Part shown: positions 1 to 64,000 of the stretch, one piece after another
How the letters are laid out: each line of letters opens with the position of its first letter
How positions within the stretch are numbered: the stretch's first letter is position 1
Sequence record: OR455461.1
Length of the DNA: 64,000 bases
Source of the DNA: Staphylococcus phage AH12
Strand: one strand, 5' to 3'
The notes under the pieces: model-generated
What the model saw: the letters and a program-made list of their open reading frames with translations, nothing else
Told to the model about the DNA's origin: nothing
Databases searched by the model: none
Translations under genes and position numbers: made by a program

Positions 1-412
1 ATTTAATCATATTTACATAATAAGTTTTTCCATCAATATTAAATTCAAGAGTATTATATACTTCCTTATTAGCATACATAGATATTTCAGACATTTGCTC
101 TTCAGAGAATAATGAATCATCAGAACTATAAGCCCATTCCAATAATATTTCACGTTTAACTGCTTCTAAAGAACCAATTTGTCTTTTTTGTTTTGCTAAC
201 CAATCTTCATCTTTACCTAATTCTTTATATGAATATTCTATATACATGAATTCATTATTTGAATTATCTTCCATGTATTTTTCTAATTTAGAAATTCCTT
301 CTTCTTCACCATTAATGAAATAATCATATATTTTTTCATTCCATTGAGCTGCTTCATTCATTTGTTGAAAGAAAAATTGCCCATTGTCTTCATCAAGAGT
401 ACTCAAATTTAT
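1..412 (-). CDS. terL: Large terminase subunit, exon 3 (partial; continues past the window start)
   Basis: Minus-strand frame is open from about 412 to position 1 (TLDEDNGQFFFQQMNEAAQW...). It follows intron core A and continues the T4 gp17-like alignment after the TTTP motif (T4: TTTPNGLNHFYDIW). Confidence 0.5.
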   Translation of the reverse strand, partial: MNLSTLDEDNGQFFFQQMNEAAQWNEKIYDYFINGEEEGISKLEKYMEDNSNNEFMYIEYSYKELGKDEDWLAKQKRQIGSLEAVKREILLEWAYSSDDSLFSEEQMSEISMYANKEVYNTLEFNIDGKTYYVNMIK

Positions 413-570
413 TTATTCTTTATAATTATATAAAGTTTAGACTATATCACAATAATTATAATAATTATTATCCATTATTTAGTCGTTGAACATCATTTAG
501 ATGATGCTGATTAATTTTATAATATTTCAGCAATTAAATAGAAAAGCCCAGTTAATTTTAGGCGTAGTTG
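405..570 (-). ncRNA. Group I intron core A (ORF-less) in terL; boundaries approximate
   Basis: Reverse complement carries P4/P6-like TTAATTGCTGAAAT...AATCAGCATC (502-536), R-like GTTCAACGACTAAAT (477-491) and S-like GATATAGTCT (439-448). Same family as the six other copies in the window. Confidence 0.6.
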
Positions 571-718
571 TAATTAGAAGTCCATAAGGAGTTCCGTTTC
601 TTTTAGCAATTGCAGAAGCTGTGGAGTTAGCTGGACGCATGGCCTCAAACATTGTTTGATTATGTTTAATAAATGCCCACTCATCTAGCCAGAATAATGG
701 CACAGTACCACCTCTCAT
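555..718 (-). CDS. terL: Large terminase subunit, exon 2 (Walker B and TTTP coupling motif); ends approximate
   Basis: ORF 527..718 encodes LFWLDEWAFIK...GLLITTTPK. This matches the T4 gp17 Walker B and C-motif region (MIYIDECAFIP...IIITTTPNG). It lies between intron cores B and A. The in-frame tail INWAFLFNC* probably runs into intron sequence. Confidence 0.55.
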
Positions 719-925
719 TTTTCGTTAACTATATGAATTTCATATAGATCAGACTATATCTTAACAATTTCAATGATATTAATATTTAGTCGTTGAACTA
801 CTATTTTAAGTAGATGCTGATTTATTTAATGATTTTCTCAGCAATTAATTAATTTTATAGCGAGCTAAGGTTATAAATTAATTTTTAAAAATAATTTCCA
901 TATATGCCATGGAATGATTTAACCC
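715..925 (-). ncRNA. Group I intron core B (ORF-less) in terL; boundaries approximate
   Basis: Reverse complement carries TTAATTGCTGAGAAAATCATTAAATAAATCAGCATC (813-848), GTTCAACGACTAAATAT (784-798) and GATATAGTCT (751-760). The upstream exon stops right after KAG*, and the next exon starts at MRGGTVPLFW. Confidence 0.6.
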
Positions 926-1569
926 GCTTTATTTGCTTGCTCTTTATTGTTTGGAGGACTGACTGTCTTAATAGTGTTATTATTGGATGCTAATCTAAAT
1001 TCATTTTCAGCATCTTTATCATTCTTATCACCAAAATTTGCCATCACATAATCCGGTAAACATTTTTCTTTAAATAAGTTCTTAAGACGTTTTAAATTCT
1101 CCACTGTATCAGCATAAGCTTTATGTGTAAATAACATTGTATAGTTATTACCTACTAATAACATAATCCATGAATAATAACATACTGCAGAATATGTTTT
1201 ATAGTGCTGACGAGGTAACATTATTGCAGTATCTAAGTTATGCAACATACAGAATGTCATAGCCAAGTTACCTCTATGAAGTTCATACATTACTTTTCCA
1301 CCTGGAACAGGAACTCTAATAACTTCTCTTAAATAAAACCATATATTAAGTTTAGCTTCCCTAATAACACGAGTTTTCATTTCATTATCTAAATCTTCAT
1401 CCCAAGGATCAACACCAATTAATTTCTTATCATATAGAGTTAATGGTAAACCATAATTTTGTATATTATTGTCTTTAAGTTCTTTAGCAACTTTTAAAAA
1501 GCTTATATTATTAGTCTTATAATCGTAATAAACTTTTTTCTTTAATTTTGTTATAGCCATAATCTTCAT
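919..1569 (-). CDS. terL: Large terminase subunit, exon 1 (ATPase Walker A); 3' end approximate
   Basis: 216-aa ORF contains LPRQHYKT, which resembles the terminase Walker A motif (T4 gp17 SRQLGKT). It is followed by an intron core, then exon 2 with the Walker B motif. Confidence 0.6.
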   Translation of the reverse strand: MKIMAITKLKKKVYYDYKTNNISFLKVAKELKDNNIQNYGLPLTLYDKKLIGVDPWDEDLDNEMKTRVIREAKLNIWFYLREVIRVPVPGGKVMYELHRGNLAMTFCMLHNLDTAIMLPRQHYKTYSAVCYYSWIMLLVGNNYTMLFTHKAYADTVENLKRLKNLFKEKCLPDYVMANFGDKNDKDAENEFRLASNNNTIKTVSPPNNKEQANKAG

Positions 1570-1583
1570 TCACTTCTTTCTTA

Positions 1584-2753
1584 CTATCTTGTCTTAGTAT
1601 TAATTCTATTAGAATATTTTATTATTCTTTGAATTTCATCTAATTGTTTCTTGAGTTCTTTTTTAACTTCATTAGAATTATTATTGTTACTAATTTCAAA
1701 TTTTAATGTATTAATAACTGCATCAATTGAATCTGTTGGATAATCTTTATAACTTTTAATAAAACCACTCATAGGGTATAAAAGTCCTCTCATAGCTTTA
1801 GCTATTAAATTATTAGATCTTTTTTCAGATTTCATTCTAAATGCTTTATACACTAAATCATAAAATTTAACCATTTCTACAGAATATCCATAAAGAGCAG
1901 GTAATTGGTTAGCAGATCTTTCTGAAAGATTATAATCCATAGTAGTTTTTCTATTGAAACTTGCACTTGTTAGTAACATTCCTGTTCCCATAAATGAACC
2001 CATTGATAAGCTAGCACCTATAAACACAGCAGTTAAACACATTACTAATGTTGACATTGCAAGAATCATAGGAGCTGCTAATACTCTATTTCTTCTATTG
2101 TCAGTTTCTATTTCTTTAGTGTACTTAAACTGTACTGGTTTATTATCTCTATATTTGAGTTCGAATGTAGGAGTTTTGCCACCAGAGAGTACATTAATTT
2201 CTACAGGGAAAAATAAATTATGTCCTATTTCATGTAATAATAAAAAAGTATACATTCTACCATTAAGAGTAGTAAATTCTTTTTGACCTGATGCTTTCTT
2301 TTCGATAAAATATCTCAATGAAGATAATTCAATATTTACTTCAATTTCTCTAGGTTTAGAATAGTAAACACCATTCTTTTCTTCAATAACAATTTTAGTG
2401 ATTCCATCTGTAATATTTCTAATATCTTCAGGTTTAATTAATGTGTGTGCTACTGAACCTACTTTAAATTTATCTTTTCCACGTTTATCAGCTTCAATAA
2501 ATTTTAATTTCATATTAGTGTTAAATAATTTCTTAGTAATATCTGATATTCTTTTTGCAATATCATTATATTCATTCTTATCAATTACATCAAAATCAGA
2601 TTTTTCGAAGTTATATTTACTAATTAATGAATCAAATTCTTCATCTATTTCTCTAAGTAATGAAGTATTTTTACCAAAGTTAAAAGCATCTTCATTTAAA
2701 TTCATTACTTCTTTTATTTTTTTCATTTGCATTTCTTCTTGTAAAGATACCAT
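1584..2753 (-). CDS. Putative Zn-metallopeptidase (HExxH) with a C-terminal hydrophobic segment
   Basis: 389-aa ORF with FLLLHEIGHNLF (an HExxH motif) and a hydrophobic stretch VLAAPMILAMSTLVMCLTAVFIGASL. Lies between the capsid gene and terL. Confidence 0.45.
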   Translation of the reverse strand: MVSLQEEMQMKKIKEVMNLNEDAFNFGKNTSLLREIDEEFDSLISKYNFEKSDFDVIDKNEYNDIAKRISDITKKLFNTNMKLKFIEADKRGKDKFKVGSVAHTLIKPEDIRNITDGITKIVIEEKNGVYYSKPREIEVNIELSSLRYFIEKKASGQKEFTTLNGRMYTFLLLHEIGHNLFFPVEINVLSGGKTPTFELKYRDNKPVQFKYTKEIETDNRRNRVLAAPMILAMSTLVMCLTAVFIGASLSMGSFMGTGMLLTSASFNRKTTMDYNLSERSANQLPALYGYSVEMVKFYDLVYKAFRMKSEKRSNNLIAKAMRGLLYPMSGFIKSYKDYPTDSIDAVINTLKFEISNNNNSNEVKKELKKQLDEIQRIIKYSNRINTKTR

Positions 2754-2761
2754 ATAATTTT

Positions 2762-2809
2762 CCTTTCTTTTTATAAAATAAACCCATACACCTCAGAGAG
2801 ATGTATGGG
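2762..2809 (-). terminator. Rho-independent terminator after the major capsid gene
   Basis: Hairpin CCCATACACCTCAGAGAGATGTATGGG (2783-2809), followed on the minus strand by TTTATTTTATAAAAAG. Confidence 0.5.
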
Positions 2810-2837
2810 TATATAAATAACAAAAGTAAAGTTACTC

Positions 2838-4433
2838 TTAACGAGCGTATACTGAACCGTTGTTGTTTTTGATTGTAATACGTCCAATGATCGGAACGAA
2901 TGATTCAACTGTATATCTACGAGTCATCATCATGTTAGGAACATTAGGGTTACGAGTATTCAAGTATCCTCCACCATTTACAACATTGAATGTGTAAGGG
3001 TAGAACATGAATGTTTTATAGTTGTCTTGTTGAGGAATTGCAATAATAGTCAATTCACCTTGACGAACTAAGTCAGAACCGATAATACGGTAGTTAGCTG
3101 TACCAGAAGCAGCACCTAATGAATAGTTAATTTTAATTCCATTAGAGTAAGAATCTTCAGTACCACCATTAAATGTCCAAGAAACGTTAGGGATTAAACG
3201 AACGTCAACTGGGTTACCTACGATAACGAATTGTACATCGTAAAGTTTGTAATCATTTTTCATTGATTGAGTAGTATGGTCAATTACTTCACGTAGACCT
3301 TCTAACCAATCTTTAGGGTGAGCACTGTAATCACTATGTGGATAAACATCGAAGCTGAAGTGATATTTAGCGTCAGTTTCTCTGTATTCGTGATCTAAGA
3401 ATTCAATGATATCTAAGTCAACTTTTTGACTAGATAATTGAGACATTGTTTCAGATAAACGAGCAACTCCATCGATATCATAAGTAGCTTTCATATCTTG
3501 AATTACTTCAAGAGGTACTGTAGCCTCGATGTGTTGAGCTGTATCGATAGTGATATCTTTACGATCTAAACCAAGCTCGATGTTAGTAGCTGAAGTATGT
3601 TGTTCAGAAGCTACATAACCTTTAATTTTAATTGCTTCTAATTTACCAGAAGTTGAAGCTAAAGCTAAAGTACCGTTAGAAACGTCAACTTTACCTAATA
3701 CTGTATCAACAGCAACTTCACCGTCACCATTTGTAGGGTATTTAACTTCTGCCATTAGAGAGTCATTTTCCATTTTAATAACTTGAGAACCTAATTCAAC
3801 AAATCCTTTTTCATTTGTACGAACATCAAAAGAATCGCTCCATTTAGCTTCTACAACTTTGAATTTACGGTCAACACGATCAATGCCTTTACGAACTTCT
3901 TTACCTTCTTTTAAGCCATCGAATAAATCGTAAGCTTCAACTTTACCACCAGAAATTGCAACTTCTTCTTTAAGAGGAACTAATCCTACTAAAGTTTCAG
4001 GTGTGTTATTAATTGATTCAGGTAATGCATGTTTGTTTCCATCAGCATCTACAACGTAAGGTGTTAAGATTGGCACTGTGAATTGTGGTTTATTAGCAAC
4101 TTGAGTTGGTAAAGCTTCAGTTAAAGCTAAACGAGCCCAAAGTTTAACTAAGATAGGCATAGATAATGAAGCATAAGGTTGGATAGGCCCCATTGAAGAC
4201 TCTAATAAGATTTCTTCACGAGTGTTATCTAACATACTTTCTAAAGAAAGTTGCTCCTCTTCATCAAAACCTTCTAATAATTGATCTTTATAACTTTCAA
4301 ATACTACGTCATCAGTAGCAATTGAAGCGAAATCATTACCAACTGTACTTAATTTATATTGTTCGTTGATATTTTGTTCGATATCCTCTAAGAGTTTAGA
4401 GAATTCATCTTTAATTCTATTTGCACTCAACAT
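2838..4433 (-). CDS. Major capsid protein, T4 gp23-like
   Basis: 531 aa. The C-terminal region YRIIGSDLVRQGELTIIAIPQQDNYKTFMFYPYTFNV matches T4 gp23 YRVYIDQYAKQDYFTVGYKGPNEMDAGIYYAPYVALT. NPNVPNMMMTRRYTV matches NFQPVMGFKTRYGI. Size is similar to gp23, a terminator follows, and an acidic scaffold-like gene lies upstream. Confidence 0.6.
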   Translation of the reverse strand: MLSANRIKDEFSKLLEDIEQNINEQYKLSTVGNDFASIATDDVVFESYKDQLLEGFDEEEQLSLESMLDNTREEILLESSMGPIQPYASLSMPILVKLWARLALTEALPTQVANKPQFTVPILTPYVVDADGNKHALPESINNTPETLVGLVPLKEEVAISGGKVEAYDLFDGLKEGKEVRKGIDRVDRKFKVVEAKWSDSFDVRTNEKGFVELGSQVIKMENDSLMAEVKYPTNGDGEVAVDTVLGKVDVSNGTLALASTSGKLEAIKIKGYVASEQHTSATNIELGLDRKDITIDTAQHIEATVPLEVIQDMKATYDIDGVARLSETMSQLSSQKVDLDIIEFLDHEYRETDAKYHFSFDVYPHSDYSAHPKDWLEGLREVIDHTTQSMKNDYKLYDVQFVIVGNPVDVRLIPNVSWTFNGGTEDSYSNGIKINYSLGAASGTANYRIIGSDLVRQGELTIIAIPQQDNYKTFMFYPYTFNVVNGGGYLNTRNPNVPNMMMTRRYTVESFVPIIGRITIKNNNGSVYAR

Positions 4434-4617
4434 AATTTTTTCTGCTCCTTTTCAAATATATTAGCGTGTAGTTTTATATTATTAATTTTATTATATAAAT
4501 TTGTTAAGAAATAAAATAACCATTATATTCAAGGGTATTTTTACTTTCATATGTTATTGTTATTAAATTTAAAAAGAATAATAAAACTATTATTAAAAGT
4601 AATTAAAATCATTTATT

Positions 4618-5283
4618 TTACTTTTTACTACGCTTTTTTGTACTTTCTAATTTATTGTATTCTTTTAAATAATTGTCAAATATTTCTTTGTAAGTAGTTT
4701 CAAATTTTTTATATAACTTCTCAGATTTATCTACATCGACAATATTTATAAATTTATTGTTAAATAAATTTATATTATCTTTAAGTTGATCCAGAGATTT
4801 TGTAGTTAATTCAGTTATATCAAACATATCTTTTCTCTCTGAATCTGAAAAATTTTCCATATTTCTGTCATTGATAATGTAGTTAAATTTGTCCATTACA
4901 TCTTTTAATTCAATTAATTTATTAAATATTTGTAATTTTAAAAACTTATCTGAATTACTTTCTTTGGGTTCTTCTGGTGTTTCTTCTGGATTATCTGTAT
5001 CAGTTTCTTCAGATTCAGGTTGTTCAAGATCATTATCTAATCCATCTTCAGTTTCTTCTTGATCTTCCGTAGAATCGTCATTAGAATCATCATTAGAATT
5101 ATCTTCTTCAGTTTCTTCATTATTCTCTTCTTCTGATGAAGTTGATTCAGTATCATCTAATGAATTCTGATCTTGATCATTTTCATCATCTTCAGCTTCA
5201 TTAAGAATATTTTGTTTCATTAATTTATTTATTGATTCAGTGAGTAAATCTCTATTAATATCCATAGTCATTACCACTGTCAT
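4618..5283 (-). CDS. Highly acidic helical protein, candidate scaffold (T4 gp22-like role)
   Basis: 221 aa with a long D/E/S/N-rich acidic tract and coiled-coil-like termini. Sits immediately upstream of the gp23-like gene. The true start may be an internal Met (MTMDIN...). Confidence 0.4.
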   Translation of the reverse strand: MTVVMTMDINRDLLTESINKLMKQNILNEAEDDENDQDQNSLDDTESTSSEEENNEETEEDNSNDDSNDDSTEDQEETEDGLDNDLEQPESEETDTDNPEETPEEPKESNSDKFLKLQIFNKLIELKDVMDKFNYIINDRNMENFSDSERKDMFDITELTTKSLDQLKDNINLFNNKFINIVDVDKSEKLYKKFETTYKEIFDNYLKEYNKLESTKKRSKK

Positions 5284-6289
5284 TTACATCTCCACGAGAG
5301 ATAGCATTTTTAGTTTTATCTATAGTTTTCTTTTGGAAATTTGCTTTTTTCAATTGACCTTCTAAATCTGATTTTAATATTCTTAATTCTTTTCTTTTAT
5401 TTTCATCATCAACTGTTTCTAATTTATCTTCTAATGATTGAATTCTTTCTTCTAGTACAATAATTAATCTATTAAGTTCACTATTTTTAGTACTATTATA
5501 CACAATAGCAACTAATAATCCTAATAATGCAGTTTTAGCTTTACCGATAACGCCAGAACTTACTTTTAATCCAATACAGAAGATTATTGCTGTTAAGATA
5601 GCTCTTACAAAACGAATTCTATTCGCTTTAGCTAATTGTTTATCATCCATATTTTTAGTTGAAGCAGTAGCTTTTTTAACAGAACCGATTAATTTATTTA
5701 AATTCTTTTCAGCAACTTTAGGTTCTTTAGATCGTTCAAAAGATGTATCAATATCATTAAGATAATCCTCATCATCATCTTCATAAGCTTCATTTAAATA
5801 ATTCATACTACCTTCCATTAAGAAATTAATAATTGCTTTTTTCTCTAAATTAGAATTAGAAGGTGTTTCAGCTAAAGCTACAGTTAATTGTTTAAAATTA
5901 AATTCTGCACTTTTATTTGAACTAAAGTCTTCTTTATATAAACTATCTATATAACCATTATTAGGAATACGATTATTAATATAAAGTGTATTATATCTAT
6001 CTTTAAGAGTTTCTATCTTATGAAGAACCATATTTATTGCCATTTCAGATTGTTCATTTTCAATTTCGTATCTTTCTAATGAATCTTTAATACCTACTAA
6101 ATATTTTACAATTTTTCTAATTTGATCATTTGTAAAACTATCAGTATTAGCATACTTCTCAATATCAACTAGATAATCATAAGCTTCATTAGGAAAAGAA
6201 TTTTCATCCGTTTGTTCTTTAATATTAAGTAATGTATCTTTTACTTCTTCAAAACTTTTCAAAGATTTTCCTCCTATCATATATTTCAT
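5255..6289 (-). CDS. Hypothetical protein, coiled-coil with one hydrophobic segment
   Basis: 344-aa ORF with an RBS-like AGGAGGAAA upstream. Hydrophobic stretch ILTAIIFCIGLKV...LLGLLVAIVY. Confidence 0.45.
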   Translation of the reverse strand: MKYMIGGKSLKSFEEVKDTLLNIKEQTDENSFPNEAYDYLVDIEKYANTDSFTNDQIRKIVKYLVGIKDSLERYEIENEQSEMAINMVLHKIETLKDRYNTLYINNRIPNNGYIDSLYKEDFSSNKSAEFNFKQLTVALAETPSNSNLEKKAIINFLMEGSMNYLNEAYEDDDEDYLNDIDTSFERSKEPKVAEKNLNKLIGSVKKATASTKNMDDKQLAKANRIRFVRAILTAIIFCIGLKVSSGVIGKAKTALLGLLVAIVYNSTKNSELNRLIIVLEERIQSLEDKLETVDDENKRKELRILKSDLEGQLKKANFQKKTIDKTKNAISRGDVNDSGNDYGY

Positions 6290-6376
6290 TAATCTAATAA
6301 AAGATTGTTAAATTCAGAAGAATAACATAGAAATATTCTTAATTTACAATCAAAATTTGAAAGGAAGTATAAATAA

Positions 6377-6600
6377 ATGTCTAAAGATATTAAAGCTTAC
6401 ATTATTAATGAATCTAATACAACTTCTCAACCAGAAGTAGTTCAAGATAATAATAAATCAGTTAGATTCATTGCTGAGTTACAAGAAGCTGATAGACAAA
6501 ACCGTAATGGTCGTGTTTATCGTAAAGATGTTATCCAAAGTGGTTTAGATAGTCCAGTAGTACAAGAAAAATTAGCAAGAAGAACTTTTTATGGTGAGTT
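6377..6600 (+). CDS. Prohead core protease (T4 gp21-like), exon 1
   Basis: VRFIAELQEADRQNRNGRVYRKDVIQ...TFYGE aligns with T4 gp21 GIFLQAEVVNRNKRLYPKRILEK...ALGELNHP. The ORF stops right at the intron. Confidence 0.6.
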
Positions 6601-6756
6601 TTAGGTTAAAATGGCTCACGTTAAATTATATTAATTGCTGAAATCTTATTTAAAGTAATCAGCATCAACTTAATACAAGTTGTTCAACGACTAAATATAT
6701 AACCTAGATGATATAGTCTAATCTTTATTAAAATAATAAAGAATAATAATTTGCAG
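6600..6756 (+). ncRNA. Group I intron core C (protease intron 1, ORF-less); boundaries approximate
   Basis: TTAATTGCTGAAATCTTATTTAAAGTAATCAGCATC (6631-6666), a variable hairpin AACTTAATACAAGTT, GTTCAACGACTAAATAT (6682-6697) and GATATAGTCT (6709-6719). Interrupts the protease at the catalytic His codon (exon 2 resumes at GHP). Confidence 0.6.
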
Positions 6757-7013
6757 GTCATCCTTTAAGTGATGAACCTAAACGTCAAATGTATATTGAT
6801 CAACGTAATATTTCTCATATTATCACTAGAACTTGGTGGAATGGTAATAAATTAATGGGAGAAGTAGAAACAGCTCAAACATCAGCTGGTAAGGATATGA
6901 AAGGTTTAATTGGACAAAAATCTGATGTATCTTTCTCAATGCGTGGTTTTAGTAAAATAGAAAGAAAACCTAATGGTGAAGTAGAAGTTACTAAACCTTT
7001 AAGATTAATCTGT
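6757..7013 (+). CDS. Prohead core protease, exon 2
   Basis: Frame is open from 6750 (..GHPLSDEPKRQMYIDQRNISHIITRTWWNGNKLMGEVE...SFSMRGFS). Matches gp21 NHPP...MWWKGNDVYGRARV...GVSSRGLGS, including the catalytic His and Ser regions. Confidence 0.6.
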
Positions 7014-7200
7014 TAAATTATAGCAGCTTTATATAGTGATATATAATGAAAAAGAATATTAATTGCTAAGAAGTTTAATTAAGCCAATTAGCATCAACTT
7101 AATACAAGTTGTTCAACGACTAAATATATTCGCTCTTACTAAGAGTATGATATAGTCTCGTCTATATGGAAACCATATAGCTAAGATGTACGTATGACTG
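7014..7200 (+). ncRNA. Group I intron core D (protease intron 2); boundaries approximate
   Basis: TTAATTGCTAAGAAGTTTAATTAAGCCAATTAGCATC (7059-7095), GTTCAACGACTAAATAT (7111-7127), GATATAGTCT (7149-7158) and a P9-like CTATATGGAAACCATATAG. Confidence 0.55.
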
Positions 7201-7360
7201 GGTAAAAAATTATTGCTTAGTATAAATAATATTAATTGCTGGAAATCTTTATTAAGATAATCAGCATCGGATTAAATTCCGTTCAACGACTAAATATATT
7301 ACCTAATATAAATTAGGAAGATATAGTCTCGTCTATATGAAAATCATATAGTTAAGATAA
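7200..7360 (+). ncRNA. Group I intron core E (protease intron 3); boundaries approximate
   Basis: TTAATTGCTGGAAATCTTTATTAAGATAATCAGCATC (7233-7269), a variable hairpin GGATTAAATTCC, GTTCAACGACTAAATAT (7281-7297) and GATATAGTCT (7320-7329). A micro-exon between cores D and E is possible. Confidence 0.55.
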
Positions 7361-7711
7361 CGTGTAATTCCATCACATCAAGATTCTTATATCCAAAATA
7401 TAATTTCAGAGAATCATAATAATTACAATACTAGTGATTTACAAATGGTTAATGAATCAATTGATATGTTTTCTAACGGTAAAGTTACAGAATTTTCTCC
7501 TAGAGAAGTTTTAACTTATATTAAAGAAAATTCAGATAATATCAAATATATCGCTGAAGATATGGGATTTGATAAAGCTGATGAATCTAATATCATTTAT
7601 GATAAAGGATCTCAAATAGCTTCAATTAAAGAAAGTAATAAAACTATTAAAGTTTTCTTAGAAGAATCTGTTCTTAATGGACTTGATGATTTCTATAGAA
7701 ACTTTAAATAA
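7361..7711 (+). CDS. Prohead core protease, terminal exon
   Basis: Frame is open from 7361 (RVIPSHQDSYIQNII...MVNESIDMF...FYRNFK*). It directly follows intron core E, so the annotated Met at 7445 is probably internal. Confidence 0.5.
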   Translation, partial: RVIPSHQDSYIQNIISENHNNYNTSDLQMVNESIDMFSNGKVTEFSPREVLTYIKENSDNIKYIAEDMGFDKADESNIIYDKGSQIASIKESNKTIKVFLEESVLNGLDDFYRNFK

Positions 7712-7734
7712 TATGTATGGAAGTGATATAGTTT

Positions 7735-8448
7735 ATGATAACTAATACAGAAGTACTTAATTATATAGAACGTGATACAGGATTTCTCTTTAATGAGTTA
7801 GAACTAAATCCTGATGAGATTATTAAAACAGTAGAAAGATTTACAATTCCTACTTTTAGTAAATTCCATCCTAAACAAGAAAGAATAGTAGTTAAACCTG
7901 AAGATAAAGTAGAAGGAACTCAGAATGTTTATTATATTGATTCACCAAACCCGATAGTTAATATTAATAGAGTGATTGGTGCTAATAACAATATTTCTAA
8001 TTTAACTGGTTATGCTGGGAGTATGAGTCCTTATGCAGGTTTTATGATGGGTTCACCTATTGACTCTCAAATGATGGCAGATTTAATGGCAATCAATTTA
8101 AATCCATCTACATTTAGATATCTTCATCCTAATAAAATAGAGATAATGAATGGATCTGTTATGAGTACAACTAATCTATTAATAATTGCAAATACTTATC
8201 ATGATAAACATTTTGGTTCAATACCAAATAATATGCATGATTACTTTTTAGAATTAGCTTCATATGATGTTCAAATGTCATTATACTCTATGAGAGGTAG
8301 ATTTCAAAATTTACAAACTACTTTTGGTGAATTGAATCTAAATATGGATGATTTAAGAGATGCTAGAGAAAAAAGAAGAGAATTAGTTGAAAAAATGGAA
8401 AATAACTCTATTTATAATTCCAATAGAAAAAAATTATTTTTCGGATAA
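7735..8448 (+). CDS. Hypothetical protein, possibly a head-assembly protein
   Basis: 237-aa ORF directly downstream of the protease gene and followed by a terminator. Confidence 0.45.
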   Translation: MITNTEVLNYIERDTGFLFNELELNPDEIIKTVERFTIPTFSKFHPKQERIVVKPEDKVEGTQNVYYIDSPNPIVNINRVIGANNNISNLTGYAGSMSPYAGFMMGSPIDSQMMADLMAINLNPSTFRYLHPNKIEIMNGSVMSTTNLLIIANTYHDKHFGSIPNNMHDYFLELASYDVQMSLYSMRGRFQNLQTTFGELNLNMDDLRDAREKRRELVEKMENNSIYNSNRKKLFFG

Positions 8449-8452
8449 TAAA

Positions 8453-8492
8453 ATCCCAATACCTATTAATTTAGGTATTGGGATATATTTTT
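8453..8492 (+). terminator. Rho-independent terminator
   Basis: Hairpin ATCCCAATACCTATTAATTTAGGTATTGGGAT followed by ATATTTTTA. Confidence 0.55.
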
Positions 8493-8646
8493 AGGATAAG
8501 GGAGTAATGGATATGGATAAAATTAAAGAACTTTGTATAAGTAATTTCATTATAACTATACGCTAATTTATTACTTAAAAAGGAATAAATTATAGAAAAA
8601 TAAATTTCTATAAAAATTTGTTACAATACTAATTTATATCATAAAT

Positions 8647-9231
8647 TTATTTCATTACATTATACGTGTTAAATTGATTTTTTAATCTTTGCTTATCAAA
8701 TTTAATCATTGATTTAGTTTCAAAACGATTTGTATTAAGTTTATCAATATAATCATCTGAATATATTTCATCTATTAATTTTATTTCATGAAAACTAAGT
8801 CTATGTCTTTTAGCTAAAGGAATTAATAATTTATCAGATAAATGTTTAAACATTCTAGTGTCAGGATTATATAAGCTAAAATCATCAGATATAGCTATTA
8901 GAATACTATTTCTATATTTTTGAGGTATGATACCCTTATCTGCTAATTCTTGTAAATAATAACTAGGTTTATAATCTGATAATCCTTCTATAACTACATA
9001 ATCCTTATCTATCAATTCAACAAAATAATGCATAGGTAAAGCTCTAATATTAGCATGTCTAATTAAATAATTCTGAACTTTACCCCAAGAATATTTATAA
9101 GATCCCTTTAATAGATTTCTATCATCAAACTTATTTTCTTTAAGTATTAAATTATTCATATGAGTAATAACTACATGAGTTTGAAATGTATTACTTCTTC
9201 TACGTCTATCTTGTTTTATATCATAATACAA
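8647..9231 (-). CDS. Hypothetical protein
   Basis: 194-aa ORF. Confidence 0.45.
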   Translation of the reverse strand: MYYDIKQDRRRRSNTFQTHVVITHMNNLILKENKFDDRNLLKGSYKYSWGKVQNYLIRHANIRALPMHYFVELIDKDYVVIEGLSDYKPSYYLQELADKGIIPQKYRNSILIAISDDFSLYNPDTRMFKHLSDKLLIPLAKRHRLSFHEIKLIDEIYSDDYIDKLNTNRFETKSMIKFDKQRLKNQFNTYNVMK

Positions 9232-9255
9232 TATTTATTTCACTTCTTTCTAAAA

Positions 9256-9924
9256 TTAGCAATAACTAATTGAATTATATTTTTCTATTAATTTGTTAAA
9301 TGTAATCGGACCAACGTCTCCATCTTGTTTAAGATTATTATCACTCTGAAACTGTAATAAAGAACTTAACATAGTTCTATCAAATACATAGTTTTTACTA
9401 TCGTATTTATTAGCAGAATACCCCAAACCTGTCAGTGCGATACCAACTGTATTAACATCATTACCTTTCATATTATCTTCCCTATACATTAATAATCTGT
9501 AATAGCTTCCTTTAAGATTTCTATTATTTGAAATAGATGGTTCTTCAGGTTTATATTTTCTAGGTAAATGCATATCATAGTAATAAGGAAATTTAGGATT
9601 ACCATTATGGAATTTAAGTATAACTTTATCATAAAGGTTAGGTTTTCTTAAAGGTTTATCTAAATCATTATTCATTAATGGTTGACAAATTAAATAATTA
9701 CCTATGTCTACTTGACTTCTTACATCTAGATCTTCTATATTTATTATATTATTAATATTTAGGTTTCTTTTGATATTTCTTGGGGAATCCTGCAATTCAG
9801 TCATAATAAGTTCATACACAAATAGCTTTACTTCATATGTTTCATCGAAATCTGTATTATCTATAACTACAGCTTCAAAGTCTCGACCAAAATCAAATTC
9901 TTTAAACGATTCTTTATATTGCAT
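9256..9924 (-). CDS. Protein with a C-terminal peptidoglycan-binding domain (candidate lysin or virion-associated wall hydrolase)
   Basis: The C-terminus LQFQSDNNLKQDGDVGPITFNKL fits the PG_binding_1 consensus (DG.fG..T..al..fQ). Confidence 0.5.
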   Translation of the reverse strand: MQYKESFKEFDFGRDFEAVVIDNTDFDETYEVKLFVYELIMTELQDSPRNIKRNLNINNIINIEDLDVRSQVDIGNYLICQPLMNNDLDKPLRKPNLYDKVILKFHNGNPKFPYYYDMHLPRKYKPEEPSISNNRNLKGSYYRLLMYREDNMKGNDVNTVGIALTGLGYSANKYDSKNYVFDRTMLSSLLQFQSDNNLKQDGDVGPITFNKLIEKYNSISYC

Positions 9925-9973
9925 GTGTTTTATGAGCTCCTTTCTATTTAAAATGCATTGAGGGGGAAATGTC

Positions 9974-10198
9974 TTGTTACAGTTAGTCTTGCTATGCCTC
10001 TTTATTTATTTTTTGATTTTTAGTTTTCCACTGATTTTAAGTTATTTTAGAATTACTAAACAGTTGAATTCTTTAAAAGAAAAAATAACAAAAATAGAAA
10101 AGGAAACGAATAATCAAAGAAATTTAATTTTCAGATTATCTAAGTTTAATGAAGCTCTTTTAGAAGAAATAAAAGAACAAGAAAAAGATAAGCAATAA
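9974..10198 (+). CDS. Small membrane protein with a coiled-coil tail (holin or spanin-like candidate); TTG start
   Basis: 74 aa with an N-terminal TM segment LVLLCLFIYFLIFSFPLILSYF, then a charged helical tail. RBS AGGGGGAAA 5-13 nt upstream of the TTG. Divergent from the PG-binding protein gene. Confidence 0.35.
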   Translation: MLQLVLLCLFIYFLIFSFPLILSYFRITKQLNSLKEKITKIEKETNNQRNLIFRLSKFNEALLEEIKEQEKDKQ

Positions 10199-10232
10199 AA
10201 ATCCACAACGATAATAAAATATCGTTGTGGGA
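10188..10232 (-). terminator. Rho-independent terminator (minus strand)
   Basis: Hairpin CCACAACGATAATAAAATATCGTTGTGG. On the minus strand it is followed by TTTTTATTGC. Confidence 0.5.
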
Positions 10233-10241
10233 ATTATTGCA

Positions 10242-11078
10242 CTAAATATAAATAATATATTCTATATCTAAACCATCAGATAGATTCTTTAATGAACGAC
10301 TATCAAATGTTAAACGTGTAGCTAATTCAGTTCCATCAAATTTATTAGTATCTTCATTATATTTAGCTAACCAAAGACCTAACTCATTAATAATACTTCC
10401 TCTACATTCATCTGGTTCTACAGACATTTTTAAAGAAAATGCAACTGAACCGTCTTCATTATCAATAATAAATCCTTTTGATTCACCTAACGGTTTATCT
10501 TTTGTAGCATTAGTAAATCTTTTACCATAAAAACTAGTAGTTCCATCTTGTTTATCTTCTGATAAATAATATTTTTTCTTTTGTTGTTCTGATAGTTCTT
10601 CTACCATACTAGGATTATTTGCAGTTAAATCAGAATTTTCTTTATCTGGATTTTCTACTACAAAAGGAACAGGACGATTTAATTTTTGATCAGAGAATTT
10701 TACAGTGTATGGAGTAAATGCAGAGTTATTTACATCAGCTCCACCTGAACCTACTGAAAATAAGCATATTGTTCTTCCTTCAGTTTCATCACCATTATAA
10801 TTAGACGGTATACCTTGACCGAATAGTTTTTCTAAAATCCAAACTCTAGTTCTCATTAAAACTAAATTTTCTTCTTGATGAATTAATTCACCTGTTTTAG
10901 GATTTGTAAATCTAACAATACCCTTAATATAATTATTTAAATTTTCTTTAAAACCAGATTTTACATCTATAGAATTTGAATCTCTTGTTTCAACTCTAGA
11001 ACTTATATCATCTATTTGATTTTGTTCCATAGCTCCATTTTCAACCAATTTACGTGAAAAACGTTCAAAATTGAACAT
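10242..11078 (-). CDS. Hypothetical protein
   Basis: 278-aa ORF whose start overlaps the stop of the upstream 854-aa gene, suggesting translational coupling. Confidence 0.5.
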   Translation of the reverse strand: MFNFERFSRKLVENGAMEQNQIDDISSRVETRDSNSIDVKSGFKENLNNYIKGIVRFTNPKTGELIHQEENLVLMRTRVWILEKLFGQGIPSNYNGDETEGRTICLFSVGSGGADVNNSAFTPYTVKFSDQKLNRPVPFVVENPDKENSDLTANNPSMVEELSEQQKKKYYLSEDKQDGTTSFYGKRFTNATKDKPLGESKGFIIDNEDGSVAFSLKMSVEPDECRGSIINELGLWLAKYNEDTNKFDGTELATRLTFDSRSLKNLSDGLDIEYIIYI

Positions 11079-13642
11079 TAGTTTTCCTCCCTTTTGATTA
11101 TTGAAATGTTAACTTTATCTTCCATTTCAATATTTTCTTTTCTGATGATCTTATCAGTTATATTTTTATTATCTAATGTATTAATCTTATCTACATATTT
11201 TGTAGTTCCAGTATATTTAATATTTCCTTCATCAATTAAATGGATACTATTTTCAAATTTATCATCTAATTTAAATAATAGACTTGTATAAATTAAATCA
11301 GTTGTATATGATTTGAATAGAGTTATCAATATAGTAATATAATCTCTAATAAAATTAACAATACCTACAAAATTACTATTTGTGAAATACTGTTCTTTAA
11401 GATTAAGATGATTATCAATACTGCTTACTAATTCGAATATTCTCTCTCTAAAAATATTTTCTCTATCAAAAATATCTTCATCATATATTTCACTTTCAAC
11501 GACTGTATAATAATACAAATCAGGTTCTTTAAATTTAAGATAATCTGAATAAGTTTTAAAACCTTTAAAAATATCGTTACTAGAATTAGTAATAAATAGC
11601 TGTTTATGAAGATTATTAAATTTTTTTCGTAAATGAGGATCATTTGAATTATATATTAACTCTTCTAATTCTTTACGAAATTCTTCATTATACTTATAAA
11701 TTTCAATAATATCATAAATGTTAATAAGATCTTTATCTGAATCACTGTAAGATAATATATCACTGATGTAAGAATTTAAAGCTGGATATCTAGTTATTTG
11801 CTTTTTAGGAGTGTATAATTTATTTTTAATTGAATAATCTATTGATCTTCTTATAGATGTTACTAGCTTATCTATATTTTCTTCATTTTTATTTTGTTTA
11901 TAATCTTGATAAGATTTACTTAAAAAATTAACATTCATAACTTTAACAAATTCATCAATATCTTTATCAATAGAATTATCTTCTATCATAATCAAATATA
12001 CATCTTCTTTATTTATACGACCATCACGAATCATTACATTTAAAAATTTTTTGTAAATTTCCATAAAGTTCTTATAGTAAGATATATTTTTGAAATCAAA
12101 TTCTCTTTCATGTTTAGATATTTGTGTCCATAAATATCTCATACCATCTATAATTAAATCATTTTCAATATAGTATTCTAATTGTGTAGAACCATTTATA
12201 CCAGTCATTATTTCTGAAATAAATTTAAATTGTCTCTGAGCTAAATCAGACATTTCATATTCTCTAACAATATCTTCATAGCTTAGTGTATTTCTATTTT
12301 TAAATTTCTTAATATTAAGGAAATTTAGTTCTCTAGCAAAATCAGTATAATCCGATTTATCAAATTGTCTAGAATAAATATAGTTACGAATATCATCTAC
12401 AGTTTCTTTAATATCTGAATTAAAATTATAACCATAAATATTCATATTCTTATCATTCTTGATTCTATCATTCCATTTAATATAATTTATGACAAGTGTA
12501 TTAAGTGTAACAATTCCGTCAAAAACATTAAACTTTCTAGAACTGATTCTTGAGTTAGTCATATTAAAACTATCATCTTCAATAATGTCTTCATCTTCCT
12601 TCATTAAGTTAATTAAACTGTATAAGAATGATAAAGATTTACTATTATTAATTATGTCTATAACTGCGTCTGTAGAGATATATTTAGTTTGTATTACATT
12701 AAATGCTTTATCCATAACCTCTTCTTTAGTGTTTCTCCAATATGGATCAAGATCAATGATTTCATTATAACCGTATTGATTATCATTATATACATCAAGG
12801 TTATCATTTACATTTGTTTTATAAAATTTTAGATCATCTTCATGTTTAGCCAAGTAATATTTATTAATATCTATTGAGTTAATGGAGAATATATCTTCTA
12901 TAATTGGAAATATCTCATTTGTACCTTTATTACGGATTAAATCATTTATGCGTTTGTATGTTCTTCTTTGATATTCTAAAGGGAAATCGTCAAAGTAATC
13001 AAGTCCATTAGAAATAAAAGCATTCTTTAAATCTCTTTTAGTATATCTATCAACATCAAATACTCTATACATTGTTTTATTTATATATCTATGTATAGTT
13101 GCGTTAATTAAATACATATAATACATTTCTCTATAATAGACTTGATTATTAAAAGCTCTAGTGTGTGTTACCTTTTTAAAATAATTAAGAGCTTCAGAAT
13201 AACTTTCTAATAATAAAGATTCTTCTTTTTTATCTAATGTATGGTTACTTATTTTAATGATATCAAAATCATTTGATGTACGTGATATATATGGATCAAT
13301 ATCATACATATTTTGTAATTTCCCATAGTATGGATTACGTTCTTTATAATTTCTTAAAATACTATCTTTATCAAATACTGAATAGTAATCATCTAACGTA
13401 TTTTCTTTAGCTCTAATATATAAATCTGACTCCATCATAGAATCATTAGATTCTAATCTATCTGCAAATTCTTGATCCTTTATTATTAAACCTTGACAGA
13501 ATTTAACTATATCGTCTAAATTTTCTATATCTTCTTCAGTAAAGGCTTTATAAAAATAAAGAGGATTGTATTTTCTTAAATCATCTTTACTGAAGTTCTT
13601 ATAATCAGTGAATTCTATGGCCATTGAAATCCTCTCTTTCAT
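11078..13642 (-). CDS. Large hypothetical protein (854 aa), possibly a virion or portal-sized structural protein
   Basis: Long uninterrupted ORF. No motif could be assigned by eye. Confidence 0.5.
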   Translation of the reverse strand: MKERISMAIEFTDYKNFSKDDLRKYNPLYFYKAFTEEDIENLDDIVKFCQGLIIKDQEFADRLESNDSMMESDLYIRAKENTLDDYYSVFDKDSILRNYKERNPYYGKLQNMYDIDPYISRTSNDFDIIKISNHTLDKKEESLLLESYSEALNYFKKVTHTRAFNNQVYYREMYYMYLINATIHRYINKTMYRVFDVDRYTKRDLKNAFISNGLDYFDDFPLEYQRRTYKRINDLIRNKGTNEIFPIIEDIFSINSIDINKYYLAKHEDDLKFYKTNVNDNLDVYNDNQYGYNEIIDLDPYWRNTKEEVMDKAFNVIQTKYISTDAVIDIINNSKSLSFLYSLINLMKEDEDIIEDDSFNMTNSRISSRKFNVFDGIVTLNTLVINYIKWNDRIKNDKNMNIYGYNFNSDIKETVDDIRNYIYSRQFDKSDYTDFARELNFLNIKKFKNRNTLSYEDIVREYEMSDLAQRQFKFISEIMTGINGSTQLEYYIENDLIIDGMRYLWTQISKHEREFDFKNISYYKNFMEIYKKFLNVMIRDGRINKEDVYLIMIEDNSIDKDIDEFVKVMNVNFLSKSYQDYKQNKNEENIDKLVTSIRRSIDYSIKNKLYTPKKQITRYPALNSYISDILSYSDSDKDLINIYDIIEIYKYNEEFRKELEELIYNSNDPHLRKKFNNLHKQLFITNSSNDIFKGFKTYSDYLKFKEPDLYYYTVVESEIYDEDIFDRENIFRERIFELVSSIDNHLNLKEQYFTNSNFVGIVNFIRDYITILITLFKSYTTDLIYTSLLFKLDDKFENSIHLIDEGNIKYTGTTKYVDKINTLDNKNITDKIIRKENIEMEDKVNISIIKREEN

Positions 13643-14133
13643 TTATTTTTCTTAATATTTAGTTGTTACTTGAGAATTTATATTTTTATCAAATAAAAAT
13701 AATATATTATTATATTTCTATCAAAATATAATAATATATTTATTATGATTTTTAATTTTTTATATTAAAATTGGTATTAATAAATATATTAAATTGAAAA
13801 TCATAATGAAATTCATACAAATAAAATTAACTTAATAATATATTAATGAAGATTATTAAAACTAAAGAAATAAAATATTTATACAAATTTTTTTTGAAAA
13901 CCTCCAGAATATATTATTATATTTTAATATAAAATTATATAAATAATAAATAAATATTTTTTAGGGGAATAATTTTTAAGATTTTCTTTAATTTTAATTA
14001 ATATTATAAAAAATAATAGTAATTAAAAATATTATTAAAAATTAAGTAATATATTAAATTTAATAAAAGAAAATTTCAAAGAAAAAGTAATAATGAATTT
14101 GATATTAATTAATAAAAAGGAATTGAATAAAAA
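13643..14133. promoter_or_regulatory. About 490-bp extremely AT-rich (almost G/C-free) divergent intergenic region
   Basis: Lies between the start of the 854-aa minus-strand gene and the start of the plus-strand gene at 14134. Long A/T runs and no ORFs. Candidate divergent promoter cluster or DNA-unwinding element. Confidence 0.4.
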
Positions 14134-14769
14134 ATGGATAATAAAAATATTGATATAAAATTCAATAACTTAAATAATAAAAAAGTAAAGTTAAATAAAA
14201 ATAATAAGATCAATAATGTATTAATAAAAAAAGATTCTAATAATAATACAATATTAGTAAATAAACAAAGTAAGTTTCAAATATCAAGTTTATATTTTGA
14301 AATAGAATCAGAAAATAGTTTAAAGAAATTTATTAAGAATGTAGAAGGATTAGTAAGAAGATCAAATGAATATAAAAAATATTTATCAATATTAAAAGAA
14401 GAATACAATTTGAAAAATGATATAATAATGTCAAATATTACAGAAGATATGGCAACTACAGAATATCATCACTTTCCTTTTACTCTTTATGAAATTGTTG
14501 AAATTGTTACAAATAAAGCTATTATGGAAGATGAACAGTTTACATCAATAGATATAGCTGAAAGAGTTTTAAAATTACATTTTGAGAATAAAGTAGGATT
14601 AGTATTATTAACAAAAACAAATCATCAATTAGCTCATGCAGGTAAAATAATAATTCCATTATCCTCTATATTTGGTAAAGTAAATGAATTTGTAAGTTAT
14701 TATAAAGACTATATACTTGATCATCAAATAGAACAATACAATGAACTTATAGAAGCTTCAGATATATAA
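14134..14769 (+). CDS. Hypothetical protein with weak HNH-like His/Asn motifs and an N/K-rich low-complexity N-terminus
   Basis: 211 aa with TEYHHFPF ... TNHQLAHAGK. Only weakly suggestive of an HNH nuclease. Confidence 0.35.
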   Translation: MDNKNIDIKFNNLNNKKVKLNKNNKINNVLIKKDSNNNTILVNKQSKFQISSLYFEIESENSLKKFIKNVEGLVRRSNEYKKYLSILKEEYNLKNDIIMSNITEDMATTEYHHFPFTLYEIVEIVTNKAIMEDEQFTSIDIAERVLKLHFENKVGLVLLTKTNHQLAHAGKIIIPLSSIFGKVNEFVSYYKDYILDHQIEQYNELIEASDI

Positions 14770-14852
14770 ATTTTTAATATTTATTTTAAATATATATTAT
14801 ATAAATGTAAATCATTAAAGATTTATATAATATATAAAAATTAGGAGATGAA

Positions 14853-15644
14853 ATGGATATGACAGAAGAAGCTTTAATTAAGGCTATATATTTATTTAAG
14901 GAAGATAAGAACGATATTGAAATTGATATAGCTAAGAATATTATGGATGAACTTAAAGAAGAGGATAATCGAAAAGAATTTGATGATTTAGAAAGAAGAA
15001 TAATCAATATTGAAGATACAAAAACATTTAGAGATTTTTATAGCTTTAAAATGATTAGAAGAAAATCAGATTTTATTAAAGGAATTGCTTTTGATAATTT
15101 TAATGATTTCTTTTTAGATAGTTTAGAACTTAATAAAGATTATAACTTTGCTAAAAATATATTTGAGTTTTTAACAATCTTAAGAAAACAAGATAAATCA
15201 GAAATGTTTCCAGATGGAAAAGAAAATATTGAAGATAGATTAATTGCATTAATGTCTAGTTATATTACAGAAGAATATAATAAGAAATATAATTTAAATT
15301 ATTATAATATATATAATATTATGGTAGCTACTTATATCGATATGTATATTTTCTTCTATAAAGAAGAATTGATGAACGGTAACAATATTTTAGAATTAAA
15401 AGAAGAATCTAATGAAATTAAATTATTCTCTGAAAGTTATATTAATGATTTCTTAAATGAATCTATAAAAGCTACAGAAATATTTGATGAAATTAATAGT
15501 AATATATTAAAGAATTTTCCACCACAAGTTAAACCTGACATTAATAGTTTACTACATGAAATTAAGAAACAGGCAAATAAAATTGCTAGTGAAAATAATG
15601 TAGATATGTCACTAGTAAATACTCTAATTGAATATAAACAATAA
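14853..15644 (+). CDS. Hypothetical protein
   Basis: 263-aa ORF with RBS AGGAGATGAAATGG upstream, followed by a terminator. Confidence 0.5.
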   Translation: MDMTEEALIKAIYLFKEDKNDIEIDIAKNIMDELKEEDNRKEFDDLERRIINIEDTKTFRDFYSFKMIRRKSDFIKGIAFDNFNDFFLDSLELNKDYNFAKNIFEFLTILRKQDKSEMFPDGKENIEDRLIALMSSYITEEYNKKYNLNYYNIYNIMVATYIDMYIFFYKEELMNGNNILELKEESNEIKLFSESYINDFLNESIKATEIFDEINSNILKNFPPQVKPDINSLLHEIKKQANKIASENNVDMSLVNTLIEYKQ

Positions 15645-15656
15645 TTAATAAAATTG

Positions 15657-15702
15657 AGGTAATGATCATTAATTTGATCATTACCTCTAATATTTTTTTT
15701 TC
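15657..15702 (+). terminator. Rho-independent terminator; member of the GAGGTAATGA hairpin family
   Basis: GAGGTAATGATCATTAATTTGATCATTACCTC followed by TAATATTTTTTTTTC. Confidence 0.6.
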
Positions 15703-16964
15703 TAAAAGATATCCATTTTATGAATATCTTTTTTTCTTCCTTGATTAATTAATTCATTAATCATATTAATCTTTCTCATATCTGCATATAATACAAGTGT
15801 ATGAACTACATTAGATTGTGGTTCTTTAACAATCAATTCGAAATTATCATAGTCAATATAAAATTCACTTTTATCCATAGATTTATTATTTCTAAATAAT
15901 TTGAATTCAATGATTTTTTCTATATTTCCTCCAAGTTTATTAATTTCTTTAATAGATTTTATTATGTTTTTATCCATTATAGACTCTATTGGAGTACTAT
16001 CAAATTTAACATTCATTTCAGTATTGAAATTTCTTTCAAGTAATAATTTCATTCCTCTATCATTCTCTTTAGGAATCATATCTTGTAATATTGCAATATC
16101 AAATTGTAATATATCTTCTCCAGGGTTTTCTATCTCTCTTTGAATATTAAAGTCTTCTTCAATTTCCAATATATAACTACCAGGTACCCATAATTCAGCA
16201 GATATTGCATATTTGACTGCACTTTGTTTATTTATTAAATTACTTATTTCATTTTCATAATTAACTAAATCTGGATAATTTAAAAGTATATTAGTTGTAA
16301 AATCATAAGTATATTTTTCTTTACCATTGGCTAGATTTTTTTTGTTAGTTATTGGACCTAATCCATTAGACATCATATAATCATTTAACTTAAGTCTATC
16401 ATCATTATTATTAATATCTAAATTTAATTTCTTACATATATTTACAATAAATATTTCTGGTAATTGTGTTGGTATTCTTATTTCATTTGCAAAATTATAA
16501 CCACCAGATTCAAAAGTTTGATTAATATGATTAAGGGTATTCCAAGCACCCATTTGTGTTTGTAATAATATACCATAATTAAATACTATTTTATATCTTT
16601 GAGGTACCATGAATATTCTTATACCTCTTGTATCATCTTCAAATATCATTCTATAATTTCTTTTTAAATTCTTCATTACAAATCTATCTGTTTTATGCCA
16701 CATTGGTAAACTAGACATAAAACCATCACCCAATTCAAATTGTGTAGTCATAGCTAAATGGGGATATCCCTTTTTTAGATTCTTCATATCTTTTAAAGAA
16801 TTTGAATTCAAAGCTGTACTTACATAAGTTGAAGCAAAAAAATTGCTAGGGAACATTGATTTAAAATAATTCCACATAAATGACTGTACACCACTTATAA
16901 CACTTGATAATGAAGGCGATGCAGTACACATTGAATAATTACTATTTTCTCCTAATTGAGGCAT
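15702..16964 (-). CDS. Hypothetical protein (420 aa)
   Basis: Long ORF ending just after the terminator hairpin. Confidence 0.5.
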   Translation of the reverse strand: MPQLGENSNYSMCTASPSLSSVISGVQSFMWNYFKSMFPSNFFASTYVSTALNSNSLKDMKNLKKGYPHLAMTTQFELGDGFMSSLPMWHKTDRFVMKNLKRNYRMIFEDDTRGIRIFMVPQRYKIVFNYGILLQTQMGAWNTLNHINQTFESGGYNFANEIRIPTQLPEIFIVNICKKLNLDINNNDDRLKLNDYMMSNGLGPITNKKNLANGKEKYTYDFTTNILLNYPDLVNYENEISNLINKQSAVKYAISAELWVPGSYILEIEEDFNIQREIENPGEDILQFDIAILQDMIPKENDRGMKLLLERNFNTEMNVKFDSTPIESIMDKNIIKSIKEINKLGGNIEKIIEFKLFRNNKSMDKSEFYIDYDNFELIVKEPQSNVVHTLVLYADMRKINMINELINQGRKKDIHKMDIF

Positions 16965-17076
16965 ATATTTACCTACTTTCTATTATCATTATAATAATAA
17001 AAATGTTGAGTAATTTTTTAAAGTCCATTATTAACTTTTATTATATATTATTAAAAATAAAGGAGAAATTTAAAAT

Positions 17077-17494
17077 GACTGAAACAATTGAAAGAGTAAA
17101 AATTAAAAATAAAGATCTTAATAAGGTATATGAAATTCTTTTCAATATCCCATTAAATGGTAATAAATCTAGACATCGTACTAAATTTATTAATAATATT
17201 AAAGAAGCTCATGAAGAGTTTGCTAAAGATAGAGAAGAAATGATAAATGAATTTTCTAAAAAAGATAATGAAGGAAATTTAATTCAAGATCCTAATGATC
17301 CTAATAGTATTATTCTTAATACTCAAGAATTCCCAAACGCTAAAGAAGATATACTCGCTATTGATGTTGAATATGCGTATATTCCTGTAAAAGATAGAGA
17401 AATATTATTAAATATTATCGATGGAATGGAAACTCAATTATCAGGAGAAACTGCAATTATTATTGATAGTGTAGCAGAGCAGTTAGAAGATTAA
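17077..17494 (+). CDS. Hypothetical protein (the annotated 16904 start is probably too far upstream)
   Basis: ATG at 17077 is preceded by AAAGGAGAAATT. It is the internal Met of the 196-aa ORF. Confidence 0.45.
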
Positions 17495-17538
17495 TAAAAC
17501 ACATTAATATCAATAAGACGGAAGGATGGTGAAAAAAT

Positions 17539-20500
17539 TTGATTAGTATTCTTAATACTGATAGAAATAGAATTGAAAATAAAATAATATCAGACACTTT
17601 TGAAAATGTATTATCTTATGAAAAATTAGTGTATGATTTTAAAAATAAAACTGAAGTAATTAACTTAACTTTTAAAAATAAAAATTATATTCCATTAAAT
17701 TCATATATAACTGTATTAGATGAAAGTAAAAATGAATCAGAATTTGTATGTATTAAAGAAAATGATAAAGATTCAATTTTAATTCCTGCTTATACTAAAG
17801 ATTTGAATAATAAATTTACTTCTTCAACTCAAGAATTAAAAGGTTCATTGAAATCAATTATACAAACTTTACTACTTAACACAGGGTATAAAGTTGAATT
17901 TAATGATTTAGTTCAAGATGAAGAAATAATTGTTAAAGAAAGCAAAAAAACTATATATGAGAAATTATTAGATATTTTATTTGAAAAAGATTTATCTATT
18001 AGACATAAATATGATTTAGATAAAAATGAAAGAACTTTAATAATTAATAAAGGTAAAGATTTAAGAAAATCTAATCCTAAAGAAATTAATGGTAGAATTC
18101 CTGGATTTGAATTTAATATCGATAAGTCTAATATTAAAACTGCTTTAATTGTCTATGATAAAACGAGCAAAGAATCAATCACAGTTAGAGATTCTATTAA
18201 TCAAAAACGTTTCATTAAAAATAATGAATATATCTTTGATACTATTGAAGTAGAAAATAAATCTAAAGAAGAAATGGAAGATATTGCTAATTTAAAACTT
18301 AAAGAGAGTTCTTTAAATTCTATTGAGTTAAAATTAACTGGTTTAGTTTTAAGACAATGGACAAATTGTCATTATAATAAATTTATTTCTAGTCAAATTT
18401 TCATCGATTATAAAATAGTTTCTCCTGAACTTATTTCAGGATTTCAAATAAATAAATTAGAGAGAAGTTTATTTGATTATAATATAGAAAGATTTAATTT
18501 TTTTGCTAGTTATAAGTCTTCTAATGAAGTTAATTCACCTGAACTTATATCTAATTATCTTAATGAAGGTAATACAAATATTATAATTGACGAAAATTCT
18601 TATTCAGATAGTAACGATATGAAATTATTAGAAAATTTAATTAATAAGAAAATGGAATCTATTAAAGAATATATAGATAATATTACTAATAATTCAAATA
18701 GTGAAGGTTCAATAGGATTAGGTAATTTAAAATCTAATAAAGAACTCAATTTCGATGCCATTATTTCTGATTATAATATAATTAAATCTCAAAAAGATAC
18801 TGTTAATAATCAATTAAAATCAATATTTGATTCATCTTATCTTAAAGAAGATTCAATTAAAATTCAGGTTAGAGATAAAATTAAAGAAATTGATAATGGT
18901 TTTGAGAACCTTAAGTCTAGTGTGAATACTCTTAATAGAGCTGATCAAGATGAAGAGTTAATGAAAAACATTAATAAAGATTTTATAAGCTTTTATAATA
19001 TCATAAAATCTACTAAAAATATTATCGAAATTTCTAATGAAGCAATTAATTTAGAAATGAATAAACTTCAAAATGAATATTCTCATGGTATTAAAGATAC
19101 TGTATTTAATGAAATTGCTAGAGTTTTAGGTTTAAGTTACGATAGTAAAACTCAAGTTCTTAAAGGTAATATTAATTTAATGTCAGATATAAATGATATT
19201 AGAAATTCAATGGACTTAATGAGAGATAAAGTAAGTAGAATTGAAAATGATCTAAGTGATTCAGGAGTTGTTTTAAGAGGTCAATTAGATAATCTTAAAG
19301 AAAATATAGCTAATGTATTAGGTTTACCTTTAAATTCTGAATCTGGTATGATTGATGGGTCTATTGACAATCAAGATTTAATAGATAAAATTAAACAACA
19401 AATTTCTGATGTAAAAGATAATATTGAAACTTCTAAAAATAATTTAATTGAAGTTAAAAAAGATTTAGAAACTCAACAAGATGAATTACAACAAAAATCA
19501 TTAGATATAGATTCTGTAATGGCAGAAGCTAACTTAGTTAGAGAAGAATTAACTCAAGAATTGGAAACTTCTCAAAAAGAATTTGATTACTATATGGATT
19601 CTCGTGGAGACAATTTAATATTCAATGGTAATGCGGATCAAGGTGATGAATCTAATTTCCCTGGTATGTATTATGATCGTAGTGATGCATTCCAGTCAGC
19701 CGCTTCTTTTAGAATGGATGGATTTAATACAACTACTCAAACAGAACGATTAATTCCAGTTAATCCAGAAAAAACTTATAAGCTTTCAATGTTCTTAAAG
19801 AATAATAATTCATTACCTTCTTCAATAGGTCATTTAAGTTATGATAAAGATGGACAATTAATTGAATCTCAACATGTAATGGGTTCTGAAAAACCAGTTA
19901 TAACTTTAGCACAAGAATTAAGACAAGGAGATAAAGTTATATATTTCAATAGTCTAGATGGTCTTGATGATACTTATAGATTCCAATCAGCATCTTTAGA
20001 TGAAGAAGATGACACACCTAATTATGATTATGATAGAGACGGTTCTGTAGAGATAACTCAAAATGATGATATGTTGTCTATAGACGATCCAAATGCTGTT
20101 CCAGATCCTGAAGAAGAAAATATTTTATATGCTGAAGATACATCTGTAGTTTCTCCGGAAGATGCTACCGACCCTGAAGATATAGATATCCCTATGAGCG
20201 AATCTGATACCCCTACAGAAACAAACTCAGAAGTTGTTGACGAAGATGAAGCAATTAAAAATATGTCAAATAATTATAACATATCTAACGCAGGGATAGT
20301 TAATAGAAATATTAATCCTAATTTAATTGATTATAATGATAATCATTCATTAGTTATTTGGGATTTTAGAAGTAATGACGGTTATAGATATGGAGAATCT
20401 ACTTATTCTAGAAACGTATTTATGAATGCTTGGGATTATGGAGCTATTGATAGAGAAAATAACTGTATTTATCTTAATAGACCTTTTGATTTAATTAACT

Positions 20501-23500
20501 ATGATTCTGAAGATGGAGCATTTCCTGCTGGTACTAAAGTATCTGGTACATTTACTGATGATAATGTACAATGGTCTTTAATTAAAGACGAAGATGTTCC
20601 TAATGAAGATAAAGATGATGATCCAGAAGAATTTAATGGTTGGTACCATAGACAAGCATTAATAACTAAAGAAAATATTAGAGGTACTAATGGATTCTTA
20701 TACGGTACATTCTATACTACGTTATTCTTTAAAGTAAACCAATCTGAAGATTCTGATATAGTTGAATTTGAAGATGGATCTGATGAACCTAAATTCTGGA
20801 TAACTAATTTAGAAATGTATGATGTTACTGGATTAGAATCTGTTAGAAAAACTGTAATAGATACTAATGAATTAGTAGCTACTATGATGACTAAAAAAGA
20901 AATGGATGATTACCGTAAGCAAGTTATAGAAGGTTTCTCTGAAGTTAGTCAAACAGTAGATATGATTCGTCAAGAAGTAACTAAAAAGATTAATGATCTT
21001 GATGATAAAGTTATTAATGAAGTTACTTCTCGCATAGAAACTATAGCAGGACAAATAGACTTAGTTTCTGAAGCTCAAAGGGTAGATAAAGAAGAAGTAG
21101 ATAAACAACTAGGTGAACTTAAAATAGAAACTGATAAGATTTCATCTATAGTTCAAAGAGTAACTTCCACTGAAAGTAGTTTTAGTGATTTATCAACTAA
21201 AGTTGATCAACTTAATGATAGTTATTCAATCACCGCTGAGAAAGTTACCAAACAAGGTGAAAATATAACAGATCTTACAGGTCAATTAACAGTAGCTAAT
21301 GATGCTATTTCACAAGAAGTCCAAGATAGAAAATCTGCAATTAATGATACTACTGAAACTTTAACTGGTAAAATAACAACCACTGCAGATTCTATTAGAC
21401 AAGAAGTATCTAAAGATTATGCAACTAAAAGTAGTGTTAATGAAACAGTTTCATCTTTAAACACTTCAATAACTGCAGAAATTGGTAGAATTGATCAACG
21501 TGTTACTTCTGAAACTAGTACTGAATCTATTTCTGGTAAAGTTAAAATTGGTGCCAAAAATATGATTGCTGGAACAGAAAAATTTGATTTACCTTTCTTA
21601 GCTAGTATTACTAAAAAAGATAATAATGGTATTACTTATGCTAATACCAAAACAAATTTAGCTGAAGTTTCCCAAATAGTTGCAGTTAAACCTAATACAA
21701 ATTATGTATTGAGTTATGATGCTTATTCAGCAGCTGCATCTCCAGTAATTAAAACACCTATTACGAAAGCTTCAACATTAACTACTGAAGTTTCTCCTAA
21801 AGACTATTTAATTACTTTAACTGAAAGTGCTAAAACATTAACTACTACACCTACTAGATATGAATTGAAATTTAACTCTAAAACTAATAATTTCCTTAAA
21901 ATTCAGTTCACTGCGGATAATACAACCAAGGATACTTATGTAGGTCATATTCAATTAGAAGAAGGTAATGTAGCATCTACATGGGATATTTCTCCAGAAG
22001 ATTATAAGAGTAGATTTGCTAAGAATGAAACTCGTATAACTCAAACTGAGAAGGATATTACACTTAATGCTTCTTCTATTACACAATTAGATACTAAAAC
22101 TACTAACCAATATAGTGAATTAAAAGTAGAAACTGATAAGATCACTTCCATTGTTAGTAAGCAAGACGAAATGGATGGTAAAATTGCATCTAATACTTCT
22201 AGCATTCAACAGTTACCAGGTCAAATAACATCACAAGTTTCTGCTGTTGAAAGTAGAGTTAATGAGAATATTAATAATATACAAGTCGGTGCTAGAAATT
22301 TATTAGAGGATAGTAGGTCTTATAATAAAGGAATTAATGATAATTCGAATAACACTTACACGCAATTATGGTATATCAATATCAATTCAATTAAAGATAA
22401 AGTCTCTCTAGATGATAATCTTACGATTTCATTTGATTTACAGATGCAAAAAGGACTATATTTTAGTATATATGATACTCAAAAACATGGAACGATTCAA
22501 TTTGGTAAAGTCACTAAAACTAATTTAGGAACTAATAAATTTAGATATTCTGCAACTATGAAATTAACTTCCGCTACTAAAAATAGTGATGATTGGTATA
22601 TTTATGCATATAATAATAATGCTACTGATGATAAATTTACTATTGAAAATATTAAGATAGAAAAAGGTAATAAAGCTACTGACTGGTCTCCAGCTCCTGA
22701 AGATATTAATTCACAAATCAATAATATACAAGTAGGGTCTAGAAATTTATTAAAAGATTCTAAAATAAATAAAACTACTAGTATTTATGAAATTAATGAT
22801 TTCTATCTAACAGAAAATATAGAAGAAGGAACCGAAGTCACATTCACTATGAAAGCTGATTTAGGTTCAGATAGAAAATACTTTTCTTTGTATAATTCCG
22901 GTGGTTTGGTTATGCAACAAGTTAATTTATATCCTTCTGATAAAAATAGTAGAGGTATATTCTCTAGAACATTTAAATGGAAAAAAACGAGAGATGGTGG
23001 GACTGTTGCATCCAATACTTTCTTAAGAGTATATCATATGGAAAAAACAAATACGAGTAATTCTACTATTTATTGGGCTAAACTTGAATATGGAAATAAA
23101 TCCACTGACTGGACTCCAGCACCAGAAGATATTGATAATAAAATAGATAATAGTGTAACTTCATTAACTACTTCTATCAATCAATTACCAGATCAAATAT
23201 TATTAGAAGCTAAGAAAACCACTATAACTGAAATTGGTAAAATTGAGGTTGGTGGTAGAAATTTATTAAATGATAGTAAACCATCTTCAAGTTCTTATTG
23301 GAGATTTACTGAATCTAGTAAAAGTAGTGATAATATTAATCATACTCAAATTAATGGTGAGTTACCTATTGTAAATAAACAGAATTCATGGAAACAGTGG
23401 CAAATATATAGTAATGATAAATTTAGTGATAAATATGTAGATAATTTGAATAAATTAGATGCCGGTTCCTTATATACACTATCAGTAGATATTAAAAAAA

Positions 23501-26169
23501 TAGACATTAATTCTACAGGTAATGCCCAAATAATGATTAGATTTGACTCTCCATCAGGAGCAACTAATAAACTTAGTAGAGATATAGATATAGAAAGTGA
23601 ATTAACTAGTAGCTGGAAGAGATTTTCCATAACTGATACAATAACATCTGAAGATTTAGCATCAAATACACTTGTAAGAATTATATTATCATATGCAGGT
23701 GGTAGTAAAACTAATAATGGTTCTATTTCTTTTAAAAATGTTAAATTAGAAAAAGGTAATAAAGCTACTGACTGGACACCGTCTACAGAAGATATAGAGA
23801 CTTCCATATCAACTGTATCATCTAAAATAGATCAACGAGCTGATTCAATTGAATTAAGCGTAAATAAAATTAATGATACGCTTAATGCAGACAATATATT
23901 AATAAATTCAGACTTGAGTAATGGATGGGAAGGCTGGACTCAAAGTGATACAGCTACTTCTAAAAGCTTAAATTACGTTGAAGAAGTGTCTAATGCATAT
24001 TGGATCTTTACTAATTCTGGAACTGAAGTTGCTGTTACTAATAAAGATCTTAAAGATCAAGATTATTTATCCTTAACTTCAAAATCAGAAGGTTGGAAAC
24101 AATGGCAAGTATCAGACATAGATTATAAAGATGGTAATGGTAGTCCTAAGATGTCTAAAATAACTGCTGGAACATATACAATGAGTATGCAAGTTAGAAA
24201 AGATGCTGGAAGTACTGGTATACTTAAACCTTTTATCAGAATTAATAAAGGATCTTCAACTACTGATCCATTAGTTTATGAAATGGATGTAGATAGTACT
24301 TTAGATACTGAATGGAAATGGATTACTGCTAAAGCTACAATAACTGCAGCTCAATTAACTGATAAAACACAAATTCGTTTTATTATAGTATATCAAGGTT
24401 CAGGAACAGGAACCGTTTATGCTAGAAATATTCGTCTAGATAAAGCGGACAATCCACAACCACCTAGATTTAGTATCCCTGAAGACAATGACTTCTCTAT
24501 AAATACAGATGGTAATATGGCAATTTCACCTAGATATAGAGACGATTTTATATCTAGAGGAGTTTATAAACGTACAGTAATTAATCTATCAAAACCTTTT
24601 GTAAAAGGTAAAACTTATAAATTTGCTTTTGATTATAGTATATTAACAGGAAGTAATTCTGCTAGTAAAATATCAATATTTCCTTATAGATATCCTTGGG
24701 GTGGAAATTTCCCAAATGAAGCTAGCTCTGCTAATAGAGTTGATTATTCTGTTAATATTAATTCTAGAAATATTATTGAATTTACTGTTAATGAAGAAGG
24801 ATGTAATCAATTATTATTATATGGTGCACCTGCTGGAAGCTCAGATAACTCAGGAATTAATGCATTATTCGAAAATATTAAACTGGTTGAAAAAGTTGAT
24901 GGAAATGAAGATATGACATTTAATCCAAGTGCTGTTAAAAGTGTTTTTAGATATAAGCATAATAACTTCGGCTCAAGTTGGCCTTCCATAATATCTAACT
25001 ATATATCTATTGGTAGAGGTAGTGACTTTAGTGTAGGTGATGAAATTACAATGTCAGCTTATATTTATGTACCTTCAAGTGCTAAATATAAAATGAAAGG
25101 TTCAATATATTTTGAAACTGCCACATATGAAAATGTAAATCAAAATGGAAATCCTATGTTTGGTAGGTATTCTTCTACTCAAAATCCTATACAATATGAT
25201 ACTTGGGTAAGATACAGTTTTACTGCAAAAATTCCTAGAACATCATCCAATGGTATTACTAACTATGTAAGAGTTCTATTAAGATATAATAATGGAACTG
25301 TGAGTAATGATGTTGATGATGATAATGTGTTTTATTATGCTTTACCTAAATTGGAGAAAGGTAATAAAACAGTAACACAATGGACTCCATCTACTTTAGA
25401 TAGATTTAGTACAGAATCAATGTCAAGTAAAATTGCAATGAATAGTGAAGCAATTAAAATGATTTCTAGAAATATTGATTTAAATACAGATAAAGTTAGA
25501 ATTTATAATGATAAAGGTAACTTAAGTTTCACTAATGATGTTCTGAGAATATCTAAAACTGCGTTAGATGCAGATAATTATGTAGAGATAAATTCAGCTG
25601 GATTAAACATTAGAAAAAATGGCGTAGACACTATGGTCGATGGAATGTTTAAAGGTGAGACTAACGTTCAAGCTACATTTCCTTCAGTAAGAAGTGCAAA
25701 CCCTCCAGGTTCAGGTTCATATGACGGTCTTTACCATATAGCAGAAGATCATGTTACTGGTGCATATTATATAGATGCAGCAATGTATAAATATAGTGCC
25801 GATAAAAAATATCTAGTTGAGAATGGTGGATCTCAGAATGCATTAGCTGGAACATATTCTTACTTTCATGATAAGAGATATTTAGTTGTAAGTTTAAGTT
25901 ATACTACTACTAAAAATGCAAACTTACACGTAACTGTTGCTGCAGGTGTTGGTTGGAAAACAGATTCAAAAACTGATCTACACTTTGATAAAAAATATAC
26001 AACTTCAAGCAATGGAGTCATTGTTGAATATATAGATATAGGAAAACCTACAAATATGTATAGAACACTAGTTATTGAATTAGGTGTAACAGGGACTACT
26101 ACTAAGGGTGAAGGCGGTTTCGTTCAATTTAAGAGACTTGCACTTAGCAATTTCAATTCAATATCATAA
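17539..26169 (+). CDS. Giant fibre or virion structural protein (2876 aa); TTG start
   Basis: The N-terminal half is coiled-coil rich. The C-terminal half has at least 6 repeated about 150-aa modules, each starting with (I/V)QVG.RNLL.DS and ending with LE+GNKATDW.P.PEDI (for example 21960, 22660, 23085, 23745, 25355). RBS GGAAGGA upstream of the TTG. Confidence 0.7.
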   Translation: MISILNTDRNRIENKIISDTFENVLSYEKLVYDFKNKTEVINLTFKNKNYIPLNSYITVLDESKNESEFVCIKENDKDSILIPAYTKDLNNKFTSSTQELKGSLKSIIQTLLLNTGYKVEFNDLVQDEEIIVKESKKTIYEKLLDILFEKDLSIRHKYDLDKNERTLIINKGKDLRKSNPKEINGRIPGFEFNIDKSNIKTALIVYDKTSKESITVRDSINQKRFIKNNEYIFDTIEVENKSKEEMEDIANLKLKESSLNSIELKLTGLVLRQWTNCHYNKFISSQIFIDYKIVSPELISGFQINKLERSLFDYNIERFNFFASYKSSNEVNSPELISNYLNEGNTNIIIDENSYSDSNDMKLLENLINKKMESIKEYIDNITNNSNSEGSIGLGNLKSNKELNFDAIISDYNIIKSQKDTVNNQLKSIFDSSYLKEDSIKIQVRDKIKEIDNGFENLKSSVNTLNRADQDEELMKNINKDFISFYNIIKSTKNIIEISNEAINLEMNKLQNEYSHGIKDTVFNEIARVLGLSYDSKTQVLKGNINLMSDINDIRNSMDLMRDKVSRIENDLSDSGVVLRGQLDNLKENIANVLGLPLNSESGMIDGSIDNQDLIDKIKQQISDVKDNIETSKNNLIEVKKDLETQQDELQQKSLDIDSVMAEANLVREELTQELETSQKEFDYYMDSRGDNLIFNGNADQGDESNFPGMYYDRSDAFQSAASFRMDGFNTTTQTERLIPVNPEKTYKLSMFLKNNNSLPSSIGHLSYDKDGQLIESQHVMGSEKPVITLAQELRQGDKVIYFNSLDGLDDTYRFQSASLDEEDDTPNYDYDRDGSVEITQNDDMLSIDDPNAVPDPEEENILYAEDTSVVSPEDATDPEDIDIPMSESDTPTETNSEVVDEDEAIKNMSNNYNISNAGIVNRNINPNLIDYNDNHSLVIWDFRSNDGYRYGESTYSRNVFMNAWDYGAIDRENNCIYLNRPFDLINYDSEDGAFPAGTKVSGTFTDDNVQWSLIKDEDVPNEDKDDDPEEFNGWYHRQALITKENIRGTNGFLYGTFYTTLFFKVNQSEDSDIVEFEDGSDEPKFWITNLEMYDVTGLESVRKTVIDTNELVATMMTKKEMDDYRKQVIEGFSEVSQTVDMIRQEVTKKINDLDDKVINEVTSRIETIAGQIDLVSEAQRVDKEEVDKQLGELKIETDKISSIVQRVTSTESSFSDLSTKVDQLNDSYSITAEKVTKQGENITDLTGQLTVANDAISQEVQDRKSAINDTTETLTGKITTTADSIRQEVSKDYATKSSVNETVSSLNTSITAEIGRIDQRVTSETSTESISGKVKIGAKNMIAGTEKFDLPFLASITKKDNNGITYANTKTNLAEVSQIVAVKPNTNYVLSYDAYSAAASPVIKTPITKASTLTTEVSPKDYLITLTESAKTLTTTPTRYELKFNSKTNNFLKIQFTADNTTKDTYVGHIQLEEGNVASTWDISPEDYKSRFAKNETRITQTEKDITLNASSITQLDTKTTNQYSELKVETDKITSIVSKQDEMDGKIASNTSSIQQLPGQITSQVSAVESRVNENINNIQVGARNLLEDSRSYNKGINDNSNNTYTQLWYININSIKDKVSLDDNLTISFDLQMQKGLYFSIYDTQKHGTIQFGKVTKTNLGTNKFRYSATMKLTSATKNSDDWYIYAYNNNATDDKFTIENIKIEKGNKATDWSPAPEDINSQINNIQVGSRNLLKDSKINKTTSIYEINDFYLTENIEEGTEVTFTMKADLGSDRKYFSLYNSGGLVMQQVNLYPSDKNSRGIFSRTFKWKKTRDGGTVASNTFLRVYHMEKTNTSNSTIYWAKLEYGNKSTDWTPAPEDIDNKIDNSVTSLTTSINQLPDQILLEAKKTTITEIGKIEVGGRNLLNDSKPSSSSYWRFTESSKSSDNINHTQINGELPIVNKQNSWKQWQIYSNDKFSDKYVDNLNKLDAGSLYTLSVDIKKIDINSTGNAQIMIRFDSPSGATNKLSRDIDIESELTSSWKRFSITDTITSEDLASNTLVRIILSYAGGSKTNNGSISFKNVKLEKGNKATDWTPSTEDIETSISTVSSKIDQRADSIELSVNKINDTLNADNILINSDLSNGWEGWTQSDTATSKSLNYVEEVSNAYWIFTNSGTEVAVTNKDLKDQDYLSLTSKSEGWKQWQVSDIDYKDGNGSPKMSKITAGTYTMSMQVRKDAGSTGILKPFIRINKGSSTTDPLVYEMDVDSTLDTEWKWITAKATITAAQLTDKTQIRFIIVYQGSGTGTVYARNIRLDKADNPQPPRFSIPEDNDFSINTDGNMAISPRYRDDFISRGVYKRTVINLSKPFVKGKTYKFAFDYSILTGSNSASKISIFPYRYPWGGNFPNEASSANRVDYSVNINSRNIIEFTVNEEGCNQLLLYGAPAGSSDNSGINALFENIKLVEKVDGNEDMTFNPSAVKSVFRYKHNNFGSSWPSIISNYISIGRGSDFSVGDEITMSAYIYVPSSAKYKMKGSIYFETATYENVNQNGNPMFGRYSSTQNPIQYDTWVRYSFTAKIPRTSSNGITNYVRVLLRYNNGTVSNDVDDDNVFYYALPKLEKGNKTVTQWTPSTLDRFSTESMSSKIAMNSEAIKMISRNIDLNTDKVRIYNDKGNLSFTNDVLRISKTALDADNYVEINSAGLNIRKNGVDTMVDGMFKGETNVQATFPSVRSANPPGSGSYDGLYHIAEDHVTGAYYIDAAMYKYSADKKYLVENGGSQNALAGTYSYFHDKRYLVVSLSYTTTKNANLHVTVAAGVGWKTDSKTDLHFDKKYTTSSNGVIVEYIDIGKPTNMYRTLVIELGVTGTTTKGEGGFVQFKRLALSNFNSIS

Positions 26170-26219
26170 AAATATTTAAACATTCTCTTATAATATAAAA
26201 TGAAGGAGAATGTTTAAAT

Positions 26220-26582
26220 ATGATAAAATCAAATGGTGTTGTTCCTGTTTTTGATACAAAATATGATACGACTGGAAATTTAATTTCAGGAAGATTGTCT
26301 CTTGTTATTGATACCGATCAAATAAAGTCGAATGGTGAATTTAATGAATATAAAGCAGGTCAAGTATTTTCTTCTGGTCCTTCTATAGTATTTATCATAG
26401 ATATGAATACTTATAATCAAGTTGAAAAATTAAAAATTGCTTTTATAGATGGATTACCTAATCTGCTTGTAAAAGATGGAGAAGAATTTGAAGAAATTGA
26501 AGATCAAGAAACTCCTGAAGAAAAAGAAATTCGTGAACTTCAAGAGAAATTAGCTGCATTAATGGCTAGTAGAAGTAAATAG
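26220..26582 (+). CDS. Hypothetical protein, possibly a fibre assembly or chaperone protein
   Basis: 120 aa, directly downstream of the giant fibre gene, with RBS AGGAGAATG. Confidence 0.45.
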   Translation: MIKSNGVVPVFDTKYDTTGNLISGRLSLVIDTDQIKSNGEFNEYKAGQVFSSGPSIVFIIDMNTYNQVEKLKIAFIDGLPNLLVKDGEEFEEIEDQETPEEKEIRELQEKLAALMASRSK

Positions 26583-26597
26583 GAGGAATTTTAGATT

Positions 26598-27035
26598 ATG
26601 GAAATTAATAAAAAATCTTTTATAGTAACATTTCATGCATCTTTAGTTGCTAAAGGTGTATTGGAATTAGAAGAAGTATCTGTAAATAACAATTTACAAG
26701 GATTGGTTGAAGAAGTTTTAAATGAAGTTGGTTTTGGAGAAAAAGAAAATAATGATGGTGTGGATACATCTTCATTCCAATCTACAGATACAGTATTACC
26801 AAAATCTCTACCTAAATCTTTACCAGATTATGAATATTCAGATGCGGAACCAGTTCCTTCAAAACCTGAAAATACACCTGTTGAAGCTGAGATCGATCCG
26901 ATTGATGAAGAACATCGTGTAGAAGGTTTTAATGAAGATTCAGAAGTTCAAGGTATTGGTAGAGCTACTGAAGTTGAACCTCAAGAAGATTCTGAAAATG
27001 AAAATTCTGCTCGTGGAGGAATTTTACCTCAATAA
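26598..27035 (+). CDS. Acidic hypothetical protein
   Basis: 145 aa, D/E-rich in the C-terminal half, with RBS AGGAGGAATT. Confidence 0.45.
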   Translation: MEINKKSFIVTFHASLVAKGVLELEEVSVNNNLQGLVEEVLNEVGFGEKENNDGVDTSSFQSTDTVLPKSLPKSLPDYEYSDAEPVPSKPENTPVEAEIDPIDEEHRVEGFNEDSEVQGIGRATEVEPQEDSENENSARGGILPQ

Positions 27036-27190
27036 TAGAGTTCATTAAGTTAATAAAAATAGAACAAAAATATATGAAAGTTACTTACATAGTATTTAGC
27101 TTTCATACTAACTTTTTCTTTGTTCTTTTCTGAGTTGACTCTATAAAGCTTTATTCTTTTTCTATTAATTTTTGGCAAAGTCTTCAAAAT

Positions 27191-27230
27191 GTCCTAACAA
27201 TCTCAATGATTGTTAGGACTATTTATTTGT
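27191..27230 (+). terminator. Rho-independent terminator
   Basis: GTCCTAACAATCTCAATGATTGTTAGGAC followed by TATTTATTTG. Confidence 0.5.
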
Positions 27231-27326
27231 AAGTTGATCAAATCTATCATAACTCTTGTTCATTCTATTGGAACAATGATTTATAAATAAATTAATTAAA
27301 TAGAAGAAAGGAAGGTAATTTATAAA

Positions 27327-27833
27327 ATGGAAAATAGTAAAGATAAAAATATTGTAGAAGATGAAAATGAAATTGACATTAATAATGATACTAATGAAAA
27401 TCTAATTGTAAAGATATACTACTATATTAAGCAATTTAAATTTTATTTAACCCCAATTTTCCTTTCTGTTTACGCAATAATTTACGGTATTCAATTTGTT
27501 TTTAGAACTAGAGAAGCGTATAGGACATCTGAATTATATATTGCGTTATCAAAATTTATGGATTTGCAAATATACGGTGTATTTTTATTAGTCTCGGGTT
27601 TTTGTATAGGTATTTCAATATTTTTAAATAAATATATAGGAAGACCTTTTTTAATTGTCGGTTCATTTATATCTTTTGTATTATTCTTCATATACGCTGT
27701 TATATCTTTAGATAGTGCAGGTATGCAATCTACTATGATTATTCGAATTGTATTTTCTTTTGTTAACTTATTCTTAGCAGTATTTACATTTTTAGAAATG
27801 AAAGTTGAGAATATTATAGATGAACGAAAATAA
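27327..27833 (+). CDS. Polytopic membrane protein (about 4 TM)
   Basis: 168 aa with four hydrophobic segments. RBS GAAAGGAAGG. Confidence 0.5.
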   Translation: MENSKDKNIVEDENEIDINNDTNENLIVKIYYYIKQFKFYLTPIFLSVYAIIYGIQFVFRTREAYRTSELYIALSKFMDLQIYGVFLLVSGFCIGISIFLNKYIGRPFLIVGSFISFVLFFIYAVISLDSAGMQSTMIIRIVFSFVNLFLAVFTFLEMKVENIIDERK

Positions 27834-28368
27834 ACATTTTCAAAATAACAAAAATATAACAGAATTAGACTTATATAAAGTTAATAATTCGTTAAAAGAG
27901 GAAATAGAAGAAAAATTCGATAAAAAGATTGAAGATATAAAAACAGACAATGTTAAAACTAATAGTACTTTAGTGAGAGTTGAAGTACTATTAGAGAATA
28001 TGGGAAAAAATACAGAAGAAATTAGAAAAGAAATGAAAGAAGATCGTGCAGTCAGAAAACTAGAAGAAGAAGACAGAATTAGAAGACATAATGATTTAGA
28101 AAAACAAATAATGTCTGTTAAAGATGAATTGAATGATAATGTAGAGACTGTAGAGAGAAAGCTTAGTGATGAAATTAAAGGAGTTAAATTAGGATTAGAT
28201 ACAAAACTTAATATTGATGATTTTGAGACTAAATTTGATAATATAGAAAAAGCTGAAAATGATAGTAACAAAGAGTCTAAAGCTTTTAGACGTAATGCTG
28301 CTTTAACTTTACTAACGGTATTACTATCACCTTCAGTTGTTTTATATTTAGTTCAAAAATTTTGGTAA
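27820..28368 (+). CDS. Coiled-coil protein with a C-terminal TM anchor
   Basis: 182 aa with a charged heptad-like body and the C-terminus AALTLLTVLLSPSVVLYLVQKFW. Confidence 0.5.
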   Translation: MNENKHFQNNKNITELDLYKVNNSLKEEIEEKFDKKIEDIKTDNVKTNSTLVRVEVLLENMGKNTEEIRKEMKEDRAVRKLEEEDRIRRHNDLEKQIMSVKDELNDNVETVERKLSDEIKGVKLGLDTKLNIDDFETKFDNIEKAENDSNKESKAFRRNAALTLLTVLLSPSVVLYLVQKFW

Positions 28369-28396
28369 CGATAACATAGAAAGTAGGAAAATTTTA

Positions 28397-28921
28397 ATGG
28401 CAAAGAATTTAAAAGTAGGTAAAGATAAATATATTAATGTATTAGTTAGATTTAAAAATAAAGCATGGACGGCTGCTTTATTAGTTCAATTAGTCAACGT
28501 AGTTATTTTCTTAATTCGTGCTTTTGGTGGAGAAGTTACTGGTGACACTGAAACTAATGTTTTAAGTATTGTTCAAGTTTTAGCAGGTGTTATATCTAGT
28601 TTAATTGGTCGTTTTATAGACAGTACTACTGAAGGATTAGCTGACTCTGAACGTAACCTAGTTAAAAGTAGACCTACTGTAAATAATGAAAAATCTCTTC
28701 AAGCAGTGGACTATGACGGTACAGTTCTTCCTCCAGTAAAGCCTTTTTTGGAGCAAGAGAACAGCCAAGAAACTACAAACTTACAAAACAATCAAAATTC
28801 AAATGAAAGTAATTTTGGCGGTGGATCAGTAGGTAGTGAAACTATTGATAATGAAGTTAATATAGATTCTAATTACAATCCAGAAATATTTGGTGGAGGA
28901 TCTTCTTCTGAAGATAATTAA
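28397..28921 (+). CDS. Membrane-anchored protein with a G/S-rich C-terminus
   Basis: 174 aa with TM segment AALLVQLVNVVIFLI and two GGGS tails (FGGGSVGSE, FGGGSSSED). Confidence 0.5.
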   Translation: MAKNLKVGKDKYINVLVRFKNKAWTAALLVQLVNVVIFLIRAFGGEVTGDTETNVLSIVQVLAGVISSLIGRFIDSTTEGLADSERNLVKSRPTVNNEKSLQAVDYDGTVLPPVKPFLEQENSQETTNLQNNQNSNESNFGGGSVGSETIDNEVNIDSNYNPEIFGGGSSSEDN

Positions 28922-28943
28922 AATTAATAATAAACATAATTTA

Positions 28944-28981
28944 CGGTAACACTCTTAGTTGAGTGTTACCGTTATTTTATA
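28944..28981 (+). terminator. Rho-independent terminator
   Basis: CGGTAACACTCTTAGTTGAGTGTTACCG followed by TTATTTTAT. Confidence 0.55.
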
Positions 28982-29049
28982 AAAATTTTTAATACATATA
29001 TAACGTTAATATTATAAATTAATGTGTTACTTAGAAAGGGAGTTTAGGG

Positions 29050-29679
29050 GTGGCAAAAAAGAAAAAAGAAGTTCCTAAGAAGATACTAGATAAAATTGAA
29101 GAAGCTAAAAAATGTAATATAGATATGAATAAAAAAGAAAATTCTATTATAATAAATATTGAAGACCATGAAGTTTATCAATATTTAAGACACCGTAGAA
29201 ATGGTTATAGAATGTATGATCCTCTACATGCTTATAAAAAAGTATTAGAAGATATGTTTAAAAATTTATTAATAATAAATGATGATGTAAATGAATTAAT
29301 TAAAGAAAATTTCAATAATGCAATAGATATAACTTTAATAGTAGAATGTAATCCAGTTAACAATACAGATTCTATTAAAAAAATATTATATAAATTATTA
29401 GGTAAAGTTTTTAGAGTTAAAACACCTGATACAGATAATTTTCAAAAAACTATATTCGATATTATGAATGATATATTTTGGAAAGATGATGCACAAATTG
29501 TTAAAATTAATGCAGAGAAAAAATACTCATATGATTTTAAAGATAAGACTTACATAAAACTAACTTATCATGAAGATCATAAAGATTATGAAAAAGGTTC
29601 ATTAACTAAAGAAGAAAAAGAGCAATATAAAGAATTAATCGAAAAAATTAAAATGTATAAAGAAAGAGGTATTTTATAA
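29050..29679 (+). CDS. Hypothetical protein
   Basis: 209-aa ORF with RBS AGGGAGTTTAGGGGTG. Confidence 0.5.
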   Translation: MAKKKKEVPKKILDKIEEAKKCNIDMNKKENSIIINIEDHEVYQYLRHRRNGYRMYDPLHAYKKVLEDMFKNLLIINDDVNELIKENFNNAIDITLIVECNPVNNTDSIKKILYKLLGKVFRVKTPDTDNFQKTIFDIMNDIFWKDDAQIVKINAEKKYSYDFKDKTYIKLTYHEDHKDYEKGSLTKEEKEQYKELIEKIKMYKERGIL

Positions 29680-29680
29680 A

Positions 29681-30196
29681 ATGGCTGAAATGAAAAATAG
29701 TAGAGATGTATTAATCGGAGAAGAAAAAGATATTAGAGATTTACAATTATTAATGAGAATTAGAAATAATATTATGAATTATGTAGATGTAGAAAATACA
29801 ATTGATATTATTCGAAATGTAATTAATGATTCTGAAAACTTTAGCTTTAGATCTAAACAGGCAGAAAAATTTATTGATGTTAAAAAACCTGTATTTGTTA
29901 TTAAATTAGATGATAGTGAATTATCTGCTAAGAACAAACAAAGCTTTGAAGGTAGTGAAAGTGATTATCAAAGTTATATAGATAATTATGAAAAAGATGT
30001 AGCTGATAAACTTGATAGAGAAGTTTTAAAATATATAGGTAAAGCTATTTTTGATTCTATTAAAGATGATAGTGAATTGGATAGATTATTAAAAGATAAT
30101 GAGCTAGAAATGAAAGATTTAATGATTACAAATATTTATGTGTATAAATTATCAGATCCTTATACTAATGCAATCAATCTTTCATTATTTATTTAA
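29681..30196 (+). CDS. Hypothetical protein
   Basis: 171-aa ORF, translationally coupled to the upstream gene. Confidence 0.5.
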   Translation: MAEMKNSRDVLIGEEKDIRDLQLLMRIRNNIMNYVDVENTIDIIRNVINDSENFSFRSKQAEKFIDVKKPVFVIKLDDSELSAKNKQSFEGSESDYQSYIDNYEKDVADKLDREVLKYIGKAIFDSIKDDSELDRLLKDNELEMKDLMITNIYVYKLSDPYTNAINLSLFI

Positions 30197-30275
30197 TACA
30201 TGAATACTATTAAAACTAGTAAAACATTCTCTTATAATAATAAAAATAAGAGCGAAAGTTTGGTGAATATTCATA

Positions 30276-33272
30276 ATGGAAGATAAAGATAAAAATCTCT
30301 TACAAATAAGTGAAGAGATGAACTCTATTAAGTCTAAAATAAATTCTTTAGTTCAAGATCAAGATAGTATTAAGAATTTATCAGAAGATAATAAGAATAA
30401 GATTAATGTACTCAATGAAAATTTGGATAATATTGATAAAGAAAATGATAACTTAATAGAAAAATTAAGAAATTTAGATGGTAGTCATGATATTGATTTA
30501 GATCTTTCTAATTATGTTACACTCGATACACTTAAAACAGAATTAAGAAAATATCAAAAATTAAGTATTGATTATATTGATAGATTAGCTGAAGGTGGTT
30601 GGGATTCTGATATTAAAGGTAATTTGGAAAACCTTAATGGCAGAGTCTCAGCTAATGAAGAATCAATTTCTTCAACTATGTCTAAAGTTAATAAGTATGA
30701 ATCATATATACAATATTTAAGCACTAAAGTTGAACAAACAGCTGAGTCTATTAAGAGTATTGCTACTGATTACACACTTAATGAAATCAATCAAAGTATT
30801 ACTAAATTAGAATCATTTAGAGAACAAACAGCTAGAGTTTTACAAGATACAGTTACTAGAGCTGACATAGACACTATGAATAATAAAGTAACTGAATTTG
30901 AAAGTCAAGTATCTCAGTTTGCAGATTTAATAGAACAAACTGTTTCTAAATCAGAAATTGATGGAATCACTATTGGTGGTAAAAACTTACTAGAGAATTC
31001 ATTAGCTATTAAAGGTAATTGGTTATTATATCCTGAAAGTTTATCTTCAACTAATGAAAATGCTTTAACGTTTGGTCAAGATAATAACGGTAAGAGTTAT
31101 TTTACTATTAATACAGATGGAATAGAAGGAGAAGTTGGAGCTATAAGCTATAATTCTTTCTCTTTAAAATATAATGAGACTTATACTATTTCATTTGATT
31201 TTAGATCAGATACATTTAATAGACTTGATCATTGTTACTTCATTGATCCTTCAGGTAATTATACTACACCTATTGCTGAAAAATATTTAGATATTGATGA
31301 AGAATGGCATAGATACTCATTTGTATATAAACAAACTTTAACTGGAAGAAATAGTACAAAATTATTAATTGGTGTAGATACTGATTTAAACCAATTAAAT
31401 GGTACATTTGATATATCTAGTGTTAAAGTTGAAAGAGGTAGTGTATCATCTGACTGGACTCCTGCACCAGAAGACTTTGATAATATGTTAGAGAATTATA
31501 ATAAAGATATCAATAGTAAAATAATTAATATTGAAGAGAATGCCATTGGATTAGGAGATACTGTTACTGAAGCTTTTAAAGATGGTATTATATCTAATGC
31601 AGAAAAAATAGCTATTGAAAAGCAAAAGAATATTATTGATAAAGATAAAAAAGAAATAGATCAAATATTTAATTCATTATATGCAAATAAAATGATGACA
31701 AATAGTGTTAAAACTGAATTGAAAAATAATTACGATTTATTCAATGAAAAATATAATATACTATTACAAGATATAACTAATACAATTTCAGATGGAATAG
31801 CTACTAAAGAAGAAGTAGCTCAATTTAATACAAATTTCTTAAGATATAATGAATCTCAATCAAATATTAAAGCATCCATTCAAAAGGCAGTAGATAATAT
31901 TTCTAATGGCTATGCAGTTGATGAAGCTAGTAAAATCACTGTAGGTGGAATGAACTTAGTAAGTTATGCAAATATTTTAGCTATAGGATCTGCAACTTTA
32001 AATAAGACTACTTATAAAGAGAACGGTGAAATGAATATAGCTTTAACTGCTAACGGACAAGGTATTAAATTTAAATTAGATAAAGTGAGAAATAGACGTG
32101 AACATGTATTAGGTTTTAATTTAGAAAAGAAAACTGGTACACTGGCAAATGTTGATATTAATATTCCTAATGCTTCTGTAACTTCTTGTTCTGTTAATGG
32201 TAATAAAATTGGAAGTGATTCTAGAAGTATTACATTTAACGATACATCATCATTGACATTTATTGAAGTTGTATTTATACCTAATGACAGTTTTACAACT
32301 AGTTCTCTTATAGAAATGGTTATTAATCGTAATGGTTCATTCCCATTATCTGTAGATATAGAAGGATTAAAAGTAGAAGAAGGTAATAAAGCTACTGCTT
32401 GGCAACCTTCAATAAATGATAGTAATGCTAGAATAACTAATATGGAAAGTAGAATTAGTCAAACTGAATCTAAAATAGACTTATCTGTAACAAAAGAGAC
32501 ATATAATGCAGATAAATCTAAAATGGAAAAAATGGGTTCTGCATTATCTATATTAGCAAATGGTATTTCTATGTCATCTAGTTCAAATGATAAACTATCT
32601 ACTTTTGATATTGATCCTAATAGTATTGCTCTTAAATCTAATATGGTTAATATTAATGATGGAGACGTTATTATTCAAAATGGTAGAGCTACTATTAAAG
32701 AAGCTTCTATTACTAATTTGATGTCTAAAAATATAGTTGTTCAAACTATGTTAGATGCAATGGGACAAGTTAAAGGCGGTATGACAATAAAACGTCCAGA
32801 TGGAGGTTATATTATATACAATGGTATGCCTCAGTTTGCTACAGCTTATGTACGTTCAGAACCAGGTGTACAAGATTTAATGTCTAATGGTACTCCTAGA
32901 TTTAAAAATGTTGGTAACGCATTTATGTTTAGTGACAAAACTACAGGAAGTTATTTCAGACGTGCAATGACTCTATACGGTCAACATGAAACTAGATGGT
33001 TGCATATAGGTATTTGGTATGCTACTCCACAATGTGGAATAGATATTAAGGTGGATTCATTTAATGAACAAAATGGAGTTATCTTTGATAAAACTATCTC
33101 TATAGCTAAAGATACTTCAACTAGTGTAACTAAAACTAAATTTAAAGAAATAAGAGTAGATATGGGAACTCCTCAACAATCTATAGCATCCATTGCTATT
33201 AGAGCTAGAGTAAAACCTGGTCAAAAAGGTAATGCTTGGTTCTTAAACTCTTATATTTATGGTAGAAATTAA
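30276..33272 (+). CDS. Fibre or receptor-binding-like structural protein (998 aa), paralogous in architecture to the giant protein
   Basis: N-terminal coiled coil, then modules beginning (I/T)(I/V)GG.NL and ending VERGSVSSDWTPAPEDF and VEEGNKATAWQPSINDS. Confidence 0.65.
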   Translation: MEDKDKNLLQISEEMNSIKSKINSLVQDQDSIKNLSEDNKNKINVLNENLDNIDKENDNLIEKLRNLDGSHDIDLDLSNYVTLDTLKTELRKYQKLSIDYIDRLAEGGWDSDIKGNLENLNGRVSANEESISSTMSKVNKYESYIQYLSTKVEQTAESIKSIATDYTLNEINQSITKLESFREQTARVLQDTVTRADIDTMNNKVTEFESQVSQFADLIEQTVSKSEIDGITIGGKNLLENSLAIKGNWLLYPESLSSTNENALTFGQDNNGKSYFTINTDGIEGEVGAISYNSFSLKYNETYTISFDFRSDTFNRLDHCYFIDPSGNYTTPIAEKYLDIDEEWHRYSFVYKQTLTGRNSTKLLIGVDTDLNQLNGTFDISSVKVERGSVSSDWTPAPEDFDNMLENYNKDINSKIINIEENAIGLGDTVTEAFKDGIISNAEKIAIEKQKNIIDKDKKEIDQIFNSLYANKMMTNSVKTELKNNYDLFNEKYNILLQDITNTISDGIATKEEVAQFNTNFLRYNESQSNIKASIQKAVDNISNGYAVDEASKITVGGMNLVSYANILAIGSATLNKTTYKENGEMNIALTANGQGIKFKLDKVRNRREHVLGFNLEKKTGTLANVDINIPNASVTSCSVNGNKIGSDSRSITFNDTSSLTFIEVVFIPNDSFTTSSLIEMVINRNGSFPLSVDIEGLKVEEGNKATAWQPSINDSNARITNMESRISQTESKIDLSVTKETYNADKSKMEKMGSALSILANGISMSSSSNDKLSTFDIDPNSIALKSNMVNINDGDVIIQNGRATIKEASITNLMSKNIVVQTMLDAMGQVKGGMTIKRPDGGYIIYNGMPQFATAYVRSEPGVQDLMSNGTPRFKNVGNAFMFSDKTTGSYFRRAMTLYGQHETRWLHIGIWYATPQCGIDIKVDSFNEQNGVIFDKTISIAKDTSTSVTKTKFKEIRVDMGTPQQSIASIAIRARVKPGQKGNAWFLNSYIYGRN

Positions 33273-33293
33273 TATATGAAAGGATGAAGAACT

Positions 33294-33728
33294 TTGTCAG
33301 AAGAAAATAAAGAAGAAGTTATGTTAGATTTAGCAGTAACAGTTGATAAAGAAGGAAATATTATTGACTATGAAACTCTTCAATATGAAGATGAACCTAC
33401 AACTTTACATTTAAAAACAAAAATACCTTTTAAATATAAAGATCAAATAGATAAATTTTATGTAGTTATGGAAGGATTTAAACCTGTAACTAAATTAAAA
33501 GAAAATGAAGAAATTGATGAAAATAGATTAATGTCAGAATCTGATATTGAAGATCATCAAAGACGTAAAATAGATCGTATTAAGAATATGAATCTTATGA
33601 GTGAAGAGTTATCTAAAGGTGTAGATACAAACTTTAAAGGAACTTATGGCGGAGATGATTTTCAGTCATTAGGTAGCAAAACAAACCCTTTAGATGGTAT
33701 TGATGCTTTTGGTAATCGTATATATTAA
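33294..33728 (+). CDS. Hypothetical protein
   Basis: 144-aa ORF following the fibre gene. Confidence 0.5.
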   Translation: MSEENKEEVMLDLAVTVDKEGNIIDYETLQYEDEPTTLHLKTKIPFKYKDQIDKFYVVMEGFKPVTKLKENEEIDENRLMSESDIEDHQRRKIDRIKNMNLMSEELSKGVDTNFKGTYGGDDFQSLGSKTNPLDGIDAFGNRIY

Positions 33729-33790
33729 AAAAAAAATAATAAAATTCCCCTAACCTAAATTAATAGGTTAGGGGATATATTTTTAAATTT
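33726..33790. terminator. Bidirectional rho-independent terminator
   Basis: CCCCTAACCTAAATTAATAGGTTAGGGG is flanked by an A-run on the left and a T-run on the right. It sits between the convergent genes ending at 33728 (+) and 33794 (-). Confidence 0.6.
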
Positions 33791-33793
33791 TAA

Positions 33794-34420
33794 TTAACCG
33801 AAAATACGATCTAATGATTCTTCTAATGATTCGTTTGTGCTTTCTTCATCTTCTGAATCTTCTTCTTCGTCTTCATCTTCTTTAGTAATTTTATCTACAT
33901 CTTCTTCAGGTTTTTCTTTAGAATCTAGAGATTTTTCTGAATTCATTTTGTTAGCTTTAGTTGTCTGCTTATCCACATCCATCTCAGGCTTTTCATTTTC
34001 TTCGAATAGACGTTCTAATTCTTCTTCTAATGAATCTTCATCATCTTCAGAATCTTCATCTTCGTCTTCATCTTCATCTTCTTCTTCAGAATCATCTTCG
34101 TCAGACTCTTCAACTGAATCTTCATCTTCTTCAGAATCATCTTCGTCAGACTCTTCAACTGAATCGTCTTCATCTTCATCTTCTTCAGAATCTTCTTCAT
34201 CTGCCGATTCAATGAGGTTTTCAAATTGTTCTTCTACTGAAGTTTCCTCTGAATCTTCATCATCTTTTTTATCAGATTTTGTTTCAGAATCTTCTTTAGA
34301 TTCACTTTCATCTTCATCTGCTGATTCAATGATACTTTCGAATTGTTCTTCAAGAGCTTCTTCCTGAGCTTGCTCGAAAAGTTGTTCTAACTCTTCTTGA
34401 ATTGCATTTTGTTTTTCCAT
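33794..34420 (-). CDS. Extremely acidic repeat protein (candidate DNA-mimic or chaperone)
   Basis: 208 aa, more than 50% D/E/S, with internal 15-aa repeats SVEESDEDDSEEDED and a repeated EEQFE(N/S)(L/I)IESADE block. Confidence 0.5.
   Translation of the reverse strand: MEKQNAIQEELEQLFEQAQEEALEEQFESIIESADEDESESKEDSETKSDKKDDEDSEETSVEEQFENLIESADEEDSEEDEDEDDSVEESDEDDSEEDEDSVEESDEDDSEEEDEDEDEDEDSEDDEDSLEEELERLFEENEKPEMDVDKQTTKANKMNSEKSLDSKEKPEEDVDKITKEDEDEEEDSEDEESTNESLEESLDRIFG
34085..34168. repeat. Perfect tandem direct repeat, two copies of 45 bp, inside the acidic protein gene
   Basis: TTCAGAATCATCTTCGTCAGACTCTTCAACTGAATC occurs at 34085 and again at 34130. Confidence 0.6.
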
Positions 34421-34610
34421 AATAAGTAATTCTCCTTTTTCAAAATATTTATATAATGATATAAAAATTATGTTTTGTTATTTTTCTAAATACGTGTACA
34501 GATTAATAAAAAATTGTTCATATTAATCTAAAAAATACAATTTCTGATAAAAAAAAAATAAATCACATATCTTAAAATTAATTAAGATATGTGATTGTTA
34601 TTAATAAATA

Positions 34611-35309
34611 TTAAATAAATGCATTTTTAATTTTTGCTTTTCTTTCTATATCTTTGAATTCATCTTCTTCTATAAAATCAAAATTATAATTAGACATTAA
34701 TGCATAAGTTAATGTATTAAAAATAGGACTTTCCTTACAATATTTTTCTCCTAAATTACTTATCAAATATATTATAGAACAAGTGTCTTCATCATTATAA
34801 TTCTTTATATTAATTATTATTCTATCTCGTTTTCTATTTTTAGGTTTACTTAATGTAAATATATAGGTATACTTATCCCTTAAATATTTTATTTCTTTAT
34901 GAATATTTTTTATTAATAATTCAGCTTGTTCTTTTTGTTCTTTATTACTAATCATGAATTCAAAGCTCATATTTAATAATGCTCTTTCATCATTAGGATT
35001 ATAAGGTCTATTGTAATTACTTTTATATAACACTATATTTAAAAAATCTTCATTGTTATAATAATCCATATTATTATAATCATTTAAAGATTTCAGTATA
35101 TCAACTATAGTTTCTTTATTTATAAAAGTTTTTAAATAGTCTATATTCATATCACTTAATCTTACTGATTTATCAAAATTGTTAACCATGTTTGGTATTC
35201 TTAAATAAACTGGGTTATCTTTATATAAATCACATAATTGATTAAAACTTAAAGGAATTACTCTAGGACCTATTAGTTCTTTTTCTTTAATTATTCTAAT
35301 ATCAATCAC
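34611..35309 (-). CDS. Member of the paralogous 'KE.FK-tail' family (divergent)
   Basis: 232 aa. The C-terminus ...RKAKIKNAFI resembles the family tag. Confidence 0.4.
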   Translation of the reverse strand: MIDIRIIKEKELIGPRVIPLSFNQLCDLYKDNPVYLRIPNMVNNFDKSVRLSDMNIDYLKTFINKETIVDILKSLNDYNNMDYYNNEDFLNIVLYKSNYNRPYNPNDERALLNMSFEFMISNKEQKEQAELLIKNIHKEIKYLRDKYTYIFTLSKPKNRKRDRIIINIKNYNDEDTCSIIYLISNLGEKYCKESPIFNTLTYALMSNYNFDFIEEDEFKDIERKAKIKNAFI

Positions 35310-35322
35310 TTTCTTTCTATTA

Positions 35323-35985
35323 TTATATAAATAATTCTTTAGTTAATATTGAATTATATTCTTTTTTATCTATAATTTCTACAAAATTTCTATGATCCAA
35401 AAGAACTTTTATCTCATTATTGAATTTATTATAATCATCTGCATACACTGCAATATTATCCAAAATGAATTGAATGATCTTAATATAGTTTGAATAAAAT
35501 AAATTCTCTATAAATTCATCTATTTTATTTTTATCTATTAAAAATATTAATGTCAAATCTAGTACATACTCTCTATTGTAATGATCCAGAGAAACAGATT
35601 TTAAAAAATCTAGATCAATTTCATGTATACTATCTATAAATTCTTTTTGGTTTTCAATTAAATCTGTATAGCTTTTTAAACTGAAATACATATTCATTAT
35701 ATATCTATTTTTAGATGTTTTACTAATAAAGAATTCCAATTTACTATTAAAGAAATCCATATGAACTACTTTCATATTTTCTCTATTAAGAATTTCAAAT
35801 ATTTTATTAGCTATACATTTAGATGCTTTTTCCATATTATTAATTTCTTCATCAGAATTAATTAAATAAATTGATCTGTCTTTATTATCATTAAAGTCAT
35901 AGATCTTTTTATTACCGTTGGCACTTTTTTTATGATAAAATATATTTACATTTTCTTTGTTAAAACGATATAAGTAGTTAACCAT
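35323..35985 (-). CDS. Member of the paralogous family (divergent tail ...LTKELFI)
   Basis: 220-aa ORF. Confidence 0.4.
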   Translation of the reverse strand: MVNYLYRFNKENVNIFYHKKSANGNKKIYDFNDNKDRSIYLINSDEEINNMEKASKCIANKIFEILNRENMKVVHMDFFNSKLEFFISKTSKNRYIMNMYFSLKSYTDLIENQKEFIDSIHEIDLDFLKSVSLDHYNREYVLDLTLIFLIDKNKIDEFIENLFYSNYIKIIQFILDNIAVYADDYNKFNNEIKVLLDHRNFVEIIDKKEYNSILTKELFI

Positions 35986-36061
35986 AAAAGCATCTCATCC
36001 ATTTCTATATTATAATATAATAAAAAGTTACTATATTACTATGGATGAGATGTTATATAAT

Positions 36062-36904
36062 CTATTTAAAACTTTCTTTTACTGCTATCTTCTTATATTC
36101 ATCTTCTTGTACAAAAGTTATTTTTTCTTTATTTTTATTAATAATATCTTTATACGATATAGAATCTAAATTATCTAGTACTTCATCTTTAAAATATAAA
36201 GAATATAATTCGATACCTTTTTTATCTCTAAAGAAATTACAATTTAGTATTTGGTAATTATATTTTCTCATTAAAACTGATAAGAAATTATTTAATTCTT
36301 CTTTATTAGGAATTAAAAAGAATTTCATATTTTTCATTTCTTTATCATTTATACGATCTCTCCTAGATATATTGATATATGAAGTTATTGTTTTTGAAAT
36401 AACTTCATATAATTTATTTGGAGATGAATAATTATTAAAAAGATAAGGATTGATTTGCTTTCTATTTTTACCTTTTACATAATTATCTAATTTAAATTGA
36501 TACTCTTTAAATCTATTTAATATTTTTCTATTTACTTTATTAGATAAAATTAAATAATAACCTTCTTTAGTACCACGATTTTCTATATATAATATATCTA
36601 TTCTATTATCTATATCTTTTTTAACATGTCTAAATAATTTTTTATTAAATAATTGCATTACTTCATTTATATTAAAATAATTGTCACTATATCTTTCATC
36701 TTCAGGTGTAATATCATGTACAAATATTGTACCTACTTGTGGCATAAATTTTCCATCATTTTTATAATTTGAATTATAATTTACAACAGAATTGATAAAG
36801 AATTTATAAAAATTTTCATCTTCATTATTTTTATATAGCATATTGAATTTTATACTCTCATTATTCTTCTTAGTTAGTCTTTTATCTATTTTAATGATTT
36901 CCAT
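36062..36904 (-). CDS. Paralogous family protein with conserved C-terminal tag
   Basis: 280 aa. Starts MEIIKI and ends ...EDEYKKIAVKESFK. Confidence 0.5.
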   Translation of the reverse strand: MEIIKIDKRLTKKNNESIKFNMLYKNNEDENFYKFFINSVVNYNSNYKNDGKFMPQVGTIFVHDITPEDERYSDNYFNINEVMQLFNKKLFRHVKKDIDNRIDILYIENRGTKEGYYLILSNKVNRKILNRFKEYQFKLDNYVKGKNRKQINPYLFNNYSSPNKLYEVISKTITSYINISRRDRINDKEMKNMKFFLIPNKEELNNFLSVLMRKYNYQILNCNFFRDKKGIELYSLYFKDEVLDNLDSISYKDIINKNKEKITFVQEDEYKKIAVKESFK

Positions 36905-36922
36905 AATATCAATTTCCTCTCC

Positions 36923-37462
36923 TTATTTAAATGTCTCTTTTACTATAAATTTCTTGTATTCTTCTTTAGACATATCATCTATATATCCTTTATATTCATA
37001 TAAATTATAATCAGAACTATAGAAAATAACGTCTTCTTCTTCTCCATCATGTTCTGGAAGAAAATCAAAATTGTATGAAAAAACTATATACATATCTTCT
37101 TTAATATTACGTATATAACTATTAAAAATAAATTTATTCATATTTTTACTTTTTAAGAAACTAATATTTTTAGTATATTCTTCTCCATTTTCATGAACGT
37201 GAATTATATTATTTAAATGATTATCTTCAACCCATTCAGGGCTATTCTCAAATGATATGTGTTTAACTACTTCATTATTCATATTTATCAATTTAAAATT
37301 AATCAATACGTTTCCTGGTGTAGTTTCTACATTATGTTTAAATCTATAAGACATATAAGTGTCGATGATTTCCTTATTTGAAATTTCTCCTTCATCTCTT
37401 ATTAAATGAAATATGTCAAAGTGACCGTCTTGTTCTATTCTAAATTTTTTAATGATTTCCAT
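36923..37462 (-). CDS. Paralogous family protein with conserved C-terminal tag
   Basis: 179 aa. Starts MEIIKK and ends ...KEEYKKFIVKETFK. Confidence 0.5.
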   Translation of the reverse strand: MEIIKKFRIEQDGHFDIFHLIRDEGEISNKEIIDTYMSYRFKHNVETTPGNVLINFKLINMNNEVVKHISFENSPEWVEDNHLNNIIHVHENGEEYTKNISFLKSKNMNKFIFNSYIRNIKEDMYIVFSYNFDFLPEHDGEEEDVIFYSSDYNLYEYKGYIDDMSKEEYKKFIVKETFK

Positions 37463-37463
37463 T

Positions 37464-38090
37464 TTATTTAAATCCCCTTTTTATTAATTCATTTTTATAT
37501 TCTTTTTCATTAATTTTATTTATTCTAGTATTTATAATATTCATAAAATTATATAACCTCATATTATTAACTTTATACATTCTTGCATTATTTCCATTAT
37601 CATACCCAATATTATTATTTATAGGTTCGATAATTTCTTTAGAGTTACAATGTGAAATTAATTCAAATACAATATTTCTATTTTCACTTATATCGATAAT
37701 TAATTCTAGGTTTGAAAATTCTAAATCTAAATTATTAATATCCTCTTTAATTAGATTAAATATATTTTTAGAATTTTCTATATCATGGGTCAACCTATAA
37801 TAATCTCCATATACGTCTTCTCTAAATAAACCTATATTACCTTTTGATATTATATGGTATTTAAATTCTATAATATTTCTTAAACTATTCAATTCAATAG
37901 TGATTGTGTTATATTTAATTATTTTTCTCATTCTATCAGTATAAAATTCATTGAAAAATTGTTCAAATAAAATAATATTTAATTCTTGAGAATCAATACT
38001 ATCTTTATTCTGTTTATATGGTAATTTTAGTGTATCAATATTTTTAAAATTTCTTAACAAACCTCTAAAATCCAACATGAAATAATTCAT
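37464..38090 (-). CDS. Paralogous family protein with conserved C-terminal tag
   Basis: 208 aa. Ends ...EKEYKNELIKRGFK. Confidence 0.5.
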   Translation of the reverse strand: MNYFMLDFRGLLRNFKNIDTLKLPYKQNKDSIDSQELNIILFEQFFNEFYTDRMRKIIKYNTITIELNSLRNIIEFKYHIISKGNIGLFREDVYGDYYRLTHDIENSKNIFNLIKEDINNLDLEFSNLELIIDISENRNIVFELISHCNSKEIIEPINNNIGYDNGNNARMYKVNNMRLYNFMNIINTRINKINEKEYKNELIKRGFK

Positions 38091-38141
38091 CTATCATTTT
38101 CATCTCCTTCAAATAAAAAAATTAATTATAATAGAGATGAT

Positions 38142-38172
38142 ACTTTAATTAAAGTATCATCTCATATTTTAT
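38142..38172 (-). terminator. Hairpin with a T-run (minus strand)
   Basis: GAGATGATACTTTAATTAAAGTATCATCTC. On the minus strand it is followed by TATTATAATTAATTTTTTTA. Confidence 0.45.
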
Positions 38173-38486
38173 TAAATTACATTTTTATAGATAGTTTCAG
38201 GTACAAATTCTTCATCATAATCATGAATAGTTAATAATACACCTTCATGAGAATATTCTAAAGTATACATGTCATTTTCATCATTAACATTAACTACTGA
38301 ATAAGAGAAAATACTTGAATCTTGGTCTAATCCTAATTCTTCAATTAAACCTGATTCAGTTCCATAACCTTCATCTACACCTATTTCATTACTTTCTAGT
38401 ACTTCATACTCTCCGTCTACTTCGCCTCTAAGTTGTAAATCTCTTAATACTTCTTCGTTTAATTTTGTCATAATAAATTCCTCCAT
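38172..38486 (-). CDS. Small acidic protein
   Basis: 104 aa, E/D-rich, with RBS AATGGAGGAATTT upstream. Preceded by the promoter-like motif and hairpin module. Confidence 0.5.
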   Translation of the reverse strand: MEEFIMTKLNEEVLRDLQLRGEVDGEYEVLESNEIGVDEGYGTESGLIEELGLDQDSSIFSYSVVNVNDENDMYTLEYSHEGVLLTIHDYDEEFVPETIYKNVI

Positions 38487-38497
38487 TAATTTTATTA

Positions 38498-38544
38498 GAA
38501 AGATATATGATAATATCTTTCTTCATTATTATAATATATACTTA
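38498..38544 (-). promoter_or_regulatory. Promoter-like motif TAAGTATATATTATAATAATGAAG plus hairpin GAAAGATATTATCATATATCTTTC (read on the minus strand)
   Basis: The same module recurs at 48128-48176 and 48823-48870, and promoter-motif variants recur at six further sites. Confidence 0.45.
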
Positions 38545-38548
38545 ATCT

Positions 38549-38854
38549 TTATTTCGTTTCAAACTTTTCAATGCCTTTTTCTTCAATAACTACATCTGCA
38601 TTTAATACTTGTAAACGTTTACCATCTACATTAATAACAATGTAACTACCGCCTGCTTCATCACTATATTTAGTTCTGATTTTCTTTCCTTCATATTGAT
38701 GTAATACTTTACCATCTTTACTATATATAGTTACTTTTCTTTCTAGACCTGATGTATCTGATTTATGATCTTTAGTAGCATCATCAAACCATGTACAACC
38801 TGCTAACACTGTTGTTAATAATAAAACTCCAAATAACATTAAAATCTTTTTCAT
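38549..38854 (-). CDS. Putative lipoprotein
   Basis: MKKILMLFGVLLLTTVLAGCTWF has a signal peptide with the lipobox LAGC. Confidence 0.55.
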   Translation of the reverse strand: MKKILMLFGVLLLTTVLAGCTWFDDATKDHKSDTSGLERKVTIYSKDGKVLHQYEGKKIRTKYSDEAGGSYIVINVDGKRLQVLNADVVIEEKGIEKFETK

Positions 38855-38871
38855 AATTTATTTTCTCCATT

Positions 38872-39357
38872 CTATTCTAGATAATATATTCCTTCACTAA
38901 TATCAATTCCATGCTTTTTTAAATCAGAAGATTTGACTAAATTATTTTTACATACTAATTGTCCATCAAATCTATTTGTAATAATTCCTTTATTATTTAC
39001 TTTTTTAGCAATTGCATGATCTGAAATTCTAATGAATTTAAAATTATTATTTTTTACATATATTGATATAGACCTTTTATTACCGGAAAAATTAGTTATA
39101 TAACCACTTCTAACTAATTCATTTGTTAAACTTCCTTTTACATTACCTAATTCTAAAATACTTTCATTTGTTTTAGAATTAATAAATTTCTTCTTAATAT
39201 CTTCCCCTAACATCACATGGTCATTAATCTCTTTTACTATAGGCATCGTATTAAAGTTGTTCTTCTGTGAGTAGTCTAGAAGAAAGAATAATAAATCTTC
39301 AATTCCTTCTTCTGTGACTGGAAAGACCTCCTTATTTTTATTCTCTAAATACTTCAT
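38872..39357 (-). CDS. Hypothetical protein
   Basis: 161-aa ORF. Confidence 0.45.
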   Translation of the reverse strand: MKYLENKNKEVFPVTEEGIEDLLFFLLDYSQKNNFNTMPIVKEINDHVMLGEDIKKKFINSKTNESILELGNVKGSLTNELVRSGYITNFSGNKRSISIYVKNNNFKFIRISDHAIAKKVNNKGIITNRFDGQLVCKNNLVKSSDLKKHGIDISEGIYYLE

Positions 39358-39384
39358 CCGTTTAATCTCCTTTAATTATATTAT

Positions 39385-39717
39385 TTATACAAAACTATTT
39401 AATTCTTTCATATGATAACTTCCTAACTCTAATTTAAGATGGAAATTCTCTATCATTTTATAATTTAAACCATGTTCTTCTAATAATTCTACATTGATAG
39501 TTTCTTCATCAATTTCTAATATTTCTTTTAATGTAAATATATCTGAAGATACTACTGTTAGAGAATCTGCTAAATTATCAAGATCTTTTTCTCTAGAATC
39601 ATCTATATTATAGACGAAACTTTCTTCCATTAAATGCTTGCAATTAGATATAACAATTAAGTCTCCTACAATTTTATCATAAATTCTATCTATAACTTTT
39701 TTACTATCTTTTAACAT
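39385..39717 (-). CDS. Hypothetical protein
   Basis: 110-aa ORF. Confidence 0.45.
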   Translation of the reverse strand: MLKDSKKVIDRIYDKIVGDLIVISNCKHLMEESFVYNIDDSREKDLDNLADSLTVVSSDIFTLKEILEIDEETINVELLEEHGLNYKMIENFHLKLELGSYHMKELNSFV

Positions 39718-39788
39718 TATCCATTCACTCCTATTATTTTAATTGATATGAAGTTTATCAACTTCATTTATATAATATATACTTATAA

Positions 39789-40259
39789 TTAATTTAAATA
39801 GATATTTTTATTGTAACTATCCTTACCTAATTTATTACTTATATTAATATCAAATATTAAATCTCCAGTTACAGATTTATCTTTACTATTAATACTTTTT
39901 ACTAACATCATTGTAATTGAATTATTGTAAGTTAAAGTTTCTATAGTTGTATATATTTTAATATCTTTACTTATATCATCTTTTTTAATATTCCTTACTA
40001 ATTTTAAATCTCCATTGTCTATTAAAGTACCCACTTCTGTATCTAATAGTTCAATAATGCAATCAATAAAATCTTCTGCTTTATGAAACAGATTGTGTTT
40101 TTCATTAAGAATATAAGTTCTATTTGGTTTAACTTCAGTTTCTTTATTAATTGTATTTAATGATTTGTATATGAAATTATTAATATAATTTTGTGTAACT
40201 TCAACTGGTAATTTTAAATTATTATTTATTAATTTGTCTATATTCTTTTTATTCTTCAT
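39789..40259 (-). CDS. Hypothetical protein
   Basis: 156-aa ORF. Confidence 0.45.
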   Translation of the reverse strand: MKNKKNIDKLINNNLKLPVEVTQNYINNFIYKSLNTINKETEVKPNRTYILNEKHNLFHKAEDFIDCIIELLDTEVGTLIDNGDLKLVRNIKKDDISKDIKIYTTIETLTYNNSITMMLVKSINSKDKSVTGDLIFDINISNKLGKDSYNKNIYLN

Positions 40260-40711
40260 TATACAAAATTATCCTTTACTAAATTATTTTTATACTCTTT
40301 CTCTGTTATATCTTTTAAATTAAAATCCATTGAATTATGATATTCTTCATTGAGATTATTTTTAATAATTAATAGTACTTTGTCTATTATTTTTATTAAT
40401 CCTTCTTCATCTTCTGGAATAAGTATCGTATCATCATAATATTGTTCATATTCAAATTCATTTTTTAATTTACTTATAATTAAATTATTATCATCTTTAA
40501 CTATTAAACCATCATCTTCTTCACCATAAAAGAAAAATATAGTATTTTCAGATAAATTTTCGATACCAAAAGATATTTCACTGGATAGTTTTAATCCAAA
40601 ACTATTCACCTTAAATATTTCACTTTTTATTAATTCATCAAAGACTATTTCTTTACTTTTACCTTGAAAATAACATTCTTTTCCTCTTAAAATTGTTTTA
40701 AAGTATTCCAT
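40259..40711 (-). CDS. Paralogous family protein with conserved C-terminal tag
   Basis: 150 aa. Ends ...EKEYKNNLVKDNFV. Confidence 0.45.
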   Translation of the reverse strand: MEYFKTILRGKECYFQGKSKEIVFDELIKSEIFKVNSFGLKLSSEISFGIENLSENTIFFFYGEEDDGLIVKDDNNLIISKLKNEFEYEQYYDDTILIPEDEEGLIKIIDKVLLIIKNNLNEEYHNSMDFNLKDITEKEYKNNLVKDNFV

Positions 40712-40723
40712 ATTGAGATCTCC

Positions 40724-41188
40724 TTAAATTTCATTAATAATATTAGCTAAATATTCATTGTGATTTAATTCTATACGTCTAGATTCATCTACATTATTTT
40801 CTATATCATCTATAAAGCTATCGAAAAGATTATCAAGTAATTCAATAAATTTCTCATCAGAACCTCTTTCTTTATATCTATTTAGATAAATTTCTTTGTC
40901 AGATCGTTTAGGATAAACCACTACAAATTCTAAACCACTATCATTTAATCCTTGAATAACTTCTTTATGAGTAGATACAAAGATATAATCCATTACATTC
41001 TTAAAGTATAAGTCTCTAATGTAAGTTAAATAATTCTTTGGAAATCTAGGATCTCTAACTTTTTCTCCATCTTTTACTAACCATGAGAAGCTAGTTGAAT
41101 CTGAATCGGATGTTCTTAAGAATGTGATATTATTTTTAATATAAGATTTACCTGTACCTGGAAATGCTGCGATTATTTTAGTATTCAT
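40724..41188 (-). CDS. P-loop NTPase or nucleotide kinase-like protein
   Basis: An N-terminal Walker A motif IIAAFPGTGKSY in a 154-aa protein. Confidence 0.45.
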   Translation of the reverse strand: MNTKIIAAFPGTGKSYIKNNITFLRTSDSDSTSFSWLVKDGEKVRDPRFPKNYLTYIRDLYFKNVMDYIFVSTHKEVIQGLNDSGLEFVVVYPKRSDKEIYLNRYKERGSDEKFIELLDNLFDSFIDDIENNVDESRRIELNHNEYLANIINEI

Positions 41189-41799
41189 TTTTTAATTTCT
41201 CCTTTAATATTTAAGTTAAAGTAATCCTGAAATTCTTTTATATTATTATCAATTTCTTTATATTCTCTTGATTCTAATTTACTACTTTCATATTTGAGAA
41301 ATTCTCCATAAGTAAGTAATCTATTAGTATCAATACTGTTCTTCCAATGTTTTCTTTTCTTTCTTTCTTCAAGTTTTACTATTTTAGTAGCATCTATAAA
41401 TGATTCTCCTAGTAAAATTCCTGTTAAGTTTTTTATATTATAATACTCTATATACCAGTTTTTTTCATTTTTAAAATTATTAAAAGCTTCTTTAAAAATC
41501 TCATTATTCCCATTTAATTCAATATACCATAGAGAATAATATTTACCCTTAATTTTATATGATTGATTTAAAGCTCTATATTCTTTCATAATATTATTAT
41601 TAAAGAATATTATAGAGATAATTATCATTGGTATAAATATTAATAAAGATAATAATGCTAATTTAGTATTAATTGACGATATAAAAATAAATAATGTTAT
41701 CAGTACTGAAAATAAAATTGCATTAAATAAAAAAGGAAATATTGTTGAATTTCCATTTTTATAGATGCACCAATCAAATAGGTTTATTTTATTTTTCAT
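41185..41799 (-). CDS. Membrane protein, tandem paralogue 3 of 3
   Basis: 204 aa. NLFDWCIYKNG, then TM segments, then conserved ALNQSYKIKGKYYSLWYI and NRLLTYGEFLKYE. Confidence 0.5.
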   Translation of the reverse strand: MKNKINLFDWCIYKNGNSTIFPFLFNAILFSVLITLFIFISSINTKLALLSLLIFIPMIIISIIFFNNNIMKEYRALNQSYKIKGKYYSLWYIELNGNNEIFKEAFNNFKNEKNWYIEYYNIKNLTGILLGESFIDATKIVKLEERKKRKHWKNSIDTNRLLTYGEFLKYESSKLESREYKEIDNNIKEFQDYFNLNIKGEIKK

Positions 41800-41806
41800 T
41801 TTATTA

Positions 41807-42424
41807 TCATTCCCCTTTAGTGTTTAAATTATAGTAATCTTGAAATTCTTTTATTTCTCGTTCCATATCATTTAATTTTTCAATTTTAAGTTTATTCTTT
41901 TTATATTTAAGGAATTCTCTATAAGTGAGTAATCTATTAGTATCAATATTGTTCTTCCAATGTTCTCTATTTTCTCTGACTGCATATTCCACTATTTTAG
42001 TATCTTTTATAAAGAATCCTTCTAGTAAAATTCCTGATAAGTTTTTTATATTATGATCCTCTATATACCAGTTTTTTTCATTTTTAAAATTATTAAAAGC
42101 TTCTTTAAATAACTCATTATTTTCATTTAAACTAATATACCATAGAGAATAATATTTACCTTTGATTTTATATGATTGATTTAAAGCTGTATATTCTTCC
42201 GAATTTTCATCATTTATACACTTAATCATTTTACGTGATATTATAAATATTATTAAAGATATTAAAGGTGAAAATAGAATTACACTTATATTAAAACTAA
42301 ATATAGAAATTATAGGTATAACTATTGCTAAAGATGTTAATAAAATATCTAAGTATTCGACTATTTTGAAAATCTCATTTCTTGTATATAAATTCCAATC
42401 AAATCTATTTACTGTATTTTTCAT
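41807..42424 (-). CDS. Membrane protein, tandem paralogue 2 of 3
   Basis: 205 aa. NRFDWNLY...ALNQSYKIKGKYYSLWYI...NRLLTYREFLKYKKNKL. Confidence 0.5.
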   Translation of the reverse strand: MKNTVNRFDWNLYTRNEIFKIVEYLDILLTSLAIVIPIISIFSFNISVILFSPLISLIIFIISRKMIKCINDENSEEYTALNQSYKIKGKYYSLWYISLNENNELFKEAFNNFKNEKNWYIEDHNIKNLSGILLEGFFIKDTKIVEYAVRENREHWKNNIDTNRLLTYREFLKYKKNKLKIEKLNDMEREIKEFQDYYNLNTKGE

Positions 42425-42974
42425 TTAGTGTATCACCTCTTATTTTTAAATTAAGATGTTCTTTAAATTCTTTTATATACTTATCCAACTTAATATTTTC
42501 TTCTAATTTTAACATATTCTTTCTATATTTAATAAATTCTCTATAAGTTAGTAATCTATTTTTACCTGTATTATTTTTCCAGTTATATCTATCCAATTCC
42601 CTTAAATTAAATTTACTAATATTGAAAATAATTTTATTCAATTCGTGAAGTTCTTTTTCAGTTTCAATAACTCCTGTCATGTTAAAAAACCATCTAGAGT
42701 AATAATTTCCTTTTATTTCATAAGAAAAATTTATAAATTTGTATTCTGACATAATCTCATCATTAAAATATTTCAAGTATATAAATGTAGAAATTATTAA
42801 TATAGGGATAAAAATTGATAAAGATAATAAAAATAGATTGATACTATATAGTAAAGATAAAAAGGATATTAAAATTGACAAAATAAATATTGATGTGAAA
42901 CATCTGAAGGGGATTATTGCATCTTTACCTTTTCTATAAATATGCCAATCAAATAGATTCACTGTTTTTCTCAT
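42405..42974 (-). CDS. Membrane protein, tandem paralogue 1 of 3 (start at the internal Met)
   Basis: MRKTVNLFDWHIYRKG, then TM segments, then NRLLTYREFIKYRKNML. The longer 42405..43019 ORF overlaps the upstream gene. Confidence 0.45.
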   Translation of the reverse strand: MRKTVNLFDWHIYRKGKDAIIPFRCFTSIFILSILISFLSLLYSINLFLLSLSIFIPILIISTFIYLKYFNDEIMSEYKFINFSYEIKGNYYSRWFFNMTGVIETEKELHELNKIIFNISKFNLRELDRYNWKNNTGKNRLLTYREFIKYRKNMLKLEENIKLDKYIKEFKEHLNLKIRGDTLNEKYSK

Positions 42975-42981
42975 TTTATTA

Positions 42982-43176
42982 TCACTCACCTTTCTTTTTT
43001 CTATAAAATGTTCTTCCATGCATTGTTTCGTAGTATTTAATAATATTAGTAATGCATCCCCTACTCACATTAAATCTTTTTGCAAATTGATCTAATGTTT
43101 TCCAATTATTATGAACTATATATTGCATTATTTCTTTTCTTTCTTTAGGTGTGAATTTATAATTTCTTCCAGACAT
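42982..43176 (-). CDS. Small HTH DNA-binding protein
   Basis: 64 aa. TLDQFAKRFNVSRGCITNIIKY is helix-turn-helix-like. Confidence 0.4.
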   Translation of the reverse strand: MSGRNYKFTPKERKEIMQYIVHNNWKTLDQFAKRFNVSRGCITNIIKYYETMHGRTFYRKKKGE

Positions 43177-43191
43177 AATTAAACTTCTCCT

Positions 43192-43698
43192 TTAATAAGC
43201 AATATATAATTTCTTAGCCTGTTTATTACTGATATTGTATTTATCTTTGAGTCTATTAACTTCATCCATTAATAAATTAATCGTATCCATATCAAGATCA
43301 TGGCCCTTCTTATTTACTTTCTTAAAATATTCAAATTCAATAACAGATTTAATAATTTCACAAGCTCTTTCATCATCAGCTTTCTTAATCATGAAAGTCT
43401 CTAACATATCTTGAATGTCTTCATTAAGCGTATACTTGATTTCTTTTTCATTATTAACTTTAAAAATTAATTTTATTTTCAATGAAGGATCATAGAATTT
43501 TTCTATTTCTTTAAATTCAGCTGTATTATTTTCAAACTCCCATCCAGATAATAGATTATCTTTTAAAAATCTTAAATTGATTACTAGATCTTGATTTAAC
43601 ACTTTTAACATCGCCTCTTCCATATATTTTGTTTTCATTAATTCGTTATTAATAATATCTTGGTTAATTTCAATATCTTTATTTTTTAACATATCCAT
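43192..43698 (-). CDS. Hypothetical protein
   Basis: 168-aa ORF. Confidence 0.45.
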   Translation of the reverse strand: MDMLKNKDIEINQDIINNELMKTKYMEEAMLKVLNQDLVINLRFLKDNLLSGWEFENNTAEFKEIEKFYDPSLKIKLIFKVNNEKEIKYTLNEDIQDMLETFMIKKADDERACEIIKSVIEFEYFKKVNKKGHDLDMDTINLLMDEVNRLKDKYNISNKQAKKLYIAY

Positions 43699-43764
43699 TT
43701 CAACTCCTGATTAAGTAATTAAATAATCCCAATGAGAATAATACATCTCATTGGGATATTATAT

Positions 43765-44295
43765 TTATAATTTTTTATATTCCTTAAATAATTCATCTAA
43801 TTCATTATCTTTATATTCACTTACTCTTTCTTTTAAGTTCTTTTCTTTATTTAATTTCTCCATTCTTATTTTCATTAATTTTTCTAATTTTTCTTTTTTG
43901 TTATCTTTAGAAATATATTCAACATGTGTTGTTAATTCATTATCAAAGAATGTTATAATATTTTTATATTCAAAAGATTCACCTTCTTGATTAATTCTTT
44001 GATCTAAATCGTCTACAGAGTTTACATATTCTGATTGTATAAATTCTTCTTCATCCATAATTTTTAATACTTTAACAGCTTTAACTGAACTTGCAAATTT
44101 TTCTAAATCTTCTTTATAAACTCCCTCACCATTTAAATTAACTTCACTTAAATTTAAATTAGAAACCAATGCATATTTATGGAAATAAGAATTTTCTTTT
44201 TCTAATAAATATTCTGGTATTTTATAAATATACTCTCTTCCTTTAAACTCTTTTTGACTTTGAAATTGTACTACTCCATAATAGTTATTTTCCAT
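43765..44295 (-). CDS. Hypothetical protein
   Basis: 176-aa ORF with a charged, coiled-coil-like C-terminus. Confidence 0.45.
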   Translation of the reverse strand: MENNYYGVVQFQSQKEFKGREYIYKIPEYLLEKENSYFHKYALVSNLNLSEVNLNGEGVYKEDLEKFASSVKAVKVLKIMDEEEFIQSEYVNSVDDLDQRINQEGESFEYKNIITFFDNELTTHVEYISKDNKKEKLEKLMKIRMEKLNKEKNLKERVSEYKDNELDELFKEYKKL

Positions 44296-44361
44296 GATAA
44301 AAACTCCTTTAATTTTTTTTGAGTAATATCAATTAATATTACTCATTTTTATAATATATAT

Positions 44362-45033
44362 TTAAATTTGAGATAATAGAAAGTATATAGTTAATAATCC
44401 CATTATAATATGAAAATAGAATAATTTTTTATTTATTCTTTCTTCATATACTTTAAATATTATGCTATCTAAATACTTTTCTAAGTCCTTATTATCTTTA
44501 AAATTTTCTATAAGTTCTTCAAATTTAATTATATTTCCATCTTTATCTTTCATTTCTAAATTACTAAATACATATTTCTTATTTTCAAAACTTAAATTTC
44601 CATCACTTTCTTTTATTAATTCATATTGAAATAATGTATGTCTTATCATAGGTATTAGACTCATTATAATTATAATGAATATACCCATATAAGTAATATC
44701 AGTTATCTCATAGTTTGCATTCACTATATATAAAGAGTAAAATATTATTGTATAAATAATTACATCATACCCTTTCAAAATTTTTCTTATAATTATATTT
44801 ATTATAAGTATTATAAAGAAATAATATACGATATATGATTCAACTACTTCATGGTTAAATACAAGTGAAACTATTGGAAATACTAAGCATGATAATGTTA
44901 ATACAGTTGGTAAAAACTTCTTATCTAATTTTTCTTTATATGCTGCTATAAGAATTTTAAATAAAGAAAAATAAGTAATGTATACCATTATTACAGTTAA
45001 AATTGTTACTATGATTTCTTCCACTTTATACAC
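44362..45033 (-). CDS. Polytopic membrane protein
   Basis: 223 aa with about 5-6 hydrophobic segments. Confidence 0.5.
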   Translation of the reverse strand: MYKVEEIIVTILTVIMVYITYFSLFKILIAAYKEKLDKKFLPTVLTLSCLVFPIVSLVFNHEVVESYIVYYFFIILIINIIIRKILKGYDVIIYTIIFYSLYIVNANYEITDITYMGIFIIIIMSLIPMIRHTLFQYELIKESDGNLSFENKKYVFSNLEMKDKDGNIIKFEELIENFKDNKDLEKYLDSIIFKVYEERINKKLFYFHIIMGLLTIYFLLSQI

Positions 45034-45099
45034 TTCTTTCTTGTAAAAAAATAATTAATGAAGATCATGGATCTATGAAAAGATCCATGATCAAATAAT

Positions 45100-45342
45100 T
45101 TAAATGCCTTTTGTTATATTGAGAAATAAGTCTAGATCATCATTGTATTCATCTATAATAACTACTTTGGTTAATTCACTATGATGATTTTTATACACTT
45201 CAATTTCATCAAATTCATTTAATTTAATAAATTTAGGACCTGATGGTACATGTATAATGAAACTATCATATACGCTAGTTAAACCTAAATTTGAAATAAA
45301 TCTATTAAATACTTCTTCTTTTCTAGTTAATGTTTTAATCAT
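45100..45342 (-). CDS. Small hypothetical protein
   Basis: 80-aa ORF. Confidence 0.4.
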   Translation of the reverse strand: MIKTLTRKEEVFNRFISNLGLTSVYDSFIIHVPSGPKFIKLNEFDEIEVYKNHHSELTKVVIIDEYNDDLDLFLNITKGI

Positions 45343-45366
45343 TTTTTTTCTCCTTTATAATTTATA

Positions 45367-45798
45367 TTATTCTTCTTCAAATAATTCTGGGTCTGTTTCT
45401 GGAGTGATTTCTCTTGAAGTGCTTCCTGGTTCACCTGGTGATTTAACTTCACCTTCTGCTGCTAACTCTTCTTCACGACCATTAGCTGAATATACTGGCT
45501 CTTCTGTTGTTTCATTTTGTTGAACTTCATTACTAGTGTCTACATTGTTATTTTCTTCTACATTGTTATTTGTAGTTTGTTGATTATTTTCATTTGTAAC
45601 TTGTTGTTGAGATTCTGTATTTTGCTGTTGTTCTTTTTCTTTCTTATTCTCTTTTTCCTTTTTAACTTCTTTTTGTTCAGTTTGTAATTTTTGTTTTTCT
45701 AATTGTAAATCCTTATAACTTGTATATGCGAATAAAGCTACTACGAATAATGCTGCTACTAATACAATTGCACCTAAACTTATTAATAATTTTTTCAT
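45367..45798 (-). CDS. N-terminally anchored or secreted low-complexity protein, tandem paralogue
   Basis: MKKLLISLGAIVLVAALFVVALFAYTSYKDL, then a Q/N/E/T-rich low-complexity body. Confidence 0.5.
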   Translation of the reverse strand: MKKLLISLGAIVLVAALFVVALFAYTSYKDLQLEKQKLQTEQKEVKKEKENKKEKEQQQNTESQQQVTNENNQQTTNNNVEENNNVDTSNEVQQNETTEEPVYSANGREEELAAEGEVKSPGEPGSTSREITPETDPELFEEE

Positions 45799-45825
45799 AA
45801 TAATTTCCTCTTTTCTAATTTATTT

Positions 45826-46299
45826 TTAGTTTGCCCATTCTTTAATGATGTCTGGGTTATTGTTTACTTCTTCTCTGATACTATCTACATATTCATTACC
45901 ACGTTGTGCTTCTACTTTCCCTTCAGTAATAGCTCTGTCGTTTTCATCCATGTAAGTCATATAGTATTCCATTAATTCTTCATCACTCATAGTACCAATA
46001 TCTGTATTAACTTCATTACTAGTGTCTACATTATTATTTTCTTCTTGACTTGGAGTTTCTTCTTGACTTGGAGTTTCTTCTTGAGCTACTTGTTCTTGAT
46101 CGTTATTTGTTTGTGTGTTACTTACTGTTTCTTGATTTTTACTTTCTTCAGAATCTTTTTGATTATTTTCTTGAGATACTTTATTTTGCTCTTCTTGAGT
46201 TTCATTTAGATCTTTATATACTGAATAACCAAATAATACTGTTGCTCCCAATACTGCTAATAATACTAATACACCTAATACACCTAATAATTTTTTCAT
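45826..46299 (-). CDS. N-terminally anchored or secreted low-complexity protein, tandem paralogue
   Basis: MKKLLGVLGVLVLLAVLGATVLFGYSVYKDL, then a Q/E/S/N-rich body. Confidence 0.5.
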   Translation of the reverse strand: MKKLLGVLGVLVLLAVLGATVLFGYSVYKDLNETQEEQNKVSQENNQKDSEESKNQETVSNTQTNNDQEQVAQEETPSQEETPSQEENNNVDTSNEVNTDIGTMSDEELMEYYMTYMDENDRAITEGKVEAQRGNEYVDSIREEVNNNPDIIKEWAN

Positions 46300-46337
46300 A
46301 ATAATTTTCCTCTTTTCATTTTATTTATTTTATTTAA

Positions 46338-46946
46338 TTAAATACCTTCGCCTGGTTCTGGAATTTCTCCTCTTGATGCTTTTTCATACATCTCTTTTTG
46401 CTTTTCATATTCTTCATCCATGTCTTCTTCTTCATCACCACTATGTTTTTCTTCTTCGCTTAATTCATATTTTTTATGGTTTTCAGGGTTTGCCATCTCA
46501 GGTGAAATTGGTTGGAACTTACCTTCTTCAGTTAATCTATTTAACTCTGGAGTCATTTCATCTGTTGTAGCAATTCCATCTCCATTTTTATCAGCCTTAC
46601 GAATTGCTTCACTTACGATTTCAACGTCATCTTCTTTTGGTTGATCAACGTTATCACTGTTATCTACTTCTTGAGTATCTTCAACGCTAATATTATCCTC
46701 TGTTGAATCTGAACTTTGTTCTGTTTCTAAAGATTGATTCTCTTCGTTGTTTACTTCATTGTTTACTTCGTTGTTTACTTCCTTTTTATTTTTATTAGGT
46801 TTTTCTTTAACTTCTTGTTTTTGTTCTGTTTTTAATTCTTTATCGTTACTTTTTATATTCTTATATTGACTGTATCCAAATAAAACTGTTACACCTAATA
46901 CTGCTAATAATACTATTACACCTAATACACCTAATAATTTTTTCAT
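46338..46946 (-). CDS. N-terminally anchored or secreted low-complexity protein, tandem paralogue
   Basis: MKKLLGVLGVIVLLAVLGVTVLFGYSQYKNI, with (VNNE)n repeats and an acidic C-terminus. Confidence 0.5.
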   Translation of the reverse strand: MKKLLGVLGVIVLLAVLGVTVLFGYSQYKNIKSNDKELKTEQKQEVKEKPNKNKKEVNNEVNNEVNNEENQSLETEQSSDSTEDNISVEDTQEVDNSDNVDQPKEDDVEIVSEAIRKADKNGDGIATTDEMTPELNRLTEEGKFQPISPEMANPENHKKYELSEEEKHSGDEEEDMDEEYEKQKEMYEKASRGEIPEPGEGI

Positions 46947-47158
46947 AATAATTCCACCTTTACCTTTTAATTTTTAATATGTAGAGTGGATCATAGAAAT
47001 AATCTACTCTTTTAAATCTATTTATCTTCATTGTTATTATTGAAGACTTCTTTCATAAATTTGAAACAACCTGTTGCTTTCATGAATACAAGTAACACGA
47101 TGATTGTAATAAAGTTTGCGATTAACATATCCGATACACCTCCTTATAGTTTAATTGA

Positions 47159-47356
47159 TTATTTCCAAAAATTTCCTTTTCTAATTTCTCCTACTGTATA
47201 ATTAATTAATAATGATATTGCTGCTAGTACTAATCCAAGTGCTAAAGATTTTCCTTCTACGTATCCAATCATTTCTCCTATGATAAAACCAAGTATAAGA
47301 GTAAACCAAAATAATATCCATGGCTTTAGTTTCAATAATCTTTTTTCTTCATTCAT
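47159..47356 (-). CDS. Small membrane protein
   Basis: 65 aa with two hydrophobic segments. Confidence 0.4.
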   Translation of the reverse strand: MNEEKRLLKLKPWILFWFTLILGFIIGEMIGYVEGKSLALGLVLAAISLLINYTVGEIRKGNFWK

Positions 47357-47592
47357 TATCTAAACACATCTCCTTTATCATTATTCACTCTAATATAATA
47401 CACTTTATTACTTTCTTGGATTTTAGATTTTCTTTCATCTCCAATTACATAATTAATTGCTATAGTAATTAATGGTGTTAACATAGAAATTGTAGCTCCT
47501 ACAAAGAAATCATTTGACATTAAACCAATAGTTGAACCTAATATCATACCTACAACTAACGCCCATTCAGTTTTTAATCTTAAAATTTTCAT
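47356..47592 (-). CDS. Small membrane protein
   Basis: 78 aa with two hydrophobic segments. Overlapping stop and start with the downstream gene. Confidence 0.4.
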   Translation of the reverse strand: MKILRLKTEWALVVGMILGSTIGLMSNDFFVGATISMLTPLITIAINYVIGDERKSKIQESNKVYYIRVNNDKGDVFR

Positions 47593-47613
47593 AATAATTT
47601 TCCTCCATTTATA

Positions 47614-47937
47614 TTATTGAATTACTAATTCTTCTTCTTTCCATAGATTATGCTCTTCTTTACCTTGGAAAGATTGATGTAATCTTCCAGCTTTAGAATA
47701 ATCACTTTTACTTTTATACTCTTTAATTTTATTCTTTTTGACATTTCTCAGATATCTTTCTGATCTAATGTCAAATCTTAATTTGTCTATTTGTTTCATT
47801 AAATTTAATTTCTTTTCAAAATCTTTATTTGAAATTGTTTTGCCATTAGACCTGATTTCTTTGTCTCGTATCACTTGTAATTCTTTTTTTAGTTGTTTAA
47901 TTTTTTCTTCTCTCACCATTTTAATTACACCCCCCAT
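47614..47937 (-). CDS. Small basic protein, paralogue of 48214..48522
   Basis: Shares DYSKAGRLHQSFQGKEEH with DEFSKAGRLHRKYQKQEKH, plus a coiled-coil N-terminus. Confidence 0.45.
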   Translation of the reverse strand: MGGVIKMVREEKIKQLKKELQVIRDKEIRSNGKTISNKDFEKKLNLMKQIDKLRFDIRSERYLRNVKKNKIKEYKSKSDYSKAGRLHQSFQGKEEHNLWKEEELVIQ

Positions 47938-48213
47938 TTTCTTAATCCGAAAGCTGTAGTATCAAAGCTCTCAATCATTGAATCTATTTCTCTATAAGCC
48001 TGTTCTGATGGATATCTTACTTCATCATAGTAATTGATTAAATCCTCTTCGTTAATTTTAGTTTCCTTTTCAAATTCAATTCCATTTAATAATTCTAACA
48101 TAATAATTTCTCCTTTTAATTTTATTAGAAAGAGATTATGATAATCTCTTTCTTCATTATTATAATATATACTTATTTTAATATACGTTACGCTTTTTCA
48201 AATTCAATTGATT

Positions 48214-48522
48214 CTATGAATTATTGAATATTCTGTGTTTCTCTTGTTTCTGATATTTTCTATGAAGTCTACCTGCTTTAGAAAATTCATCTGAACCTTT
48301 GTAGATATTATCTTCATAATTTTGATCTTTAACTTTCGCTATATGTTTTTCTCTATCGAAGATGTTTTGTTCCTGTTCTACTAGTTCATTAATTTCTTTA
48401 ATTAGTCTTTCTTTTTCTTTGTAAAGTCTTTCTGTTATAGTGCTTGTTCTACTTACTCCCATATCAGAATATATGTTTTTTAATTCTTTTCTTAATTCTG
48501 CTAATTTAGTTTTGTTATTCAT
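48214..48522 (-). CDS. Small basic protein, paralogue of 47614..47937
   Basis: 102 aa containing the SKAGRLH motif. Confidence 0.45.
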   Translation of the reverse strand: MNNKTKLAELRKELKNIYSDMGVSRTSTITERLYKEKERLIKEINELVEQEQNIFDREKHIAKVKDQNYEDNIYKGSDEFSKAGRLHRKYQKQEKHRIFNNS

Positions 48523-48881
48523 TGATTTTAGCTCCTTTTTATTGTTGGATCATAGAAAATTATAGACTTAATGAACTTGATACATTATATTCATTAAGTC
48601 TTTAAAACAATTATCCTCTTTCCTCCTCTATCCTAAATTAGAAAACGGATGTCCAAACTTTATTTCTGAAGCTCTTTTAAGAACTTGTTTTTCCATTTCC
48701 TTTTCCATGATTAATTCGTCAATTTTATTGTTTAATATACCTAATACAATCCCTACTCCAAATCCTACTAATGTTTTTAATACTAATTTTTTCATAATAA
48801 TTTCTCCTTTAATTTTTATTAGAAAGATATTAATATTCTATCTTTCTTCATTATTATAATATATACTTATTTTAGTATACA

Positions 48882-49514
48882 TTACGCTTTTTCTAATATA
48901 CCTAAATCATATAAATGGTTAACCATAATATAGAATTCATCTTTATCTATATTTTCATTATTTGGTATCATTTCAAATAAATCATATTTATTTATATTAA
49001 TAATATCTACATTATCCTTATTTTTATCTAAAATACTCTCTATACGAATTGTATTGTGTAATAGATTATTTAGTTCAGGTAGATAAAAATAGATATTTTG
49101 ATACTTACAATTATCTGAATTTAACTCTATAATTAATCCATCTAGTTTGTCTTTAATGTATTTGATAACTCTATCAAATGTGCTACCGTTTGTTAATTTA
49201 AAACCAGTAGATCTGATTACTTCTTTAGTATCAAAAATATTAGATTTAACAATATCATTTAACATCATTAAATCTTCTTTCAATAATTTGATATTTAAAT
49301 TAGATTCATTAAAGTTGTTAGATTTTAATGCTTGATATCTAGATTTTTCTAAATAGTAAATAATGAAATTGTAATAATCTTTTAACGGTTTATAAGATAT
49401 ATATTCTTCATTAATAATATCCATATACTCATTTATTAGTTTTGTATAACTATCATTCGTTTTTATTTCTTTAATATTTGTTACTAGTTCATTGACTTTA
49501 ATCATACATACCAC
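48882..49514 (-). CDS. Hypothetical protein
   Basis: 210-aa ORF preceded by the TTCTATGATCCAAC motif. Confidence 0.45.
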   Translation of the reverse strand: MVCMIKVNELVTNIKEIKTNDSYTKLINEYMDIINEEYISYKPLKDYYNFIIYYLEKSRYQALKSNNFNESNLNIKLLKEDLMMLNDIVKSNIFDTKEVIRSTGFKLTNGSTFDRVIKYIKDKLDGLIIELNSDNCKYQNIYFYLPELNNLLHNTIRIESILDKNKDNVDIININKYDLFEMIPNNENIDKDEFYIMVNHLYDLGILEKA

Positions 49515-49545
49515 ACCTTTATTTTTATTGTTGGATCATAGAAAA

Positions 49546-49788
49546 TTACATACCTAGAAAACTAGATATAACATTTACTCGCATTTCAACTATTGATTTT
49601 ACTGTTGATGATAACATAACAAGTGATATCGCTAATATAAGTTTTGTCCTTAAGCTTAATTTTCTTTTAAATATATAATTCTCTAAATAAGTAGATAAGT
49701 ATTTAGAAATTTCAAAAGATCCAAAAGCTATCGCTATTGGTATTAGCGTGTAATATAACAAAGCGATTATTATATCTAATATAAACAT
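49546..49788 (-). CDS. Small membrane protein
   Basis: 80 aa with two hydrophobic segments. The promoter-like motif lies upstream. Confidence 0.4.
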   Translation of the reverse strand: MFILDIIIALLYYTLIPIAIAFGSFEISKYLSTYLENYIFKRKLSLRTKLILAISLVMLSSTVKSIVEMRVNVISSFLGM

Positions 49789-49871
49789 TGATTCATCTCC
49801 TTTTTATTTATTTAAAATATATTATTATATATCTTCATTATTATAATATATATTTAAATTAATGATAATTA

Positions 49872-49920
49872 CGAAAAAAAAAATATTAGAGGTAACGATC
49901 ATTAATTTGATCGTTACCTC
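49872..49920 (-). terminator. Rho-independent terminator; member of the GAGGTAATGA hairpin family
   Basis: GAGGTAACGATCATTAATTTGATCGTTACCTC. On the minus strand it is followed by TAATATTTTTTTTTTCG. Confidence 0.55.
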
Positions 49921-50639
49921 AATTTTATTAATTCTTTTATTACTGTATAAATATTAATATTGAAACCTTTAAATATAATTACAATCATATTCCATATTAA
50001 TAATAATATTTGAACTGATATAATTATATATTTTTCATTGATATTGTTATTAATATTGTAATGTGATAATTCAAAATTTATTGTATTCATATTTAAAATT
50101 AATATTGAAAATATTAATGGAAATAAAGAAAAGAATGAGGCAAAAGTAACTCTCATACTTTTATCTTTATAAATTCCATAATCTGAAGAATAATGTAATA
50201 CCGTTATTATAAGCAGTATCATTATAAAAAACATAAATACTGAATTTAATATAGAAGAATCTGATATTAATAAACCAAATAAAAATATATTAGCAACAAT
50301 AAATATTCTTAAAATACTTTTCATTTTAATAAAGCCAACAAATACTAAACCTAATATTGTATCAATAAGTATTGCACTTAATATTACGATTAAAATACTC
50401 CAATCCCATATTAAATTTCCATATGAAGATATATCATCAATTATAATTTGTAAAAATATTATTAATAATAAACTTAAATAAACTGTAAAAGAAACTGGAG
50501 TAATGTCATATATACTACTCTTTTTATCTTTTATACTCTTATAGGTATAAAAATAAAATGTAATATATACTGATATTAATAAGAAAGGTATATTCAATAT
50601 CAATGATATAAAATTTAATTTATTTATTAAATCCATCAT
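49914..50639 (-). CDS. Polytopic membrane protein (about 7 TM)
   Basis: 241 aa, very hydrophobic. Confidence 0.5.
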   Translation of the reverse strand: MMDLINKLNFISLILNIPFLLISVYITFYFYTYKSIKDKKSSIYDITPVSFTVYLSLLLIIFLQIIIDDISSYGNLIWDWSILIVILSAILIDTILGLVFVGFIKMKSILRIFIVANIFLFGLLISDSSILNSVFMFFIMILLIITVLHYSSDYGIYKDKSMRVTFASFFSLFPLIFSILILNMNTINFELSHYNINNNINEKYIIISVQILLLIWNMIVIIFKGFNINIYTVIKELIKLR

Positions 50640-50658
50640 AATTTAAAACACATTCTTT

Positions 50659-51276
50659 CTATTCTGATTTACTAAATTCATTAATAAAATTATATTCTTG
50701 ATCAATATCTTTAAAGTATTCATCTATAATTTTACTCTGTTTAGATAGTATATTAATCTCTGTTACACTTGGTTTAAGATTAAGAACTTTCTGATTCACT
50801 GTCTCTGATTTAAAAACATCATTTAAACGTTTATTCATAAGAGTAGTATCTATTTTAGAAATATATTCATTTAATTCAATTGTATCAATATCAACAGGTA
50901 TAATAAAGTATAGGTTGGTCTTAATTATTTCATTATCTTCTGTTTTATTTCCTGTATAAATAATATTAACTTTATCAACTGATTTTAATTCAGAATTCAT
51001 AATATTATCAATAATTTTAGCATTTGAATTTTTAAAGTCTTTATCAATATTATCTAAATAATTGTAAAACTCATCAAATCTAACGATATGACCTGTATGG
51101 AAATCAAATCTCATTTTAAACTGATTTTTTCCTTTTTTATTGAATTTAACAACTTCATTAATGTCTTTTATATCATGTGTGTAATCTGGTTTAACTTTTT
51201 TATTAAATTCAAAATTAGACAATAATAAATAATTATTATTGTCTTTATCTTGAAATATTAGAAATTTATTTTTCAT
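50659..51276 (-). CDS. Hypothetical protein
   Basis: 205-aa ORF. Confidence 0.45.
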   Translation of the reverse strand: MKNKFLIFQDKDNNNYLLLSNFEFNKKVKPDYTHDIKDINEVVKFNKKGKNQFKMRFDFHTGHIVRFDEFYNYLDNIDKDFKNSNAKIIDNIMNSELKSVDKVNIIYTGNKTEDNEIIKTNLYFIIPVDIDTIELNEYISKIDTTLMNKRLNDVFKSETVNQKVLNLKPSVTEINILSKQSKIIDEYFKDIDQEYNFINEFSKSE

Positions 51277-51290
51277 AATTCATTTCATCC

Positions 51291-51818
51291 TTATCTGTTT
51301 TTAATTTTGTCAAATCCGTCCATTAATTTAAGTAATTTATATGATATTAATGTTATTGATAAATTATTATAAGTTGATACATAAAGTTCTTTAAGTTCTT
51401 TATTATTAAATTCATCTTCATTAAGTTTATTAATAATTTCATCTAAAGATGTTTCTAATATTAATACTGATTTATAATCATCTTTATTAATATTTGTCTT
51501 AATATCATTTGATGTTTTTAATATAGTACTAATATTCTCTTTATCAGTTCCATTAACTTCATTATTTTTAAATATATCAATTATATTATCTTCAATATTC
51601 TTTAATTCTTTTAGTGAATTGTTAATATTGATACTTATATACATTTTATTATTTTCTAAATCTCTCTTATTACTGATATTCTCTAATATACCTTTTAAGA
51701 TATTCTTATTAGGAAATTCTTCCAATTTACTACTTGTTTGAAAATCCGTTAATTCTTTAAATATTTCTTCAAATGTAAAAACTTCTTGTTTATTTGACAT
51801 ATCCATTTCACTCTCCAT
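51291..51818 (-). CDS. Hypothetical protein
   Basis: 175-aa ORF preceded by the promoter-like motif and a GGTAATGAGC hairpin. Confidence 0.45.
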   Translation of the reverse strand: MESEMDMSNKQEVFTFEEIFKELTDFQTSSKLEEFPNKNILKGILENISNKRDLENNKMYISININNSLKELKNIEDNIIDIFKNNEVNGTDKENISTILKTSNDIKTNINKDDYKSVLILETSLDEIINKLNEDEFNNKELKELYVSTYNNLSITLISYKLLKLMDGFDKIKNR

Positions 51819-51890
51819 TTTAATAATTTAATATAGGTAATGAGCGTTATAATATTTGCTCATTACCTATTTATAATATATACTTATTTC

Positions 51891-52952
51891 TTATTTAATA
51901 CTACTGAATAATATTGGATCTGATATTTTAATTCTGTCTTTAGGTACTCCAAAATCTTTTTCTTCTTCATGTAAATTGTAATAAATATTAGCATCATTAA
52001 GTTTAACTGCAATTGAATTACCTAACATTCTATAACTTTTATAATCTGATAATTTAACATCCTTATCAGAATAAATATTTATATTCATATTAAGTAAACC
52101 TAATTTACTTAAATAATCAAATACAAATTTATATCCTTTTCCATTATTAGCTATAAATAAATCATTATCATTTATCTCCCTATTATGAATATGATTAAAT
52201 ACAGATATAATGTCAAAGAAACCTTCTGCTATGTGAACATTATAAACATTTTGGTCTAATACCAAATTATTTGTGATTGAATAAAATCTATTACTTTCTT
52301 CTGCTAAATTTTTAAATATCTTTTGTTTAAAGTGTTTTTTACCAGTAACTTCATTAAACATCTTTCTACAATTTATAGTGTTTCTATCATTTAACATATA
52401 ACTAAAATAATTTTGATTTAATGTATTTATTTGAAGCTTATTATCCATATCAAAATTATTCTTTCTATAGAAATCATTTATATTTAATATTAGTTTATAT
52501 AAACTAATATCTGCTTTACTAATAGTAATTCCTAATCTTTCATTGATATAATTAATTTTTCCTATTTCTAATTCATTGTATTGATCTGGATAGTAATCTA
52601 ATATTTTAGTATTTCTATCTATAAAACTTTTACCGTATTTTCTATTTAAGTTAGATAAGTAATTATTATATTCACTATTAATATAACTACCAATATCTGC
52701 TTGATTAGAGTTTAACATTTCTAGTACTTTACTATTCATAACTCCTGAAGCATTACATCTTTGACAGAAATATTTGAATGGTGTATTATTTTGAATATAC
52801 ATATGTGTTGATTTATTAGATTTTTTAGAATCACCACAAAATGGACATCTAACCATTGTTTCATCTTGAGAAGAAGTTAATCTACATGGATTAACATTCT
52901 GTTTTAGATGATGATATAAAGTTAAATCGTATTTACTCATGTAGATTAACAC
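51891..52952 (-). CDS. DNA primase-like protein (zinc ribbon plus TOPRIM)
   Basis: RCPFCGDSKKS...YFCQRCNASG is a C-x2-C...C-x2-C zinc ribbon. It is followed by AEGFFDIIS (an EGxxD-like TOPRIM motif) and acidic SDKDV. Confidence 0.45.
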   Translation of the reverse strand: MLIYMSKYDLTLYHHLKQNVNPCRLTSSQDETMVRCPFCGDSKKSNKSTHMYIQNNTPFKYFCQRCNASGVMNSKVLEMLNSNQADIGSYINSEYNNYLSNLNRKYGKSFIDRNTKILDYYPDQYNELEIGKINYINERLGITISKADISLYKLILNINDFYRKNNFDMDNKLQINTLNQNYFSYMLNDRNTINCRKMFNEVTGKKHFKQKIFKNLAEESNRFYSITNNLVLDQNVYNVHIAEGFFDIISVFNHIHNREINDNDLFIANNGKGYKFVFDYLSKLGLLNMNINIYSDKDVKLSDYKSYRMLGNSIAVKLNDANIYYNLHEEEKDFGVPKDRIKISDPILFSSIK

Positions 52953-52966
52953 TTCTTTCTTTTATA

Positions 52967-53611
52967 TTATAATAAACTAATAATTTTTCGAACGATTTTA
53001 TCAAAGATAGATTCTTGTTTTCCTGCTTTTTTAATATCTACATTATCACGATATTCTTTACCTGTTTCAGGATCTTTTTGAACATTTTGCATTTTATCTT
53101 TAATATTTTTAGCTTTTTCTTCTGTTTTATTTTTAAGACCTTCTGCTGCTTCTTTTGTTTTCTCTACTGTAGGTGATTCAACTACAGTTTCCACAGCTAA
53201 TTCTACTTTACTTGGTTTAACATCATCTCCACGTAAAATTTTCTTATATTCGTTAAATGTAGGATAACCTTCTTTAGCAAATCTATAATCTTCAGTTAAA
53301 TGTCCAAAATATTCAGCTCTACGAATATGAGTAATAGTGTGAGTTTTTCTTTCAGTTCCATATTTTTCTTTGAATTCTTTTAAGATGTAAGTATTACCAT
53401 GTCCTTTATCGATTAAACCAGCAATGAAGTGAACTTGCTCTTTAGTTAATTTTGGTGTACCTTTAGTAGTTGTTTGTTTTTTAGTCATTTTTGAATCATC
53501 CTTTTTATTATTTTTTGACAAATCTATAATTTTTTCGTTATTTGAGTTTTCTAATTTAATTTCTTTTTCTAACTTTTTTCTTTGTCGTTTATTCATGTCG
53601 CATTTCTCCAT
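52967..53611 (-). CDS. Hypothetical basic protein
   Basis: 214 aa with K-rich termini. Confidence 0.4.
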   Translation of the reverse strand: MEKCDMNKRQRKKLEKEIKLENSNNEKIIDLSKNNKKDDSKMTKKQTTTKGTPKLTKEQVHFIAGLIDKGHGNTYILKEFKEKYGTERKTHTITHIRRAEYFGHLTEDYRFAKEGYPTFNEYKKILRGDDVKPSKVELAVETVVESPTVEKTKEAAEGLKNKTEEKAKNIKDKMQNVQKDPETGKEYRDNVDIKKAGKQESIFDKIVRKIISLL

Positions 53612-54187
53612 TCAATTTAATAGTCTATCAATAAAAATATTATTGTTAAATGTATAAGCACCAGTATTATCTAATTTTTTATAATTAAAATTACTTCTAA
53701 TATATTTTCTAATTCTACTTTTAATGACATTTTCTAAGAAATTAGTTGTATTATATATTTCTGAAATTAATTCGTTTCTCCACTTATTAATTCCATCGGT
53801 TATATCATAAGTGCCAGTTATTCCTAATGATTCATTTTCATATTTATGTCCTAAATTTCCTCTATTAACGCTATATAAAGTATTTAAAACCATATTAAGT
53901 CTTTCAGCAAAAGTGTTACATAAAAATCTAGATATTTCATAATGTGTTGTAGTTAAAGTTACACTTACAACTTTATTAATATCATTGTTAACAATCTTTT
54001 TAATATGTTTTTTAGAATTATCTTTAAAACTGTTAGATTCTTTTATAATATCATTAATAATATCTTGATTAATATAATCCTGATCAATCTTAAGTAATTC
54101 TTTATAAATTTCTTCATAAAATATATCTAACGATTTTTCAGCCATATCGATTAAATTCTTTTCATTATTCTTTTTATATTTTATCAA
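53612..54187 (-). CDS. Hypothetical protein
   Basis: 191-aa ORF. Confidence 0.4.
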   Translation of the reverse strand: MIKYKKNNEKNLIDMAEKSLDIFYEEIYKELLKIDQDYINQDIINDIIKESNSFKDNSKKHIKKIVNNDINKVVSVTLTTTHYEISRFLCNTFAERLNMVLNTLYSVNRGNLGHKYENESLGITGTYDITDGINKWRNELISEIYNTTNFLENVIKSRIRKYIRSNFNYKKLDNTGAYTFNNNIFIDRLLN

Positions 54188-54254
54188 TTCTATAAACCCT
54201 CCATATTTATAAAGTATAATAAGAATGGATAATCATAAAGATTATCCATTAAAA

Positions 54255-54455
54255 TTACTTATTCACTTTGATTGCATAATCATAAAGTATCAAAGCAGTA
54301 TTAAAAGCTATATTATCTAATTTATTAATTCCCCTTTTAATTCTACCAATTTTAGCTCTACTTATTCCAGTACATTTTTCAATTTCATAATTACTAATCT
54401 CTTTATTATTTAATAGTTTTTCTATCTCATATTTAACTTCTTCAGCTTTATTCAC
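54255..54455 (-). CDS. Small XRE-like HTH protein (GTG start); overlaps the end of the beta-prime exon 2 in another frame
   Basis: ISNYEIEKCTGISRAKIGRIKRG is a classic HTH_3-like helix-turn-helix. Confidence 0.4.
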   Translation of the reverse strand: MNKAEEVKYEIEKLLNNKEISNYEIEKCTGISRAKIGRIKRGINKLDNIAFNTALILYDYAIKVNK

Positions 54456-54657
54456 TAGCTTTAATACCTACATTTTTTGATTTAGGGTTATTTAGTAAAT
54501 AAACAGCTATTTGTGAGTCTTTATTAAGCGAGTAAGTTCTATTAAATAATCCATCATTATATGAAATTAATTGATTTACTGGATCTTGGACTTTTAACTG
54601 TTCGTATTGTTCTTCTGAAAATAGTGCTATGATGTTTAAAGTGTCACCATCATACGT
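54448..54657 (-). CDS. RNA polymerase beta-prime N-terminal fragment, exon 2 (catalytic DxDGD motif)
   Basis: Minus-strand frame (N)YDGDTLNIIALFSEEQYEQLKVQDPVNQLISYNDG...VGIKASE* matches E. coli [39 protein letters not shown]. Downstream of two intron cores. Confidence 0.6.
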   Translation of the reverse strand, partial: TYDGDTLNIIALFSEEQYEQLKVQDPVNQLISYNDGLFNRTYSLNKDSQIAVYLLNNPKSKNVGIKASE

Positions 54658-54830
54658 TTATCTTAATCTATATAAATATTATCATATAGACGAGACTATA
54701 TCATTACCATTTAAGGTAGAATATATTTAGTCGTTGAACAAATTATATTAATTTGATGCTGATTAATTTAATAATCTTCTCAGCAATTAATATTCTTTTC
54801 TATAAATCTCTCAATTTAAAGCGACTATTA
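54658..54830 (-). ncRNA. Group I intron core F (second of two in the beta-prime gene); boundaries approximate
   Basis: Reverse complement carries TTAATTGCTGAGAAGATTATTAAATTAATCAGCATC (54754-54790), GTTCAACGACTAAATAT (54725-54739) and GATATAGTCT (54693-54702), plus a P9-like CGTCTATATGATAATATTTATATAG. Confidence 0.55.
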
Positions 54831-54998
54831 TTTAATCGGCCATTTGTATTAACTTCATAGAGATTTTTCTATAAAGATTAGACTATATCAAACTCATATT
54901 AGTGAGTGAATTTATTTAGTCGTTGAACAATCATCTTGATTGATGCTGATTAATTTAATAATCTTCTCAGCAATTAAAATTCTTTTGACATTATATTA
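54830..54998 (-). ncRNA. Group I intron core G (first of two in the beta-prime gene); boundaries approximate
   Basis: Its P4-P6 segment is identical to that of core F (54942-54977). GTTCAACGACTAAAT (54914-54928) and GATATAGTCT (54880-54889). Confidence 0.55.
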
Positions 54999-56120
54999 CT
55001 ATAATGAAAGGCTACCTTTATAACCCATACCAGCAAGTATATTATTACTAATACCTACTACTGATGATTCTATATCTTGAATTATATCTTTAATTTTCAA
55101 TATTTGAACAGAGCTTTCACTAATTGAGGGATTTCTATTTAAAATAACTCTCATTCCATTTTCAGTTTTATCAACTAGTTCTCTCATATATTTATATACT
55201 TTAGGATTAAATGTATCTAATGCTCTGTCTAATATTTCTTCACCTTTAGCTAAAGGAATATTTTCTGTTACATACATTAAATTTGCTAAGATAGGTTTAT
55301 ATACTTCTAAGAAGATAGTGTAATTTAATCTGATTTCATTTAATTTAAGGTCAGGTGCTGGAACAATTACTGAACGTGCAGAGAAACCAACACGACTACC
55401 CATTAGTAATTTACGAATAGTTCCACCTTTACCTTTAATATTCTCATTAATTACACGATCACTAATATTAATACTATCATTCTGAATTTTACTTAATAGA
55501 TTTAATTTTTGTAACTCCACTGAATCATCTGTATAATGTCTATCAAGTTCTTTAATACTATTACTATGTGCAATTAATAAATTATAATCTTTATTAATTT
55601 CAGAATGTCTAAAAGTTTTAGTAGCTTTGTTAACTGTAGCAGGTCTTAATTTAGGACTAAATACAGTTACATAATTTTGGAATAGTAAATCAGATAAATA
55701 CCATTGTACTACTCTATTGTAATCTTTAGTTTTACGTTTATCACGTTTAACTTCTTCTTTAAGAATTTTTAAGAAATTCTTTCTAAATTCAATTAAACCA
55801 ATATAAGAGTTATGATCATCTTCAGGTTCAATTACATTACCATTCTCATCAATAGGTTTTTCAGAACTAATAATTTCTTGGAATCTTTTATTACCAATTA
55901 ATTTTTTAACACGTTCATATCCTAATGGATTTAATATATAATTATTACCTAAATCTACAATAGCTTCATTAGTAATATTATCTGCTTCTGAATCAGGACC
56001 GAAGATTTTTTCACTGAAAATACCATCTTCAGTGAAATCTCCTTTTTTATCTATTGATTCATGATTAGTTACAACTGGAACATTTTCTAAATCCTTTTTC
56101 TTGAGTAAAAATCTAACCAT
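54999..56120 (-). CDS. RNA polymerase beta-prime N-terminal fragment, exon 1
   Basis: [10 protein letters not shown] matches E. coli [23 protein letters not shown] matches [46 protein letters not shown] matches [37 protein letters not shown] matches PVLLNRAPT. Confidence 0.75.
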   Translation of the reverse strand: [373 protein letters not shown]

Positions 56121-56123
56121 AAC

Positions 56124-57746
56124 TTAATCTTCTCCCTCTTCTACAATTTCTTTAATGTCCATAACAACTTCTTGATCATCATTTTCTTTCTCTAATTTAT
56201 CAATATTTTCAATATCTTCAATTTCTTTGATATTAGGTTTATTTTCAAAATAGAATGAACCATTTTCACCAGGATCTTTAACTTCACAGAAAGGTGTTAA
56301 AGTACGAGTAATACCTGGATTATTTGATGAAGTAGCAATCAAATCAATTCTACCGAAATAAGTGTTATTGATATTGATTGTTCTAATAGATGGTTTACTA
56401 GTGTCTACAGCTGATTGTGGACCTGCTTTAGTCATTTTAAGAATTCTAGTAAATAAGTCAATTGTATTAACTGCATTAGAATAACGTATACCGTCAGAAG
56501 TTCCAATAGTCTTCAATAGATAATCTCTAGGTACTCCTGAGAATAATCCTTTAAGATTTTTAATTGTACGTTTTTTATCTGAGAAGTTAATCATACGATA
56601 TGAAGTATCAGAGTTTTTTCTATTCAGTGGATAAGTTAAATATTCTAATACTCTTAAACGTTTATTAGCTAAATCTGTATTATCTAATAAGTTAAGATTA
56701 TCAAAGTTCTTAAACATGTATTTAACCACATGATAAGTTGATTCTTTATCTTCTGATTCTAATCGTGATATAGCTTGAGTACGACTATCTAATATACGAT
56801 CAAATGAAAGTATCATTGAATTCGCTTTATCTATTTTAGTGTCAATATTAGTTGAACCACTGAAGATAGAACCTAAAGCTTTTAACCAGAATTCTCTATC
56901 GTATATTTTATCTAATCCCGCTCTCATTCCTTTGAATAAATCTTTAATACAAAGGATCATAGAATTTCTATAACGATCATCAACGTCTAACCATTCTTTT
57001 TCAACTTTTAAAGAAAGTTTATTATTAATTTTAAAGTAATAGTAATTATCTTCTTTTTCATCATTAATATCTATTACTTTACAATGGTCTTTAATTTCTA
57101 AGAATTCAAATGTTTCATCAAATCCCATTTTTGCAACAAAGAACATAAATGCTGGAACACTCTTATTTTTATTGAACACTTCTAGATATAGAGTTCTTCC
57201 TCTTTGGACATTATTCATCTTATTATCGTCATCCATAATAGTATCTTTTTTAGAACCATTGACTGATAGTGGTTGCAATAAGTTTTTCATTACTACAGTA
57301 CTAGCTTTTGGTTTATAAAATTCAGCATCTGCTAATTGTAGAATTGGGAAAAATTTGTTATTATTAATATAGTAGTATTGACCTTCAATAAGTTCAGGGA
57401 AATCTAATTTGTGTGTATATTCTTCTTTATTACCTTCTGAATCTTCAAATTCTACTGTAATTTGAACTTCTAGTAATTTAGATTCCTCAACATTAATTTT
57501 TCTGTAATCTTTAGATTTAAGTTGTTTATCTGTCATTTGATTAAATTCATAAACCTGACTTGGTGAAACGACTTTACAATCTAAGAATTTAATTCCTTTA
57601 ATAAATTCTACTGATCTATAAATGTCTGAAATGATTTTTTCTAAACTTTCATTTTGTCTGAAATAGATTACGTCTTCGTTAAATGGTTCTTTTTTGCTAA
57701 TGTCTTCGTTGATGTTCTTTGTAACTTTACTTAAGTATTTACTCAA
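56124..57746 (-). CDS. RNA polymerase beta-subunit N-terminal fragment (split beta)
   Basis: [25 protein letters not shown] matches beta [47 protein letters not shown] matches [24 protein letters not shown]. 540 aa, about half the size of a full beta, and immediately upstream of the beta-prime N-terminal gene. Confidence 0.6.
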   Translation of the reverse strand: [540 protein letters not shown]

Positions 57747-57907
57747 TTATCCGACACTCTCCCTCTTGGTAATAAAAACTTTATAAGATATGAGTTATTT
57801 CTGGTTTTTATTTTTTTACAAAATGAAAACTCATAACAATATTATATCATAAAACTTAGAAAAATGCTAGGAAAATAATACTATTTTTCTAAAAATTTTA
57901 AAAATAA

Positions 57908-58240
57908 ATGAAAGAAAGGAATCTAAAAATGAATAGACAAATTCAAGATCAAAAACATTTCTTCCGTGAATGGTCTAAACGAACTGGTTTATCTCAAAGA
58001 GAATTAGTCGATGCTTATTCAGAAATGATCGATATTTTAGTTGAATCAGCTAATGATTCAGATCAAACTAAAACTATTATTCCTGAAATTGGTGTTTTAG
58101 AAGTTAAACCTGAAGATATGCGTAAACGTAGAAATCCAAGAACTAATCAAATTGTAGTTACTGAACCTACACGTAAAGCACACATTCGTTTATATCCTAG
58201 ACTTAAAAATAGATTTAAACCTGAAGAACTAGAAAAATAA
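57908..58240 (+). CDS. HU/IHF-family DNA-binding protein
   Basis: GVLEVKPEDMRKRRNPRTNQIVVTEPTRKAHIRLYPRLK matches the HU consensus [32 protein letters not shown]. Confidence 0.65.
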   Translation: MKERNLKMNRQIQDQKHFFREWSKRTGLSQRELVDAYSEMIDILVESANDSDQTKTIIPEIGVLEVKPEDMRKRRNPRTNQIVVTEPTRKAHIRLYPRLKNRFKPEELEK

Positions 58241-58290
58241 AAATAATTCAAAAGCCATAATATACTTATTTGTATATTATGGCAATTTTA

Positions 58291-58569
58291 TTATTCATTT
58301 TCATTAATGTCTTCTTTAGTTTCTTTTCTTTTAATAGTTAAATTAAGTACTTTTCTGAAAAATTTAATTTTAAGATTTAATAAGAAATTACTATCTGATT
58401 TAATCTTAACATCAAACTTCTGCTCTTTATCTTCTTCAGTTTCAGGTAAAGTAACAAATTCAAAGTCTACTCTTTCTAAGTCTTCTCTAGATAATAATTC
58501 TTTCTTTTGACTTTCATTAAGTTTTAACCCTAATCTTTTTTCTAATTTCTTTTGATTTCTTTTATTCAT
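58291..58569 (-). CDS. Small K/E-rich protein
   Basis: 92-aa ORF. Confidence 0.4.
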   Translation of the reverse strand: MNKRNQKKLEKRLGLKLNESQKKELLSREDLERVDFEFVTLPETEEDKEQKFDVKIKSDSNFLLNLKIKFFRKVLNLTIKRKETKEDINENE

Positions 58570-58598
58570 ATTAATAAGTCATCTCCATATTATAATTA

Positions 58599-58982
58599 TT
58601 AATCTTTATAGTCTGGTTTAGCTGGAATCCACATCTTAGGATTATAATTAATTTCATATTGATATTTGCTAACATTCTTAGTTGTAACGTCTTCAACAGT
58701 ATATGAAACATTATCAGATAGACCAATGATGTGTTTTTGATATTTACCATTTTCATTTTCTACAACTATTTCCAACTGATTATCATCTTTATCTGCTTTG
58801 ATAGACATACGTCCAGACATCTGAAAAATAATATCATTCTTAATAGCATTTATAACAGTTACTTTTCTAACTACATTAAAATTATCTGACTCTTCAGACA
58901 TATTCTGACTAACCTTATCTGCTTGAGAACACCCTGTTAATAATAAAACGAATAATAATGGTAGTACTAAAAATTTCTTCAT
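58599..58982 (-). CDS. Putative lipoprotein
   Basis: MKKFLVLPLLFVLLLTGCSQ has a signal peptide with the lipobox LTGC. Confidence 0.55.
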   Translation of the reverse strand: MKKFLVLPLLFVLLLTGCSQADKVSQNMSEESDNFNVVRKVTVINAIKNDIIFQMSGRMSIKADKDDNQLEIVVENENGKYQKHIIGLSDNVSYTVEDVTTKNVSKYQYEINYNPKMWIPAKPDYKD

Positions 58983-59016
58983 GATTGTTTTCTCCTTTGA
59001 TTGTCTTAATATATTA

Positions 59017-59070
59017 GAGGTAATGACAAATTGTATGTCATTACCTCATTTTTATAATATATATTTAAAT
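59017..59070 (-). promoter_or_regulatory. Promoter-like motif TTTAAATATATATTATAAA plus a GAGGTAATGACA...TGTCATTACCTC hairpin upstream of the lipoprotein gene
   Basis: Same motif-hairpin-RBS architecture as at 51833-51890. Confidence 0.4.
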
Positions 59071-59286
59071 AATATCTTCCTCATAATTAGGAATAATTAA
59101 TTCTTGTTCTAATAAATTATCTAACTTACTTTTTTCTAATACAAATCCATTACCATCTTTATCTGAATATAAAAGTAATTCAGATTCACCATCAATAAAG
59201 TTTTTTAAACCTCTACGGTGTAAAAAGAATTTTCTTTCGTTCTTCTTATATTCAAATGAGAATGGTATTTTTCCTTCTTCCATCAT
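59065..59286 (-). CDS. Small hypothetical protein
   Basis: 73-aa ORF. Confidence 0.4.
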   Translation of the reverse strand: MMEEGKIPFSFEYKKNERKFFLHRRGLKNFIDGESELLLYSDKDGNGFVLEKSKLDNLLEQELIIPNYEEDII

Positions 59287-59576
59287 GCTACAACATCTCC
59301 ATCTTTAGTTTCAACATTCTTTGAATTTAATTCAATACTAAAATTCTTAATATGATTCAAGTGATTTAATTTTAATTTACTTCTAAAACTTTCCTTATCA
59401 ATACTTTCGATATTATAAGTATTCAATATCATTTGCATTGTAGTAAAGTTTTCTGAATCATATATTTCTAATAACGTAATCTCCAATTTATTAATAGCTT
59501 CTTCAAACGTATCAAACGTAAATGATTCAACTATTCTTCTATTGAATTTTAATTTAAATCCATATACTCTTTTCAT
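59283..59576 (-). CDS. Hypothetical protein
   Basis: 97-aa ORF overlapping the downstream start by 4 nt. Confidence 0.4.
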   Translation of the reverse strand: MKRVYGFKLKFNRRIVESFTFDTFEEAINKLEITLLEIYDSENFTTMQMILNTYNIESIDKESFRSKLKLNHLNHIKNFSIELNSKNVETKDGDVVA

Positions 59577-59596
59577 TTAAATTCTCTCCTTTCTAT

Positions 59597-60247
59597 TTAA
59601 CTAAATAAAGAATTTATAAATATAGATCTATATTCTTTAATTGTAATTTCTTTATTATAATTGAAGAATATATTTTTAGACTGCTTTAAAGTTAAAAAGA
59701 ATTCAGCTAATGTTAATGCTTTAAGATATTGCTTTTCATTGTCTCTATTTTGTTTAAATAAATTAATGAATATATCTTCAATTCCTATTTCTTTAAAATT
59801 GTCTATATAGAATTCTTCTTTAATATCCTTCTCTACATATGGTACTTTAGTTATTGTAAAATATGAATTATTAGTTTTAACTAAATTATTTGAATCTAAT
59901 AAATCATCTATTTCTGGTTCAGTAAGACTATTAATTTCTTTAAAATCTCTGAAATTATTTACTTTTTTAATATTCTCTTTTATTAAATTTAATGTCTGAT
60001 GATTTACTATTTTACTATAAAAATTCATAGTAGTTCTTTCATTTGAGAATATATTTTCCTCCAATATTAAAGAATAACTAGCATTATTAATCATTAAAGC
60101 ATTACTATTTTCTGTAATATCCAATTGCTTTTCAATTTGTTCCATTATATCTTTATCGTAATCTATAAGTAGAACAATTGTGTTTAAATTCTTTTTATAC
60201 GTATTCCTAGATCTTTTTTGAAAATTAATTAAGTACATTATAACCAA
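59597..60247 (-). CDS. Hypothetical protein
   Basis: 216-aa ORF. Confidence 0.45.
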   Translation of the reverse strand: MVIMYLINFQKRSRNTYKKNLNTIVLLIDYDKDIMEQIEKQLDITENSNALMINNASYSLILEENIFSNERTTMNFYSKIVNHQTLNLIKENIKKVNNFRDFKEINSLTEPEIDDLLDSNNLVKTNNSYFTITKVPYVEKDIKEEFYIDNFKEIGIEDIFINLFKQNRDNEKQYLKALTLAEFFLTLKQSKNIFFNYNKEITIKEYRSIFINSLFS

Positions 60248-60310
60248 CTATATCACCACACTTATATATTAATGAATTTATAATAATTACACGTTAGTTT
60301 CATTCATTAA

Positions 60311-60715
60311 TTATTTAAATGAATTCGTTATAATTAAATTTTTAAATTGCTTTTCAGTTAATATATCTTTTAAATATCGATGGATAGTTTCTTTAAAATC
60401 ATATATTATATAATTATCATTTTCTTTTATTAAAGCACATAAATTATCACTACCATTATTATATTTCTTCAATATTTTATTTATAGTATAGTAGTCAATC
60501 TTATTATTTTCAAATATTATTGATGATAAAGCTGGTTTAATAATCACTTCATAAAAATTACTAAATGATTTTGTATAAGATTCTACATCATCTTTATCAT
60601 CAATGTGACTGAAAAATATTTGTCTTATTACAGGATAAGTATATGATCTCAATACATTATACTTAATTATTTGACTTGACAATTCATCATAATCAAATTT
60701 ATTTAATTTTTTCAT
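60311..60715 (-). CDS. Paralogous family protein (tail ...KNLIITNSFK)
   Basis: 134 aa. The C-terminus resembles the family tag. Confidence 0.45.
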   Translation of the reverse strand: MKKLNKFDYDELSSQIIKYNVLRSYTYPVIRQIFFSHIDDKDDVESYTKSFSNFYEVIIKPALSSIIFENNKIDYYTINKILKKYNNGSDNLCALIKENDNYIIYDFKETIHRYLKDILTEKQFKNLIITNSFK

Positions 60716-60811
60716 TATCTAACACCTCCTCATATAATAAATATATTTAAGACAACGTATATATTTAGTATACATTTTCTCATTTTAATAATATATATTT
60801 AAATCATATTT

Positions 60812-61213
60812 TTATTTAAATGTATTTTTTATTTTATTATTCATATATTCTTTTCTTGTGACTTCAGTATAATAATTTTCATCAGATATATCAAAATCCA
60901 TTTCAGATACAGTTCTAATAAATATATGATGTATATCATCTAAATCTTTCTTTTTACTTCTTTTTATTTTTACTTCAAGTCCTTGATAACTATTATATTT
61001 TATCTTAATATTTAATAATACAGCTAAACCCTTTCTTATTTTACCTATAGAAATAGTATTATAAAAATCAAAATGAGTTAGTATATCCATTATAGATAAA
61101 TTTTCATCTTCACTAAAATAAATATTATATCTATTAAAATCTGATAAGTTTACACGTTCTTCTATATTAAGATTTTTTACTATCCCTATAGGTGTTAATT
61201 TATAATATTTCAT
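60812..61213 (-). CDS. Paralogous family protein with conserved N- and C-terminal tags
   Basis: Starts MKYYKLTPIGIVKNL and ends ...RKEYMNNKIKNTFK. Confidence 0.5.
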   Translation of the reverse strand: MKYYKLTPIGIVKNLNIEERVNLSDFNRYNIYFSEDENLSIMDILTHFDFYNTISIGKIRKGLAVLLNIKIKYNSYQGLEVKIKRSKKKDLDDIHHIFIRTVSEMDFDISDENYYTEVTRKEYMNNKIKNTFK

Positions 61214-61226
61214 ATCAATTCCTTAT

Positions 61227-61658
61227 TTATATTATTGATTTATAGAAATCTAAATCTTCAGATAATAAATTTTTTATTGCTTTTGTTACATACGTTTGTT
61301 TATCGTATATTTTATACTCACCATCAATTTTAACTAAAGCAAATAAATCACTAGCAAAATCTGGTTCTAGTAAGATGGAAACCATCTTTTTGTTTAAAAC
61401 ACTTTCTTCATAATGATCTTCGAAGATAATGTCCGATATTGAAGGTAGTATAATTTCTTCATAATAATCTTTTATGTCATCCATTTCATTATAAGCTTCT
61501 TCTGTTCCAATATCATAATCGTCACTAAAAAATAATTCTCTTAGAACTAAATAACTATTTGACTTTAATTCTTTAGGAACACTCACCATATTTTCTTGTG
61601 TAATTTTTATTGAATCTTTTAGACTGTCTGAATCAAATAAATTGAAAAACTCATCCAT
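61227..61658 (-). CDS. Acidic hypothetical protein
   Basis: 143-aa ORF. Confidence 0.45.
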   Translation of the reverse strand: MDEFFNLFDSDSLKDSIKITQENMVSVPKELKSNSYLVLRELFFSDDYDIGTEEAYNEMDDIKDYYEEIILPSISDIIFEDHYEESVLNKKMVSILLEPDFASDLFALVKIDGEYKIYDKQTYVTKAIKNLLSEDLDFYKSII

Positions 61659-61675
61659 TTTATATCTACTCCTTT

Positions 61676-62149
61676 TTATTTAAAATTTTCTTTAATTTTA
61701 TTATTTCTATATTCTTTTTCAGTTATTTTTATATAATCTTCATTAATTATTAATCCCATTTTATTAATACCTTCTGCATTGAATGTGAATTTATCGTTAT
61801 ACCCATGATTTCTTATATTATCATATATTTCATTCAAAGTTTCTTCACCAGTTAAATGCATACTATCTTCCCATATTTCATAACCTTTAAGATCAATCCA
61901 GTAATTCACGTACGTGTTTTCTTCTTCATCTCTTAAAAAATTAGTTTCTATTTTTATAGGAAAATCTTTAATTAAATCAATTAATATAATTTCTTCATCT
62001 TCTTTTACATATAAAGATTCTAATAATTCAATATCTTTACCGTCTTTTTTCTTAATATACCAATTTCTTTCCATTAATTGAGAATAAATATCAGGATTAA
62101 TAAATAAAATTTTAGATATTCCACTTTGAGTTATTTTGTAATAATTCAT
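61676..62149 (-). CDS. Paralogous family protein with conserved N- and C-terminal tags
   Basis: Starts MNYYKITQSGISKIL and ends ...EKEYRNNKIKENFK. Confidence 0.5.
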   Translation of the reverse strand: MNYYKITQSGISKILFINPDIYSQLMERNWYIKKKDGKDIELLESLYVKEDEEIILIDLIKDFPIKIETNFLRDEEENTYVNYWIDLKGYEIWEDSMHLTGEETLNEIYDNIRNHGYNDKFTFNAEGINKMGLIINEDYIKITEKEYRNNKIKENFK

Positions 62150-62171
62150 GCTATATATATATACTCCTTTT

Positions 62172-62669
62172 TTATTTAAAAGTTTCTTTAACTTTATTCT
62201 CTTTATATTCAGTTTCAGATATTTCTATATATTGGATATTCTCTTTTAAATCATAAATTTCTTTATCTCTGCTAAAAATAAAATCTTTATTAAAAACTAA
62301 ATCTTCTGCATATTCATGAACCTCCTCAAGCGTATGGTTTTTAAAATTATCTAAAATAATACCTACACTATTCGTCAAATATCCGCCTTTCATTTCTAAA
62401 TGAGCATCCATAGTTAAGGGTCTATTTGAATTTGTAAAGACGGTGAAATTAAGCTTTAAGCTATCTTGATCTTTAATCAAGTAACGTGTTTTAATGACTT
62501 CATTTTCTTCAAAACAAAAATTTTGTTTAAGATTATCATAACCACCACCATAAGTTTCTAAAATTTGAACTACACCATCATTTATTAATTTATAATATTT
62601 CATTTTATAATATCTCTCCTTTTTATTTATATAAAAAATATAGATAACGGTCTTAAAGACCGTTATCAT
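62172..62669 (-). CDS. Paralogous family protein with conserved N- and C-terminal tags
   Basis: Internal Met MKYYKLINDGVVQIL. Ends ...ETEYKENKVKETFK. Confidence 0.5.
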   Translation of the reverse strand: MITVFKTVIYIFYINKKERYYKMKYYKLINDGVVQILETYGGGYDNLKQNFCFEENEVIKTRYLIKDQDSLKLNFTVFTNSNRPLTMDAHLEMKGGYLTNSVGIILDNFKNHTLEEVHEYAEDLVFNKDFIFSRDKEIYDLKENIQYIEISETEYKENKVKETFK

Positions 62670-62671
62670 AA

Positions 62672-64000
62672 TTATAAATCTCTTTTAGCTTCTTCAATGT
62701 TAATGATTCTAATACCTTTTTCCTTAGCTTTCTTAATTTTAGATGAACCTGAGTTTGGATCTGGAGTAACTAATAAGTCAGTTTTACCTGAAACTGATGA
62801 AGTTACTTTATGACCTTTAAGTTCTAATTGTTCTTTAAATTCAGCATCTCTAAATCCACTAAATACAATATTCATTGGCTCCACTGAATCATCTTTATTA
62901 GCTTCCATTTCTTTCTTAAGTGATTTAATATTTAATTCATTGAATAAGAATTCAATTAAATCTTTATTCTGTTTATATCCATTAATAATAATCTCAGCAG
63001 TAATATTGGCAATTCCTTTAATATCACTTAGATCTTTAATTGATAGAGTTGAATAATCAACTTCCTGTGGATCATAGACTTTTGTAACTAATTTAAATGT
63101 AGTTCTACCTACGCCATTTAATCCTAATGAACCTAATACATCATAATCATAATATTCTTTATTCTTATGAATCGTATTAATAATATTCTGAGCTGACTTC
63201 TCTTTAAAAGTATCAACTTCCATAATATCATCTTTATCAATTTCATATAGACTTTGAATACCATTAGGTAATTTATTACCTTTATATAATTTATCAATAG
63301 TAGAGTATTCAATACCTTTAATATCCATCTTAGATACATAGTTATTAATAATTCCTTGAACTCTACATTCACAATCATTATTGATACAAGATACAAATGT
63401 TTCATTTTCATTAATTTCAAGTTCTTCCCCACAATACTTACAAGTCTTAATGAACTCTATAGGTTCTCCTGTAACAGTATTTGTTGGAGATGGAGTTAAA
63501 TAACTTAACACATCATTACGATACTCTATAATAACTTCTTGACCTTTAACTAATTGAAGTTCTTTAAATCGTTTATAGTTAGCAATAGAAACTCTTTCAC
63601 ATTTAGCTCCATTAAAGTAAACAGGTTCAAATCTAACTACAGGTGTATATCTTCCTGTACCGTTTTCTGACACATCAAACTCAATATCAATTACATTAGT
63701 CTTTTTAGTCATATAAGGGAATTTTAAAGCTACATCAAACTTATTACGGTCATTTAATCTACCTAAACGATTTCTATCGTCTTCATCAAGAGCTTCAATA
63801 ACTAATCCATCAATCATGTATTCATAATCTTCTCTTTCATTAGCTATTTGATGATATAATTCATTAAAATCTTTATAATCGTGTTCATCTTCCATAACAA
63901 AATTATACTGTGGATCAAGTTGATCAAATACTTTGCTATGTGATGTAATTGCATGAATAAGATTCAATTCTTCTTGTCGAGTTAATTCTTTATTACTGAT
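62672..64000 (-). CDS. ligA: NAD-dependent DNA ligase (LigA-like), C-terminal two-thirds; the N-terminal adenylation domain lies beyond the window end
   Basis: The frame is open to position 64000. It shows OB-fold-like RNKFDVALKFP, a Cys4 zinc finger (CKYCGEEL...CINNDCEC), HhH-like GIANITAEII and a C-terminal BRCT-like GKTDLLVTPDPNSGSSKIKKAKEKGIRII. Confidence 0.7.
   Translation of the reverse strand: MSNKELTRQEELNLIHAITSHSKVFDQLDPQYNFVMEDEHDYKDFNELYHQIANEREDYEYMIDGLVIEALDEDDRNRLGRLNDRNKFDVALKFPYMTKKTNVIDIEFDVSENGTGRYTPVVRFEPVYFNGAKCERVSIANYKRFKELQLVKGQEVIIEYRNDVLSYLTPSPTNTVTGEPIEFIKTCKYCGEELEINENETFVSCINNDCECRVQGIINNYVSKMDIKGIEYSTIDKLYKGNKLPNGIQSLYEIDKDDIMEVDTFKEKSAQNIINTIHKNKEYYDYDVLGSLGLNGVGRTTFKLVTKVYDPQEVDYSTLSIKDLSDIKGIANITAEIIINGYKQNKDLIEFLFNELNIKSLKKEMEANKDDSVEPMNIVFSGFRDAEFKEQLELKGHKVTSSVSGKTDLLVTPDPNSGSSKIKKAKEKGIRIINIEEAKRDL

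Follow-up and report, generated by a model that had tools for sequence, protein, structure and literature searches.

Predicted AR9-like early promoters followed by a putative 5'-terminal RNA stem-loop in Staphylococcus phage AH12

The window, being the whole stretch of 64,000 nucleotides of Staphylococcus phage AH12 (OR455461.1) that was analysed, belongs to a Staphylococcus jumbo phage with ~94% identity to vB_StaM_PB50 and Machias. It contains a block of minus-strand genes encoding small unknown proteins, a primase, pieces of a non-virion RNA polymerase β' subunit and a DNA ligase. An Rpb1 domain was detected within the window, and the annotation of PB50, the closest relative, includes both a virion and a non-virion multisubunit RNA polymerase. 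The original prediction had noted a promoter-like motif at nine places on the minus strand, all of which are present, exactly in place or displaced by a few bases. The pattern TATATATTAT-N6-G has exactly 10 matches in the window, namely these nine and one on the plus strand (G at 14807) that had been overlooked. Every match is intergenic and has the same orientation as an RBS-bearing gene. The conserved G, seven bases past ...TATATTAT, is the predicted transcription start, by transfer from phage AR9, and each predicted promoter in the minus-strand block would head a short early transcription unit.

The first of the minus-strand promoters, TTAAATATATATTATTAAAAT-G (60781-60800, -19 to +1), is an exact TATATATTAT-N6-G match with its predicted start at G 60781. 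It is followed by a 5'-terminal stem-loop at 60749-60781 (+1 to +33, -7.1 kcal/mol) and by an ORF at 60311-60715 (134 aa) with its SD at +51; the orthologous stem of PB50 has another sequence (GAGAGATGTAT...) in which pairing is retained. The promoter at 59047-59066 (predicted start G 59047; ORF 58599-58982, 127 aa) precedes a 12-bp 5'-terminal stem-loop, GAGGTAATGACA...TGTCATTACCTC, at 59017-59047 (+1 to +31, -17.3 kcal/mol), in the sequence family of which covariation is found, with 6 of the 12 pairs altered on both sides. Directly 3' of the primase gene lies the promoter at 51866-51885 (predicted start G 51866; ORF 51291-51806, 171 aa) with the 5'-terminal stem-loop GTAATGAGC...GCTCATTAC at 51837-51866 (+1 to +30, -10.3 kcal/mol). 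Here the inverted repeat in the DNA extends beyond the predicted start by 3-4 nt in the upstream direction, and the stem is kept, with changed inner pairs, in the orthologues of PALS_2, DC4, Madawaska, S6, LY01 and SA1. Just upstream of the promoter at 49836-49855 (predicted start G 49836; ORF 49546-49788, 80 aa) a terminator-like hairpin with a T10 run is found (49889-49920). The stem-loop that follows this promoter at 49814-49835 (+2 to +23) is weak (-3.1 kcal/mol) and mostly A-U with one G·U pair, and its orthologues are stronger (-7.5 to -8.3 kcal/mol).

Two further promoters, at 48849-48868 (predicted start G 48849; ORF 48628-48795, 55 aa) and 48155-48174 (predicted start G 48155; ORF 47925-48101, 58 aa), are followed by the stem-loops AGAAAGATA...TATCTTTCT at 48821-48847 (-7.5 kcal/mol) and AGAAAGAGATTA...TAATCTCTTTCT at 48127-48153 (-12.2 kcal/mol), both spanning +3 to +29. 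In the Madawaska orthologue of the former, GAAGATAGATAG...CTATCTATCTT, an A-U pair is swapped to U-A and the stem extends to +1, and in the family of the latter, pair 18-31 occurs as G-C (7), U-A (5) and G-U (2). The promoter at 44344-44363 (predicted start G 44344; ORF 43765-44295, 176 aa) has the 5'-terminal stem-loop GAGTAATATT...AATATTACTC at 44321-44344 (+1 to +24, -8.4 kcal/mol), and that at 39765-39784 (predicted start G 39765; ORF 39385-39717, 110 aa) a short one, GAAGTT-GATA-AACTTC, at 39750-39765 (+1 to +16, -4.4 kcal/mol). The last minus-strand promoter, at 38524-38543 (predicted start G 38524; ORF 38172-38471, 99 aa, true start ATG 38471), is followed by AGAAAGATAT...ATATCTTTCT at 38497-38522 (+3 to +28, -9.3 kcal/mol). 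The plus-strand match at 14788-14807 (predicted start G 14807; ORF 14853-15644, 263 aa) sits in a 16-nt perfect inverted repeat (14791-14836) and has a weak 5'-terminal stem-loop, GTAAATC...GATTTAT, at 14807-14826 (+1 to +20, -3.6 kcal/mol).

The 12-mer TATATATTATAA occurs in 8 copies, all on the minus strand, compared to 0.89 expected from dinucleotide shuffles, and 0 of 100 shuffles reach 8; allowing one mismatch gives 27 copies versus 17 expected, which is near the AT-rich background. One exact copy at 15302-15313 (minus strand), lying inside an opposite-strand ORF, lacking the G and having no gene downstream, is probably not a promoter. The consensus common to the window and PB50 is ttTAAATATATATTATAAaAaT-G, with conservation spanning about 20 nt, and in the form ttTAAATATATATTATAAaAaTG it equals tttAAATATATATTATaata.tG of AR9. 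In this Bacillus phage, the early promoter of the virion RNA polymerase, AAATATATATTAT-(6N)-G+1, was mapped using dRNA-seq together with primer extension, and it is active independently of new protein synthesis (Lavysh et al. 2017, PMC5312081). The motif is therefore very probably, as judged from this sequence match, the early promoter of AR9/PBS1-like jumbo phages. The two consensus sequences agree in full, down to the distance from the start G. In both cases the motif lies between genes, upstream of early and replication genes, and both phages are among those that have two multisubunit RNA polymerases; a difference is that the start sites were mapped in AR9 and are only predicted here. By analogy, recognition is presumably by a virion-packaged multisubunit RNA polymerase injected with the DNA. 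The earlier suggestion that the promoter class is phage-specific and may be read by a phage RNA polymerase is thus supported by the AR9 match, the RNA polymerase genes of PB50 and the lack of enrichment of sigma-70-type sites. The promoter is already known, since the same TATATTAT-centred motif was reported, via MEME, upstream of 29 genes of the sister phage MarsHill, which belongs to the same phage clade (Korn et al., bioRxiv 10.1101/2020.12.14.422802).

That the motif would be a sigma-A promoter of the host whose extended -10 is AT-rich, or an AT-rich repeat cassette without promoter function, is highly improbable. TATAAT is indeed embedded in most copies, one site (49868-49840) scores 10/12 as sigma-70-type, and some copies are clearly duplicated as cassettes, together with the end of the gene upstream. 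However, the embedded TATAAT is placed at -9 to -4, too near to the conserved G, the motif sites have no conserved -35 element, and the region contains about as many host sigma-70-type promoters as expected (205 versus 197). Moreover, the conservation over ~20 nt matches the mapped virion-polymerase promoters of AR9, and neither the intergenic position nor the shared orientation with an RBS-bearing gene has a single exception.

The order of motif, hairpin and strong RBS that had been proposed holds at all 10 sites in the window, and the leader consists at every site of the stem-loop, an A-rich spacer of 12-20 nt, a GGAG-type RBS and the ATG. The stems that had been quoted were likewise read correctly, i.e. 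GAAAGA...TCTTTC at 38524, 48155 and 48849 and GGTAATGA...TCATTACC at 59047 and 51866. In 10/10 cases the 5' base of the stem is at +1 to +3 of the predicted transcript, a feature absent from the original prediction, and the folded segment makes up the first 16-33 nt of the transcript, with the 5'-terminal G usually paired with C. Seven of the hairpins are strong and three weak (49836, 39765 and 14807; -3.1 to -4.4 kcal/mol). For stems with their 5' base at +1 to +3, the mean energy is -8.3 kcal/mol versus -1.6 kcal/mol at 1500 randomly drawn positions of the window that begin with G (Mann-Whitney p = 2.8e-7), the three hairpins of the GAAAGA group being paralogous copies that are not mutually independent. 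In the PB50 genome, a hairpin with an energy of -5 kcal/mol or below is present at 24/36 consensus promoters versus 13% of background positions (p = 9e-13), and 16 of 26 stems begin at +1 with a G-C pair.

Hairpins like these are also found after stop codons in intergenic regions without a promoter (e.g. 38134-38163, 43726-43757 and 34561-34596), and at some sites the inverted repeat begins slightly upstream of the predicted start; the hairpins might therefore serve the upstream gene, as terminators, as 3'-end protection or as RNase sites separating cistrons. We consider this very unlikely. The tails after the promoter-linked stems are A-rich and not U-rich, without terminator features on the sense strand, which indicates that these hairpins are not terminators; a terminator 3' of a promoter would also halt that promoter's own transcript, and in most cases the stem starts exactly at the predicted +1. 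The upstream extension, which amounts to 1-2 nt at three sites besides 51866, could be a chance extension by A-U pairs but would also suit a function in read-through transcripts. For RNase III, stems of 6-14 bp are short substrates, so that RNase III-type processing is unlikely. That strong hairpins are also common in intergenic regions of this genome without a promoter counts against the favoured reading of the promoter-linked ones as 5'-terminal stabilisers.

Several observations point to selection on the hairpin itself. With their own arms the hairpins fold at -10.0 kcal/mol, compared to -2.6 kcal/mol when arms are swapped between sites. The stem sequences vary between sites while pairing is retained with compensatory changes; in the GAGGTAATGA family, pairing is kept in 93.9% of cells and 6/12 pairs are altered on both sides, which is matched by 0/500 shuffles. 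The sense fold contains 18 G·U pairs versus 2 in the antisense fold, and at 35 unselected sites the sense fold is the more stable in 27 and the antisense fold in 5 (p = 1.6e-5). As G·U pairs are almost confined to the transcribed sense, an RNA structure is indicated. We take the hairpin to be an RNA structure and no part of the promoter, and it is likely selected as such at the 5' end.

A site for a phage regulator, either an operator in the DNA or an RNA hairpin to which a translational repressor binds, which would shut off or time early expression, is an unlikely reading of the same palindromes. Their position beside the promoter is typical of operators, and a few stem families recur across promoters and phages: in PB50, GAGGTAATGAC is common to three sites with three close variants and GAAGAAAGA is common to four. 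As several hairpins fall in few sequence families, the sites are not all independent, and a sequence-specific binder could still act on one family. On the other hand, 23 distinct 5'-arm 8-mers are found among 26 hairpins, loops vary within stem families, the compensatory changes retain pairing while the sequence shifts, and the strong sense-strand G·U bias disfavours a double-stranded DNA palindrome.

In the mapped early transcripts of AR9, a hairpin of this kind is found in 1/25 (versus 24/36 in PB50, Fisher p = 6e-7), so that the promoter can do without it. Most AR9 leaders are short (26-50 nt) and lack structure, whereas here a hairpin appears to have been added to an AR9-like leader. The same contrast bears on a rather unlikely reading, that of a transcriptional element through which the nascent stem-loop would act on the phage polymerase; it could aid promoter escape or displacement of the RNA from the uracil-DNA template, induce a promoter-proximal pause or render the polymerase termination-resistant. 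HK022 put RNA and lambda nut are RNA elements that make polymerase termination-resistant, and in line with a transcriptional role are the fixed place at +1 behind one promoter class, the selection in the RNA sense, and the terminator-like hairpins inside the early block, where read-through may be needed. Yet AR9 uses the same promoter without hairpin in 24/25 cases, the hairpin is absent from some Staphylococcus phage promoters too, and stem and loop sequences are highly diverse, while known antitermination RNAs have a conserved sequence. The words "hairpin" and "stem-loop" have zero occurrences in the MarsHill report (bioRxiv 10.1101/2020.12.14.422802), which does not describe the coupling to +1, and the pairing of promoter and hairpin is apparently undescribed for these Staphylococcus phages in searchable papers. 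The promoter as such is ordinary, and the coupled hairpin is a modest, lineage-specific addition to it.

Among the roles that had been put forward for the hairpin, that of a stability element in the 5' UTR agrees best with the data. The diversity of the 8-mers and the strand asymmetry speak against an operator, and a processing site is unlikely given the short stems. A 5'-terminal stem-loop would deny a single-stranded 5' end to the 5'-end-dependent decay enzymes of Firmicutes, i.e. an RppH-type pyrophosphohydrolase, the 5' exonuclease RNase J1/J2 and 5'-stimulated RNase Y, and early phage mRNAs would consequently be longer-lived. By analogy, mRNA stabilisation may well be the function, a proposal that we hold to be evenly poised, and to the whole chain of AR9-like early promoter, 5'-terminal RNA stem-loop and stabilising function we lean slightly. 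B. subtilis has the same decay enzymes and AR9 lacks the hairpins, so the hairpin is not obligatory for such a lifestyle.

Stabilising 5'-terminal stem-loops are known from E. coli ompA and papA and from the B. subtilis aprE leader and ermC, where the stem-loop likewise lies at or a few nt from the 5' end and acts independently of sequence; those are single genes with measured effects on half-life, whereas here a whole promoter class (24/36 in PB50) is concerned and the function is inferred. In the leader of T7 gene 10 (phi10), a stem-loop at +1, directly behind a phage-polymerase promoter, stabilises the mRNA, and this leader shares with ours the 5'-terminal stem-loop, an unstructured spacer and a strong RBS, but it belongs to a late gene read by a single-subunit polymerase in a Gram-negative host, and there is no sequence relationship. 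The promoters of the N4 virion RNA polymerase also combine an injected virion polymerase with a hairpin tied to early promoters. There, however, a DNA hairpin with a 3-nt loop upstream of +1 is itself the recognition element, whereas in our case the hairpin lies downstream of +1, varies between sites, is RNA-sense-biased and can be dispensed with in AR9. In Bacillus, a 5' stem-loop and a 5'-proximal ribosome-binding site are interchangeable as stabilisers (PMC3997798), and for promoters without hairpin (those of AR9 and a minority of those in the Staphylococcus phages) an RBS near the 5' end could be the alternative. The RBS of hairpin-less promoters is mostly near the 5' end, with the SD at +2 to +28, versus +34 to +57 in hairpin leaders.

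The window has a G+C content of about 24%, and its region 47000-53000 is 94% identical to the Staphylococcus jumbo phages vB_StaM_PB50 (hereafter PB50) and Machias; in the parts that align, its identity to PALS_2, UFV_DC4, Madawaska, S6, LY01, SA1 and MarsHill is 74-88%. These relatives are AR9/PBS1-like phages, which possess two multisubunit RNA polymerases, one virion and one non-virion (PB50 annotation; Korn et al., bioRxiv 10.1101/2020.12.14.422802). The 94%-identical PB50 has annotated genes for viral RNA polymerase beta and beta', and the only RNA polymerase gene within the window is that for the non-virion beta' subunit. From 34 to 64 kb the DNA forms a single long minus-strand block with small unknown genes, a primase, pieces of the non-virion polymerase beta' and an NAD-dependent ligase, the SA1 ligase being a member of an early RNA-seq cluster. 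The sole plus-strand gene within this block (57908-58240) encodes an HU-like DNA-binding protein (Pfam Bac_DNA_binding, E = 2.4e-8); in AR9, the HU gene (g103) likewise lies on the opposite strand, adjoining the early promoter of g104. The beta' gene itself is split on the minus strand (54999-56120 and 54255-54455, with a gap at 54456-55032), and within the gap two sub-threshold group I intron matches stand in tandem (54673-54844, E = 1.3e-7; 54859-55032, E = 5.7e-4), together with two copies of a repeat of about 75 nt, as judged by eye. PB50 carries a homing endonuclease gene at the position of this gap, whereas the window phage does not.

The motif TATATATTAT-N6-G occurs exactly 10 times in the window, namely at the nine minus-strand sites listed in the original prediction, all of which proved to be real, and at one plus-strand site with its G at 14807. 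The flanks of these ten exact sites agree with (T/A)AA(A/G), and the 12-mer TATATATTATAA is found 8 times, always on the minus strand, compared to 0.89 expected occurrences. Since the count falls near background as soon as one mismatch is permitted, the signal resides only in the strict motif. All 10 sites are intergenic, co-oriented with the gene that follows and succeeded after 41-66 nt by an ATG that has a ribosome-binding site (RBS), and each displays the same order of promoter, stem-loop, A-rich spacer of 12-20 nt, GGAG-type RBS and ATG.

Mapping with dRNA-seq and primer extension defined the early promoters of AR9, AAATATATATTAT-(6N)-G+1; they work in the presence of chloramphenicol and were attributed to the virion polymerase that is injected (PMC5312081). 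The consensus that we obtained for 36 PB50 sites and the 10 window sites, ttTAAATATATATTATAAaAaT-G, is the same as that of AR9, from which we transferred the conserved G as predicted start (+1). A host sigma-70/sigma-A promoter was rejected, as sigma-70-type promoters (-35 TTGACA, -10 TATAAT, 16-18 nt spacing) are not enriched in the region (205 compared to 197 expected) and a conserved -35 is absent from the sites. The matching consensus and the lack of sigma-70-type enrichment support the earlier suggestion that a phage polymerase reads this promoter class. The AR9-like promoter is already known and not new, an AR9-like motif having been reported upstream of 29 MarsHill genes (Korn et al., bioRxiv 10.1101/2020.12.14.422802).

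Two further features surround some of these promoters. The plus-strand promoter is enclosed by a 16-nt perfect inverted repeat, TATATATTATATAAAT ... ATTTATATAATATATA (14791-14836), and the minus strand therefore bears a near-copy of the promoter, in which a C replaces the start G and which has no gene downstream; the repeat could represent a bidirectional site, a decoy or a palindrome that arose by chance in AT-rich sequence. Several promoters (window 48174-48195 and 48868-48889; PB50 83598, 84938, 126295 and 205638) have in common a longer block on their upstream side, AAAGCGTAA(C/T)(G/A)TA..., made up of the last part of the small gene before it and a spacer. Gene end, promoter and GAAGAAAG leader therefore seem to have been copied together as complete units. 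An element resembling this block, ccGTATTAAAA, is located at about -35 to -25 in some nine early promoters of AR9 (Table S2).

When folding was started from the predicted G, the stem began at +1 to +3 in all ten window sites, with a mean terminal-hairpin energy of -8.3 kcal/mol compared to -1.6 kcal/mol at random G-start positions (p = 2.8e-7), three of the window hairpins being weak. The two stem families distinguished in the original prediction were right. In the PB50 genome, which we assembled whole and in which 36 consensus promoters were located, 24 promoters carry a terminal hairpin of -5 kcal/mol or stronger, compared to 13% of background positions (p = 9e-13). A set of 26 PB50 hairpins (-4.4 kcal/mol or stronger, the tRNA site left out) was analyzed in detail; their stems start at +1 to +5, 16 of them at +1 with a G-C pair. 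Conditional on the predicted start site, the window and PB50 leaders thus stay within the limit of about 4 unpaired 5' nucleotides that applies to a 5'-terminal stem-loop mRNA stabiliser. The hairpins are kept at orthologous sites in PALS_2, DC4, Madawaska, S6, LY01 and SA1. At four sites the inverted repeat reaches beyond the predicted G by 1-4 nt on the upstream side, and in a register scan, in which the 5' base of the stem was forced to each offset, the energy minimum was blurred over -12 to +4 because weak A-U extensions enter the AT-rich promoter; the stem boundary was consequently judged by the first G-C pair and by unconstrained folds. No Rfam family matched anywhere in the window at the gathering score, and a tRNA scan of the window returned nothing relevant.

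Several lines of evidence indicate that structure rather than sequence is selected, and that this selection acts in the RNA sense. The 26 PB50 hairpins contain 23 distinct 8-mers in their 5' arms, yet their own arms pair at -10.0 kcal/mol compared to -2.6 kcal/mol for arms exchanged between sites. The GAGGTAATGA family comprises 11 sequences; 93.9% of its cells are paired, both sides have changed in 6 of 12 pairs, and the covariation score is 0.339 versus 0.142, a value equalled by none of 500 shuffles and collapsing once pairing partners are shifted by 1-3 columns. Most of the GAAGAAAGA family does not vary, and one pair switches between G-C, U-A and G-U. A MAFFT alignment of all GAAGA-type hairpins (A2) mixed two pairing registers and was left out of the pair counts, and a cleaner subfamily alignment (A3) contained just one covarying pair. 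Several of the sites are paralogous cassettes. The sense fold contains 18 G·U pairs and the antisense fold 2, and without any pre-selection the sense fold is the better one at 27 sites and the antisense fold at 5 (p = 1.6e-5), with only a small bias in a random sense-strand control. Such a strand difference speaks against a DNA cruciform or palindromic operator, and the DNA operator, one of the roles originally proposed for the hairpin, was rejected on the basis of the sense-strand G·U pairs and the folding asymmetry.

An intrinsic terminator, which would consist of a GC-rich stem with an immediate U-tract, was rejected as well: the tails downstream of the promoter-linked stems are A-rich, and a terminator scan of the sense strand found none of these hairpins to be terminator-like. 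The scan of the block did call other hairpins (49920-49889, 43757-43726, 38163-38134 and 34596-34561), and from 34 to 54 kb it yielded 10 terminator-like sites compared to 1.2 expected. Strong promoter-less intergenic hairpins of 11-15 bp in the early block lie directly past stop codons at 38134-38163, 43726-43757, 45047-45089, 48545-48600, 54210-54247, 35990-36055 and 58251-58280, in some cases with a T-run that is only distant or partial; they may act in termination, in attenuation or in 3'-end protection. The 49836 promoter is closely preceded by a terminator-like hairpin, GAGGTAACGATC...GATCGTTACCTC with a subsequent T10 (49874-49920). Over 47 nt it shares 90% identity with a hairpin of the Listeria jumbo phage LPJP1 (locus L138, 4567-4615), and this stretch is the only DNA-level match of LPJP1 to the 6-kb query 47000-53000.

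The hairpin might alternatively be part of the promoter itself, as in N4-type hairpin promoters, where a DNA hairpin upstream of +1 serves as recognition element. This was rejected, given that the hairpin here is situated downstream of the predicted +1 and that AR9 promoters share the consensus and do without it: of the 25 early AR9 transcripts that were mapped by experiment, only 1 has a terminal hairpin, the AR9 mean of -1.2 kcal/mol equals background, and PB50 and AR9 differ in hairpin frequency (Fisher p = 6e-7).

Staphylococcus-clade promoters without a hairpin mostly have their Shine-Dalgarno sequence (SD) very near the 5' end, at +2 to +5 in leaders such as GAAGGGAGG and GAAGGAGG, with the SD at +20 to +28 in other hairpin-less leaders. 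In the hairpin leaders, the gap between stem and SD is mostly 12-22 nt, broadly like the entire distance between 5' end and SD in AR9, and the Staphylococcus leader therefore looks like an AR9-like leader with a hairpin added. RppH and RNase J require single-stranded 5' ends (reviewed in PMC3997798), and the either/or pattern of a hairpin or a 5'-proximal RBS fits this rule. On this ground we propose that the hairpin would act as a 5' stabiliser of early phage mRNAs in Staphylococcus, starting from the predicted +1. What speaks against such a role is that AR9 does without hairpins although its host has the same RNases. It is a rather improbable idea that the +1 hairpin goes beyond a generic stabiliser and is a lineage-specific mark on virion-polymerase transcripts. 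In one version, early phage mRNAs could thereby evade RNA decay or a defence that depends on the 5' end and is turned by the phage itself against host mRNA, perhaps through a host-shutoff nuclease or through RNase J/Y that it has hijacked; in the other, the Staphylococcus-clade virion polymerase could require the hairpin for productive elongation. Either version, if true, would explain why an entire class of promoters gained the hairpin in the Staphylococcus clade and in some uncultivated contigs (L010 and L042) and not in AR9.

These contigs were retrieved by scanning IMG/VR with TAARTATATATTAT-N6-G, which returned 120 loci, mostly single chance matches in AT-rich contigs; the few informative multi-site loci were L010, L042, L053 and L077. 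Promoter and +1 hairpins occur together in L010 (265 kb, 23% GC) and L042 (29 kb, 36% GC), and in L053 (286 kb) the promoter is present and the hairpins are absent. L042 (IMGVR_UViG_3300006289_000106) has strong +1 hairpins after the promoter at 1360, 7544 and 9249, two of the three with U-rich tails (ATTCTTTTTAC, CCTATTCTTTTTT); unlike those of the Staphylococcus phage, they look like promoter-proximal terminators or attenuators. In the 24.6 kb sampled of LPJP1, the motif is related but not identical and hairpin status is mixed.

Such a hairpin is not mentioned in the searchable text of the AR9 paper, the Korn et al. preprint or the PALS2, SA1 and DC4 genome papers, nor in that of a jumbo-phage RNA polymerase review or the 201phi2-1 transcriptome paper; a figure of the AR9 paper does note an unexplained motif in early 5' UTRs (PMC5312081). 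The systematic pairing of this promoter with a 5'-terminal RNA hairpin is thus apparently undescribed; it is a case, specific to this clade, of an element type that is well known, and not a new kind of system. The sites provide an immediate early-promoter map (10 sites in the window, about 36 in PB50), precise start-site predictions for Cappable-seq on these phages, and compact cassettes that combine the promoter with the proposed 5' stabiliser and an RBS. Such cassettes could serve in the engineering of Staphylococcus jumbo phages, themselves candidates for use in phage therapy. Related phages would thus combine the same promoter with different 5'-end protection of early mRNA, a terminal hairpin in the Staphylococcus clade versus a 5'-proximal ribosome-binding site in AR9, offering a natural comparison for 5'-end-dependent mRNA decay in Firmicutes during infection.

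Two PB50 promoters depart from the usual arrangement. The consensus early promoter at 153501 (minus strand; loci L131/L132) has neither an RBS nor an ORF downstream and faces a non-coding gap of about 1 kb, upstream of a reverse transcriptase gene (150938-152491); this gap could encode a retron-like or template RNA. At 205638 (minus strand; locus L133), the early promoter is directly followed by the tRNA D-arm consensus GAAGAAAGTT-TATCTAGCTCAGTTGGTAGAGCA, so that, judging from its sequence, this promoter seems to drive a putative tRNA gene.

What the first reader, a model, noticed from the sequence alone, without database searches (positions are those of the whole stretch)
54448..56120. Beta-prime (N-terminal fragment) gene carries two tandem intron cores exactly at the catalytic NADFDGD motif
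Exon 1 ends ...ILAGMGY and exon 2 begins (N)YDGDTLN, so the universally conserved DxDGD Mg-binding loop is rebuilt by splicing. The two cores (54658-54830 and 54830-54998) have identical P4-P6 segments, which implies recent duplication or spread. The pair could form a twintron or flank a 1-2 codon micro-exon.
Basis: partly seen in the sequence, partly recalled or inferred. Interest (0 to 1): 0.8.

Follow-up and report, generated by a model that had tools for sequence, protein, structure and literature searches.

The report
Two mini-introns split polymerase active site
In a staphylococcal jumbo phage, the gene for the catalytic subunit of the phage's own RNA polymerase is interrupted, within the codons of its magnesium-binding loop, by two adjacent miniature group I (self-splicing type) introns separated by a six-base exon. 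The kind of element is well known, but the six-base exon is unusually short and public annotation misses it.

Summary
The minus-strand gene 56120..54448 encodes the N-terminal half of the beta-prime-like subunit of the non-virion RNA polymerase of a Machias-like Staphylococcus jumbo phage. Two complete group I intron cores without ORFs lie side by side in the codons of the A-D-Y-D-G-D Mg-binding loop.

Corrected anatomy:
- exon 1: 56120..55023
- intron 1: 55022..54841 (182 nt)
- micro-exon GCCGAT: 54840..54835 (Ala-Asp)
- intron 2: 54834..54655 (180 nt)
- exon 3: 54654..54448

In-silico splicing gives a 436-aa protein that matches an intron-less homologue at 433/436 residues with no gaps. A covariance model and 55 distinct relatives show strong compensatory covariation and a conserved U·G pair at the 5' splice site.

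- Exon 1 most likely ends ...AGMG, not ...GMGY.
- Only P4-P5 (38 nt) is identical between the two introns. They are 79% identical overall, so this is not a fresh duplication.
- It is not a twintron.

Precedents exist: the AR9 intron in the same motif, the Twort 23-nt exon, and placozoan cox1 micro-exons. This is therefore a new member of a known kind, of moderate interest. No RNA data were available, so splicing is inferred.

The parts
55023..56120 (-). Exon 1 of the nvRNAP beta-prime N-terminal subunit gene (366 codons, ends ...ILAGMG, last codon GGT)
   Evidence: ORF listing. Orthologue of Machias gp002 and S6 S6_2210. Boundary set by the P1 U·G pair and by colinearity with intron-less homologues.
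54841..55022 (-). Intron 1: group I intron without ORF, 182 nt, ends in G at 54841. The exon-1 reading frame runs on for 7 codons to a TAG inside the intron.
   Evidence: Rfam RF00028 24.8 bits, E 5.7e-4. R1 168 bits. Helices P1-P9 located by coordinate.
55009..55026 (-). P1 of intron 1: GGGU|UAU-AAAG-GUAGCCU. It has U·G pairs at 55023 (preferred 5' splice site) and at 55020 (alternative).
   Evidence: Sequence. P1 also forms in the MFE fold. The family U·G sits at the equivalent position in 44 of 52 sequences.
54835..54840 (-). Micro-exon GCCGAT = Ala-Asp, the first Asp of the D-x-D-G-D triad. CGAU also forms the exon strand of P1 of intron 2.
   Evidence: Identical in Machias. Eight of the 4096 possible hexamers encode Ala-Asp (own arithmetic).
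54655..54834 (-). Intron 2: group I intron without ORF, 180 nt, ends in G at 54655
   Evidence: Rfam RF00028 36.9 bits, E 1.3e-7. R1 168 bits, E 1.4e-28. Helices located.
54822..54838 (-). P1 of intron 2: CGAU|UA-AAUAA-UAGUCG, with U·G at 54835
   Evidence: Sequence. Rfam alignment. MFE fold.
54448..54654 (-). Exon 3 (YDGDTLN...IKASE, 68 codons plus TAA at 54450..54448)
54940..54977 (-). 38-nt P4-P5 block of intron 1, identical to 54753..54790 in intron 2
   Evidence: Longest common substring and coordinates
54753..54790 (-). 38-nt P4-P5 block of intron 2, identical to the block in intron 1

Best explanation
The gene for the N-terminal half of the beta-prime-like subunit of the phage's non-virion multisubunit RNA polymerase is interrupted by two independent, side-by-side, miniature group I introns. 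They carry no ORF and sit inside the codons of the catalytic Mg-binding loop.

Proposed mechanism:
- Each intron folds on its own into P1-P9 with the P3/P7 pseudoknot.
- Each pairs the last four exon bases with its internal guide sequence. Intron 1 pairs GGGU and intron 2 pairs CGAU, each ending in a U·G wobble.
- Each is removed by the usual two transesterifications, started by guanosine and finishing after the terminal G (54841 and 54655).
- The 6-nt exon GCCGAT between them must be kept. It serves as the 3' exon of intron 1 and the 5' exon of intron 2.
- The mature mRNA reads ...GGT|GCC GAT|TAT GAT GGT GAC..., which is ...GMG-AD-YDGD..., and encodes a 436-aa subunit.

The introns belong to a multi-copy family of 154-206-nt group I introns in some Staphylococcus jumbo phages. 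That family has colonised conserved sites, and the loop-coding stretch is an insertion hot spot.

Shown: the sequence anatomy, the structural covariation of the family, and colinearity of the predicted product. Inferred: that splicing occurs, its order, and that the micro-exon is retained.
For: Core identity:
- Full-length matches to Rfam Intron_gpI.
- The model built here scores 168 bits for each intron; both were among its five seed sequences.

Structure under selection in the family (55 distinct sequences):
- 95.3% of cells form standard pairs, against 64% in shuffles and 35-42% in slid controls.
- 41 of 43 pairs show compensatory changes.
- The 5' splice-site pair is U·G in 44 of 52 sequences.
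- P7 is 100% paired.

Product:
- 436 aa, 433/436 identical and 0 gaps to intron-less P0001.
- S6 and Madawaska also read GMGADYDGD.

Splice rules validated elsewhere in the window:
- Three introns in the prohead protease gene, including a second tandem pair with an 11-nt exon, give a 280-aa product with 0 gaps to the intact SA1 gene.

Codon support:
- The Asp codon before intron 2 is GAT, supplying the required U, whereas three of four intron-less alleles have GAC.

Window versus Machias:
- The gene is colinear and the micro-exon identical.
- All 8 intron substitutions lie in loops or tails, or keep the pair: A-U to G·U twice, U·G to C-G once.

Folding and precedent:
- The MFE fold of the whole region shows P1, P2, P4-P5 and P9 of both introns, and P6 and P8 of intron 1, as separate local helices, z = -3.6.
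- The AR9 orthologue carries an annotated spliced intron in the same motif.
- In gut 'Jug' phages, metatranscriptome reads support splicing of 37 of 76 predicted small group I introns (PMC12880540).
Against: - No transcript data exist for this phage, so splicing and retention of the 6-nt exon are inferred.
- Both Rfam scores are below the curated 50-bit gathering threshold.
- The covariation alignment was fitted to the model, which inflates the paired percentage.
- P10 for intron 1 is essentially absent, and only 4 exon bases pair in each P1 (own reading of the sequence).
- The identical 38-nt P4-P5 blocks and identical P7 strands could allow cross-pairing between the two introns and exon skipping, as reported for Twort orf142 (PMC10136302).
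- Introns this small lack the usual peripheral stabilising domains, so they may need a protein cofactor.
Confidence: 0.85

Rival explanations
1. Same two introns, but intron 1 is cut after U55020, the second U·G pair in P1. The product then carries an extra Tyr (...GMG-Y-AD-YDGD, 437 aa).
For: The P1 helix GGGUUAU/GUAGCCU has U·G pairs at both 55023 and 55020, and both choices keep the reading frame.
Against: All intron-less homologues lack this Tyr. At 55020 the splice site would lie at the top of P1 next to the loop. In the family, the conserved U·G is followed by two more pairs, as in intron 2 and intron D.
Confidence: 0.06
2. The pair acts as one composite unit, either a twintron or a hybrid ribozyme. 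The main product would use the 5' splice site of intron 1 and the 3' splice site of intron 2, skipping GCCGAT to give ...GMG-YDGD.
For: Exon skipping between two similar adjacent group I introns is documented for Twort orf142 (23-nt exon) and Coxiella 23S rRNA (34-nt exon) (PMC10136302). The two introns share an identical 38-nt P4-P5 block and identical P7 strands.
Against: The skipped product loses the first Asp of the invariant D-x-D-G-D triad and has no counterpart among homologues. The 6 nt encode exactly the missing Ala-Asp and are identical in Machias. Each intron has its own P1 and terminal G, and P3, P6, P8 and P9 differ between them. Neither intron lies inside the other.
Confidence: 0.03
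3. No splicing takes place. The gene is a pseudogene, or is expressed as a 373-aa fragment as annotated for Machias, possibly with a separate C-terminal piece.
For: GenBank annotates only the 373-aa ORF in Machias, and in PB50 two separate CDSs plus an endonuclease.
Against: The fragment would end before the catalytic Asp triad of an essential enzyme. I saw no in-frame ATG, GTG or TTG near the start of exon 3 (own reading). Exon 3 is conserved and in frame. The intervening RNA has a group I core, and its family shows covariation.
Confidence: 0.03

Closest known systems
Bacillus phage AR9 g270 intron (nvRNAP beta-prime N-terminal subunit; carries the HNH endonuclease gene g271). The same site is occupied in Staphylococcus phage PB50 and in ENA contig L092.
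   Same: A group I intron in the orthologous gene, inside the same D-Y-D-G-D codons. The AR9 CDS is annotated as a join. PB50 and L092 are interrupted at the same GGT|GAT position.
   Different: Those are single, larger introns. The AR9 and PB50 introns carry an endonuclease ORF, and the intron lies between Gly and the last Asp. That is 6 nt downstream of the intron 2 site and 12 nt downstream of the intron 1 site. Here there are two introns without ORFs and a micro-exon.
Staphylococcus phage Twort orf142, introns 2 and 3 (Landthaler & Shub 1999, as summarised in PMC10136302)
   Same: Two highly similar group I introns side by side in one phage gene, flanking a short exon. Cross-talk between the two ribozymes is a concern in both cases.
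   Different: The Twort exon is 23 nt and here it is 6 nt. The Twort introns are larger and of subgroup IA2, while these lack P7.1/P7.2 (subgroup not determined). Exon skipping was shown experimentally there and is untested here.
Placozoan mitochondrial cox1 single-nucleotide micro-exon between two group IB introns (PMC5436844)
   Same: A micro-exon flanked by two independent group I introns that supplies part of a functionally essential codon. It was likewise overlooked in the first annotation.
   Different: That case is organellar and eukaryotic, with a 1-nt exon and unrelated introns. It has RNA-seq support, which is lacking here.
Small group I introns of gut 'Jug' jumbo phages (PMC12880540)
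   Same: Abundant short group I introns (about 206 nt on average) interrupt essential genes of jumbo phages. The exact core pattern of the introns studied here matches 83 IMG/VR stretches on contigs of 25-401 kb (mostly over 200 kb), and model R1 finds 248 copies there, some 11-15 nt apart.
   Different: That the IMG/VR contigs are Jug phages is my inference from contig size only. That paper does not describe micro-exons or tandem pairs; the word 'exon' does not occur in it.

Membership tests
Group I intron (Rfam RF00028) | Conserved catalytic core: P3-P4-P5-P6 and P7-P3'-P8 with the P/Q/R/S sequence elements | tested here: met
   Full-length alignments to RF00028 for both copies. All helices located by coordinate. 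The R element GTTCAACGACTAAAT and the S element GATATAGTCT match exactly.
Group I intron (Rfam RF00028) | Score at or above the curated gathering threshold (50 bits) | tested here: not met
   36.9 and 24.8 bits, and no hit in whole-window scans. This is a detection threshold tuned to larger introns, not a structural feature. The family-specific model gives 168 bits, though both introns were among its seeds.
Group I intron (Rfam RF00028) | Helices maintained by compensatory substitutions among relatives | tested here: met
   41 of 43 pairs show changes on both sides. 95.3% of cells are paired, against 64% in shuffles and 35-42% in slid controls. P7 is 100% paired. Caveat: the alignment was fitted to the model.
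Group I intron (Rfam RF00028) | 5' splice site after a U that forms a U·G wobble in P1 with the internal guide sequence | tested here: met
   U55023·G and U54835·G. The same position is U·G in 44 of 52 family members.
Group I intron (Rfam RF00028) | Terminal G immediately before the 3' splice site | tested here: met
   G54841 and G54655. The exon junctions they define restore the homologous protein with 0 gaps.
Group I intron (Rfam RF00028) | Guanosine-dependent self-splicing | not testable with these tools
   Needs in vitro transcription and splicing, or RNA from infected cells.
Twintron (intron within an intron) | One intron interrupts the other and must be removed first to reconstitute it | tested here: not met
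   The two model hits are contiguous and not nested. Each is complete (model positions 1-187). They are separated by 6 nt that are required in the coding sequence.
Mobile group I intron with a homing endonuclease | An endonuclease ORF inside the intron | tested here: not met
   No sense-strand ORF of 30 aa or more lies wholly within 54655..55022. The only ones listed there are 33- and 35-aa antisense ORFs. The PB50 and AR9 introns in the same motif do carry such an ORF.
Multisubunit RNAP beta-prime (Pfam PF00623, Rpb1 domain 2) | Invariant D-x-D-G-D Mg-binding loop in a continuous polypeptide | tested here: met
   Met only after in-silico splicing...[12 protein letters not shown]. Homologues carry PF00623.

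The most novel reading that the evidence does not exclude
The pair is not a local duplication. It results from ectopic spread of a miniature group I intron family without endonuclease genes, which retargets itself through a 4-nt guide sequence by reverse splicing. The retron-type reverse transcriptase that these Staphylococcus jumbo phages encode might assist. On this reading, occupying the loop-coding hot spot with two introns shields the site from the PB50/AR9-type intron endonuclease of competing phages. The 6-nt exon would be the shortest exon known between two group I introns outside organelles. Optional skipping of it would produce a catalytically dead beta-prime subunit.
Probability: 0.12. 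Interest if true: 0.7.

Novelty: new member of a known kind. Interest (0 to 1): 0.42.

Why it matters
- Annotation: the public record of the closest relative, Machias, lists a 373-aa truncated catalytic subunit. The real product is most likely 436 aa, with the first catalytic Asp supplied by a 6-nt exon that ORF-based tools cannot see.
- RNA biology: two 180-nt ribozymes sharing 38 identical core bases and a 6-nt exon form a natural test bed for splice-site choice, exon skipping and minimal group I architecture. Introns of this family are only 154-206 nt.
- Phage evolution: at least four distinct insertion sites fall within about 15 nt of the Mg-loop codons in related phages. Closely related alleles (99% protein identity over exon 1 or the whole product) carry no intron, one endonuclease-bearing intron, or two mini-introns. 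This shows rapid intron turnover at an RNAP active site, which bears on intron-mediated competition between jumbo phages.

Tried and rejected
Searches that found nothing:
- Rfam at the gathering threshold, and a whole-window E-value scan, returned nothing. Only the 1-kb local scan showed the two matches.
- The search for related loci with the spliced protein in IMG/VR found no relative.
- Exact search for the micro-exon junction GGCCGATTAAATAATAGTCG found nothing in viral or metagenome contigs. The arrangement is known only from this window and Machias.

Literature gaps:
- The J Virol version of Korn et al. and the Twort PNAS paper are not held, and the preprint's Table 4 is an image. I could not see whether the authors counted exons for this Machias gene.

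Technical limits:
- cmsearch drops one intron of each tandem pair, because my model includes 8 nt of 5' exon and the hits overlap. This needed a sub-range search. It also means pairs with exons shorter than 8 nt are undercounted.
- P5 could not be counted with one structure line, because two alignment registers coexist. It is supported only by eye: G·U/A-U in introns F and G against G-C/U·G in D and C-G in E.

Unresolved or rejected readings:
- The larger AR9-type introns in L091 and L096 sit near GCT|GAT, but I could not reconcile a U at the 5' site and a terminal G at the 3' site with an in-frame ADFDGD junction.
- 'Recent tandem duplication' is rejected, since the two introns are 79% identical and intron 2 is 81% identical to intron D.
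Full report
**What is at the locus**

The feature lies on the minus strand. ORF 56120..54999 (373 aa) ends ...[20 protein letters not shown]. A second in-frame stretch, YDGDTLNIIALFSEEQ...IKASE*, runs from 54654 to the TAA at 54450..54448.

The window is about 97% identical over this gene to Staphylococcus jumbo phage Machias and about 96% to vB_StaM_PB50. The ORF is annotated there as the non-virion RNA polymerase beta-prime subunit, N-terminal part. The upstream 540-aa ORF is annotated as beta, N-terminal.

Related phages S6 and Madawaska have an uninterrupted 436-codon gene reading ...[17 protein letters not shown]....

**Are the two repeats group I introns?**

A 1-kb Rfam scan aligns the whole Intron_gpI model twice. 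The hits are 54673-54844(-) at 36.9 bits, E 1.3e-7, and 54859-55032(-) at 24.8 bits, E 5.7e-4. Both fall below the 50-bit gathering score, which is why whole-window scans are empty.

Each copy has the classical elements, with coordinates checked:
- P (AAUUGCUGAGAAG)
- Q (AAUCAGCAUC)
- R (GUUCAACGACUAAAU)
- S (GAUAUAGUC)
- a P1 hairpin and P2
- the P3/P7 pseudoknot
- hairpins P5, P6, P8 and P9
- a terminal G

I built a covariance model from these two introns, two others in the window and one from phage LY01. It scores both at 168 bits, partly by construction. It also finds 248 relatives in 84 sources totalling 794 kb (80 IMG/VR phage loci plus the window and three phage loci).

On the 55 distinct sequences of the best 150 hits:
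- 95.3% of cells form standard pairs, against 64% in shuffles and 35-42% when partners are slid.
- 41 of 43 pairs show compensatory changes.
- The pair at the predicted 5' splice site is U·G in 44 of 52 sequences.
- P7 is paired in every sequence.

The alignment was fitted to the model, which favours pairing, but the slid controls share that bias.

Between the window and Machias the gene is colinear. All 8 intron substitutions fall in loops or tails, or keep a pair: A-U to G·U twice, U·G to C-G once.

The minimum-free-energy fold of the whole 388-nt region forms P1, P2, P4-P5 and P9 of both introns, and P6 and P8 of intron 1, as separate local helices, with z = -3.6.

**Splice junctions and the micro-exon**

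Intron 1:
- P1 is GGGU|UAU-AAAG-GUAGCCU.
- It contains two U·G pairs, at 55023 and 55020.
- The intron ends ...ACAAAUG at 54841.

Intron 2:
- P1 is CGAU|UA-AAUAA-UAGUCG, with U·G at 54835.
- The intron ends ...AUAAACG at 54655.

Between G54841 and U54835 lie six bases, GCCGAT, encoding Ala-Asp.

Joining 56120..55023, then 54840..54835, then 54654..54451 gives 436 aa. This product is 433/436 identical with no gaps to P0001, an intron-less protein from an ENA metagenome contig. It is colinear with S6 and Madawaska.

Leaving the six bases out gives ...GMGYDGD, which lacks the first Asp of the triad (after removing the Tyr). Cutting at 55020 instead adds a Tyr that no homologue has. That site would also sit at the top of P1, unlike the family pattern in which two further pairs follow the U·G. 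I therefore place the site at 55023, but only cDNA can settle it.

One codon detail supports the model. Three of four intron-less alleles use GAC for the Asp before Tyr, while the intron-bearing allele has GAT, which supplies the U needed at the 5' splice site of intron 2.

**The same rules work elsewhere in the window**

The exact R element occurs seven times in the window. Three of these introns interrupt the prohead protease/scaffold gene:
- intron C: 6600..6753
- intron D: 7014..7192
- intron E: 7204..7362

Introns D and E form a second tandem pair around an 11-nt exon, TATGACTGGGT (7193..7203). Applying the same rules (a U·G at the 5' site and a terminal G at the 3' site) gives a 280-aa product. 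It aligns to the intact SA1 gene at 94% identity with 0 gaps, including ...LRLIC-YDWV-VIPSHQ....

**Relationship of the two introns**

The two introns are 79% identical overall. They share one identical 38-nt block covering P4-P5, while P3, P6, P8, P9 and P1 differ, mostly by compensatory changes. Intron 2 is 81% identical to intron D, which lies 47 kb away. This argues for a multi-copy family rather than a fresh local duplication. Gene conversion of the P4-P5 block is possible.

blastn finds at least 26 places matching this pair in Machias and in LY01, 21 in PB50, and 11-12 in MarsHill and Madawaska. It finds none in S6, DC4, PALS_2 or SA1.

**An insertion hot spot**

| Site in the loop codons | Where it is occupied |
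|---|---|
| GGT\|GCN | intron 1, here and in Machias |
| about GCT\|GAT | larger AR9-type intron in Logan contig L091 and ENA contig L096; junction ambiguous |
| GAT\|TAT | intron 2, here and in Machias |
| GGT\|GAT | AR9 (annotated join, HNH gene g271), PB50 (504-aa endonuclease ORF), ENA contig L092 |

LY01 has a 161-nt mini-intron further upstream, at NR|NPS. Alleles with 99% protein identity (P0001 over the whole product, PB50 over exon 1) carry no intron (L090), one endonuclease-bearing intron (PB50) or two mini-introns (this window and Machias). Turnover is therefore recent.

In the IMG/VR loci the same intron family sits in arrays, with predicted exons of about 11, 14 and 15 nt. At least one array lies in a beta-prime-like gene just downstream of an NRQPSLH motif.

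**Mechanism**

Shown:
- the anatomy
- selection on the structure in the family
- a product colinear with intact homologues

Inferred:
- both introns splice by the standard guanosine-initiated pathway
- the micro-exon is retained
- either order of removal works

Only four exon bases pair in each P1. Intron 2 can form a 3-bp P10 (UAU/AUA). Intron 1 has none that I can see.

The shared core segments could permit a hybrid ribozyme and exon skipping, as in Twort orf142 (PMC10136302). The skipped product would be catalytically dead.

How a family without endonuclease genes reaches new sites is open. Candidates are reverse splicing, help from free-standing endonucleases, or recombination. [quoted passage not shown]

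**Comparison with what is known**

- Group I introns in jumbo-phage RNAP genes, including this gene and this motif in AR9, are known.
- Short exons between adjacent group I introns are known: 23 nt in Twort, 34 nt in Coxiella (PMC10136302), and 1 nt in placozoan cox1 (PMC5436844).
- Abundant group I introns of about 200 nt in jumbo phages were reported in 2026, with metatranscriptome support for 37 of 76 (PMC12880540).
- I found no report of a micro-exon of this size between group I introns in a phage. The library searched is incomplete.
- The Machias record annotates only the truncated 373-aa CDS.

Verdict: real, correctly spotted, and a new member of a known kind with an unusually short exon. 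Interest is moderate.

Noticed in passing
window 6377-7711 (+): introns 6600-6753, 7014-7192 and 7204-7362; micro-exon 7193-7203: The prohead protease/scaffold gene carries three mini group I introns. Two form a second tandem pair around an 11-nt exon, TATGACTGGGT. The spliced 280-aa product is colinear (0 gaps, 94% identity) with the intact SA1 gene.
   Followed up: yes
window 404-559 (-) and 716-921 (-): Two more introns of the same family interrupt a gene whose exons include ORFs 919-1569 and 527-718, probably the large terminase. The junctions are predicted from P1 U·G pairs (GCCU/GGGC and GCGGGU/GCUCGC) and terminal G residues, and they keep the frame. They were not checked against an intact homologue.
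   Followed up: partly
window 54255-54455 (-): A 66-aa ORF with weak helix-turn-helix matches (HTH_26, E 4e-4, below the cut-off) overlaps the stop codon of the beta-prime gene. The similarity to Machias stops exactly at 54448, so this ORF seems absent from Machias at that place.
   Followed up: partly
L085 686-1044, L044 4079-4439, L068, L083, L052 10864-12288 and other IMG/VR loci: In 80 IMG/VR phage loci (contigs of 25-401 kb, most over 200 kb) model R1 finds some 240 copies of the same intron family, often in arrays of up to seven within 1.4 kb. Predicted exons are about 11, 14, 15, 20 and 27 nt. One array is in a beta-prime-like gene just after an NRQPSLH motif. These may be the 'Jug' phages of PMC12880540, but that identification was not verified.
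   Followed up: partly
L091 4090-4460 and L096 3600-3975: A larger AR9-type intron sits at about GCT|GAT of the same loop. With a U at the 5' site and a terminal G at the 3' site, no in-frame ADFDGD junction can be made. Either the 5' cut follows a C or G, or something else is hidden there, such as another micro-exon.
   Followed up: partly
L005 2488-2648 (phage LY01): A 161-nt intron of the same family, lacking P9, interrupts the same gene at a different conserved site (N-R|N-P-S, the RxPxLH-type motif). The LY01 loop codons are uninterrupted.
   Followed up: partly
L001 (Machias MW349128) 1501-3173 and L002 (PB50 OR770614) 1500-4538: Public annotation gives a truncated 373-aa CDS in Machias. 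In PB50 it gives three separate CDSs (375 aa, a 504-aa 'homing endonuclease' and a 66-aa fragment) instead of spliced genes. In PB50 I could not find a convincing P1 with a U·G pair for the 5' splice site.
   Followed up: partly
window 54823-54827 (-) versus 54728-54732 (-) and 54917-54921 (-): The guide strand of intron 2 (UAGUCG) contains the same UAGUC as the 3' strand of P7. It could therefore mispair with the P7 5' strand (GACUA) of either intron, which is a possible folding trap.
   Followed up: no
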